Below, one piece after another: positions 1 to 64,000 of a stretch of 64,000 nt of DNA; positions within the stretch are counted from its first letter, which is position 1; each line of letters starts with the position of its first letter. Both the position numbers and the translations under genes were made by a program. The stretch spans positions 1 through 64,000 of the forward strand of contig JAKMXF010000005.1 of assembly GCA_024704765.1 (NCBI GenBank), written 5' to 3'. The notes below the pieces were generated by a model. It ran no database searches. It was not told where the DNA came from and saw only the letters and a program-made list of their open reading frames with translations. Source of the stretch: Oopsacas minuta. Taxonomy: Eukaryota; Animalia; Porifera.

Positions 1-559
1 AGCTACGAATATAGACTACACAATATATAGGAGCGGGAAAGAGTATACAATTTATGACAATATATTTGTGTGTTCGAATACTTTTGTCCCCTGACTGTAA
101 GAACATAGAATTGAGTTTATATCACGGATTTACAATTATTTCTGTCCACTTATATAGTATGTAACATCTATACTATTATAACTCGAATAATCTGTGCATT
201 ATTCTCTCGTCAATCATGACCACCCAGGTTTGACATTGTAGTTGCGCCTATGACCAGCACCATTTTGTGTCAGATTATCAATACATGTTGGCGTATGACC
301 AACAATTCTTGTCGAATACTTAGGATATAAATTCAAATGTTGGCATTCTGCAGAGATTTTGGTTTCAAATTCCCAATACTATACGATTGTTATTTAGAAT
401 CTTGGCTTGCACTACTGTCTATCTTTCCCATGGATGGTGTCGAGGCTTCTTGCTCACCCCCGTAGATATTTCTGGGTGTACTTTAAAGCGTTTTGCTGTA
501 GTGGAATCATTTTTATTATTATTAGTTGATAAACGAATAATAATTGTTGTATTTGTGTA

Positions 560-760
560 CAGTCAAACCTGCTTAACTACCACTACTGCATGACTATCAC
601 ATGCACATAGCGGCCACCATAACAAGTCCCCTCCCAAATCCCATTCTAATAACTCCTGAATCGCTGCAACCTGCTTAACCCGGCCACTACCTCCATATTG
701 CTTCCTTTATCTAATAGCCACTAGATAGTGGTCGCCTCATATAATGTCTACGTTGGCAAG
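560..760 (+). mobile_element. Left end of a pogo/Tigger-type MITE
   Basis: TA|CAGTCAAACCTGCTTAAC terminus at 560. The same family's right terminus (GAGCAGGTTTGACTG|TA) ends at 53075. The internal boundary is approximate. Confidence 0.6.
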
Positions 761-940
761 TCCCTTGGGTGGACATCATTACCTACTTCTACTATATTTC
801 CTTATATACCGGTCACTTGTCTTAAAGGCTAATTTCTCTATATTACCACCGTTAACATAAATTTAATTCCGCACTAGTTTATAACGGTCAATCTCTCTAT
901 CGCGTCCACTTGCATATAACGGCTAGTTTTGGCCAGTCCC

Positions 941-1098
941 CAGGGTTTCATTTACGGGTGGGGGCATATTCCCTCCCCAGGATCTTAAGTGCCCCTCTTG
1001 GGGGTGGGAATTTAAGGAGAGGCAACCAACGCCGCCCTCCCTCACATTCCCAGAACTCTATTTTGCCCCCCATGCCCAAATGTCTGGATGAAACACTG
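941..1098. mobile_element. Small GC-rich hAT-like MITE
   Basis: Termini CAGGGTTTCAT...ATGAAACACTG form an imperfect 11-bp TIR around a G/C-run-rich core. No TSD seen. Confidence 0.5.
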
Positions 1099-2189
1099 GC
1101 CCCTTCGATGGCCTTTATAGACAAGATCGACTGTATTTATATTCTCCAGTATAATGATTCAAAAATATGACTATTTGGATTACTTCGAATAAACTTTGGA
1201 TTGTTAAGAATAATCTAGAATTTGTTGAGTATTTTGGATGAATTTGTGATTATTTTCATAATATTTGAAAGCTTGTGCAAAGCTATTTTTGCAATTTCCT
1301 CTGATAATTTTGTCGATACTGCCTGAAAATCAGCGTGTGTTGTTATATGCAGACACGTCTCGGTAGTTTACATGTCAAAATGCCTGCAGATTACCAACAA
1401 TAGAATGTGTATTGTTGGTTTTCTGACAACGCAACTCTGGTGGTATTTACCGACAGTTGTGTTGCCGGTGTTAGTATTTGCAGGCGTCTTTAAATGAGCA
1501 TAAATAGACATATTCACTATTGCCTCAAATTGGTAAGAGATATCGTATCAAAATGAGATTAAATAGTAACTTTCACGATCATCCAGTTATAATTGAATAT
1601 TCATCAAATTTTGTGATCCATTATGTTTACTGTAACTCAAGAACAGGCCAACATTTGTATTACAACCTTTAATATATACATATGTATCGAATATCTTTAG
1701 GTAATATCATACATTCATATTGAAATCAAAGATGCGATAATTAACGTTCCACAAGGCCTCAAAGACTGACCCACTTTAGCAGATACAAGCATGGTCCCTC
1801 TAAATGACTAGAATATATTTTGAACTTATCTAAAATATTTTTATATATAATGGTTGATAATCAGACGTCCGTATTCATTAAGTAGTTCAGCACTTTAAGT
1901 AAGAACTTTTTACTCTGATGATTGATTATTTATTAATTTATTTTGACAGGAATTGCTTAAAAATAGGTAAGTATCATTAATTAGTATCACTCTTGCATAA
2001 TTGCCCCATCTTTGGCTTGTTGATATATGTTAGGTTCTAATTCTTTTTACTGTTCTGAACATCAGCTAATACTATCAGGAGTTTAACCTTGGTTTATTAG
2101 GTTTAGCCAGGCCCATTGGGTAAAACCCGGTTTAAACCGGGTTTTACTAGTTTAATCCGGGTTTAGCCCGAGTTGATCAAATTATAGAA

Positions 2190-4916
2190 CATGGGTCGCT
2201 CAGATTCAAATATCGATCAAAAAAATGCAGGAGCAATAGAATAGCATGTCTACTTCCTAAATATTCATTATTTCAAATTATTCGTCGCAAAAACAAACAA
2301 AAATTTAGCCTAATTGTATTTTTCGCCTAATTTCTAATACCTTCCATTTGTGGTACTTGCTCTTTGAATTCAATACATGTCAATTAGTAGTGTCAAATAT
2401 CTCCAATGGATATCTCCATATATACTAAGACATAAATATTGGAAAACTTAATTCACACTGGTTTTAATATAATTATACTTGTCATCTATCTTATCAATTG
2501 CACTTGATCTCATTTTCATCTTGTAATCCCTTCTAAACATCTGCTGCATTATCAGTAACTAGAGATATAAAATTAAATTCGCATACTGCGTTAAATAACC
2601 CCCACTATAACCTTCTGTATCCTCACCAAATTTTGTATCTTCTCCACACATTGTTAAATGATGGTGACTAGATTCCTTTGCCTGTTCTGATGCTAGAGCC
2701 AATCTGTTATCTGTAAGTAAATATTTCAGCAGAAAGGGAACCAAATGGCGGCATACTATATATACTTTTGTTGTACAAGAAATACCACACATTTCGTAGG
2801 CTTCTTCAAATTCAAAGATCCTTTCGTGAAACTCGGGAGTACATCTGGATATCCCAAAACAAGAAGATAGCACAGAGTCAAATCTTCTTAATGCTATGAA
2901 GGCAATACAATTCTTAATTGGAAACAAATCTCCATGATGTTTCAGTAATATTCTCATTCAATTCCCTTCAAAGCTTCCACCATGGTATTAACTTTTCTTG
3001 ATGTTATACCTCTTAAAAGTATCCTGATGGATCTATATTTCGTCTTCTGACATGGACTCTATAATTACATCATAAAGTCTCTGGCCTACTCCAAGCAGCA
3101 AATGTAGCTCTGGGAGATTGAGAATAGCAATGTTTTCAAAAAGTAGATTTCAGCATCCTGAAATACGGTGGGGTTTTTAACTCCCTTGCATAATTTGAAT
3201 TTTCTTTCTATCCGCCATATTCTCTGCAAAATTCTTCCTATTGTAGAGCATGCTGTGTTGACCCTCTTAGCTCCCATTTCCCAATATCGTCAAGATTATC
3301 CCTTTCTTCCCAGGTACACCAGGGACAAGGGATATCTGCCAGGCATGATCCCAAAGCTATTAGTGCAGCTTTTATATCAATCGTTAGGCTAACATTGAAG
3401 TCTAGGATTAGACATCTGATATCCTGACTGGAGAATATTGACTTGAGGTTGTGATAATTTTCTGCTACAGGGCTCAGCCAGACTATAGCCAGATCGCTTA
3501 CGCTATTGGATAATTCTGGTTGAATTGTCACTCTCAAAATCCTTGTCCAAATTCCAGTCCTAACTTATATTGTAATTTATAGATATCAATCCCATCTGAT
3601 TGAGAAGATCTTTTACTAAGAAGGCCAGGAACATCATAACAGAATACTGTCCAGACAGGGCAAATGTCACTATATCCCTTCTTCTGAGATCGGTTCAGCT
3701 CTAGTTGGCAAACTTCAAAGAATTGACCAATAATTTCATTTCGAGCGTGTAAAATAATTTCATCCTTGGGGTGCCAATTAATTTACTTCTCAATATACTT
3801 ATAACTGACTTAAGATCGTTATTACTTAGATTTCCTTTAGTCTTTATTTCTACCATATCTGAGAGTTCAAGACTGATAGACGGTACACTACTTGAAGCAG
3901 ACATATTTAAAGAAGAACTAGCTGTAAGATAAACCTGGTGCCCTCCTGAATCACGTGGTAGTTCGAGCTATAAATCATCACTTACATCCAAACGCTTAAC
4001 GATATCATCTCCTACAAATTTACGTGAATAATTTCTCTTACGTAAGCAATGTCTGGTGTTGGTAAAGCATAAAAGAAGAACATTCATGGGGAATGCCTCG
4101 TCCTACTTTCAGAAAACATTTATAGCACAACTTTACAAATTGTTGAGGAGAATTTTCTACCGGTCTACCAACAGATTTATGTCGAATTTGCTGAGGTGCA
4201 TGTTTCTTTAGTCCAAATCGATACGCTTCTTGACACATACCACAAGGAGAATCAACAAAACAAGAGCCTAGTCTGGTGTTCTTTATAGGGTGTGTCCAAG
4301 AAAAGGTATCGGAATATTTCCAGCACTCAGATTCTTGTCCGTTTTCTCAAGCCAAATTGCACAAGTCTTACAGAGAACTGTTGGTAACATGCAACTAAGA
4401 TCGTCAACGTTATTTGATAAAAACTGTGCATATATCTTTAGTTACCTTGGAGTTAAATTTACCCCACTGTTTCCCACTTTAACACAACAATTGAGACATA
4501 ACTCCTATCGCGCTTTCATATGTTTGTCACTGAAAATTGTTCCACAGGATTCCATCTTCCAAATTATAGTTTTTTAGTTTCAAATATTCGATATTTATGG
4601 TATTTGCAGTTGAATAGGGATGCCGTATTAAACGACATGTATTCAAGTGTGAAGACACTACAAGTCAGAAATTATTCTTACAATTCATATGTATATTTAA
4701 CACTACAAATTAAAATGAATTAAATTCAAAGAGCAAGTACCTCAAAATGAAAGGTGTTAGAAATTAAAAAATACAATTAGGCTAAATTTTTGTTTTTGCG
4801 TACGAATAATTTTAAATAATGAATATTTGGGAAATAGACATGCTACTCTATCACTCCAGCTCGGTTTTGAACAAACTGCATATTATTGATCGATATTTGA
4901 ATCTGAGCGACACGTG
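2190..4916 (-). mobile_element. Decayed Chapaev (CMC) DNA transposon with ~185-bp TIRs; transposase pseudogene ~2520-4590
   Basis: 2190-2370 is the inverted repeat of 4723-4916 (CA(T/C)G(G/T)GTCGCTCAGATTCAAATATCGATCAA...). Minus-strand fragments align with the 53719-55704 protein: H-x7-CLNCC...VLCKTC, GRP...LCYKC...IPHEC, NVSLTIDIKAALIALG...PCPWC, FEFEEAY...CTTKV...RHLVPF...SEQAKES. Many stops and frameshifts. Confidence 0.85.
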
Positions 4917-5795
4917 AAGTATATTTTCCATTTTGGTACCTCAATTTTAATATTATTTAATGCGTATACTCATTTGGAATGAATGCTAAAATTATTACTA
5001 AACAGTGTCTGGTTTTAAGTCAGTTGTACGATTGCCGATCTTTATTTATGAAGACTTTGAATATTTACTGTGTTTACAATTTAATCAAATTATTGTCTGG
5101 AAATCCTAAATTTGAGTCTCAAACACAGTTTAGTAGTTTACCCAATTAAATGAGGTTTAGCTCAGTGTACTAACCAGCTTTGACCATAAAATAGGGTTTA
5201 GCCCTGTTTAATCCACTAAATGATGTCTAATCCGACTCGGATTTAACCCCTGTTTAATTGAAATATTTGGATTGTTATACATTGCATTGTAAATAATAGA
5301 TTTATGATTTGTATTTATTTAACCACATTGAGTTGTAAGAATTTATGTACTTATTTACTAATATTTATAGAATCCTTGTTCCTTATATGGATCAATAATT
5401 GAGATTTTGTCACTAAACTTGAAACGAACGAAAATATATCCATATTCACTGAAATAATTATAGTAGTGATAAATTCATTTGTTTATTCAATGTAAGCAAT
5501 AGCATTGTATGAATGAAAAAAATTATGTAGTAGCCTTAGGGCCTTTCAAGGGAGTATACGATATAATTGTAAAAGAAAACTAAAATATTGTTAGTATCAC
5601 ACTGTGTGGTTTATCTAATTTTACTTATTATCTTATGTAATTATTTGAGAACTATCCCTAGATAGCAATATTTAAGCAATCAAGATAGGTTGCATAAGAT
5701 TCGTACTTCAGTTCGAAGTTACTTAGTAGATACCTCTTAGGTCCGAAATTATCTTTTTAGTGAGTACTGCCGCTTTTGTCTTCAATCTATGTAAT

Positions 5796-5872
5796 TAGGG
5801 CTTGCATCCCGCAATTTCAGGATTGACTTTCAAGTAATCTCGGATCTTTGGATCCCGGGATCGCAAGCCTTA
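5796..5872. mobile_element. 77-bp hAT MITE with perfect 8-bp TSD
   Basis: TIRs TAGGGCTTGC / GCAAGCCTTA. TATGTAAT lies on both sides (5788-5795 and 5873-5880). Confidence 0.85.
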
Positions 5873-7139
5873 TATGTAATTGTTTTTCGGGAAAAGATGA
5901 CCGTTTTTGAGGTTCAACTACATCCTAGTGAACTATATATCAAATTTGGTGCTTTAACCCGACTTGTCACGGTTTCAGCTCTGACAGCCATGACTATTTC
6001 CCCTTCCTTAATTCATATCATCATAATATTCTTCCATAAATTTATTTACTAATTTCTCCCTGTTCAACAATAGACAATTAACCATTCGATTAATGTAATG
6101 GTTAATTGTCTAGTAGGAAATCATTTCCCATTTGATCTTGTACACATATTATCTTGTCCTTTCGAGCTCCGCTGTGGTGTTAGTACTTTTGGTCATCCCA
6201 GATATGGCCGAATACAAAATATTGCGTTAACCATAGACAATATATTCCAACTTCAACATCTGACATTTGCATTAAGTGTTTATACTGTTATTTGAATATA
6301 GAAGTTAGTGTGTTCGGCTTTTAGCAATTCCAAATCTGGTAACCCTAGCTTCACCGCTTCGATTTCCTTACAGCCTCAGAATTATAGGTTATTTCCCTAC
6401 CGTTTGAAAGCAAGAAGTGAATTCTTAACGGTTTCGACTATAGTTCGCATTGAACAATACTTTCTAATTAAGGTGAGTATACTAGGTTAGTAGGTACTTT
6501 TCTTCAAACGGATCAGTAAATATTTGATTTATTGTATTGGAACAGGATTCTGCTTAGAAGTACTTAGGTTAGTAAGAAATAATTCTTGTATCCCCTAGTA
6601 GGTACGATTTCCGAGTTCAATGGTAAATAGGACTGGGATACATTTGAAATTCGGAAATCTAAGTATATTTCAGGAAACTATATTCAGTATTTCCCTGAAG
6701 CGCCCAGGCGCGTATATTTTCGTGTACATTATTTCGTAAAAGGCCTCCCTCAGCTCACCCCTGATTCAGTGACAGTGCACTGATGAAGTGTGGTCTGGTC
6801 TGAAGTGGAGGTTCCTATGTTAGAGCATATATAGTATAATGGTCCTGCTATTGCAGAAACAAAGTGACTGGGTGCTACGTATATGGGCCTTGAATTAGAT
6901 TTCAAGGATAAAATTTGGGAGAAAGTAGACCCCCAAATTTCGATTATTATCGTGAGGTTCAATCTTTACTTTTATAATCAACATTACAGAGAGGTAGATA
7001 TAACCATAACTTGCCCTCGATACGTATTTCGAATTGAAGCCCCTGGTGCCTAGGCTATACCAACAATCAGCACCACTTAGTTTATTAATAAAGTAACTTA
7101 TTAATTTTCCTTATTCTCTACAAATATAGAATTCGATTA

Positions 7140-8907
<1,768 letters not shown>

Positions 8908-10351
8908 TTTTAGACAACTTTATAGTTCCGACGCATATAGAACCTAGTTTTTCTTATTTGCCCTTTGGCAGCATTGGGAATTTCTATTATTTGACACTTA
9001 GTGTGCCACCTTAGGCACATATTTTAAATATTCAAATACACATAACTCCTTCAATTCAAACCAGAACCAATGTTTCGATATTCAAAGTCAGCGAAAGATT
9101 TCTCATACTTTGAATGGTCATTCGTATATGTTCACGAATTTCTCTTTATGTGTTAAGATTGTGTCATCATTCATTTTCAAAATTTGTTCAAACACTTTCG
9201 AGTGACCCCTTGTTCGAAGCCACTAGGCAAATACATTCTATTTTTAACATTTCGACCGTGTAAATGGCCTATTCATACAATTTTGCTAAGTTTTGGGTTA
9301 TTTTGTCCATTCGATTATACTTCCAAAACGGCAAAATATCTCGATGGACAAAAACCCCTATTATTCAAAATATCTAATGCGCGCCAGTTGACAAAATACA
9401 CGAAGGCTGTATAATACATTGCTAATAATTAGGACATGTACATCCACCAAATATACTATAGGGCAAAATTAATCGAACAAATTGTTTACAATGTTTATGC
9501 ACTCAGATGTGTAAAAACTCGATAATTAAAAATATGCCGAACTCAAAAATTCAATGTCTATTATTACATATGTACATTTCTAAACAACTATTTATACACT
9601 GACTTGACGCCATGAACCAGGTATATATACATTACACGATTTCAAATTTATGGCGAAGGCTATGATGATGGTAGATATTTTCTAATTTTATAGTCGACTA
9701 TCACTTTCTAATAACTTTTCTACGCATATTATCTTATACCTACGGGTGCTTTTTATACAATCCTCTACCAAAGTATATGTACACCCAAAATTTCCGTATA
9801 AAATAGTATACTAATATATATATATATTATTTCGCAATAATGTAGTCACATTTCATGAGATATCGCAGCATTGATTTCAAAATGCATCCTACGCATCTCA
9901 TTTACCTATTTAAGAAGCTTTCAACTCAATAAGATATTGATTGTTTGAAGAATATCATCGCGTGTCAGTATTTGTATAAAATTTCCAATTGTGCCATTTT
10001 CCAAAATCATACAATGGCGATATAGGGAAAGGTGGCACAGGGTGGCAATGATTGTAAGTTATCAACGTACTCAGAAGCTATTAAAGATAAATGTTCTGTA
10101 ATGATCACAAAATGTATAATATGAATCTGAAATCATGATTTCAACGTCGAATATACCTATATTGATTCCATTATTTATGACAATTTGAGTTAGGATAGTA
10201 CTTCTTTCAATGAATATTTTTGGGTGTACAACTGTACATGTATTTTGGTGGAGAGTGTAGTGTATATTGCCAGAAAGATGGGCATCAATGACGTATTTTC
10301 TATTTCTTCATTTCCTGAGACAGTCTTTTGATATTCCCATCTTTTTTCTAG

Positions 10352-11989
10352 GTTCATCATAATTGGATTAACCAACTTATTCTAGATGGTGAAAATTTAC
10401 AGAAAGATGGAAACCTACATTCTGAAGCTATAAATATTTCTTCTTCATCCATTAAATCAAGAGTCACCGACTTGGATGGCCAATTATTTTCTGCGAAGGA
10501 AAAATATGATAATTCTAAAGCTTACATGGAATATTCTCATCGTATTGATTTGGTCGAATCGTGGATCAGTCTCAGAGAATTAGAAATTCAATCATCAGAC
10601 ATTGGGGATGGGAATGTAATTTCTTATATTGAAAGTCTCATTAGGAAGCACGATACTTTAGAAAATACTTTACAAGTGTTTCAACATGATGGTATAGATC
10701 CACTAACACATGATAAAATTATCTTGAACAATCATGGAAGATTCCATGTCGCAAAAGTACATTTAAAATTAGAAGACATTGATAAACGATGGAACTTTCT
10801 TAGGAAGAATACTGAAGACCGAAAAAGTCGACTTTTACGTTCGTTAGAACTTAGTATAAAGATAGACAATTTGTTCTTGTCTTTTGCTAAAAAAGCATCT
10901 GCATTTTATTCATGGTTTGAAAGTGCAGAAGAAGACTTAATGGAAACTGTTGTATGTAGTTCGATTGAAGAGACAAATCAATTACGAAATCATGATATTC
11001 ATTTCATCGGTACATTGTCCTGGGCTCAGGCTGAACTAAAACAGCTCCTTGCGCTAGACCGACAAATTCAAAGTTTCACAACTTTGCCTAATCCCTATAC
11101 ATGGTATACTCATGATTCTCTACAAGAATCTTGGAATTCTTTACAATCAATTATTCAAAAACGACAATCTGCTTTAGACAAGGAATGTATGAGGCAAGAA
11201 AGAAATGATAAGTTAAAAAGATCGTTTGCGGATAAGGCCAATCTATTTCATTTATGGTTATTTAACACAAGGAGGAGCATGGTTGAAAATACAGGTCAGC
11301 TTCATGAACAACTTGAACTCTTACAGTTAAAGTTTGAAAATATCTCTGAAAAGCAGAATGAGTTATCAGTTCTTGAAAGACTTTCTTGCGAACTCCAGGA
11401 TGAGATGATTTTAGATAATCCTTACACGCAACATACCTCTGTTGGCCTCTCACAACAATGGGATCAACTATCTCAGTTAGGAAGAAGAATGATCTACAAT
11501 TTACAACAACAAATATTATCGAAAAATATGACTGGTGTTTCTGAAGAAGATATGAAAGACTTTCAAACTTTGTTTAATGTATATGATGAAGACCGAAGTG
11601 GTAAGCTAGAGGAGAAAGAATTTAAATCTTGTTTGATATCTCTTGGATATTCCCTTCAGTTTCTAGAGAAAGAACAAAAGGATTCAGAATATGAAAACAT
11701 ATTAGATCAAGTTGATCCAAAGCGTCTTGGAAATATTACACTAGAGGACTTTATGTCATTTCATATCAGTAGAAGAACTGAGAAAGTCAAATCTCGTGAA
11801 GAGTTGGAAGATGCTTTCAGAGCAATCACTACAGATGAAAAATCAACGTTTATTACCAAAGATGAATTGAACCGAGCTCTTGGAACTGAATTACAAGAAT
11901 TTTGCCTCCAATATATGAATAAACATACAAGTTCCAGTTCAGCTTGTCTTGATTATATAACCTTTACCCGATCACTTTTTATGTCCTAA
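10352..11989 (+). CDS. SPTAN1: Alpha-spectrin, last coding exon (C-terminal spectrin repeats plus EF-hands)
   Basis: Acceptor ttttttctag|GTT at 10351/10352, in frame with the 505-aa ORF. Motifs FLSFAKKASAFYSWFESAEEDL, NPYTWYT, ILDNPYTQHTSVGLSQQWDQL, DEDRSGKLEEKEFKSCL and LDYITFTRSLF* match the alpha-II spectrin C-terminus as I recall it. Confidence 0.95.
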   Translation, partial: VHHNWINQLILDGENLQKDGNLHSEAINISSSSIKSRVTDLDGQLFSAKEKYDNSKAYMEYSHRIDLVESWISLRELEIQSSDIGDGNVISYIESLIRKHDTLENTLQVFQHDGIDPLTHDKIILNNHGRFHVAKVHLKLEDIDKRWNFLRKNTEDRKSRLLRSLELSIKIDNLFLSFAKKASAFYSWFESAEEDLMETVVCSSIEETNQLRNHDIHFIGTLSWAQAELKQLLALDRQIQSFTTLPNPYTWYTHDSLQESWNSLQSIIQKRQSALDKECMRQERNDKLKRSFADKANLFHLWLFNTRRSMVENTGQLHEQLELLQLKFENISEKQNELSVLERLSCELQDEMILDNPYTQHTSVGLSQQWDQLSQLGRRMIYNLQQQILSKNMTGVSEEDMKDFQTLFNVYDEDRSGKLEEKEFKSCLISLGYSLQFLEKEQKDSEYENILDQVDPKRLGNITLEDFMSFHISRRTEKVKSREELEDAFRAITTDEKSTFITKDELNRALGTELQEFCLQYMNKHTSSSSACLDYITFTRSLFMS

Positions 11990-12317
11990 TTCTATTTTGA
12001 ATATATAAATTATATCAAATATTAACTATTTTCTTAAATATCATTATTTCTTACTGTCTAATTTAAAATTTTTTTAAATTAAGTCTTTCTATTTCCGGAG
12101 TAGTAATATTTTCATAGAACTAATTGTATATCTGCTTGCTGTTCAATTTCTTGATTTCCACAAAATATTGTCCCAAGACTAGATTTGTTTCCCATGTAAA
12201 TTCAAATTCACATAATTTCTCCCGATATTCTCCAGATTACCGAACCTTTTTGAATCACAAGTGATACATTTCCATGTAGAATATTGTTAACGCGACAATA
12301 TGTCTACCTGTTCACCT

Positions 12318-12550
12318 GGGGCCTTATTAACTAAAATTCTAAGAATTATTCTTAACTTAATTCTAAGTGTATTTCTAAGAATATTTCTAAGAATTCATGA
12401 AATATTCTTAGTTTTCGTTAAGAATTCTTAACTTGGCTATACTTAACGGATTCTAAGAATAATTCTTAGAATTACGCAATTCTAAGAAAAATTCTTAGAA
12501 TAATTCCTAGATTAAGCAATTCTAAGAAAAATTCTTAGAATTGGGTAATT
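12318..12550. repeat. Array of TTCTAAGAA/TTCTTAGAA units in both orientations after a GGGGCCTTATT terminus (probable MITE end)
   Basis: More than 10 copies of AATTCTAAGAA or its reverse complement, including the repeated palindrome-like AATTCTAAGAAAAATTCTTAGAAT. Confidence 0.6.
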
Positions 12551-12737
12551 CTACTTGATTGATTCTTGCTATTGATTAAGAAAATTTATGCCAATTCATT
12601 CGACTACAATCGCTTTTTGAGAAGATATGCGCATAGTATACAATAAATTGCCCCACCCAATAGAAAAGGATATTCATTGCATTTCTCATTTGTGTACTAT
12701 TGTATAAACTCATGGCCTCGCTTTTTGTTCTTTTGGN

Positions 12738-12959
12738 CCAGGTCACCATGCTTCAGGCCCTAATTGCAAACCTAAAAACGGCATGGAAGACGATTTCACC
12801 GAACTTACTTCGAAACCTGGTGAATGGGATGCCTAATCAAATGAAATTAGTTTTAGATTGAGGTGGTAATTATATTGGTAAATAATTAGATATTGTGACC
12901 TTGAAATATTTTATGTGAGCCACCATAATGCAACCGGCCAAGATTTTTGTTAGACCCTG
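12738..12959 (+). mobile_element. 3' end of a Tc1-like element, starting at the N junction
   Basis: LKTAWKTISPNLLRNLVNGMP..M.LVLD*GGNYI is the Tc1 C-terminus. The element ends TTTTGTTAGACCCTG|TA. Confidence 0.75.
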
Positions 12960-13109
12960 TAGTTGGCTTTACTTGTTAATAAGGTCAACATTGACAGAAA
13001 CAAGTTTAATGTAGTCTGGAAATAACATATATATGCAATATCAATTAATATAACCGGGATACACTATATTGCATCTGTTCTCCGAGATTTTATTATAGAA
13101 TCAATAAAC

Positions 13110-13340
13110 CTCACCTGGTCTCGAGTTTAGCTGATTGCTAATGATTGGCCTGATAACAAGAGATTTTCTGACTTTACTTTTCAGGAGCTGGCATTTCTCA
13201 CAAAGTTGTAAATAGGTACAAATATCTTCTTTCGTAATGTTTGCATAACATCAGATATTTTATGTTCCATGAGTATTTTACCGCTATGTCCATTTGATAG
13301 ATGAGCTGTATATAATATTTACTCAATTAATTCACCAATT
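13110..13340 (-). pseudogene. Ginger2/KRBA2-SCAND3-like integrase fragment
   Basis: AHLSNGHSG...ITKEDICTYLQLCEKCQLLKSKVRKSLVIRPIISNQLNSR (H-H-C-C zinc-binding region), frameshifted. Same family as 49676-50460. Confidence 0.65.
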
Positions 13341-14455
13341 GTTCCTGGGATCCTCGTTTCTTAAGATTTAATTAATACGCCATCAACTCGAATTTCTAAA
13401 ATTTCATATCTCTTCATGATTCTATCATCCTTTGGAGTCTTTGAGCTGCTTTTATTTTGATGCTACTGCAACCTTTCTATTCTCTCTAATGTTGCTTGAT
13501 ATTCATATTTAGGTAAGAAACAGTTTTCCTGCTTTACTCTTCATGCCTTCTGCTATTTTACTCATTAAAACTCCCTAGTTTCATTTTATAATATCATATG
13601 AATTTGAAATGTGTGCTGTAATCTGTGGGAAATATCGTTATTTAGTGTTCGACGTATGCGATACAGTTTAAGCAATTTGCATTCAGCATCAAAATGTACT
13701 TCAAAGAATAATGGAATCTTCTTAGTTTCACTTTTACAACGGAATTCGCGTATGACTACTGCTTTTGCGCTAGAGTCGACATCTCTGATATTACCTTGGA
13801 CAATATGATATTGTCCAGCGAAGCATCATTATGTATAGTGTCTCTGGACATTATTCTATTTTTCAATGAGAGCACCAGTATGCATATTTCCTGAAACTGA
13901 AAGACCCACTGGCTGATTTTAGCATACAGTGGCTCTTGCTCGGATAAGTTCGAGCCTGGGAGAAAGATTCACACCTAAGACGAAATTATGACCTAATCTT
14001 TTTGGAATTTCAAAAATCGCATGATTGACCACTCCACGGTTAATAACATGGTAAAAGTTTGATATTTCTATCGCAGGTACCCTAAATGTGCTAATTGTTC
14101 TAACGTTATGATTTTCACCCGTCGCGTTGCGACCAAAACAACTAGGAATTGTTGCTGTTTGATACTTAAACAAACTTGAGGCACTCAGCTGTGGTACAGT
14201 ACAAATAGTTTTAGAGGATTCGTATACATTTTTAGATTATACAACATTTAATGCTTCATCATCATTTCACGCACTGCGAAATGGACTTAAACAATGCCAT
14301 AAAGCCATTGCTGTCTATGCATTGCGTCATGAGTCTACTTTTGCAAATTAGACACACTAGCCCTATTCTCTTATATGTATATCTGGTTTCATCTGATATT
14401 TTGATTGTGTTATGCCATTTAGATGTATTTTGGAATTATTCAATTTTTTTAATAG

Positions 14456-14987
14456 ATTTGACGAACTTTATAATTTGTTTGGTCATCGCAAATCGAAGTT
14501 GATAAAAGACTTGAATATATTAAGATACCTACGATCTCTTGAACAAGAAGAGTCATGGCTGCGTGATAAAAGGCTATTAACTGCTGTTGAAGATTTTGGG
14601 AAAGATCTAATTGGAGTCCAAAGATTAGAGAAGAAGCACCAAAGATTTGAACTGGAGCTTGTATCACATGAAAATACAATCCACAGGTTGGTATCTCAAT
14701 GTAATACCTTGGACATTTGTGAAAAGAGTGATGAAAATATATCTATTATTCAAGAAAAGTGCAGAGATGTGAATTTATCATTAATCGAATTGAAGTCTAA
14801 CGCTATTACTCGAACTCGTTTATTAGATGAGTCTGAAAGATATCAACAATTATCCGCTAATTTTCAAGAAGAGGACACTTGGTTGATAGAAAATTTCAAT
14901 GCAATATTAATAGAAGAAAATGTGGAGAGTTTAGAACTTTTACAAGATAGTTTAAGCCAATTTGAAACATTTAGCTCTGATTTCCAA
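14456..14987 (+). CDS. SPTAN1: Alpha-spectrin internal exon (penultimate coding exon)
   Basis: Acceptor tttttttaatag|A (an alternative in-phase acceptor exists at 14422) and donor CAA|gtgagt. EESWLRDKRLL...EDFGKDLIGVQRLEKKHQRFELEL...YQQLSANFQEEDTWL...FETFSSDFQ ends in phase 0 and joins 10352 (VHHNWINQ), matching FETDFT|VHKDRVND. Confidence 0.92.
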
Positions 14988-15494
14988 GTGAGTATGTATT
15001 CATGTTTCCTTGATTAATTGGTTACACAGGTCAACAAGGTTCCATTTTTCTTTTCGTCATAAATGAAAAATAATTACCGGAACCAAAAATCATATTTAAA
15101 AAATATCCAAAGATTAGATATATTTTTAATCAAATATTTTGTTATTTAATATTTCAAATTATCATAAAAATTATTAATAGTTACTCGATTTTGTTTTACT
15201 TATTCTGTAAATTAGCTATTAGCTACCCAGATTTGATGAAATAGGTTTAATTTAATGGATTTAAAAACACGGCATTTAGCCAATCTCGTATTCAAGTAAA
15301 GGCATCCTAAAAATTCGCTACTCTATAATAAATGGGTTAGCCCATAGTCTACTAAATATAATATCTAACAGTATAAATACTAGGGCTGTAGTGTTAGTTG
15401 AAAACATTTATATTGATGGTTTCTTTACCGTAAATATTTTTTGCCTGAATTTATGTATTTCATATTTGTAGAACTTCAAATTCACGCCTATAAA

Positions 15495-16136
15495 TGCTAA
15501 AGATTTTCAGAAATCGTCAAAATATGTGTCTAGTAGATAAGCATTTATTTAGCAAAATATTTCATTCTTCGATGCCTCGTAGAACGTTAAATATTGCATT
15601 TATCAACTGAATGTGAATAAATGAAATGATCTATATATACCTTTATCCAAAATGTCAGAAATTTGTTGTCCAAAAGTTGGCGCGTTGTTGAGTTACAATG
15701 GATGACAAAGTTACGTGAATATTCAATTATGACTCGAAAATCATTATTATTATGATAAAATCAGAATTGTAAATTTTTACTATTTACCCGACTTCTCATA
15801 CCCTTGTAATTCATTTTGATATGAAATACGTAATTGAGTATAGCGGAATCTTTCCATATATGGGTGTCGTCACATTAGTGCGAATATCACATCAATTTCT
15901 ATTACAAGGGTGTGGGAAGTCGGGTAAATAGTAAAAATTTACTTTTCTGATTTTACCATAAATTCCTCATCCATGGTAACTCCCCACTATCCAATTTTTG
16001 GGCGACAATTTTTGATCTTTTGTATAAAAGTATCTATAAATAATTTCATTTATTCACTTTGAGTTGATAAATGATATATTTGCTAAATATATGTTTACTA
16101 GACACATATTTTGACACATTCCTGAATACTTTAGCA
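15495..16136. repeat. ~640-bp fold-back (palindromic) element
   Basis: The left arm (TGCTAAAG...GTCAAAATATGTGTCTAGTA...TTTACCCGACTTCTCATACCCTTGTAAT) is the imperfect reverse complement of the right arm (ATTACAAGGGTGTGGGAAGTCGGGTAAA...TACTAGACACATATTTTGAC...CTTTAGCA). The spacer is ~90 bp. Confidence 0.85.
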
Positions 16137-17942
16137 CGTATTTGTTAAAATTTAATATCATACTAAAATCTAATACATTTAATGGAGCAATAATGCATTT
16201 TTGTGCAATATAGGAACTATTCTATAACCACTTTCAGCTAATACTGATACTTGGTGTCAAAGTTACTGTTAGACCTTATATTAATATGCTATGGTTAGCC
16301 ATTAATGAGTATTTTGCAGCTGCTTTAGTCGTTCCAAGTCTACTCCTCACTTTGGAATCAACGAACCCGAATGTTGAGAAAACTGCATCTACTTCTGCAG
16401 TTGATCTAATAGCGCCTAGTACTAATTATTTAAAGTCATTTGGAAATTACAATTCCCAGAGATCTAATAGTGGAAAAACATATTAAATATACTGAAATCG
16501 TGTTATTTCGTCAATTTGATTGCGCTGCCTAAAACACAAAACCAGATAGCAAAATGTAACATTAGCTAAATACTTGGAGAAATAATTATTTAATGGCTTG
16601 TATACTCCAATTTATAATGATCTCCAAGGGTACAAATTATCCGATATTAATTAGAGCATTATAAAATCCCGTAATTTGAAAATTCACTGAAATAAACCCT
16701 CCGGAATCAAAGACAAAGAATCCGATTATTGCATGTAGGAATTCGAATAAACAATTTAACACTGACTTGAGGGACAAAAATCCCGATGCGACAAAAACCC
16801 GTCTCAGAATAAGTCGATTCAGCTGTATATCACTTTACTTCAGGATTTTCATTCAAACCACAATGGTTTTATTTATCTAATAAAAGAATAATTATTACTC
16901 CTTTAATGTTTGCGAATTGAATCTTTTGACGATAAATAATCAATGGGATCTATTGGGACTACCAAGCCTACTATCCATAATTTCCATCAGCCAGACTAGA
17001 TATTGGTACCATCTCGGCAGAGTTGTGGAATGCAATACAGTATTATATACTATTATATCTAAGTTGTTTAATATGTCTTCTATCGAAAAAGTAATATTTT
17101 TAATACTTATTATGGGGTATACACATATTAATCACAACTAAGTATTATATTAAATCATATCTAAGTACGCATGTCAATTATTTCTCTCTGTATTATTTGG
17201 ATTTGATTGGGTTTGATTTGATTTGTATGGATTTGAATGAATATCGATCAAATCCACAACTCTGCATCTAAGGGCAGTAAAAGTTTAGTGGTCCTACAAT
17301 ATTTGTAGGATCTATTATATTTCCGATTGGCTAACTTTCTAATGATCGGATGGAATTCCGTCCGATCACTAGGAAGTTAAAATTCTTAAAATTCTTTACA
17401 ATTATTTCACTTCAATGTTATAGTCTAATCAAGTTTCTATACGGGTATTAGTAATCATCGTTGAACTTCCTCAAATGGTGGACACATGAGAATTTTTGCC
17501 GAATTATTATGCCTTGACAAACGCAAGTTGTGACATATTTCATTTTCAGTATGTGTCTAACACATCGGGTTACCCCTCTTGCGATTCTGCTCGGTCGTCG
17601 AACTCCAGCTGGGTACTTTAAACCCATTTATCATTTAATAGTATTTTTATCAAAGGGTATTTCGTCCGAACATAGGAAATTAGGTCAAGAATAATGCCAG
17701 TAACATTAAAAGATTCTATTCTTACAAATCTATCATTTATTTTGGAACTCTAGGGGTATATACTAATTATATTTTGCCCAAAATCGACATTAGTATTTGT
17801 CCACCGAGGTGGTCCCTTTTTGTCATAATTTGAGCTCTGGCTCATGGGCTAATGGGGAAGTATAATCATACAAGAGGTGATAAATCACGCTAACCTGCCA
17901 GTCTGCAAAGATATCTTAAACATTAACTAGAGATATGTGTTA

Positions 17943-19243
17943 CAGGGTGGCTTTTAAGTCCTGACCCATTATATATTTTGTTGTTCACATTGATAGACTA
18001 TTCTTACATGGATTTACTAATCGATATTTCAAAACACATATTGGAACTAATTATATTTGATTGAATTATTCAATGTGGCCACCTTTCTTTGTGATTACTG
18101 CTCGTAGACGCCCTGGCACTGCCTCTACTGCGGCGCGAAGGGTTTCTTCTGAGATTCTAGCCCATTCACGAAGTAGATCCTTCTTTAAAGACGCAATATT
18201 AGCATGAGTCTTGCGCATGCATTTTCTCCAATATCGCCCTTATGGAGAAATCCATGGGATTTAGATCGGGAGTAGACGGTGGCCATTCTTCTTTAGTGAT
18301 AAAATCGGGAACATTTTATAAAAGCTAGGTCTGAGTGATACGAGCTGTATGGGCTGGAGCCCCATCTTGTTGAAACAAGAATCGATTCTTGTTAAACATG
18401 CTAGCACCCAGGTCTTTCACTACAGATTCTAAAATACGATCCTTGTATTCTGTAAAATTGATTTTACACTCTGGGGGACAAATATCAGTGGTGTCCGTCC
18501 AAAACCGGAGACCCCTCCCCAAATCATCACTGAAAGTGGCTTTGGACTCTCCGAACATAGCGGAGTTCTTCATTTATAGTGAAAGAAGTAGAAGATAAGA
18601 TCCTGTCGTTTTGAGAGTTGCTGGCCTCCTCAATTGTGAATGACTTTTCATCTGAATACAGAACATTATGATAGCCATGTTCTGCGAGCCGACTAAGAAG
18701 TTTTTTGCTACGAAGTAATCGTTTTTGTCGAATCGCAGTTGGGAGATAGTGTACCTTTCTTCGTTTATAAGAAGATAGACCCAGGGAACTTTTCACATCT
18801 TATGGACTGATGTACGCGATATTTTGAGTTCAGATGACATTTTTCTCATTAATCGGCGTAGATTTCGCCGAATTCTGTCTCTGATTATTTTCTTCATCCT
18901 GGTTGTGGTTACAGTAATTGGACGTCCACTTCTACTTTTGTCTTTGACACTAATAGTCTCAAGATAGCGTTAGATAGTACTATAGACAAATTTCCTCCGC
19001 TCTTTCGGGATATTCAATGATCTCATAATGTCACATTGACGCTTCCCATTGACAAATAATTCAATTATAGCAGATCGCTGTCTTTCCATCTGTGCAGTGA
19101 AGGGATCGTGTAGAAATATCACTAAGTAATAATTATGCTAGACTACATACATATGCAACATATATAAATATCATAACCTAAGAAAATTTATTATGCTTGT
19201 TGTAAAACTGCAAATATAGGGGTCAGAACTTAAAGCCACCCTG
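17943..19243 (-). mobile_element. Full-length Tc1/mariner maT (DD37D) element with pseudogenised transposase (~18066-19089)
   Basis: TA|CAGGGTGGCTTTTAAGTCCTGACC ... GGTCAGAACTTAAAGCCACCCTG|TA, 1301 bp. Motifs YSDEK, QQDGAPAH-x37-PDLNPMD (counted), SGRP. In-frame stops and a frameshift. Confidence 0.9.
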
Positions 19244-19443
19244 TAAATAAAAATTAGCAATCTGAACATTGCCACCTTAGATGCTACCAAATCATGAGGT
19301 TTGGGGTCTGGGGTCATGAACCATAAGATCTCACAATTCCTTTAGGATTTGAACTAGTGATGCACGTGTACGCCTAAGTATTTGCATGGAGTATCAATTA
19401 TTCAGAAACGGTTCATTTTCGGCCAATAAATTTATGCCATATA

Positions 19444-19666
19444 CAGTAAAAATCAAATAACTAGGACATTCGTTATCTCGAACGAAATTTCATTTCCCCT
19501 CGTTATACATTCAGTATATATAGAAGAACCGTTCGCTATCTCGAATGCTCGTTAACTCGAATGAATATTCACTTCATTTGTTGTCTTTTTAGTACTTATC
19601 ATTCAACTCGAACATTCGCCATCTCCATCAGATTTTCTGAGGGTTCGAGTTACCGGATGTTGACTG
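19444..19666. mobile_element. pogo/Tigger-type MITE
   Basis: TA|CAGTAAAAAT...GATGTTGACTG|TA termini with internal (A/T)CTCGAA repeats. Confidence 0.65.
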
Positions 19667-19749
19667 TATATAGAACGCAATTTTCAACCAATATATTTAA
19701 TATACTAATGATATTTCCGGAATGTGACTAATTGTTTGTCAAGTAAGCA

Positions 19750-20560
19750 TTAATCTGGAAATGATAAATCTACGTGAATCGGCACTCTGATATAATTTCA
19801 TTTACTAATTTCTTCCAAATTCAGCAGTTATAAATTCTCGTAGGAATAGATCATAGTTAGTCAATTAGACGATTTGTTTCATTGCTGTTCCAAGAGCTTT
19901 TAGTCTTCGCTAGCAGAAATACTTATTTCGACTGTGTAAGTAGTGCTTTAGATAACTAGAAAAACTTGCAAAATGATACAATTCTCTACTCATTGTTCGG
20001 GCAGTCGTTTGCGTTTTAGGAGATTAATTTGTTCTGTGAATGTATGCAGTTGTATTTTTGGTCTTGGTTCTTAAAATATTCTATTAGAGTAATATCGACG
20101 AAGTAGACTCTAGAATTTACTTCCTTTCACCATAAAGATTGAAGGATGTCACAGCTGCTCATTTCATCGCCTCCCACTTTGACTCTTGGGCGCCTTCAAT
20201 TTGAAACCTTCTGCTTCGAAACGAACTGTTTCCAGTTCAATGTGAACCTGCGCTTTACAATTCGTAGTGATTTCAGGATAAAATTTGTCAAGTCTTGGGC
20301 TCCAGCAATACTAGTCCCAATCTTATGCAATTTTGTATTCGCCGAATCCATAACTTTAAATATTTGGAATTGAACATTCAAGTGATAATAGAATGAAAAT
20401 TCTTCCACTTTATCCAACAGGCCATTTGCAATTGCTCTTGCTTCGCCTCTTTCTTCCGATCATAGCTAAATTCAAGAGTGTTGTATCTTCAGCTGTAATA
20501 ACGTAAAATCGAGCCACGGCCACATCATTTAACTTCCACCAAGTGGGACTTAAATGGTCG
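19750..20560 (-). pseudogene. Degenerate hAT transposase C-terminal region
   Basis: ARAIANGLLDKVEEFSF...IFKVMD..NTKLH, followed by a decayed RRLK...AM.Q.RL dimerisation-like segment. Boundaries approximate. Confidence 0.55.
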
Positions 20561-20741
20561 TAAACGATTTAAGTTTGTGGAGATTATTGGCATTTTCACA
20601 TGTTTACTTGTTAGGCCGGATCGAGAAAAGTATAAATCGTCGGTTCAACTTCTACCTAAGGGAAAAGTTGCCTTTACCATTTTCTAGGAAAATGCGAGAC
20701 TTAAATTTGAAAAATATTTCGATTTGACCCTTGCGGTTTTN

Positions 20742-21062
20742 CTTTTTGCAGAGGAAACTCCGTCAGGTTCAGGATATGTTCCAACTTTTAAAAACTTTAC
20801 AATTTCTTCATAAAATACTTCCATCTTTATTGTTACTTGAAAATTATTTACAATTTATATGCGAATTCGAGTAAGCTATCTTGGTCACAAATGTGTCAAG
20901 TCATTATTACGTCAATACTACAAATAAACCGCATAATGATACCTACATATTCTGTATATAGTTTCTCCTTCTGTTACCGTGCCTCAATATTCTACAGTAG
21001 ATATTCATCCATGGTCTATGTATGCAGTGCCTCAATATTCTACGTGCCTCACTAATCTATGC
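20742..21062. mobile_element. Right half of a TIR element whose left half is at 34824-35086
   Basis: 20950-21062 (...GTGCCTCAATATTCTACAGTAGATATTCATCCATGG...CACTAATCTATGC) is the reverse complement of 34824-34942. The segment begins at N20741. Confidence 0.75.
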
Positions 21063-22228
21063 AACAGACCTAAGAGCGTGTCGGTCGATTTTTGAAAAGT
21101 TTGCTAATGATTATTGTTTGAGACTATGTCAGCAACTGAGAGTGGTTCGAGACGGCAAAGTTTGTTTTACATGTTATTGAAAAGGAGCCCAATGAAAAGG
21201 AAAACAATATTCCTGTCCAGGGAAAATATATAGCTCGGACTCTACCCATTTGGCTACCTATATATTCAATGAGGTATTGAGTCATGATAGGCACATATTA
21301 GGGCTCTAAATGCAAATTGAAATCGAAAAAGGGTAAAGTCAATGTGTTTAGGGCACATTTGTGTTTGGAATGTTGCCAAATTCATGACCTTGGTGACCGA
21401 AAACATCATAGGAAGAATAGTGATGTGGCCACGCAAACGCACAGAAATTTGAAAATATTGTATATGAAATGCTCTTCAATTTTTACTCTTTATAATATAG
21501 TATCGTCAAGGATCATACCCTTGGAGCACTCAGCGGTCCTAGATAATCCCTTATCTCTTTAAATCCTTTTCGAGTTGCCCAGAAAGGTATTCAATGAATT
21601 AACTCTTTGCTTAAACAAACTCCTGCCTGACCATTTTGCCTATGTATGACCTGTTTGGGCGAACAACATCTTTAGTGACTTGACATATTCCTTGATTCAA
21701 GGGTAGGCATCCACTTTCCAAGTGTGGATATTCGCCCTTCCTTTGATCCCCTTAGTTTCACCCCAATCATTTGAATATATCTGTTTCATCACCTTTTTTC
21801 TAAATTCGGCTATTTAGAAGGTTACAAAAATTATGTTGTAATCTAAGAATTGGTTATTATCACGATTTGGATTTAATGTTGAAATTGAGCTCTACGTTCA
21901 AAGAATATGCGAAGTCATAACTTTATAGAAATCAAGTGCGAGATTTCACTCGGTTGAACCCCATATTATAATCGTACAGTGCACTCCCGTTCAACCAAGT
22001 TAGTAATTATTACTTCCGTTAAAGTTAAATGGTTTTTTACTCCATCAAGATTCTAATCGCTGTTGCACCTTACGTAAGTCATCATAACATTAGTATCATA
22101 TTTACTTAATCGTTTGTGTATAATCCCGGAATAATTAGTTCGTAAGCTGATTGTTATCTAGGAATCACAATAGATAACTCGTACAACACATTCTTAGCCA
22201 GAAATGTTGGTTTGAATATATAGTAAAC

Positions 22229-22584
22229 CAGAGCTGCAAATGGGTGATACAAAAATGAACTATGATCCATACGACCCATGGATCATGATCTATCTTGGCC
22301 CCTTAACTTTTGAGACACAACACAGTATAACATTAAGAGATTCATGTTCCTTGGATTAGAATAACTAGAAGTGTGTTGATAATCAATTGCAATTCAATTT
22401 TCAGCAATATTTAATTCTTGACAATAATATTGCCGTGACAAACATAATTGTTGACTAGTACCTTTTAGACATTAATGTATAGCAAATCGCATATAACTTC
22501 GTTATATTTTTCCAAATACACTAAATGCATATAAGTGCTGGTGGGTCATGACCCATCGACCCATCTGACCCATTTGCAGCTCTG
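22229..22584. mobile_element. hAT MITE with 8-bp TSD
   Basis: 16-bp TIR CAGAGCTGCAAATGGG / CCCATTTGCAGCTCTG. Flanks TAGTAAAC / CAGTAAAC (7/8). Internal GACCCAT repeats. Confidence 0.85.
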
Positions 22585-23050
22585 CAGTAAACCTCTAAAT
22601 GTGAACACTTCCAAGAAGTGAACAAAAAGATGATTACCTTTCCTCGGTCGCACATGTTTTCCATTGCTACACACAATGTCATAAATAGAATACACCTCAA
22701 AATGTATAAATCTACTGAGTGTAACGAAAGTGTTGATACCCTAGATAATTCATTAAAACTTATAATATATTTGAGTGATTCGAAATATTATCGGTTTATA
22801 TATGAACAATTTCGTTCTAATACAATTCTTATACCTTCCGGCATGCTAGCTACTAAATTCTCTAAAATACTTGGGCTAATGTCTCTCCATGCTGATTTTA
22901 CTGTTTCTATTAGCTGTTCCCTCCTTGTGATTTGGCCCTCTTCATTAACCTTCTCTTTCACTATTCCCCAAAGGTTTTCAATAGGGTTTAAGTCAGGGGA
23001 GTTCCCAGGCCATTCAATCTTACGCCAGAAAGCATTTAAATGATCTTGAC
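22585..23050 (-). mobile_element. 3' part of a Tc1-like transposase, cut by N23051
   Basis: Minus strand reads IEWPGNSPDLNPIENLWGIVKEKV...AWRDISPSILENLVASMP (DD34E C-terminus). Confidence 0.85.
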
Positions 23051-23051
23051 N

Positions 23052-23275
23052 GAGCGAGCAACCAACCTAAAAATGTTAGAAAAGCAGCTGATTTTGGCCT
23101 GGAAGGAAATCTCACCGGAGACACTAGAGAAACTCATAGCAGGGATGCCCTCTCGCATTAATAAATGTTTAAAATTAAATGTAGATTACATAAGAAAGTA
23201 AATAGCACACCTTTCTAGTTCGCATTATTGAAATATGCATGGTATAAAATGGGACATCAATTTCTTAACACCCTG
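23052..23275 (+). mobile_element. 3' end of a Tc1-like element (left end at 39582-39707)
   Basis: LILAWKEISPETLEKLIAGMPSRINKCL. The terminus GACATCAATTTCTTAACACCCTG|TA is the exact inverse of TA|CAGGGTGTTAAGAAATTGATGTC at 39582. Confidence 0.85.
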
Positions 23276-23929
23276 TATATATTTATATATATTCTGTTTT
23301 TGTTTTTGTGGTATTTGATATTGTAATACTGTTATATCTACTTTAACAATATGACTTCTTGCAGTTCAGAGACCTATGCATAGATCTTCTATGTAGTGGG
23401 TGTAGAATGTTATTATTGGCCACTAATAGCGTTGCCAAAAATCGAAAACAAGTGATGGATTTTCTCTCTTTTGTGGGCACTGCTGAGGTAGACCAGCATC
23501 CCTAAAGTCCAGATCTACCTAAATGTCCATAACTTTTGTTTATGAATGATAGTGCAATCACCTCTTAGAGGAAATTTTTGAAGATATGAATGCCCTTTTA
23601 TGTGCCATTTTGGTAGTACATACATCAAAGCATTTTGTAAAAGTAATATAATATGACATTATTGACACTGACAGTGTCGTTATGGTGGTTTTCTGTGTAG
23701 ATCGTTATTATTTCAGGTATTATTGTTTTTTCCTGCGAATTTTATCCACAAAAGCGTATTATTAGTATGTACTCGAAATCCGGATTAACCTAATTCTAGA
23801 AACTAGGCGAATGAATATATATGAATTCTTCACCTGAAACTAATTGAAATGTAGACTATCAGATATATATTATTAGAGTGTTAATTTACACCCTTCTAAA
23901 CAGCAATAATCTTTCGATAACATCATTAA

Positions 23930-24700
23930 CATTGGGGTGCATATAAATTCCACGATTATCGAGTTATTTGTTGATATTAGCCAAACATTTGACACCCATG
24001 GTCTGGGCGTTAAATCAGAAACGTGCGAACGTTGTCATGACAAATTCTTATACTTTTACAGGTACGGTTTTAGATCATTCAGTTTGTCAACATTTTGAAC
24101 ACAGAGTAGGAATTTTCGTTATACATGATTTCAAAAAGGAGCAAAATTTTTAATATGTATATTGCCAATTACACTAACAAATGACGTCACTTCGATGTGA
24201 TAATTTTCACAAATGCGGTTTTGTGAATTCTTACTTTGAGAAGCCATTCTCATGCTTGGATATCACATATATTGGGCTGGTAGTACATTTAACGCGAATA
24301 TCTTGCAAAGTTTCTCTGCTAAGGCACATCTATACCAAATCCATGTCATGTATGCTTTAACAAATATTTCCCGTAGTGTGATAGACTAGCATATCCCTAG
24401 TGCATTTAATGTTCGGCCTTACATAGATCAGGCTATTAATGAAGAACCTTTTCACTTAACATTGACCCCGGAAGGTACGAAATGGTAGTCATGCCATTGG
24501 TTTGATTTATCTTATAATCAGGCCCGACAAACAATATTACATACCGTGTCTACAAATCTGACCGTTTGCGCCGCCCATGTCATATTCAGGTCGCTTCAAT
24601 AGATGTGATTTGCTATTATCGATGATCACCATGGTTAAATTTCTTTTCATTGATTGGCAGTTCAACTGCAATCATACGTGATCCAACTCTAGGTGTGATT
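23930..24700 (+). pseudogene. Possible highly decayed LINE reverse-transcriptase remnant
   Basis: LFVDISQTFDT resembles the RT motif FxDLSKAFDT. Other motifs are barely recognisable. Confidence 0.35.
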
Positions 24701-24829
24701 TTTATGTGTTCAAAATACTAATGTATCATCAATTTTGTTGTCAGAATTTCAATGTATATTTTATCTCTGCAATTCGTATTTTGATCAATGTTTTGTAGTA
24801 ATTCTATTATGTCGTTTATTATTTTATAG

Positions 24830-25227
24830 TCACTTGTGGAAAAATTGCAAATCAATTCTACTTCACTTTTTACTTCTCATCCGATTTCATATGATTTCCT
24901 TTTTGAAAAGCTTACTGAAATGAATGCATCTTTTGACTTGTTTTCTCATAATATTTCTAATAGAGCACTTCAGTTGCGAGCTTGTAATTATTTTCAAAGA
25001 TTTTTAACTGAACAGAGAGACCTATTATTTTGGATTACGTCTCTTCAGGGACAGATTCATATAGGTGAATTATCTCTTGAGATTAGCGGAGCCGAAGCTT
25101 TATTGATGAGGATTGAAGAGCTGAAAATTGAAATTTATGCTCGGGAAGATAACTATAATTCAGTTTATAACTTCGGATTAGAATTAGTTCAGGATGTGCA
25201 TTTTTCAAAACAAGAAATATCTACGAG
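24830..25227 (+). CDS. SPTAN1: Alpha-spectrin internal exon
   Basis: Acceptor attttatag|TCA and donor ACGAG|gtatca (phase 2). SLVEKLQINSTSLFTSHP...FQRFLTEQRDLLFWI...GAEALL.R.EE.K.EI.AR aligns with alpha-II DKVNSLGETAERLIQSHP...LQRFLSDFRDLMSWI...GAEALLERHQEHRTEIDAR. Confidence 0.9.
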
Positions 25228-26299
25228 GTATCATTAACAATTACAGTATTCTCGCTTGTTAGGTCACTGTGAGATACTTTCTTTGTGCTTTTGGTCGCTA
25301 CGTGATTGGATATCCTCTGCACTGCGTACCCGTGATTAAGGTTTCAGAGTTCCATCATGAATTTGGTTGATCGCCGCCCAATAAAGTGAATTTTAGATAT
25401 TTCAAATTGGTGGCAATTTCGTCATGATTCCGTCATAGGTATGAATTTTCGCCCAAGGCTCGAACTTCTCCGAGCCAAGCTAGTCCGATCGCTTAGATTT
25501 TATTACTTGCGCCACATTGCTGATGATCCCTGAGTACTTGATTTGAATCTTAAAAGTTAAAGCTCTTGTAATTCATAGCCTACTAAAGACAAGATCTGAT
25601 CACTACTAGGACTGTTGACGAATCCTCATTATCTAAGATCCGGGTATAGAATCCTTGGGCACAGAATGCCCAGGTATAACCGGGTACCCGAGTATTTGAA
25701 TTACAGTGGGGTTACATGCTTATTTTCTTACCAGAAAAGCACAATAAGTCGAATATTTCAGGATCAAATTTGTCATGTTCTCTACCCATTATACTACAAT
25801 ATATGTTATTCAATCAAACTAAATAGCGATATGATTTAATACAATGGATAACTGAAGACCAAACGCTAATAGAACAGTAGTTGATCATCATTATAAGACA
25901 GTCAGGTGATAAAACATCATAAGAACTTTACTGGAAAGTCTTTATGATTACGTAGGTTCCTCCTCCCACTTAATATAGATCTTAACATCGTGTTGAAAAG
26001 GCCTGCTGCGGAAATGCACTTTCAGCTTCTACACTGGTAGGAGGGATAGTATATAGGGACTATGCTATTTCGTGTATAATATTATATTACCCGGGTACCC
26101 GAGGCTTCAATTACCCGAGTATCGAATATTAATCGAAATTTTGGAACCGGGTCCCACCACTAGCAAGTATATATTAAATAATGCTCAATCTTTGAAACCA
26201 TGTTGAACGTTAATTCTTTACCTATGTTTAATATGTTGAAATACCAAATGATCTAAAGCCTTCTCTCTACAAAATCTACGCATTTTTTCATGATAAGTT

Positions 26300-27450
26300 T
26301 CGCCTTTTATCCCTGGGCCCTTGAAAATTTACTCCGTGATCAAGCAATATCTTTAGTAGGCTATGTGTAAACATATTTTTTGAGTTTTCGCATGACATAA
26401 GATCACATAGGAAGGTATTCCAAACCCTTTACTAACAAATTCGCGCTGGGAATTATATCAGCCTCTACTACCATATAGCATTTTGGGGAATACCCATTTA
26501 TCTTCAAAGTTGTATAATATTTTGCCTACTAGGTGATCAACATTGATATTTGTATTTACTTTCTGTTTTCGAAAAGGATTGTGTGATTTTTTATTTCTCA
26601 ACAATATATTAGTTGTTAAAATGCCCTATTCATTGATTGCTATTGCTAATGGATTCTCTATGTAATTCATAGGTGCTTTGTACCTTATATTGTCAAATGG
26701 TATTATTGTCTCAGGCTTTGCGTGTATAAACCATGGTGATGCATTCAACATTTGTAGAAATGACTCTTTCGCTGGATAGAAAACACTTAGGCCTCAAATG
26801 AAATGTTCAATTGACAATATGCTTCATTTACAAACTTTTCCCTACTATATTGATGCAGCTATATTATAGCCTACCATACATAAGGACTCTCAACTTATTT
26901 AGGATTTTCGGGTGTATGTCTCGACCGAAGCATTTTAGTGAGTTCCTTTGTTTCACAAACAGCTAATTTTGCCTGAATAAATGTATTGCATGTATGTAGA
27001 TCAACAAATTATCAGCCAATATATGTAAAGATACTTTAATAATATGTCAAAATCTTGTCTAATAAGCATCTACCCTCTCTAAATATGTCATTCTTTCATA
27101 ACTTGTAGAAACATTAAATCTTTCATTTCAAAGTGGTTTTTATGAAATTACCTATAGATACTTTTCTACAAATATCAAAGATTTGCATAGTAAATTTTGT
27201 TCGTCCTTGATTTACTGTAGACGCCATGTGTCACACATTTTTGAATTTTCAATTAAGTCGATAATTATGAGAGTTATTTTTATGTTAGAATAGCCAATTT
27301 GTAATAAATAGCCGCCTTCCCATACCCTTGTTATTCATTTTGGCATGATATCTGAAAATTTATTGCGTAATGTGAATAGCATGTTCACAATTAGGTTACA
27401 TTGGTAAGAGATAACACATCAAATTGTATTTTATTGATATGGGATTTCGG
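26300..27450 (-). pseudogene. Possible decayed LINE RT remnant
   Basis: Minus-strand traces such as LHILADNLLIY (FADD-like) and a G..G....W..SYL-like stretch. Heavily interrupted; boundaries approximate. Confidence 0.35.
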
Positions 27451-28766
27451 CATTTGCTACAAATTTGGTATTCAGATTTACGATAACTTTCACGATTATC
27501 GAGTATCCATTGAATATTCATAGAAATGTGTGATTCTGAAAAACGAGCCAATTTTTCTATCATAAAATTTGTATGTATATATAAGTATATATTTTCTATA
27601 GCTTAATTCGAATATTCACTTTGAACTGAGTGGTGCAATATTTAACTTTCCACAATATCTCAATGAATGACCTATTTACCAGATTACTGCTTACTAAACA
27701 ACATTTTTACCCATTCCTGAATTGTTTTTAATAAATCTTTTGATAAATGGTTGTTCTACATATATACAATACAATATTTATTCAGGCAAGAATGAGTCAT
27801 TTCTGAAATACAGAAATTAGTACTTGCAAATACTTCGCTCAAACCACATCCCTAATTGAAATTCTTAAATGAGTTGTGAGGCTATTGCTATGACTATACT
27901 CATTTTAGCATATGCTGTGAAGTTTGAAAGTAAATGAGGAATTTCTGATCTGATATAATGGGTAATTGACTGGTTAGAAGTTACCAAGTATATAATTACT
28001 GATCTATTAATGACATACATATTTGGAGCTATGTTGAGTATTTTTACTGATGCTGAAGCTTATATAATCATTTTTAATAGTATGATGTATCATGTGAAAT
28101 TTACAGCAAATTTAATATCAACACAATGTTGTTAACTAATTAATTGATGTTACACAATCAGAATAACCGAAACAACTGATGATAACTAACTAATGTTAAC
28201 AGAACTAATGTTGAGATTAATATTCCTCCGGTTTCTAAATAAATAAATAACTCCCATGCCGATGGAAGGCTACGAAGGTTAGATAACAGAGTTCCCGGAG
28301 GAATGCAATGCCTGTGCATATTCAGTTCTTCATTAGCATCTAATTGTCATAGGTAACCAAACGTGAAATATTATTTTGCTGAGCCCTTTTGATAAATATC
28401 AATTTGTACTACTCTTTGGGCTAAAATTTCGACTTCATATTTTTGGATTTGCCTACATTGATCTCAGTTCATTTTCATACATTTAATTAAAGATATAACT
28501 TTTAGGAATTGGTCGTTTGTTCCTTGATGCCATATTTCCGATTGCCTTGAAATGTATTGTAGTTAATGCTTAGGAATCTTAACTTTGTCCAATCTCCAAC
28601 CTGAAAAGGGGTGTTTGGCCCCGCCCCTACTCTTCGCATCATTAATCCTTTATCTAAATGTAGGTTAACTTTGAACCTCAGTGACATAAACTTTATCTGC
28701 CATTTATGCTTATGTATTTCACCATTCAAGTTCCCATGAAAATTTTATTGTAAATCTTCTATATAG

Positions 28767-29310
28767 ACTGGATGAGTTAAAATCAAATTGGTTGGAACTT
28801 AATGATGCTTACCATTCTCAAGAATCTAAAGTATCTCAATTACTAGCTCTTTTAATATATTTTCGTGATGTAGAGCAATGCGAAAATTGGATATCATTAA
28901 AGAATACCTTTATTTCAAACATTGAATCCGATGTTTCATTAGATGGTGTTCATCTTATCTTGCGAAACGTTAATGAACTATCTGACAGTCTGCTTATACA
29001 AGATGATAAAGTTTCAGGATTACAGGAATCAGCAACGACATTAATCCAATCCCGTCATTATGCTTCTGCTGTAATAGCTGAAAAACGAGTTGATATTCTT
29101 CAAAAATGGAAAGGTTTGAAAGCGTTAGTCTCAGATAAACGTGAAGATGTTGTTTATATGTATTCTTTGCATCAATTCCTCCTGGACGCTGCTGATATTG
29201 AGGGTTGGATATCAGAGAAATGTGAAACTTGTGTATCTGATTCGTTTAAAACATCAACTTATACTTCAATCGAGCACTTTTGTAACAGGCAGGAAACATC
29301 TAAGGCAGAG
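28767..29310 (+). CDS. SPTAN1: Alpha-spectrin internal exon (directly follows 24830-25227)
   Basis: Acceptor tatatag|A completes codon AG|A from 25227; donor GAG|gtatga. FRDVEQCENW...QDDKVSGLQESATTLIQSRHYA...LHQFLLDAADIEGWISEK matches FHRDCEQAENW...QEEKIAALQ...LQQFSRDVDEIEAWISEK. Confidence 0.9.
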
Positions 29311-31859
29311 GTATGAAAAACTTTATTGCATTGGAACCGCTTTCTTTGGACAGCTCGAGAGTAATGCTGTTCCGATTATAGATGTATGATGTATATACTT
29401 GTAGTTCTCGTCGTCCGTATTTTGACTATTCTCATAGAATATTTTTTGTCTTATTTATATGTACGCAACTCCTTCCTGCGACAAAGCAGTGGCTTCGTTA
29501 CGCACATAAGCAGTTCGATAGAGAAATAATCACAATTGTTGAATTACTAATTGACCTTTTTACTGTGCCGACTATGCTTTAGTACAATGATGCCCAACTG
29601 TCGGACCACGGTCCAGATCCGGAACTTTCTTCAATCTAGTCCGGACCGCAAGCTTGGGATTGGATTCATCCATACTTCTTTCAAAATTCTGATTATATAC
29701 CAAATAAATTCTATGTATTTACTCTTCGAGATATTTTTGCCATATTTATATACTATTTCATTTAGATAGAGACTTAACTTACACTGATTTATTTCATTAT
29801 TTATTATTCCAAGTAATACTTATTGACTTGTATGCGCTTTTAGCATTAGATTCATAGTAGGAAATTTTGTAGTATATTTCAGATTCATATAAGTGATTAA
29901 TTCAGGGAATTTTATGTTGTGGACTGCTGATCTTTTTTGTATAAATATATGGACCTTGACTGAAATCCTATGGGCATCTATGCTTTAGTATATGTTTGAG
30001 TATTGATTTTAGTGATTATTTTGTATTTTTGTTGCTTTTTTCCGTATCCGCTCTACAGCCTACACCGATGAAAATTAAGGGCTGAATGGGTTCAGACTTT
30101 TGTATATTTTACCTCTGTATACGATTTTCGATCTAATAGATTTTGCCACTTTTTGTGCCACGTTAAAATTAGTGTATAGGGTTTATGGATTGTTAAATAC
30201 TAGGAGCAAAATCATAGAAGCAGGTTATTAACAATAGAGGATAATACTAATGTTATTTATTTAATCTTATTACTACATATTGGATTGGCTTGATTCAATA
30301 ATTTAGAATAAGCGTAACCAGTGGCGTAGACAAGGTGACTTTAGCATTATTGTTAGACAATCACAACATTCGTTTATGGACATTCAAGGGATTAGAATTA
30401 CATTAATAAATATTCATATCCTATATATTTACTACACAATGGATGTAATGTTGGTTAAATTGTTGGGGAGGTAAATAGTATTGAATTCACATGAAATCAT
30501 TTTGGTGAATATGTCGCCACCTCACTTTTATTGCTGCCTACGCCTCTGGTCGTCAGCCACATGAAACTTAAAACAGGAATAACTCAATAACGATAGTAGT
30601 TCCGACTATACTTACAATTGAAGAAGTGTAGTAGGTGTTAGGATGGACACACTGACCACACTAATCACGACGTTACCAAAGTTGGAGTGATGATTACAAA
30701 GCAAATTTTGAAAAACCTTTACAATATTTGCATATTTTTCTCAGTTAATATGAGGTCATGGATTAGTAGAACTCTTATAACTCCATTTTAATATGAGAGT
30801 GCAATAGATTTTCATAGCCTTCTAGTATTTCCATGATTGTTGATTTTGGGACAAGGATGCACCTATTGACCCAACTGAAGTTAAGTAATTGTCACCTATT
30901 TGTTAGCATCATCATTACCAGGCATAATAACGTATTCTAGGGTTTATTTTTCGTATTCCACCGGAATTTTGTCTTAATATGTTGGAATAGTAATAAATTG
31001 GATCTTAATACAGACTATGATCAATAAACGATACTTAACTTGAAACATATTGACATTAAACACAAATCAATCCATGGTAGGTAAGAGCAACTCCTTATCT
31101 AGTGCCAACTTTGAGATTCAACCTCACCTATCTATATTATTAAATCGCAATAAATTTGTACATACAGGCTGACTTTTTGCATTCAAGGGTATTTTGGAAC
31201 TAGCCTTGACAATTTTCAAGTCTTGAACGAAAATTCATGCCTATGACCATAGGCGTCGATCGTGACGGGGCCGGCCCCGCCGGCCCCCTCAGTATTTGCA
31301 ACTGGTGGGGCCTAACCCACCTGGCCCCCGTCAGGTTTTGGTCTATCAGACTTCGGAAGTTTGAATTATATTTGTCAGGGTTGATTCATTTAACACGGAA
31401 GCAATTAATTATTAATACAGTTTTCACGCTTTTCTATAACACCGATTATTTTGAAATTCAGAATCCTGACCCAAGTTCCATGACTAGAGGTGTTCACTAT
31501 TTGGAGGTTTAACTGTGCTTACATTTTCCACGGAAGCCATTAATTATATATTTTTTCATTTAGCAAGGAAGCCACTAGCCCTAGTCAAAGTAATTACACT
31601 CCCTGGCCAAAAGTACTTGAACACTTTTGAACCACTTGTGGTACAAGAGGACATAGTAAAATGCTTGGACCACTTACCATGGTTCTTGAATTATAGAGAG
31701 TATATTGTTACTACTACTAATGGATCATTTAAATTTATAATTTCATAATTGCTTCTTATAGTTTATGCTTTTGTTAAGTTTTGTTGGCTAAATTTAAATG
31801 TTTAAGATTTATTATACTAGACGCACTATGTATGATTATGAATTTCGATGTAATGAACC

Positions 31860-32460
31860 CCGAAACCTCGTGAACCTGGTCCCGTTAGCTTTATTCCGAA
31901 ATCTGAAAAGTTCGACGCCTATGCCTATGACGAAATTATGACTTCATTACCACTTTTGGGATTTACGAAAAATCACATTATTCACCACTACTCAGCTAAT
32001 ATTTATCCTATATTATTGAAAGTTGAATCACAGGTACCCCATAATATGCCAAACGTTCTGACATCATCACTTTGCATAATTGCAAACTCACTATGAATTA
32101 TTCTGTCATCGTGACTCTACTAAATTTGAAAATTTTCAATTTTCTAGATGTTCTGGCATTTCTTAATTCATGATGTTCTAAGGCCGAGATTTCTAGCCAC
32201 AAGCCACGCAATAACTCCAACATTACCACAGAAGGCCATTACATTAAATTTAGACCATGGATGATAAAAATTTATATTTCCATAAAAATTCACCTCGAGC
32301 CACGTGGTGCTCAGTAGATTTCGTCGCGTAGCGACACCAAGTCTCTGATGAATGTAGCTGTTATATGTTAAAACCACGGACAATGATTAAGAATACTTCC
32401 GCCCGTCCTGCAGCTTCCTAGCAAGCGAAGTGCGCTTATATATGTTTATTATAAGTGCTT
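31860..32460. repeat. Copy of a dispersed repeat family (also ~13900-14170, 46007-46136 and 51473-52070)
   Basis: Shared blocks ACGAAATTATGAC, CACAGGTACC, ACCACA(G/A)AAGGCCAT, CTCGAG(C/G)CACGT and TCCGCCCGT...TAGCAAGCGAAG. 46007-46136 is a near-exact inverse of 51473-51602. Confidence 0.6.
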
Positions 32461-33099
32461 TTCTTTCAGAAATTGCCTGCGTAAGTTAGCTGTAAGTTTG
32501 CCATCAAGGTCGCCCTAACGTTTCCATTCATCTTACGAATATTCCACACACAAATTGTACATTGAAACGAAATTTTAACCTCCTTTACATGAGAGTAACT
32601 ACCATTACTTTGTATCTTGCTTATACGTGAAGTGAGTAATAATGACATAGCAAATTTTGAGATTTCTAAACAAAATTGAATGTTTTGTAACCACTTCACA
32701 ATAAATTGTGAGCGTAGCTTTCAACAACTTGAAAATTTCTATCTCTTCTGACATCTAAGTCTATTCAGTAATATTTTTAATGTGGCAGTATTAATTAGGA
32801 GAACTATAAAATGTTAAATTCAACCAAGTACATGTAATATAATTCCTAGTTCCAATTTGAACAAATAAAATTACTAGACTAAGCTGTCGGCACGCCAACT
32901 CACTACATCAATATATTTCCAGTTTTGATGATTTTATAGGCTAGTTGCCAGAGGGTGATAATTGAGTCTTTCAAGGAAGTTCTTATGATTGTTTCTTGAT
33001 CTCTAGCATATTCTGATCCAGTATTCACGGGGTGCCTTGGTGGAAACTTGATAATTATGAATATTTACATAAACCTACGGCGTATATCCCGTTTATTTG

Positions 33100-33480
33100 C
33101 GAACTGCAATTTTTGTTTGAGACTATATCAAAGCTAGGACAAGTGCCATTCATATTGGTAAGGAGCTAATAGAATAAGAAAAAACTTGCCCTGTTGGGAT
33201 ACAGGGAAATTTTATTATAGCTGGACTCTGCCCTTTTGGATAATTCATATATAATGACGTTATTATGTCTTATTGGCCACTTAATAGGGCTTTAATTCCA
33301 CTAGAGTCGAAAGAGAGGTTACTCGATGTGTTTAGGGCACATTTTGTTTTTGGAATGTTGCCACATTCCTGAACCTTGCGATGGAGAAACTTTTCCCAAA
33401 TACTATCATGTGACCACTCAAACAAACAGGAATTTTACACTGATTACAAAAATCAATATGAAAATTTTGTTAGAAATATA
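33100..33480 (+). repeat. Diverged copy of the repeat at ~21110-21460
   Basis: Collinear blocks TTGTTTGAGACTAT, TATAGCT(C)GGACTCT and GATGTGTTTAGGGCACATTT...TTTGGAATGTTGCCA. Confidence 0.65.
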
Positions 33481-34823
33481 TATGGAATTTTTATTGGATT
33501 ATGCCTATTTTAGCTCCAAAATGTTTTATATGTGTTAAATTATTGATTTTATTCTGACTGTGAATCTAATTTATTTTTCATTTTGATTACGTGATCACAA
33601 ATTTACGAATTAGGGCTTTAGGTGAATGAAAACTGAGCGTAGTAGCGTGCTCCGAATAACCTGTAGAACTCTGTGAAAGAGGGGTATGATATGTTAAGGA
33701 GGTAGATTTGAGGTTGACCCAATAGAAAACTCTTGAAACAAATCTGAAGTCAGTGAATAAATATTACTAGGATAACAATTGTTCCTAAAATCAAGCAAAT
33801 TAATCTGAAAATGAACAAATAACTCCATTGCTCGGAAATAGACATTGGTACAATATGTAGGGGTATGTAATTTTGTATCTTTATCAGAGATATCAAATAC
33901 ACAAATGACAAAAGTCCATCATTTCTAATTGTACGTATTTATTGTTACAACACTCATACGAATCCGGATGAATTGTTTGTTCAGGTTTGTTAATGTTGAA
34001 AATTTGATCAAATAGACTATAGATGACGTAAAATTACTTGAATATCACAAGAAAAGACGTGAAGTTTCCCTGTGGACAAGGGGTGGACGTTTATGGCTAT
34101 ATGTCAACTTGTACAGAAATCTGTGGTAGATATGTGCAGTGCTTTGAGCCTGAACAATTTGGTCATTGGATATCTTCGGGATATAGACATGTAGAAGAAT
34201 AACACAAATTTGGATTCTTATTATACTCTCCGTTGATTCAATAAAATAACAGCGCTCGACAAAATTGAAATTCTGTGGTGCCTTGCTTGGCCACCAACTC
34301 GCATAGTTATAAAATTATGAAAATCTTTGGTGGGTTAAGGTAAAATACTAGCAGCTATTGTCACCAAACCACAGGATTTGTAGAGTATTGTAAAATATAT
34401 TCATTTGTAATATAATAATGATATATTATAATACTAGATGAGTTCCATCGCTGGGTCCTTCTCTTCTGGAAAGGTTGACCTATTTGTCGAGATCAATAAT
34501 TTGAACCTCTATATATTTACACCTAGCGTGACAAGTAGTTTGGAGCATAATATTCTCTTGCTTACCTACAGGTCCCAATAAGCATTCTACTATGGATAAA
34601 CGAATTCGATTACCAGGACTTTCGATAATACAGTGCTATCTTGATTCGACTCATGAATTCTTGATTCTGATCAAAATATTCTTGAGCCTTAATAGTACAA
34701 TCGGTAGAGGGCTAATACTGAGTTGTCGTCGAAGGAACGTTATATGATGGTTTCTTGATCTCAAACAATCCCCCGTGGCCAGAGCTTGCAAACCTAGCAA
34801 TTGTATTATTTAAATAGACCTGT

Positions 34824-35086
34824 GCATAGATTAGTGAGGCACGTAGAATATTGAGGCACTGTATACATAGACCATGGATGAATATCTACTGTAGAATATT
34901 GAGGCACGGTAACAGAGGGAGAAACCATATACAGAATATGTAGTTGTCATCATGCTGTTTTCTTTTATTAATAGTATTTACGTATTTCAATCATGACTTG
35001 AAAATATACTTGTTTTTGACAACACATACGTGTACAGTGAAACCTCATTAATTATTATTACAAACGCGGTCAATACGAATCTCCTG
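34824..35086. mobile_element. Left half of the TIR element whose right half is at 20742-21062
   Basis: GCATAGATTAGTGAGGCACGTAGAATATTGAGGCAC... runs to N35087. AGACCT flanks both outer ends (34816-34821 and 21066-21071). Confidence 0.75.
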
Positions 35087-35087
35087 N

Positions 35088-35451
35088 CCTGCTATTTTAA
35101 AACACGCAAGAAGGATAGCTAGTTTATTTGGAAGCACTTACACTTGCGAGGCATTTTTCTCTAAAATGAAATATATCAAGAACAAATATAGAACTAATTT
35201 GACTGATGACCACCTCCTAGACGTTCTTCGTATTTCATCGACTGATATGAAACCTAATATAGATGGCATCTTAATACAACAACAAAAACAGTAACAACCT
35301 TCACATTAATATTTTGCTCTGATAAATTACTCATAATAATACAGTACTATATTAATATATAGAATACATGATCCTTAACTTTTAATGCTGCTCGCCAATC
35401 TAATACGAAACTAATATTTGGCTCATAGAAGAAAAAGGTTGAAGACCCCTG
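35088..35451 (+). mobile_element. 3' end of a hAT (Buster/SPIN-like) element
   Basis: RIASLFGSTYTCEAFFSKMKYIKNKYRTNLTDDHL (hAT dimerisation domain). TIR AGGTTGAAGACCCCTG followed by GTGAAGCG. Confidence 0.9.
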
Positions 35452-35690
35452 GTGAAGCGAATAACTCCAACATCCAAGGCTTCTCAGCCTTCGTAGGGTG
35501 GCTGAATCAAGTGAAGAGCCGACATGGAATTCATGGGAGGCTTACTAGTGAGGCAACATCTGTCAAATGGTAGTAGTGACCATTGGATGGAATTGATTCC
35601 AAAGGTGATAAAGGATACAACCCGAAAGATCTATGTGATTGTGATTAGACTGGTACCTACTACAACAGTCTACTTCAAAGTACCTGGTGT
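35452..35690 (+). pseudogene. Tigger/pogo transposase fragment (continuation of 41545-41853)
   Basis: FSAFVGWLNQVKSRHGI...EATSV...WMELIPKVIKGYNPKDLCDCD*TGTYY matches the consensus ASxGWLxxFKxRHGI...GEA...GYxPxDIFNxDETGL. Confidence 0.75.
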
Positions 35691-35759
35691 TGAGTATATT
35701 TTATGTATTAAACTTGTATATTTACCATTTTGAACAATTTTGGTGGTTTAATCTTTGAT

Positions 35760-36528
35760 ATATCATCTTCATATCAATAACCTGAGTTGCTCCACAAACT
35801 CTCTAGCTATTAAAGAATCAATGAGGTATATTCAATCCTTTATTTATGAAAAATTGGGGAATGAGTGCAAAAGTACCTATCTTTTGATTATAGATTCATT
35901 CCCTGGGCAAGTATCACACCAAGCACAAAATATTGGCCCACTCAGAGGAGTTATTCGAGAGTCCAATGCTGGATTCGGCTTAAAGGATTTCGTGAAGAAG
36001 CTACAGAATCTTGCAACAAACTTTTCCAAAATATCGGAAAATTTGGCAAGGAAATATTGCTTCGAGACTAATCTTATGGATCTTTTCGTGAGATTATCCT
36101 CCCAGAGTGATGTATTTCTGTAACTTTCGGCGAATTTTAACTTGTAAAATATGTGGTCAATCTGGTCTCTCATCGAGATCCAAACGCTGCAAATCAGATA
36201 ATATCTAACGTCCATCTAATATAGATGCTTTATTCGCTTCCTTAACCTTTTCCTCATAGTTGCTATACTTGTATATAGATAAATAGTGTTGTAGTCTTGT
36301 GTACACATGATTTTAGTTTATTGTTGAATCAGTTATTACCAACCCATATTTTTGAATAAATTTTATACACACCAATGACGTAATATCAAGAAAAATAGAC
36401 TTTTTAGAAGAAAATTAATACTCCCAATCAACTCGTAGGTATCGATAATCTATACGCAAATTATATATTATACAACGATAGGGCTCATAATGCCTATTCC
36501 TTACCAAATGCCGTTTGAAACCACTGTG
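35760..36528 (+). mobile_element. 3' fragment of a Transib (RAG1-core-like) transposon with right TIR ending CACTGTG
   Basis: Reading across frameshifts: FPWASITPS-HKILAHSEELIRESNAGFGLKGFREEATESCNKLF-KYRENLARKYCFETNLMDLFVRLSSQSDVFL* (ends 36123). The terminus at 36528 reads CACAGTGG on the minus strand. Confidence 0.75.
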
Positions 36529-38694
36529 GAACAAATTTTTTGAAAACATATTTTTTACGTACAAATATCTTCGATAATTTGGCGATCGAAATGGTTAATC
36601 GGGATTTCTTATCCCGATTAACTAATATTTTGAAATTTTTTAACGCTCATATTCTGGACTTCTATCCATATAACCTGAATATTTCTATAATTATAATTGT
36701 TAATTTGGATTTCAATCCCATTATTGCGATTCTAGTTATCGTATCAACAATTTTTATTGAATCGAGATATAAATTCAGGATCACTTGTATGTTTTTTGTT
36801 TCTCTAATAAGGAATTTACATTGTATATGCAACCTTAACTTTTAAATGTATACTAAACGACTCATCTTTGCTAGACCCTATTGCCATGATATTGTAGTGG
36901 TGATTAAGATATTTCTGGTCACGAGATCACGAAAAGATAATTTTGAATGCTTAAATAATCATGATTAGTTAATCGGGACAATCGGTTAACCGAGACAAAA
37001 CTGTGACTCCTCAGCTGTCCTGATTACCGACTTCTACTTTAACAATTATTTAATTTTTTTGATTTATGAAACGCCCTATCTTGGGACAACACCAGGCAAT
37101 TTACAATTCTGGAAACAGTACAGAGGCCAGTACAAGAAAATAGAATACATCAGATCAAATATATACAACAAAATTATTATAAATATAGATAATTTATATA
37201 TAAAACTGATTTCAAGAGATAGGTCTTCAAACGTATTTTGAAACTTTGAACATTTGTAGCATTCTTAATATATAATGGAAGCTTTTCCCATTCCCTAGGA
37301 GGCTTGACAATTGACCGATTATGACCGTTTGAAGTTGCTAATCACCAAAATTATTTATGTCCCCAACACTAATCGATCATAACTCGGTCAGGCAATGTTA
37401 AATAGAAACGCGTGACGAATTACGCCCTCTACCATTGGTTTCCCGATCAAAATCTTTTTGGCTAATAATAGTGCTCACACTGACCATGGTTTGGTATTTT
37501 CCAAAACTTGACTTCAAAAATTTCGAAATTGGGCCTTGAGACCAAAAATGTATGAATAATGCATAATTTAGCCGAGTTTGTGATACATTTGCAAATTGGA
37601 TGTATTTGCTACGCTTTTAGGAATTTTTATTATTCGACTAATTTCTATTGGAAAAACATTAGGTAGCCTGAATATTGCACCAATAATTACCTTAAAATAC
37701 TTTTTGACAGGCGCTCCCCCTCTCTATAATTAGCACTACACCTCTGATAGTAATACATCTAAGACTACCCCACTGATGCTAATATATCCATTTGCCAGTA
37801 CACATACTGTCTACTCTATAAACATATTGCATAGTAGCTTGATTAGTGAGTGTACTGTGTAGTCAATAGCCCTATTGCCCAGTTATTTGTTTAGTACGCA
37901 TATTGACTAATCAATTTGGCAATTCGTTTAACTTATTAGCAATATATTTTTCTGGATTATGTAACGGTTTTGAAAGTATTTTCTTTTCAAATGATGTGCA
38001 ATTGTGGCATCTTTTTTTTATGGTAAATACCATAAAAGTTTGTATCCAATAGAATTGTCTCCTCTGGTATCGGTTCAGCTAGAAAGGGATGGTCCCAATC
38101 GTTAGTGATAGACGAGATATAGGTAAATTTGGAAGTATTTATCTTTCGAAGTTTTGGTTGTGTATACGACACGAGAAAAGGAATACTATTACTGACCCAC
38201 CAAAGTACCAATTCAAAACTGGACCTGTAGCGCTCAAAAACCGTAATACCTAGTCAGTACGCGTACTGACTGACTTCCGATTTGACCATAACATATTGGT
38301 GAATAGAAATGCAGTTTAGATATTTTATTAGGAGAGGATATACGTAAGCATTACCTACGTATATTTAGGAGGAATATGAGTGGATGTGAAGACAAGTTAT
38401 TTTAGACTACAAATTTAAAAATCAGTATTAGCACGATTTGCTTACTAATTGACGAACTTTAACTCATTAGGATTCGAAATCTACGTACTATATTTAGCGA
38501 ATATTACTACTATTTAGCAATTTTCTACTATAGGAACTCAATTGTACGAGATGTGAATCCATTTACACCCTCTCTGGATTTCCAAACTGTTGCTATTAAT
38601 TGAATTGTTGTTAGCCGGACGACCTCGAATGGTGTTTACTCAAATTTTTGATCATCCTAATATTATGTTGACCATTTGGACGATCGATGTCCTT

Positions 38695-39007
38695 CAGTGT
38701 TTCTCAACCTTTTTCAAACTGCAGTACATTCTTTTCATCTCTAATTTATCAAAGCACACCTGTCAAGGGTGAATTCAACTTTAGTTCAGCCACGTTGTCA
38801 ATATTGTTCGATTTATATTATATACTATAAGTGAATATTCTTGTTAAATTTCTAGTTTTTCTCTTGGCTAATTAATCTCCAGAACAAATACATGAATGCT
38901 GTATTGCTGTATATGCATATATTTGCACAAGCGATATTAATTTGGTGGCATACTTAAAAGTTCCGCGGCACTTAAGTGTGCCACGTCATATTGGAGAGAA
39001 CCCGCTG
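38695..39007. mobile_element. hAT (Charlie-type) MITE
   Basis: CAGTGTTTCTCAACCTTTTT left end and GGCACTTAAGTGTGCCACG...GAGAACCCGCTG right end. No clean TSD. Confidence 0.6.
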
Positions 39008-39581
39008 CTATACATAATGTATTCCTGAGGTATGGATGAAAAGTTAGTTGCCAAAATAGCTCACAATGTTATGGTACATGTATACTCTAATTTTCATTTG
39101 TTCCGTTAGGTCACTGAGAGTTAGAAGCATGATTTAGTTCCACCGCTTTCATCTGATTTCGCTACCGCACTAATGTTATCATTATTGTCATTCTATTACC
39201 ATATACTCAATGTAATTAAACTCCAAAAATGTGTATAAACTGGCTAGTAGTACAATCGATGTATCCTTTTCATAGTCGCAATGAACAAATTTTCCAGGTG
39301 TACTTCACAAAATGATGTGATAATGATAATGAACCGCCCGCCCGAATGTATCTTCAGGTGGATCTAAAATGGAGCTGATACAAGTTCTCACTATGTGTGG
39401 CCTTTTATTGTGACACATTACTTATATATAGCTAAGCTATAGTAAATTACAATTTTTGTAATACAAAAGTTTATACCCCCATTCGAAATGGTGACTTTTC
39501 TTAATCCGAAAAATGAGCTTTCATCGAAGATACTAGAAAAGCTAATACCAAAAAGCAGAACTATGGTATAGCTGGGCTATA

Positions 39582-39707
39582 CAGGGTGTTAAGAAATTGA
39601 TGTCACCTTTTTGAAATTAAATAGAGCCATAAATTAACTATTTGAATCGTGTTTTAGCTTCCAATTCTTATTCTACGTATTTGAAATAATAGAATTCCTG
39701 TAAATTC
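39582..39707 (+). mobile_element. Left end of the Tc1-like element ending at 23275
   Basis: TA|CAGGGTGTTAAGAAATTGATGTC, cut by N39708. Confidence 0.8.
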
Positions 39708-39708
39708 N

Positions 39709-39855
39709 GTACAAGTAGGACAAATTAGTGATTGAAATGATCCTGATCGAATATCTTGCAAATTCACTGTAGTTTAATATAGATGAGTTAAAATCTCACG
39801 GTGAAAGGCTGTCCCTGGTCTAATAATACTAATGAGTTGCAATCTCACGCAACAG
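39709..39855. repeat. 147-bp arm, inverse of 45859-46005
   Basis: Near-identical reverse complement (one substitution seen). Both arms abut an N at the same base. Confidence 0.9.
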
Positions 39856-40349
39856 TCCTATACCGATTTTAACTCATTCTCTGGACCCCATTCATTGATG
39901 GCAATACAAATTTTTTGATCCTGTGGACATGTATTCCTCCTAGCTTCACTAGTTTTCAATGGATCTCCGGGATTGGAATTCTGCTTAGTGATAACATAAT
40001 CTATATGAATTTGCATGAACATTGTCTGATAGTTTACTTTTCTCTCCATATTCTTTTCTATCAATCTTGATGTAAATTGAAAATGATCTCATGGTTGCCA
40101 ACCTGAGTGAAGAAAATTGCGTTACGGAACAAACATGATTAACTGAACATCGCGGGTCGCAGCAGAATTACGTCGAGATATTACTTATATTGACATTTAG
40201 TTTAAATCTGCTATGACTTAATACACTCTCTTAGTTCTCTTATACTTTCTCCACTGGAGTTACATAGTGTATATTTCTATGACTCGATTTTATTTGATTC
40301 TCAGAGCATGACCTCTATTTTTATTACTATTCCATTTTTTGTACATTAG

Positions 40350-40664
40350 GTATGGTCTTATGAATCACGTATTTTGCAAATTGCTGATCAGAAGGTTTTA
40401 TTGCCTCCTTCTATGGATACTAAAGACTTGGATACTTTATTGATTGAATGGGATCAACTATTAGGTGATATGGAACGACGTAAGCAATCTATTTCTGATA
40501 TATTAAATCTTCAAAAGTCATTTAGCGATATCAATGAGGCTATTTCTTGGATTAATGATATTGATATTTCAGCTACATCAGATAATTTTGGTAAAGATCT
40601 TGCTTCTGTCCAAATGCTATTAAGAGAGCATGAGATGGTTGAAAATACTAAGACAGCTATCCAG
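40350..40664 (+). CDS. SPTAN1: Alpha-spectrin internal exon (most 5' exon visible; splices to 24830)
   Basis: Acceptor gtacattag|GTA and donor CAG|gtgagc, phase 0/0. SYESRI...WDQL...QKSFSDINEAISWI...TSDNFGKDLASVQMLLREH best matches ANESRL...QRFHRDADETKEWI...TDNYGHDLASVQALQRKH, which lies just upstream of the SHP segment encoded at 24830. Confidence 0.88.
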
Positions 40665-41544
40665 GTGAGCAGTCTTTTATATATTTAATTTAATCATTGT
40701 TTATAGCCATCTTTATAAGTTGAAGCGAATTTTCGAATATTCCTTCGTTTTGATGACCAGACTTTTCTGACCATCGCTAAATCTGTTTTATTCAGATTCA
40801 ACTTAATTGTTCCACGTATATTGGCATTAGCTCTTGAGGCTCAGGCGCGTGGATACCATAGGGCACAGGGACTCACCCTGGGGTGGCAAGGCGGAGGTTA
40901 GCTGTATGGATCCAGGTCCAAATGTTCCCCTCACGTTTGAACTTAGATGAATCCACATTAAACATACTGCTAATGCCATATTTTCAGGAATTTATAATTC
41001 AGGTTCATTTTTAATGGAGGCTACACCCCTCTGAGGGGTGGCTAGAAGAAACACTGAAGGGTAGGGAAGCTGGAGGCCTTCGTTGCAGAAAGATTGGAAT
41101 AATTTTTGAAGATATTAATATGTATATGTCTCTAATGGCCCACACTCCTATTCAATTACCAACGCAGATATTTCCTACTGCATTATATTGACCACAAATT
41201 TGTACTTCATAAGATCAGTACATCTAGAGATCTACCGGTATAATATTTTCTTCCCTGTCATTATTACTGTAGACCCACGCATATCGTTGCATTACGTCTA
41301 ATATTTTAATTTGCATAAACGCTAATTTTTCTTGCATATCGGGCATTCCCATAGTATTACGTTGTAAGTTCGGCATCTTGGTTCCTCAAACCAATGCACA
41401 CAAATATAGGGTTTCTTCCGCGTAAGACTTTGGCCACTTATTCATGTACTCCTAAAGACACTTTGTGTACTATATGTTACTTGACTCATAAATTTACTTA
41501 GTCAAATAATTCCTATGGTCATTTGTAGCAAAGTGTCAGCCACT

Positions 41545-41853
41545 TTCCATCAAGATCTCTGCTGAGGTTATCGAGCTTAGTAGGTTGGGTAAATCTGTGA
41601 GGGAGATTGCCTTACTCGTAGGCAGCAGTAAGGTTCAGGTTGGCAGAATTCTCAGAGATCAGCGTGGAATAATTGAGAATCTAAAGGCGCCGACGGAATT
41701 ATTCCGGAAACCTCGAGAAACGGAAATTCGTTAAAATAAGGCTAAGGTATATTGAGTTGAGGAAGCGTCCGTGCAGAATATATTGAAATAACCAGAGAGA
41801 TTGTGATCCCGGCAACGGGACCGATGTTGTGCAATCTTGTTCAGTGTGAAGTG
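41545..41853 (+). pseudogene. Tigger/pogo transposase N-terminal fragment (psq-type HTH, start of CENP-B domain)
   Basis: LSIKISAEVIELSRLGKSVREIALLVGSSKVQVGRIL ... IPATGPML. Interrupted by the hAT insertion at 41854. Confidence 0.7.
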
Positions 41854-41983
41854 CAGGGGTCTTCAACCTGCGGCTCGCGATCATAAAGCGTGCGGCTCGC
41901 GGGATAATTCTTGTTTTTGTTTATTTTGTCTTCACTTTGTTAATTTTGAAATTTGGTGTATTTTATTCAACAGATTTTGTGAA
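41854..41983 (+). mobile_element. Left end of the hAT element ending at 35451
   Basis: GTGAAGTG|CAGGGGTCTTCAACCT. The 16-bp TIR is the exact inverse of 35436-35451, with a 7/8 TSD match. Confidence 0.9.
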
Positions 41984-41984
41984 N

Positions 41985-43116
41985 CAAAGGATGATAATTT
42001 CAACCTCAAATGGCGAGCTTACATAGAGTTTCGCACAATACTCAAGATCCAGCCCGTACAGATCTTCAGCGAGTTACAGGAGATATTGTGCGTGGATTGC
42101 CCTTCCAGATCTACCGTAGAGCGACGGGCTGCCCGTTTTAGATCTGGTGATGCTGATGTCACAGATTTGCCTCGAGCTGGAAGACCGGTATCCGCCACCA
42201 CTTCAGAGAATATCGCACTGATTTGAAAGTATGGTCATGGAAGACAAGTGCATTACTGTCAATCAGTTAGAACAAAGTATGGAAATTTCATCGGGAGCTA
42301 TTCATACAATTCTGACAATTGATCTTGGCTACCGATCGATTTGTGGGAAATGGGTCCGCATAAACTCAGTTAGAATCAAAGGTTAGCATGACTGAATATT
42401 GCCAAGAAACTCTTAGAAACTTATGAGAACTGCGATTCTAGACGCCTAACAGAGATTATTGCAGGTGACGAGACGTGGGTGTACTATTCAACACCATATA
42501 GCAAGTATAAGAAGCGATCATGGGTGAGGGGCGATGAACAACCGGCGAAAATTCCTAGGCCCGACTTGAGAAAACCAAGATTATGTATACCATCTTCTTC
42601 AGTAGTCATAGAATTGTCTTGCAATTACCTTGTGAAAGTGGCAAAGCTGTTACTGCTACTTTCTTTACAGAGCAAGTGCTTCCAAATTTGATAAAAAATA
42701 TAGAAAGTGCCGCCGAAAACCGGAACTCGAGGAATGAATATTTTAATTGATAACACCAGTTCCCATACAGCTAAGCTTACCAAAAATTTCTTGGATGTAG
42801 AAGGGTTAGAATTACTTCCCCATCCATCATACTCACCAGACCTAGCTCGTGTGATTTTTGGCTATTCCCCAAGCTTAAAATCCACCTTCAAGGCAAATAT
42901 TTTAACACATTACAGCACTCGGAACGGGTCTGTACCAGTACTCAAATCCATCCCCGAAGAAGAGTACAGAAATGTGTTGACAAGTGGGTGGAAAGGTTAA
43001 AACTTTGTGTATCTGCAGGAGGGGATTATTTTGAATACATAATATAGTGAATTAGTGTGTATAGTGTTTGTATCATATTCTATGATATCACCCGCAAGAC
43101 ATATTGAACGCCCTAG
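41985..43116 (+). mobile_element. Mariner element, pseudogenised transposase; left end lost at N41984
   Basis: RAYIEFRT...PRAGRP, AGDETW, IDNTSSH, HPSYSPDL, GDYFEY motifs with frameshifts. Right terminus ...TTGAACGCCCTAG|TA. Confidence 0.85.
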
Positions 43117-45858
43117 TACTACAGTTTTGTCACTATTAAATTGAAGAAATCATGTTTTCGACTTCAAATAGCCACAATGCTATTTCTTTTTCCTAGACCA
43201 TTCTTCGCTATATTGTTTTTTGGAATATTTCTTATTCGCTTATAACCTTAAAAATTTTATTAGCTCTGGGATGAAAGCAACATTGTAATCGGAAATTCTA
43301 CTAGTTATACTTGGATATACTACTCTAATGAAATCTCCATGGCTCAAATTTGATTTCGAATTAAAATATCTAATTTAACTTTACGCATCCAGTTCTCCAC
43401 TATGGCGTTATTATAATACGAATAATTATTTCCCACTGAATGCCTGTGGGATCCTAATATATCACCACTCCATAATGGCAGAATGGATGAGTAGTGAATT
43501 AAAATATCAGAATAGGATGATAGCAAGGATTCGAATAAATGCTTGGGTGTGTTTGCTGAAGGGAGATCTGTCTCTTATGGTTTTGCCATCCTTAATATCG
43601 ATGGATCATTATCACTATCCTCATTGTCTAAACTTCATTTGTATCTAATACATGATAAATCTCACTAATATATTACTCTGATGATTTAATATTGATTAAT
43701 GCATCTTCATTTAGATATTTACTCTTAAACACGACACAAAGAAATGATAACAGAACTTATTTGAGTAATATTTTTCAACGCACTTGAAATCCAAAGGAAT
43801 ACAAATCAACTTCTCACTTCTTTATTTAACTTAAATTTCCTATTAATGTGAAAGCCAATACCGTACATTATATGGGCAGAACATAGATGGAGAAATTACA
43901 TTTAATTCTGATCCCTGATTGGCAGAATTGTATCCACTCTGTCCTAACATTTATCAAGATATATATCAATATCACATTTAAGAAAAGCATAACACACTAA
44001 TGAATTAACGCCAAACTGAGACTATCTCAATTTGTCTTATGTTAATATTATTGCCCCATATTTTCTTTGTATCAAGATACCATTACTGTAGAAATAAGTA
44101 ATCTCAGCGCTAGTATGCCCAAAACTGAGCATCCCTGTCAGAGGTACGGAACTGACAGAATAAGTTGGATGTTGTATTGTGATGGCATAATATTCTTTAG
44201 GATGGCGAAATTTAGCGTTGAATTTCTATTTCTCTAGACTCGAATTTGTTGTAGAAATATTTACTTACAGATGTGTTTGCTTCTTGTGTTGCTACTTTTC
44301 ACCTATTAGAATTACACAAATTTCTCCCATAAACAATGTTATTATCTGTAGTTGATCAGATAGAGTACTATAAACTATGTAATTCACGTTAATACCATCA
44401 TCGGTGTGACATTTAAGAGGATTCTTGTAATAATGAATGTAAAAGCAAAACAATTGCGAAATTTTGACACTGCATTTACTCTAAAACCAATTGTTCGGTT
44501 TTATACTTTGAGAGTTCTTTATTTTCTGGTATTTAAAACAAAGTGCACAATTAAATATTCTTTCAAATTGGAATTAAATAAGTTACTCCAATCTTTTGAA
44601 AGTATAACACGATTATCCACGAATTTAGTGATATTTTCCCATTCTATAAGTTAAGATAATAGTTACCCGTACTTTGTTTCATAGCGGTGGACTCGTCAAT
44701 GATTACCTCATCTAAAATATCACCATCATCTGGGGCTAGGACAAATTACATATATTATCGGTAGATTTATTGATGACAACACTAGTTTCTGAGTTACCCA
44801 TATCATGTGATAGTTTAGATAACATGTCTGATATGAATCAACTAACAGAGGAACTTTTGAGGAGTTAACCTTGCCTATTTTTTCTGATACAGTTGAATGA
44901 ATTGAAAATATTTGATTTTCTCGAATAGATAAAGCAAAGCAAAGTTAAGAAATTCCTCGAGTTATGCAACTGTGAAAATAGGATAAGCAATTCCAAACAA
45001 ATTCAAGCTTCTACAGCTTTTGTCCACAAATATCCATGCATCTAATAGGAAACTATTTCTCTTAACAATCCTTATGTTTTTAAGGTGCTCATATAGAAAC
45101 TGATTAAATTTTTTGAACTCCTCATAGAACAACCCATTTATGATTAGGAATTCAGCACTAATGTGCGGACATTCTGATCCTAAAAATTTCAGTACGTCTA
45201 TCGATAGAAGAATATCCCTTTCCTCTAAATCGCATGATTTAGAGGAAAGGGTTGCAAATTACTACATGTGAGACAAGTATGTGGCCCCTCGGGGGACCTA
45301 ACTTTGGTAGATAGGTGACCACGTGACAGTATGCTCTGATCTATGATATTTTTTACCCTGGTATAATTAAGAATCACTTTGAGTTGTCTTTAGTACGAGT
45401 TGATCAGATATGAGTTGGCATCTAGTACGAAAAGTCTTACGCCTAGGAGCACCCAGCGCTCCCAGATAATTCCTGTATCTCTTTCCCTGTTTTTGTACTT
45501 GTTTAGAAAGGTTAAATTACTATCCCTGAACCAAACTATGCAGGATCAACTTTCGCTATGTATTACCAGTTTTGGTTGATAAAACTTTGGACATTGTCCT
45601 CAATTAAAGAGTAGACATCAGGGTACATATCCACTTTGCCAGGATGGGAATTCTACCCAGACCTACCCTTAGATCCTTCCCTGTAGGCTAATGAATGCCT
45701 TCTGCGGAGTTTAAACAAAGTATCAGGCATTGAGTTATGGACAACAGAAATTTTACTCCTAAATATTTACGCTAATCCTTATGGACATTACAATCCATGA
45801 GTTTACAACAGTGGTTCCCAACCTTTTTCACCTGTCGAGGCGTGGATCCCCTATAGTC

Positions 45859-46005
45859 CTGTTGCGTGAGATTGTAACTCATTAGTATTATTAGACCAGG
45901 GACAGCCTTTCACCGTGAGATTTTAACTCATCTATATTAAACTACAGTGAATTTGCAAGATATTCGATCAGGATCATTTCAATCACTAATTTGTCCTACT
46001 TGTAC
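45859..46005. repeat. 147-bp arm, inverse of 39709-39855
   Basis: CTGTTGCGTGAG...TCCTACTTGTAC followed by N46006. Confidence 0.9.
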
Positions 46006-47044
46006 NAATATTTTGTACAGACATGGTGACGTAAAATCCGCTGATGAGATTGCATTGTTTAAGATGATGACGTCAGGACATTTACCACATTGAGAGGTAC
46101 CTGTGATTCAAATTTCGAACTTATTTCATGTATATTCACTGAGCGGTGGTTAATAATGTGATTTTGAATCCAACAAAGGTGAAAATTGACGTCACAATTT
46201 CGGCATTTGTGATCATTCGTCCATGACTTAATTATTTAGCCGGGCCCTAAATGCCCCTGTATACCAAAATCCTTGTTGGTGGGCTTCCACTTTCCTCAAT
46301 GATTTCTTGACATACCAACATATATACGTATATGTTACGGGCATCTTGTTTAATTGCCCCTTTCATGCATTGGGCAAACAAACTGCTCAATTAGTTTTAT
46401 CAGTGATTGAATTGTCCATTTCATTGAATAGATATTTGGTTACTCATTTCATGTAATCGTCTTTCAAATTGTTACACACTTCATGAAATCTGCAATGCTG
46501 TTGTCTTAGTAACATATAATTCTTAAATAATTAATTTTCAACACCAATTTTGATTTCACTCTCCCTTATTGAGTATAATGTTCACGTAATAACACGTAGA
46601 TACAAGTGCATATCAAAGCATTCTTCAATTGTCTCAATTCGGGAACACCAATGCTTTCGTTTTCTTTTTGGTGAATTATCATAGATGGAGGAGAAAGTTG
46701 CAGAAAATCGAACTCTATGGGATGAGAATTAAAAAAATTACGTCATCGATGTTATGGACGTGGAAAAACAACAACGGGCGAATCTCTTCTAAGGGAATCT
46801 TACAATATATTGAATGTATATTCCTTAGTATCTATTGGATATGTTGCTATGGTTACTAAGCGGAATGGAAAATACATGGCAACTAGAGGGAGTTATTAAT
46901 ACGAGGAGCACTCAATAAGTTTTGAGCCTGACTATGTTGCGAGCTCTTTTATAAGTAAACCATTGCTTGTTTCGAATAAACATGGGATAAATATACTTCG
47001 CTGAAAATCTTGTAACTTTATCTTGTATACTTTTGAGATAGCAG

Positions 47045-48556
47045 CAGTGGCGTCGTGCTCTATGGGCCCGGGGGGGCCCGGGTCCCCCCAAATTTCATAA
47101 GCCGCCTCCAGATAATTTATTTCTCCCTATCGATTAATGCTTTTCGCTTTTGGTCTTGATGCATCTACTGATAGTTACATCATGTACATAGGTCAACCCT
47201 TAATTCTTTGATTTATATATCAATTTAGAACATTATTTGATTCTTTTTCCCTAACTTTCGTATATAGTTATTATCTTTTGTTCGTCAATGATTTCGGATA
47301 AATATTTTTACCCTTTGTCACCATGTTCTCCTCCAATTATTCAATCAAGTGATACTTCTGCAGATACAGTAGTCACTAATAGTTCTATAGAATCTGAGAC
47401 TTCGTTTGTGGATTACTCGTTGTTGAACGATGCTATGGGACAAGAATTTGTGATTCCAGTAGACAGATTACTTCGTGCTGAATACATCAAATATGGAGCT
47501 GTACGACTGAAACTACCAAATAACTCATACCCTCAGACATTATTTCATGGGAAAATGAGGGCTTTTCGGGCAAATTGGTATATTTCAAGACCCTGGTTAG
47601 AGTATAATAAGTATAATGACTGTTATTGTCCGTTGAATCTAACAGAATGAACTCAATCCCTAAAACATTTGAGAAGATTCACGAGAGATTTTGGAATACT
47701 CCCAGGAAATAGTGTATATCAGTACTGAACATATGAACACTAATTTACAAATATAATAGTATTTACCATAGATTACTTGAAATATAGTTTGAACCAAAGA
47801 GAGTTCGAGTACTTACATTATGATATTTATAACTGTCTTGGGATGTATTATTGACGCATCTGTACATTTTGATCGAATTTTATGTAGAAATTTAATCAAA
47901 TTTTCTTATGTCGAACTTTGATCGAATGATGAAAAAGGGAAATTTTGATCAAAGTTCTACTAAAATGTCTCCAGTTGAACTTTGATCGAAAAATTGTAGA
48001 ATTTTGATCGAAAATGAGAACTTTGATCGAAAATGGGAACTTTGATTGAAAATGGGGAAAATACAACAAAAAAATCCAACGATACGCCATTTTACAAAGA
48101 TTAATAATAATCAATCCAACAAAACTCCATCCAATCATAAAATTAGCATTAATTTCACACTAACTTTATAATTTGTTAGTTAGAAAGAGTACCATTACCT
48201 TATGGCTCTGGGAGTATTTATTTGTGTTCATTATTAGCTACTAAAGCACGGGAGTGTGGAATTTATGCTAATTTTATGATTGCATGGAGTTTTTTGGATT
48301 GATTAATATTAATCTTTGTAAAATGGCGTATAGTTAGATTTTTTTGTTGTATTTTCTCCATTTTCGATCAAAGATCTCATTTTCTTCAAAATTCTACAAT
48401 TTTTCGATCAAAGTTTGACTGGAGACATTGTAGTAGAACTTTGATCAAAATTTTCCTTTTTCATCATTCGATCAATGTTCTACATAAAATTCGATAAAAT
48501 ATACAGATCCATTAACTCTGGGCCCCCCCAGACAATTTCCAAGCACGACGCCACTG
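47045..48556 (+). mobile_element. Non-autonomous hAT (Tip100/ZMYM1-like) deletion derivative with TSD
   Basis: 15-bp TIR CAGTGGCGTCGTGCT / AGCACGACGCCACTG. Flanks GATAGCAG / GATAGTAG. The ORF at 47288-47650 carries the start of a TTF-type zinc finger (YP...RAFRANWY...WLEYNK..D). Confidence 0.85.
47858..48508. repeat. ~650-bp fold-back element nested in the hAT derivative
   Basis: The arms (~47858-48155 and ~48258-48508) are reverse complements and are built from TTTGATCGAAAA subrepeats. Confidence 0.88.
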
Positions 48557-48578
48557 GATAGTAGTAGTTTTATTATCT

Positions 48579-49659
48579 ATGGATTCCTTAGTTACCAAAT
48601 CCTCAATACAGTTATCAAGGCGTGATATTCGTGCGATCATACTTTTTCAGTTCCAACTTTTGAAACGAATAAAAGAATGTCACGAAAATTTCTGTACAGC
48701 CTTTCCAAATAACAAGGTATCTGCGGCAACAGTGAAAAGATGGTACAGAGAAATTATGTGTGGGAATTTTCATCTTGAAGACCAACCCCGCCCTGGACCA
48801 CCCCCATACGCTGTTACAGAGGGAATTGTTGGGTCAATTGAGGACATGGTGATAGCAGACCCCAATGTTACATATGAGAGGATTCAACACGGAATTGGCA
48901 TTTCATCCGGGGCAGTGCACACCGTTTTACACCAATCCCTTCAGCTACGTGAACTTTGTGGCCGTTGGATCCCACATCAGCTTCATCCTGAGCAGAAGCA
49001 GAATCGAGTGAAATGGTGCCATGAAATGCTTAAAAATTCAACAATGGCAACAGTAGAGATGTTTCCAAGATAATAACTGGTGACGAAACATGGATCTATC
49101 ACTATGATCCAGAAACAAAGCAGCAGAGCCGTCAATGGTGTGAAATTGGAGGTCTCCCAACAAAGGTTCGCAGGACTCAGTACACCAAGAAACAAATGTA
49201 TGCAATTTTTTTTTATACAACGGGTGTTAAAACTGTTGTACCTCTTGAACCTGGTAAGACTATTAATTCAACCTGGTATACAGAGAGTTGTTTGCCTCTA
49301 GTCATAAAAGCAATAAATTTACAGCGTCCTGGCATAGGATTAAGGGGAACTTTTTTCACCACGATAATGCCAGTTCTTATACATCAAAAATGACAAGACA
49401 ATTCATTGAAGAATCAGGACTACATATTTTGCCACACCCCTTATCCTCTAGATCTAGCACCCTGCGACTTCTGGCTCTTTCCTAGAATAAAAAAATACCT
49501 TAAGGCAGAAATTTTTCATCGAATTCTGAACTTGAGGGGGCCCTCAGAGAAGTGATCGGAGACATCAACGAAAATGAATTTAAAGAAGCTATTCAAGCTT
49601 GGTTTAAACGAATGAACAAGTGTATTCAAGCGAAGGGATGCTATTTCGAACAATTGTAG
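48579..49659 (+). pseudogene. Mariner (DD34D) transposase pseudogene
   Basis: WIPHQL, TGDETWIYHYDPETKQQSRQW, HHDNA, HP..S.DLAPCDFWLF and GCYFEQL*. Several frameshifts; TIRs not found. Confidence 0.9.
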
Positions 49660-49675
49660 TAAAAATAAATATAGA

Positions 49676-50460
49676 TTGATGCTTTTTGATACTGAGGCTC
49701 AAAAGTTATTGAGTACCCCTCGTATAATATTTTCTATGCATATCGCAACAGTCCATGGAGGCGAAAAGAAAGCTCACAAACTGATACAAGATAAATTTGC
49801 CAATATCCGGCGTTACCTTGTCCAGGAACATATAAAACTTTGCGAAAGATGTGCAGAGAAGAGAGCAAGACGAGAGACTGCTTCTGGAGTAGTTATACGT
49901 CCTCTAACAGTGAAAGACTTAAATGAACTTGGCCAGGTAGATCCTGTTAATATGCAGACATTCCAAGATGGTAATTACAGATTTCTATTACATTACATGG
50001 AATATCTAACAAAATTCCATGTTATTCGTCCTCTACAAAGAAAACCAGCTACAGAAGTTGCAAATCAATTGCTTTCGATTTCCTAGACTTTGGTATACCA
50101 ATATTTTGCAATTAGATAATTGTCATGAAGTTACGGGACAAGTGATTCAAGAACTTTTTCTTGTGAATGGACGTCCACGTCATCCCCAAAGTCAGGATCA
50201 GTCGAGTGGAGCAATGGTGACATGAAGACTCAATTGATGGCTTGGATGCGAGATAATAATACATCCAAATGGAGCTATGGGGTCCGTTTTGTGCAATGCT
50301 TTATGAACATTTCCTATCATGAAGAAATAATAATGGAACCGTATAAAGCAATGACTGTTAACAAATCACGTTGTGGATTGAAAAGTATTCTACCAACAGA
50401 TTTTCTCGTAAAATATTTACAGGTATATTGGAGGGAGATCTTGAATTCAAATATGTGAAG
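49676..50460 (+). pseudogene. Ginger2/KRBA2-SCAND3-like integrase pseudogene
   Basis: HIATVHGG...LCERC, GQVDPVNMQ, YLTKFHVIRPL, LQLDN, NGRPRHPQSQ..VERSNGDMK. Frameshifted. Confidence 0.85.
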
Positions 50461-53400
50461 TTCAAAACGGAGATGTTAATTGGAATAATCCAGAAACTAT
50501 AGTTTCACCTGGTAATGACAATCCTGATAATGAAAGTAATCATCTACCCCAAAGGCAGAATCTTCCATGGCCAATGAGAGGAACTCATCTACTCCCAATG
50601 GCAGAATCTTCACTGGAGAACAGTGGCGTAATGATGTCTAGTGCTGCTGAGGGCACATGCTCTAAACACCGCCACCTAAAATGTAACATTATGAGTAGTA
50701 TCTTAAATAACTCCTGGGAAGGGTGTTGTTTGAAAATTCCCTTGCCCCCTGCCCTGGTTCATTAGATACCATGCTTAGTCATTGTTTACATAATATGTGA
50801 TTACGCATATATGTTTTAACTTTTAACTAAAATACAATAATACTACCGCTTCGGGTCGTTAGTAGCTCTTCTTTACAACCTGATCTTTCGTGTTTTGAGT
50901 CTCGTAAACTTATCGATTGCATGGGTGAAGTAACTTAAAGAGACAACCCTGGTTAGAACAGATATAAATTATCATGGTGGGATTACATGAGATTTATCAT
51001 ATTTGTGTGGACCAATATATCAAAATTCCGCCCCCCAGAAAGTGCCCCTGGGGGCACGTGCCCCATTGCCCCCCGTCGTTACGCTACTGCTGAAGAATGG
51101 AAGTACTCATATATTGCCATGTAACACAACACCATTAGGTAATGACAGTGCTGAAGAGATTCTTAGTGATTTAATACAATGAAAGGATCCAGAATTGCAT
51201 CGTACAAATTTTTCTAATTCTCAAGCCTCGAACCTTAGAGGCAATGATAGCCATCCGGCATGAAGTGCACAAATAGAAGCATGCAAAGGTTTCCAAAAAC
51301 AAGCAAAAAAATGATTCACGCAGTACTCGCTCCCTGCGTCCTCTTCATATCGGCGATAGCAAAGCTGAGCCTGTATCCCAGTTTGATCGAAGCAAAGGTG
51401 ATCCAAAAAAAATAATTGGGATTGTTTTGGAAATTACTCAGAGGTTATTAAATTATTAACATTTCCACAGCCAATATACATGAAATAAGTTCGAAATTTG
51501 AATCACAGGTACCTCTCAATGTGGTAAATGTCCTGACGTCATCATCTTAAACAATGCAATCTCATCAGCGGATTTTACGTCACCATGTCTGTACAAAATA
51601 TTAAAATTCCCCGAATTTTGATCTTTTTCAGAATTTTCATAAGACTCGAAGCACGAAGTGAGAGGTTAATAACCTAAAGCCACGTAAGAGCGCTAGTATC
51701 ACCACAAAAGGCCATCAAATGTAATTTGGATGGGCCATAGACAATATATGGTAAAATTTCCTAAAATGTGCCTCGAGGCACGTAGTGACCCAAAAAGCAC
51801 TGACAAATGTACTTGTTTCATACTTGAGCTGATGCAAGGGACAGTGCTTAAGGATAATTCCGCCCGTTACGGAGCGACTTAGCAAGCGAAGCAACCTATA
51901 TACGTAGATTAATTGTGTTTTAATATATCCAGAATAGATGAAGATGTTGGAGGACCCCGAGGGATTATTTTGTGGCAGACAGGGTTATTTTGGACATGGC
52001 TTGGAAAATTTCGAGTTTCGAGTGAAATTCCGACCCATAACGAAATTATTACGTAATTGTAACCTTCGTGGAATTATATAATGATATGATCACTTTTTAA
52101 CCCCTACAAGTATGTCATTCAAACAAAAAGTACAAATTTTCAAAACACAAAAATTTTTTAAATAGATTTATACCCGAGCTCGAAGTGCCAAGATTACTAA
52201 CCAAAACCAAGTAGTACCTGAGAATTGAATGCAATTTTAACCGACCATGTATAATAAAATCTTAAATTTTCTGATACTTTCTATACTCATATATACACAA
52301 ACATCCAATTTTTCCCTATAAAACGCTGCCATCTCGAAATTCTAAAACGTCGCGATGCCTCCATCTCCATATCTTTTACGTAATATTAGGCTATCTCTGT
52401 GCTCATTTTCATACTTGTATAAAAAAACAATATCCAATTCATGTCAGTATGGCAGCTAATGCTTGCCTCACTATAATATAGGCTATCGATAGTGAAAAAT
52501 CGAATGGAACCCTTAAAACCAATGTACAAAGCTATAGAGATGCCATTTTGAGCAATTTCATCAAAATGACCCACAAAAAAGATTTATGGCTTGGAAATAT
52601 ATCTTATTAATAGCCCATGCTTTTTCAGTATTTTTAATACTGGGTTCGATTTTCAAAATATCGCTTGATCTCATTGAGTAATACAATTAAATCTGTAATG
52701 TAGATCGCCAAAAGAGGATAGGACTATAGGTAAAATAACAGTGACTAATTTCTGATCGAAGAATAAGATGATTGAATACTCTTTATGTTACTATTGATGA
52801 GAAACTTGTTCCAGCTTCACATAAGATCCACTTGAACCTTTATGTGGAGGGCTGTTAATTTTCATTATCTCATTTTTTGTAACCTATCAGCGGATGACAA
52901 ATATTCGTGAGGTATTCATTTAGTTAATGGCTTGTCAAAGGTAGAATTTATGTGTGGCGACCACAATATAAAGTGGACGTTAGAGAGAGGTTTAGCACCA
53001 GTAAGGGACCAAAAATGGTGGCCGCTAGGTGCAGATGATCATTATACAGAGGTGGCCGTTGAGCAGGTTTGACTGTAGATAATTCGAATTGCATACGTAT
53101 GACTCATAATATTCTAGTGATATCGATATACATATATATTCAGGATCCCCCGTAAAATGTTTGCTTTTATAACTAGGAACCGATATTTATTTAAGAAATT
53201 ACGAACTTAACCTTTAACATATATCGGGTACATAGTTTTATTGCGTTTATGTTCGTATTTACTCTAACATCTACATAAACATTCTGATTTTCAGGTCTAA
53301 CTGTATGTAGGTTCAGAAGAGAGATGCTCCTGAATTACAAGAAACGTTGTTGGCGTTTATCATATCAAAGTGAGCCAGAAGTAATATTAACGAAAGAGAA

Positions 53401-53465
53401 TTTGTGGATGAAGTACAGCTCACTAGCTACTCTCAATCACCTGAAACAGGTGCTACTTCTTCAGT

Positions 53466-56279
53466 CACGGGTCTCTCAGAAAATCATATTGATCGAAAAA
53501 ACGAGGTCCTTGAGATTTTTCATGATTCTTGTTTAGAATTTTGCTTAGAATCCGATTCTGTTGCCAAAAAAATATTTCTCACACAAATTTTTGAGTTATT
53601 TTATATTTTTTTAGTTCCCATTTTTATATGTTGTCGGGTTGCTAATTTATCATATTAGAATCATCGTTATCACTCATACATTGAATATAATACATCCATC
53701 AGTCACATATAGAATAAATTAAGTACTTATAAAATTAACGAAATTAATTTCCTTGACAGCATTTAGTAGGTTTTCGCCGTAATTTTCTAGAGACTCGCTA
53801 CATTGATAATTTCTCCAAACTTTGATGAATCGAGAATGAGCTGATTCAGCTGCCTGCTCTGAAACGGCGCCCAATCTCATACCAACTGGAAGGAATTTGG
53901 TGATAAATGGGATAACATGTCTGAACACTATATGGACTTTTGTTGAACAATTCAGCCCAGTTAATTTGAATGCTTCTTCAAATTGAAATATCGCCAGTTT
54001 GTAATCACCTTGTATCTTTTGCCCAAAACATGTCCTCACTACCTCTGAAAATCGCTTTAAAGCAATGCTGGATGAGTTGCTAATTGGAAAACCAATCTGC
54101 TCAACTTTCAATGTAATTTTCCGCATTGCATTACCTTCAAATGCGCCTCCATGGTAAGAACTTCGAGATATGTTATTGTGCTTCAGTAATAATTCATGTG
54201 TAACTAACTCTTCTTCAGACATTGTAGCCACGATCGCATTGTACAACTTCTGACCAACCCCTAACAAAAGATGTAACTCGGGAATATTGAACATCTGCAT
54301 GTAGTCAACCATCCATACACCAAGAGCCTCCATATCTTCTACACCATCACAGTCAATCGCATGATTCTTTGAGTCGGAGTTATATTCTTCACACAATTTT
54401 TGGTACATCTCTGCATGATGTGCTGATGATCTTGATTTGAATTCGACATGATCCAATCCACTTTTAGCATCCCATACACACCAAATGCATGGGTAACGTC
54501 CAAGCATAATACCCAGACAGAGAGCAGCGGCTTTGAGATCAAAGGTAAAAGATACGTTGTACTCATGAATAAACTTTTGAATTTCCGGGGCATTCAGTAT
54601 TATAGAAAAATTGTAATTATTTTCAGGAGCACTTGATACCCATAAGAAGATTAGATTTCGCACAGAATTTTCCAGTTGTAGACACATGACAAGCTTAGTG
54701 AACCCACAACCATAATCAAGGCCAAGCTTAAAATTGAAACTGTAAACTGAAGATTCTCCGCTAATGTTATAGACTTTTTCTATCAGTTTGTCGATGTTGC
54801 AACAGCGTACGACCCAAGTCTTTCTGATATCAGAGGAATACTTCTCTTTGCTCCATTCCAGATCTAATTGGACGCATTCGAATATATCATCACAATATTG
54901 TTTCCGTTCGTCGTAATAGTCCTTCATTGATGGACAGGCCACGCCAGCATCCCTTATTACTTTGGTTACAGCTTTTAGTTGCTTGTTACTCATTGCTTCG
55001 CCAGTGCATTTTATCTGTGCGATGTCAGAGAAATCCATTTTGGGCATTTTGTGTTGAGGTAACTGGTCCAAATTACCAGGAAGCATATGAATTGGATGGC
55101 CTCCCGATGGTCTAGGTAACGTTATACGCGAGTCCTCACTTGCACTGCGGAATTTTCGTAAGATTTCGGAACATACGACAGGTTCAATAGAACGTTTTCG
55201 TGCTAACAAAAATTGGCTATTATTTACCAAAGAAGTTTTTGAGCAAGTATGCGGAAATCCGGGACTTATTGTGTTTAAACACTTACTACAAAGGTTAAGA
55301 ACCTTTTTGGGAGAGTTGATCGCAGGACGTCCAGGTTTTTCATGGAGAATTTGCAAAGAAGCACGATTTCTAGGTCCAAATCTCGAACTTTCCATGCACA
55401 TTACACAGGTATTGACTGAACTACACGTATTCAAGCGAGTATTTCGTATAATTGGCCAATTGAATCGAACAGGAATTTCCCTTGAAGTATCATCATGCAT
55501 TGATCGATTAACCAAATAGAGCTTGCAAGTATTGCACAAAACATTTGGCCGATTATCGTCCATCGGATCGATTGGCTCGAAAAACTTCGAATATTGCTCA
55601 CCCAAATGAGTAGAAATAAGGCTATTGTTTTTAATAGTTATCTTCCCAACTTTAATACAACACCAACGACAAATTTTGTCTTTTGCAGACTCGTGCTTAC
55701 TCATAAATACCAACAGTAGAAATAGATATCAGAACAATTATGTATCAGAAAAATTATATAGAAAATGAGTACAAGCATTCTTTAAATAGTTTTTCTATGC
55801 AAACAGATATTCGTTAAACACCTTTAATTACTAATTATCACTGAATGGAAACTACTTAAAAGTATTCAAAGGACTCGATTAGGTGATTAATGACGTGCAA
55901 TCAAACTATTGTTACTATTGTTAAACTATTCGACCCTGATACCATACAGAAAAATGAATGAGATAATAGAATAGAATAAAACCGCAATACTATTGAAAAT
56001 TCTAAGTGCATGCAGATGTAAACAACAATGTCTAAGCATATCATAATAATATCTGATTGCCAATGGTGATGCATCTGCCATCGCTGTCATGATGAGAATC
56101 TAAAATATTCGAATTGTAAAAAATTATTTTTTTACAAAAAAATAAATTTATCGAAAAATTTGTGTGGGAAATATTTTTTTGACAACAGAATCGGATTCTA
56201 CGCAAAATTCTACACAAGAATCATGAAAAATCTCAAGGACCTCGTTTTTCGATCAATATGATTTTCTGAGAGACCCGTG
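53466..56279 (-). mobile_element. Chapaev (CMC superfamily) DNA transposon, 2814 bp, ~126-bp TIRs
   Basis: 53466-53592 versus 56154-56279: CACGGGTCTCTCAGAAAATCATATTGATCG..., with ~4 substitutions and 1 indel. CAC...GTG termini. Flanks CAGT / TGTT give no TSD. Confidence 0.88.
53719..55704 (-). CDS. Intact Chapaev transposase (661 aa from MSKH; ORF track start 55713)
   Basis: N-terminal H-x7-CRWC...D..RP..LCNTC...CVMC...GRP (Chapa/RAG1-N-like finger). Core GLDYG, TFDLKAAALCLG...PCIWC, PELHLLLG, FEGNAMRK, TKVHIVFRH, SEQAAES parallels RAG1/Transib D, D, CxxC, LH, GN..RK, H-x4-H and SEGNES. Confidence 0.88.
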   Translation of the reverse strand: MSKHESAKDKICRWCCIKVGKITIKNNSLISTHLGEQYSKFFEPIDPMDDNRPNVLCNTCKLYLVNRSMHDDTSREIPVRFNWPIIRNTRLNTCSSVNTCVMCMESSRFGPRNRASLQILHEKPGRPAINSPKKVLNLCSKCLNTISPGFPHTCSKTSLVNNSQFLLARKRSIEPVVCSEILRKFRSASEDSRITLPRPSGGHPIHMLPGNLDQLPQHKMPKMDFSDIAQIKCTGEAMSNKQLKAVTKVIRDAGVACPSMKDYYDERKQYCDDIFECVQLDLEWSKEKYSSDIRKTWVVRCCNIDKLIEKVYNISGESSVYSFNFKLGLDYGCGFTKLVMCLQLENSVRNLIFLWVSSAPENNYNFSIILNAPEIQKFIHEYNVSFTFDLKAAALCLGIMLGRYPCIWCVWDAKSGLDHVEFKSRSSAHHAEMYQKLCEEYNSDSKNHAIDCDGVEDMEALGVWMVDYMQMFNIPELHLLLGVGQKLYNAIVATMSEEELVTHELLLKHNNISRSSYHGGAFEGNAMRKITLKVEQIGFPISNSSSIALKRFSEVVRTCFGQKIQGDYKLAIFQFEEAFKLTGLNCSTKVHIVFRHVIPFITKFLPVGMRLGAVSEQAAESAHSRFIKVWRNYQCSESLENYGENLLNAVKEINFVNFIST

Positions 56280-56371
56280 TGTTTGGGAACCAGACCTGCC
56301 ATTTGGTTCTTTACTTAGATCTGAAGTGAAGGAATGGCGGGGCTATTCAATCCAAGGAGCCCAATCAATTA

Positions 56372-58643
56372 CACAGGTCAACAAAATTTAACCTCATTTT
56401 CTCATCAAGTATTAGATTGACATTTTCTAATTTAGTTTTTACGCTGAATTCAAATCTCCTTTCCGATTCCTTCCAGCACGTCCAGTTTTTTTTCCATCTA
56501 CAAGTCAACAATTTTATGTATTTCCTTAATTTTTCCTGTTATATTATGGTAGTGGCTGTCTTTTTGTCTTCTTACATGATAGCCATCTGAAATAAATCAA
56601 CGTTTCGATGTTTTAGATTAATGTCAAGATAATATCAGTTATTATCCTAGCTCTTGCATATAATTATTCACATTCATGTATGTATCAACTACTCACAAAC
56701 TAAGGGGAAATACATATCCATCTAGAAGTATAGAGGTAGCTAACTAAATTAAAAGTGTTGAGAGTACGACTTCCTTTTATATATCTTGTTGGGATTATCT
56801 CTGAAGAGCCTCCAACAGTAATCGGACATCATGCCCTCATTCCAGAAACCTTGGTATTGGGTTTCCATCTCTTGTATGTCTTGGTGGAATCTCTCACCCA
56901 GTTCATCACTTACAGCACCAAGATTCTCAGGGAAAAATCAAGGTGAGAGTGCAAGAAGTGAAGTTTTAGCGACATGCGACAGCCCATCTGCTCGTGTGCG
57001 TTAAGCAAGGTTTCCACTCCTTCTCTGTAGTTGGACGACTTCTTGTTGCCCAAAAAGTTTTCACAACCCATTTGAAAGAATTCCAAGCTCTCATTTCTAA
57101 TTCGGATAATGTCTTCTCGAAATCTGGATCTCTGAATACTTGTCTGATTTGTGGTCCTGCAAATACTCCCTCTTTTAACTTTGCCTTGCTTATTTTCGGA
57201 AATTTGCCTACCAAATGCAGAAATCCTGCTGAATTTGTTTTGCCCATTGTTTTAACGAATGTTTTCATTAATCCAAGTTTAATATGAAGTGGGGGTAAGA
57301 AAACTTTGTTTGGATCTACCAATGGCGAATGCTGTAAATTGGTTTTCCCCACTTCATAGGTTCTCTTCGGCCAATCACATTTTTTATAATATTCACCAGT
57401 TGCTCGGCTGTCCCATAGACATAGGAAACAACAATACTTTGTAAAACCTTGTTGCAAGCCCATCAATAGCCCGATTATCTTAAAATCACCGCAGATATTC
57501 CATATATGTGTTCTATACTGTATTGCCTCCAAAACTTCCTGCAAATTGACGAAGGTTTCTTTGAGATAGACGGAGTGAGCAATTGGAACGCCAGGCTTTA
57601 GATTTCCGTTATGCAACAGAACAGCTTTGAAACTGCGTTTTGACGAGTCGATGAAAAGGCGCCAATCAGAGGAAGAATGTACTTGTAATAGGTTTGCATA
57701 GAGTCCTTCGATATCATTACAATAGCACAGTGGACCATCAGTGGTGTAGTATTGAGCGAGATCGAAATTTCGCTTGCGATAGTGGGATACTAGGACATCT
57801 TTGTCGAGTAGGTTTTTCTGTTTGAGCCTGGATGCAAGGAGTTCAGCTTTGTCTTTAGATAAGTCTAGATCCCTGACCAGGTCATTCAATTCTCCATGTG
57901 TAAATGTTTGTGGCTCTAGTAATTCATCTTCCGGGACATAATTAGCATCTGTAGAATCTGCATGAACATCTTCCACCATATCAGACCCGATTTTAATTTG
58001 CTGTGGCTTGGGAATTGGGATTGGTAATGAGATGTCGTGTGGAATTGGCCTGCGAGCAGAATCCAAGTCTGGGTAAACAAGAGCGTGCTTATTCTTGGCT
58101 GAGAATCCTGTAATGTCGATAAGGCAAAAGTGACAATCATCAAGGTGATTTTTCTGTTCCCTCCAGACCATGGGTATTGCAAATGGCATTGAAACTTTCC
58201 TTTTGTTCAACCAATCACGTAGTCCACTTGAACAAGAAGTGCATATAACATGTGGTGCCCACGACTTGTCTTGGTCACCAAGTGGACATTCGAAGTACAA
58301 TTTGTATATGTTCTTTAATTGATTTGTGATTTTACGCAAAAAAGACCACAAACGTAACAGAAATTGTCGGGATGAGTTCTACAATTACGATGCATGTTTA
58401 TAATTTGATTTGCTTGAATTCAAATAAGTAAAGTCATTTATATTCCAGATAATTGAATCAAAATAGGCATGCTCATATAGCAATTTAGTAACTAGGTAAT
58501 ACTATACTATTGAAAAATGAATATTGGATTTCAGAATAACTAGACGTACTAGAGAAATTCTGATTGCAGATTCGAGTTCAGCATTCAAAAGTATGCTAAG
58601 ATAAATGTATATGATCTCTGATGAGAAATCTTGTTGAGTTGTG
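56372..58643 (-). mobile_element. Chapaev3 element with TTA target-site duplication
   Basis: TTA|CACAGGTCAACAAAATTT ... AAATCTTGTTGAGTTGTG|TTA (TSDs at 56369-56371 and 58644-58646). Confidence 0.88.
56749..58395 (-). pseudogene. Chapaev3 transposase, three apparent frameshifts
   Basis: MHRNCRTHPDNFCYVCG / LYF..LGDQDKSWAPHVIC..C, LFIDSSKRSFKAVLLHNG, ICGDFK..GLL.GLQ.GFTKYCCFLC, LPPLHIKLGLMK / MSLKLHFLHSH / SDELGERFHQD. Frameshifts near 58325, 57070 and 56935. Confidence 0.88.
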
Positions 58644-59017
58644 TTATCATTAAACTTGCCGGAGTGACTAAGTCATGCAGATGAAGATATTTTTCCAAAC
58701 ATTCTAACCCAACAAAATTGGATGTACCCTTCTAATTGTAACTTGTGAGTCAGAGCCGCTGATTCTTGTCTTCGTAGAGTAAATGTTGGGTGCTGGGAGT
58801 TCCAAGCCACCTAATTGAATGATTATGTTGTACGTATATATTTACTCATGGTAATAATCGATAGATAAGAGCCTCCATTCAAATTTCTGAAATTGTTACG
58901 CCTCTGCACTAGGTACTTTGGGGCTCGATTTCAAGATTTACGAAAAACAAGAAGTTTGGACGAATGAATATCAATCTCAAAGTTTAATACAGTTTACAAA
59001 ATGAAGAATCATCCAAT

Positions 59018-60889
59018 TTATAGAATGTGTATTTTTCGAATATACTGAATACGGAAATACAAATAGAGAAATATAAACAATATCCAAGTTGTAGTAGGGT
59101 TGAGGAGGACACCTATCCAACCGAACCAACGAAAGAATTGGTAGCATCTTCTTATATGATTAAATATCAGGGTAATGCAAACTATATAATAAAATAATCT
59201 GTAATTGGTTGGCACCTTCCGGTCCCAAGATACCAAGATAAGAAATATGGTACAAGGAATGTTAAATGTCAACAACTGCTCAAGAGCTATTCCATACATA
59301 TAATACAATGGAATAAATCCTGTTTGTAAATAAATACCAGATAAATAGATAATAGAGTGAGAATAATGAGAATTGACTATACCAACACACCAGGGTCCAA
59401 TTACCATATATATATTTGCGATTAACCAGGTTATATTCACCCTTGGATATTGTTTAATTGATCTTGTCCAATAAAAGCAAGGGATATTAAATATTTCAAT
59501 CGGGCCAAATAGTAAAATTACTATCAAGATAATGAACGAGACCCATACAATACAAAATAGATAGAACACAAGAGAAGGAAGATGTGAAGAGAGAATATAA
59601 TTAGAAATTATGGAATATAGAGGAATCTGTTCATCCATTGAAAACGATGAAGTAACACTTGTGATTTTCCCGAGACTTGTCACTTCTACATGTATTTTGT
59701 GAGAACCTTGAGCATAATCTTTAGGGTTCCAGGGGATAGCAAATAAGGGCCCTTTAATGTGTCTACCATGGTCCTTTAGTATCTTACCATCTATTCGTGC
59801 AAAAACACTTTCAATAAAATATGGAGAAAAGATAAGTATCCGTATATGAGTAGAGAATTTCATTCGTATTAATGGCTCCACTATTGGAGCACTCAAACTT
59901 GATTCTTTTGGGTTAGTTACAAGAATGACAGGCCATTCCAAATAGTTTGCGTCGATAAATGAAGCTAAATCATGGTCAATTGCCATAATACGATACCTTC
60001 TATTCACTTTCCAGTCTGCTAATTCCAATTCCATATGCCCCTCTGGTTGTCTAGTATACATCGTGTAACTGAGACCACCGAGATGATGAAGATGACCACA
60101 AAGGTATGCTAAGGTATTTGTAGTTTCAATGGCTGGCCTAAGTGCCGTGTTGTAATTTACTGCAAGGGTAGTAGTGGGGTAGTGTGAAAACCAAATTGTA
60201 TAATTATGACTGACTGTTGATCGGGCCATGAGCCTTAGTTCTGCAATATCCCTGTCTGTTAGTACTCCAAAGAAATTAAATGGTCTTTTAAGCCCTGGTT
60301 TGGGGCAAGCGTCAATCCCAATAAATGAGTAAGTTCCAAAATCAGTATTATGAACATACATATAAGAACCGAGGTTTTGTTTATTCCCCATTGCAGAGTA
60401 CTTTCTGAACCCGTTGGATTCGTGATTTCTATGTTTAACATCAAAACAATCATGATTTCCTCTAAGGTCAAGCCATGGGATCTTAGCTTCAATATTAGTG
60501 TCATGTAGTAGAGAGTAGTATGTTCTCCATTCTTCCAAATTGGCTTGTGTAGAAAAGCCATCCTTACTTTTCGCATCAATCAAGTCGCCTGTTGCCAATA
60601 TCAATGATGGATTTATTACGTCGACAGATGTTTGCAAAAAGTCTTTCAGGTCAGAAACTCTTTTAGGGTCATGATGGATACTAATATGAATATCTGAGAT
60701 TTGAATGAACCAAAATAAATTTTCAAATCTATCTGAAGGTTTTAATGAATCATCATCGAACCTCAGTTTAACGAAGGAATGTTTGGGGAGAGTGAAATAG
60801 AAAAGACTGAGAAAGAAGAGAAAGAATCCTGTTAGTATGATACAACGAACAGATCTCTGAAGATAGATATTCAAGTAAAACCCATTCAT
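59018..60889 (-). CDS. TMEM62: Transmembrane protein 62 (calcineurin-like metallophosphoesterase with C-terminal TM helices), intronless, 623 aa
   Basis: N-terminal TM anchor. QISDIHIS, LATGDLID, WLDLRGNHD, IWFSHYPT, YLCGHLH, ELELADWKVNRRYRI and WPVILVTNPK match TMEM62 as recalled; several hydrophobic C-terminal segments. Confidence 0.93.
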   Translation of the reverse strand: MNGFYLNIYLQRSVRCIILTGFFLFFLSLFYFTLPKHSFVKLRFDDDSLKPSDRFENLFWFIQISDIHISIHHDPKRVSDLKDFLQTSVDVINPSLILATGDLIDAKSKDGFSTQANLEEWRTYYSLLHDTNIEAKIPWLDLRGNHDCFDVKHRNHESNGFRKYSAMGNKQNLGSYMYVHNTDFGTYSFIGIDACPKPGLKRPFNFFGVLTDRDIAELRLMARSTVSHNYTIWFSHYPTTTLAVNYNTALRPAIETTNTLAYLCGHLHHLGGLSYTMYTRQPEGHMELELADWKVNRRYRIMAIDHDLASFIDANYLEWPVILVTNPKESSLSAPIVEPLIRMKFSTHIRILIFSPYFIESVFARIDGKILKDHGRHIKGPLFAIPWNPKDYAQGSHKIHVEVTSLGKITSVTSSFSMDEQIPLYSIISNYILSSHLPSLVFYLFCIVWVSFIILIVILLFGPIEIFNIPCFYWTRSIKQYPRVNITWLIANIYMVIGPWCVGIVNSHYSHSIIYLSGIYLQTGFIPLYYMYGIALEQLLTFNIPCTIFLILVSWDRKVPTNYRLFYYIVCITLIFNHIRRCYQFFRWFGWIGVLLNPTTTWILFIFLYLYFRIQYIRKIHIL

Positions 60890-61428
60890 GATATTTAAGT
60901 ACGTATATCAAGAGTATTACGTATACAAGATAACTTTCTAGTGGATTAATTAAAGAAGTTATATCAATACTATTAACATGCAAAACTTGGCCAAATATAG
61001 TGATCTATATTTCAGAGATGCATTATGCATACACAGCCTACTAAACTAAAGCCTGTTTACGGTTTAGAATTTCCTGGACCATCTAATAAATTTGACTTGG
61101 AATTTTACTTGTTATAGATAATATAAAATTGGTGCATTTTGGCTCGAATAATTGTGTAATCCATAGTGAATAATTTCCACAAGCCATGTCATCCAACTAT
61201 TACCAGTTAGAAATGATGTCATCTCTCTAGTTAATAGGACAATATGTTGTTAAAAATACCACATTATTAAACCTCTGATAAACGATCACTAGTGCTTCTT
61301 CAATACCAGAAATAAAATCAAATGGTCTAAGGATGTAGATATAAAAAATAAAAATTTATGTAATTTTGAAGTGATCACATTACTGAGCTATATTAAGTAA
61401 CATGTAGGCACATGTTTTGCAAATATCC

Positions 61429-61712
61429 GCTTATAACTCGATAGTCGCTAGAGTTATGGTCAAATCACTCCAGCTAATATGTACTATATGCCAAACTTTC
61501 CATACCCTTGAAAATTATTTTCATATGATATCTTGAAGCACTATGCAAAATCCTGATAATGACCAAATACGAGCATATTCACGATGACGTCACATCGGTT
61601 CGAGATTTCGTATCTGAATGTATTATAAGGTTATAGGAAGTTGGGTATTTAGTGCATATTGGTTGGGCATATGTGGTAATAACTCTAGCGACTATCGAAT
61701 CATAGTTGTAGC
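61429..61712. mobile_element. MITE-like element
   Basis: 20-bp exact inverted repeat TCGATAGTCGCTAGAGTTAT (61438-61457) / ATAACTCTAGCGACTATCGA (61679-61698). Outer limits approximate. Confidence 0.6.
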
Positions 61713-61769
61713 CTTTCAACCCACTTGTAAAATAGTTTTATCTATCGTCTCTGTCCACTGAATTGAGGT

Positions 61770-62733
61770 AGTTGTAAACCCCGTTTCCTAGCTCTTGTCT
61801 GGTATGAAATGGTCGTCCTCCGAGATGTTTTTCAGCTCAGGAAATAGACAGAAATCACAGTGATAGATCTGGGGAATACGGAGGATGTTCTATCGATTCA
61901 AACCCGATATCCTCAATGACTTCACAAACGTGGTTTGAAACATAAGTTCTGACATTATCGTAGATGAAGTGGATTCCTTGAGTTCATGTACGCGTACGTC
62001 AGGTTTTATAGACTTTATAGACTTCTCTCAGGCATTTATCCGCATAAAATTCTCCATTGAGTCGTTCTCCTTTAGGGGCAGGTATTGAGCCACTGGCCCA
62101 TAAGCATCAAAAAATACGCTGTAGAGAACAATATCCTCTCGGAACTGATGTGCCTTTTCAGGGGGATAAAAACCTTATGGAAGCCACGATTTGCTTTGTT
62201 CCTTACGCAGAGGTTCAGAAAATTAATCAAATTTCGTCATCAGTAACGATTTCATATTACCTGCGGGAATCACAATCCCTATAATCTTTAAGCAATTTTT
62301 AGCGCATGAAACCCTCTGTCTCCTTTTGACACATTATGAGGATTTTTGGTAACCATCGCGTGCTGAAATCTTTCGATTTTTGAGAAAACTGTGTAGAATT
62401 GTATGAACACTTCCCGATGAGATGTCCAAGATTAGGCAATCTCTTCAACGCTCAAAGGGGGTCAATATCCAAAAGTTCCAGAATTTGAGAGGCAATTTCA
62501 GGGGTGGTAACGGAAATTGGTCTTCCGTTCTGAGGTGCATCTTCAATACTGCCCTACCAGCCTATAAATTACATGCCCATTCATATACAGTGGGATAAGT
62601 TACCCCAAGATGAACGGTGACGAGATCCTCATGTATCTGGAGTGGTTAGTCACCGAATAAGGTACGAATCTTTATGTAAGCCTGTTTTTTCAGCTTTTTG
62701 CTTGATATGTGTTTTGAAACCATGAAAAAGTTG
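61770..62733 (-). pseudogene. Decayed mariner transposase
   Basis: QAYIKIRTLFG...IHEDL...TVYEW at the 5' end and H.DN...IEHPPYSPDL..CDFCLFPELK at the 3' end. Interrupted. Confidence 0.7.
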
Positions 62734-64000
62734 AATCTCGAAAATTTGTAAAATTGAAAGTAGGATAGATCAGGATACATAATAGCTAGGTGAAATACTA
62801 AACAGCATTAACTAGGTAATTGAAAGGACTATTAGGCTATACTATGCATTTCATGTAATCGAGTAGAATTTGGCTGCTATAAACTAAGGATGGGAACTTT
62901 TTGAATAACACAAGTAGAAAATATTGCTCGAAAGGTGTCATGTGATCGCCTAATAGGCAAATATGATGGAAAATGCTAATGCTATGAAACTCAAAATATT
63001 GATCTTTGATTTGATTTCAATTACGAGTATGAACATATATAGACATATCTAGGATTACGTCACAATGGAACAAGATATAATACCAAATTGTATTATCAGG
63101 GAAGTTGGGTATGCATGTAAAACTGGCTAACTTGATAAGACCGCAATTGTAACGATTATCAAGATATAAGTGCAATCCATGGTTTCAGCTGTAACTCAAG
63201 AACTAGCCAACCAAGTGATGAAATTTTTTGTTGTTTTTCCAAAATATATTTCGAATATTTTCATAATTGAACTTAGTAATCAAAGATCAAAATTTTGCGT
63301 ATCATAGCGTTACCTTTGATTTGTGTAAACGCCCCACGCTGAATATCCTCAGGGCGATTTCCAAAATATATACAGAAATATACTACAGAAATTTCCAAAT
63401 GTGGCAGAAATATAAAATTATCATAGTTAAACAAATAGGTTTGTAACATTGTCTTAAAAGAATGTAGAGTTAGGAATTTCTGATGGGTTCACGCAATTTA
63501 TTTCATTAACAAGGTGAAGCAATAGCGAATGCTTAGTCGCCTTACGAAGATGTTCAACAAGTAGCATACGGAGGATTAGGATCGGGATCATAGAACATAT
63601 TTTAGCAGTGATCGTGATTGGGATTCAAGTTATCAAAAGTCCCAATATCACACCTAATTTGGCCAATTTCCCGAACTAAAATATATTTTCTGCTTTCCTG
63701 ATCACCCGAGGAATTGGATAATCGAGGTATAGTTCAAGGGCCTGCTGGAATCACAGGCTCTAACCTTGGTAGCTAACTTTGCCACAAAATGACTGAATTT
63801 ATCCTGCTCTCAAAAGCATTCTCTCTAAAGTTGTATTTATCGCCGGTTTAGCTAGAAAAATTAGCGCATTTGGTAAATGTTATAAATGAAAATTTTCAAA
63901 ATGATTTCGACCTGACTTCAATTATGGTAATTATCTCCCAAAGTGGCCCTGTCAGAGCGAAGGAAAATCGTCTGAGCTATGGAATGGAGCTATTCCCTAC

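Follow-up and report, generated by a model that had tools for sequence, protein, structure and literature searches.

The 64,000-nt window analyzed here, the whole stretch of the Oopsacas minuta contig JAKMXF010000005.1 under study, very probably contains the 3′ half of one ordinary alpha-spectrin gene, whose exon disorder would come from the assembly having written N-joined contigs in reverse order. Judging from the sequence, we put the probability of this reading at about 0.96. The gene is a normal, divergent sponge alpha-spectrin; a scrambled or trans-spliced gene is not a real feature of this locus, and its appearance is an assembly error. The first-pass annotation had likewise ascribed the exon order to mis-ordered contigs and not to biology, and this stands: the gene of a relative is colinear, the reversal occurs across N junctions only, and split transposons become canonical once the order is reversed.

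Single-N contig joins at positions 12737 (A|B), 20741, 23051, 35087, 39708, 41984 and 46006 split the window into pieces A to H; elsewhere in the assembly, the same kind of junction holds runs of 1, 538, 1128, 1138 and 2303 Ns. The alpha-spectrin exons all lie on the + strand. The first of the window's exons in mRNA order is 40350..40664 in piece F (315 nt, phase 0), which matches the Pfam Spectrin profile with E=1.3e-10. Piece D contains the next two, 24830..25227 (398 nt) and 28767..29310, the latter with an AG acceptor, a GT donor after 29310 and a phase 0 end. These two are colinear and cover residues 15-92 and then 91-218 of PDB 3fb2, and the frame of the 25227>28767 join was checked by translating the joined exons. 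Downstream in the mRNA are 14456..14987 in piece B (532 nt), whose first base finishes a codon opened in a missing exon, and the terminal exon, 10352..11989 in piece A, which ends in a TAA stop. The internal borders of the five exons are all AG|exon|GT, and no exon contains an internal stop. The first-pass annotation had described five + strand exons with GT-AG sites; the borders are confirmed, the exons are consecutive parts of one alpha-spectrin, and the peptides given for the joins 40664>24830, 25227>28767 and 14987>10352 are found in the sequence. Neither the window nor the loci retrieved for comparison resembled human DNA.

Membership in the alpha-spectrin family is seen in the domain content. 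PF00435 spectrin repeats are present in all five window exons as well as in exons on two further scaffolds, C83 and C154. Upstream of its stop, the terminal exon encodes three spectrin repeats, an EF-hand pair and a Ca-insensitive EF-hand, the latter two matched by PF13499 and then PF08726 in 10352-11986. This exon is one of only two EFhand_Ca_insen loci genome-wide, and the genome has a single alpha-spectrin C-terminus. Alpha-actinin shares the C-terminal arrangement of an EF-hand pair and a Ca-insensitive EF-hand; over its full length the exon matches SPTA1 with 312 bits, above the 213 bits for alpha-actinin. On C154, positions 3-19 and 19-48 of the SH3_1 profile fall on two consecutive exons; with the putative domain split by an intron, both halves stay under the 22.9-bit cut-off, at 18.4 bits apiece.

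We placed the exons on pig SPTA1 (PDB 8iah_8, 2417 aa), of which the five together span residues ~1130-2415; all protein comparisons were made exon by exon and never on a joined coding sequence. The 24830, 28767, 14456 and 10352 exons are colinear with SPTA1, with best placements at residues 1246-1368, 1374-1535, from 1690 onward and 1884-2415, the last aligned end to end with E=5e-92. The earlier identification as alpha-spectrin holds, but the alpha-II spectrin named there as its reference is to be replaced by erythroid SPTA1 (a cryo-EM entry), which is the best match of solved structure. The 40350 exon cannot be positioned from SPTA1 alone, as spectrin repeats cross-match: it aligned best with repeat 3 (residues 245-312), which we rejected as a placement, and the colinear site scored just 5.5 bits. 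In a related species (ENA ERZ25072740), two N-free contigs, ctg126361 and ctg126370, have all the exons colinear on a single strand and in the inferred mRNA order; the contig with the counterparts of the window exons is 51 kb long. The relative has a single gene, and the window exons match its successive exons one by one, none of them overlapping or duplicated, at identities of 54% (40350), 48% (24830), 51% (14456) and 66% (10352). In the relative, the next exon upstream of the 24830-type exon is the counterpart of the 40350 exon, and the inferred mRNA order is therefore correct. A second relative (L019) has no upstream exon within 9.7 kb of its terminal-type exon and for that reason is uninformative on order. 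The order proposed in the first-pass annotation, 40350 > 24830 > 28767 > (missing) > 14456 > 10352, agrees with the SPTA1 placements for the last four exons and with the relative's gene for the 40350 exon, and the exon coordinates confirm that the pieces stand in the DNA in the reverse of this order.

At the site of the gap between 28767..29310 and 14456..14987, the relative's gene has one extra exon of 365 nt. The donor at 29310 is in phase 0, the acceptor at 14456 leaves 2 nt of its first codon to be supplied, and 365 is 2 mod 3; this phase mismatch fits the intervening exon, which is therefore missing from the assembly and not spliced out. A search of the whole assembly with the relative's 138-aa exon returned only paralogous repeats, as did a very loose tblastn in C5 (the scaffold of the window), C83 and C154.

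Within each piece the exons are colinear, and permuted exon order was not found in contiguous DNA. As had been noted, at least one N lies within each backward join, and D, the only piece with two exons, has them in the correct order. Reversing the pieces restores the colinearity of the gene together with the canonical structure of repeats split at piece ends. One such repeat has an inverted arm at the start of piece F (39709..39862, +) with a 98% reverse-complement match to its partner at the end of piece G (45852..46005, -). This repeat has at least 40 genome copies, and its pairs on contiguous DNA are arranged as (-)...(+) in 15 of 15 cases, an arrangement that the window copy gains only if G precedes F. 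Similarly, a multi-copy transposon of ~4.4 kb has its left inverted end near the end of piece D (34823..35001, +), which matches, with 88% reverse-complement identity, the right inverted end near the start of piece C (20896..21063, -). All 10 pairs of this transposon on contiguous DNA are (+)...(-) and ~4 kb apart, and the arrangement is regained only if D precedes C. Among the 120 possible pairs of piece ends, 3 match (C_start/D_end, D_start/E_end and F_start/G_end), and all 3 are neighbours under the reversed order. Exact suffix/prefix overlaps among piece ends do not exceed 4 nt, so none proves adjacency. After reordering, the intron from B to A would be ~16 kb long, versus 2.3 kb in the closest relative; the corresponding distance in the second relative likewise exceeds 9.7 kb.

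The same reversal is found on other scaffolds. The 5′ half of alpha-spectrin lies on C83 and C154, where it is colinear inside N-delimited pieces while the pieces are exactly reversed: on C83 the - strand exons ascend in coordinate, from 29715 to 32494 to 43536, with an N separating each from the next, and on C154 the exons at 4434 and 18433 are followed by 26169 > 22642, a pair that shares one piece and is colinear there. PARP1 on scaffold C17 has its zinc fingers, WGR, regulatory domain and catalytic domain all on the - strand in four N-delimited pieces, each colinear inside and placed in reversed order. PARP-family loci on contiguous DNA (C311 and C22) have the normal order. In all, every N-joined junction tested, across four scaffolds and two unrelated genes, has its pieces in reverse order, and the permutation is not specific to one gene, as PARP1 and two transposon families are reversed likewise. 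Even after reordering, C5 lacks the 5′ exons, which means that upstream of piece G this scaffold also has a missing part or a wrong join.

Different readings of the locus can be weighed against these observations. If the assembled order were correct, the alpha-spectrin gene would be truly scrambled, and its mRNA would have to arise through trans-splicing, back-splicing of a long precursor or a programmed rearrangement of the DNA, for example in somatic nuclei. The five exons, though out of order, do all have open frames, canonical splice sites and phases that fit together, and with one alpha-spectrin C-terminus in the genome the gene is presumably expressed. However, the disorder is confined to N junctions and takes the form of an exact reversal every time; PARP1 on another scaffold and non-coding transposon structures show it too, which a gene-specific mechanism would not bring about, and the relative's gene is plainly colinear. 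We consider a scrambled sponge locus extremely improbable.

The abundance of spectrin repeats, with 45 Pfam matches on several scaffolds, could suggest several partial paralogues, or fragments of pseudogenes, as the source of the exons. This has next to no likelihood, given that the exons carry no internal stop and correspond one to one to consecutive exons in the relative; together with those on C83 and C154 they give one full alpha-spectrin of repeats, a putative split SH3, repeats and EF-hands. A transposon-mediated rearrangement in the sequenced individual, leaving a disrupted allele, fares slightly better but is still very unlikely. Inverted-repeat transposons do lie exactly at several piece ends, but such an event would neither put an N at every breakpoint nor swap both ends of a transposon, and exact reversal at N junctions is seen on at least four scaffolds.

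Under the preferred reading of reversed contig order, each run of joined contigs would have been written in reverse with strands kept, equivalent to flipping every contig in place. The true piece order would then be H-G-F-E-D-C-B-A with strands unchanged, and the exons would run from F (40350) through D (24830, 28767), a gap with the ~365-nt exon, and B (14456) to A (10352 up to the stop codon). A large share of the contig breaks fall inside multi-copy transposons whose interiors were left unassembled. SSPACE marks a join with a single N if the gap it computes is negative. A mate-pair library with the wrong read orientation would set each neighbour on the wrong side, unflipped. The published assembly of this glass sponge used SSPACE for scaffolding, with paired-end and Nextera mate-pair reads (BioProject PRJNA761294; PMC10280926 lists the reads as SRR23032955-61), and we infer that a wrong mate-pair orientation setting in SSPACE may have caused the reversal.

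The alpha-spectrin gene itself is ordinary and offers no biological novelty; the value of the result is in data quality. Genes that cross N junctions, such as alpha-spectrin and PARP1, would be predicted as fragments, scrambled or absent, and the reversal bears on gene-loss claims from the Oopsacas minuta genome, as it does on all synteny analyses. The reversed piece order should be mended by re-scaffolding.

Compared with known alpha-spectrins (SPTA1/SPTAN1 and Drosophila alpha-Spec), the sponge protein has the same tandem 106-residue repeats, putative mid-chain SH3 and C-terminal EF-hands. It differs in being divergent, with a last exon ~40-42% identical to arthropod fragments and 37% identical to demosponge ones, and in the absence of the ~365-nt exon from the Oopsacas minuta assembly. 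Ciliate micronuclear genes, Drosophila mod(mdg4) and the permuted tRNA genes of red algae also have an exon order in DNA that differs from that of the mRNA. However, in those systems the order is backed by contiguous sequence and transcripts, whereas here each break falls on an assembly gap, and the same happens to unrelated genes and to transposons. The likeness to a wrong-orientation scaffolding error lies in contigs that are exactly reversed in order but unchanged in strand, and in single-N or N-run joins at every breakpoint, assembly-wide.

The window (G+C, 35%) is cut by seven single Ns into eight pieces: A (1-12736), B (12738-20740), C (20742-23050), D (23052-35086), E (35088-39707), F (39709-41983), G (41985-46005) and H (46007 onward). 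It is the initial 64 kb of scaffold C5 (151,828 bp) in an assembly of 61,460,524 bases in 365 scaffolds. The five plus-strand alpha-spectrin exons of the first-pass annotation are present as described. Four of these are bordered by AG and GT and have a Pfam spectrin repeat: 40350-40664 in piece F, 24830-25227 and 28767-29310 in piece D, and 14456-14987 in piece B. The terminal exon (10352-11989, piece A) is preceded by AG, ends in TAA and encodes spectrin repeats, an EF-hand pair and a Ca-insensitive EF-hand by Pfam. The Ca-insensitive EF-hand is typical of alpha-spectrin and alpha-actinin, and the genome contains only one other such locus, on scaffold C66; since that is taken to be a putative alpha-actinin, the sole alpha-spectrin C-terminus of the genome is in the window.

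Each exon was searched singly against the sequences of solved structures, and full-length pig erythroid alpha-spectrin (SPTA1; 8iah_8, 2417 aa) was the top target throughout. In the deduced mRNA order, 40350 > 24830 > 28767 > (missing) > 14456 > 10352, four of the five exons rise along SPTA1, at residues 1246-1368, 1374-1535, from 1690, and 1884-2415 (E=5e-92). The search gave no placement on SPTA1 for the 40350 exon because its half-repeat matches many repeats; a relative placed it instead. The exons are part of an ordinary alpha-spectrin gene, a divergent one, and their disorder along C5 is real, lying far outside what chance would give.

Word searching with the terminal exon brought up long contigs in ENA metagenome assemblies that encode unnamed proteins 63-68% identical to it. 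Walking upstream from the terminal exon on one such contig, from a related species (ERZ25072740 ctg126361, 685 kb), we recovered 51,098 bp with zero N, in which every alpha-spectrin exon is on one strand and colinear. The final six are, in sequence, counterparts of the exons at 40350 (54% identity), 24830 (48%) and 28767 (51%), one additional exon of 365 nt, and counterparts of the exon at 14456 (51%) and of the terminal exon (66%). This order, identical on a second contig of the sample, is exactly the one deduced from the window. Upstream of the most 5′ spectrin exon recovered, and no more than 10 kb from it, the relative's contig also encodes a Mutator-type transposase of 819 aa and has a frame of 1185 aa without a Pfam match (L035:763-7057). 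The donor at 29310 is phase 0 and the first base of the 14456 exon completes a codon, requiring a length of 2 modulo 3 between them, which the 365-nt exon fits. Its counterpart was not found anywhere in the assembly; the exon is therefore missing from the assembly rather than spliced out.

Exons further upstream in the relative have their matches on scaffolds C83 (45,960 bp) and C154 (27,045 bp), on the minus strand throughout. The C83 exons follow one another in the mRNA as 29715, 32494, 43536, with coordinates increasing despite the minus strand and an N between each exon. Those on C154 run 4434, 18433, then 26169 and 22642; the latter two share one piece, are colinear and each encode a putative half of an SH3 domain. 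On all three scaffolds, order is correct within pieces and exactly reversed between them. The same is true of PARP1 on the minus strand of C17, where zinc fingers (7080-2815), WGR (11454-11326), regulatory domain (16930-16703) and catalytic domain (20495-18632) are distributed over four pieces; the N runs between them measure 1, 538 and 1 bases, with a further run of 1128 N at the end of the fourth. PARP-family loci on contiguous DNA (C311, C22) have normal order. Of the seven PARP1 domain matches (C17:1-22163), three contain a single in-frame TAG each (ZnF2, PARP_reg and one of the catalytic segments); overhang into an intron or an error may explain it.

Comparison of all 16 piece ends of the window with one another (120 possible pairs, 7 of which adjoin in reversed order) yielded only three matches, all inverted: C_start/D_end (179 nt, 88%), D_start/E_end (34 nt, 94%) and F_start/G_end (154 nt, 98%). 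All three adjoin solely in the order H-G-F-E-D-C-B-A. Both long repeats are termini of transposons present in many copies. Where such pairs lie on contiguous contigs, those of the 154-nt repeat are (-)...(+) in 15/15 cases and those of the 179-nt repeat (+)...(-) in 10/10, about 4 kb apart. Both pairs in the window have the opposite arrangement as assembled, and regain the canonical one only with G before F and D before C, respectively. The swapped ends indicate that contigs stopped within repeated transposons and that adjacent contigs were subsequently misordered.

Several other features were observed in the window. Piece H starts exactly at an arm of a 151-nt inverted repeat (46007-46157/51452-51602, 95%) bounding about 5.6 kb with a Mos1-type HTH open frame (48516-49070), probably a mariner-like element. 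A 669-aa minus-strand frame without a Pfam match (53722-55728) lies between inverted repeats (53466-53613/56133-56279; 117-148 nt, ~92%). In a protein atlas it groups with unnamed proteins from cnidarians and sponges (0.97-0.98) and less strongly with RAG1 RNase-H-like clusters (0.85-0.87); the element (53466-56279) may be a Transib/RAG1-like transposon. Foldback-like self-complementary stretches of 0.2-1 kb lie at 12335-12553, 15589-16081, 26887-27880 and 47890-48500, and contig breaks in the assembly tend to fall at such palindromes and at transposon ends. On the minus strand, a frame of 629 aa (59021-60907) encoding calcineurin-like phosphoesterase and TMEM62 Ig-like domains adjoins a 470-aa frame without a Pfam match (56969-58378); both lie within a single piece and are left intact by the scaffolding error.

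A gene scrambled in the genome itself, as the assembled order would have it, finds no support: the relative's contiguous locus is colinear, and the reversal extends to other scaffolds, to the unrelated PARP1 and to transposons. The first-pass preference for mis-ordered contigs is right, given colinearity within pieces, reversal between pieces on C5, C83, C154 and C17, and transposon arms that become canonical after reversal. A mate-pair library in the wrong orientation makes a scaffolder set each neighbour on the wrong side, unflipped, and in SSPACE output a single N marks a negative gap. For the published assembly, which has 365 scaffolds, a G+C of 36% and a size of about 61 Mb, SPAdes was run on Illumina reads together with corrected PacBio reads; SSPACE then scaffolded the contigs with the whole Illumina set, Nextera mate pairs among them, and Pilon and GapFiller were the finishing steps (PMC10280926). 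If mate pairs were given to the scaffolder in the wrong orientation, each neighbouring contig would be put on the wrong side with its strand kept, exactly the pattern observed, and we infer this to be the cause of the reversed order.

After reordering, the last intron would span about 16 kb, and C5 still lacks the 5′ exons, which sit on C83 and C154; the locus is thus additionally split over three scaffolds. A second spectrin-family gene, probably beta or beta-heavy spectrin, lies on the minus strand of C365 (447607-458144), with about 30 repeats and a 2231-aa open frame. It is nearly intron-free, in contrast to the intron-rich alpha-spectrin of the same genome.
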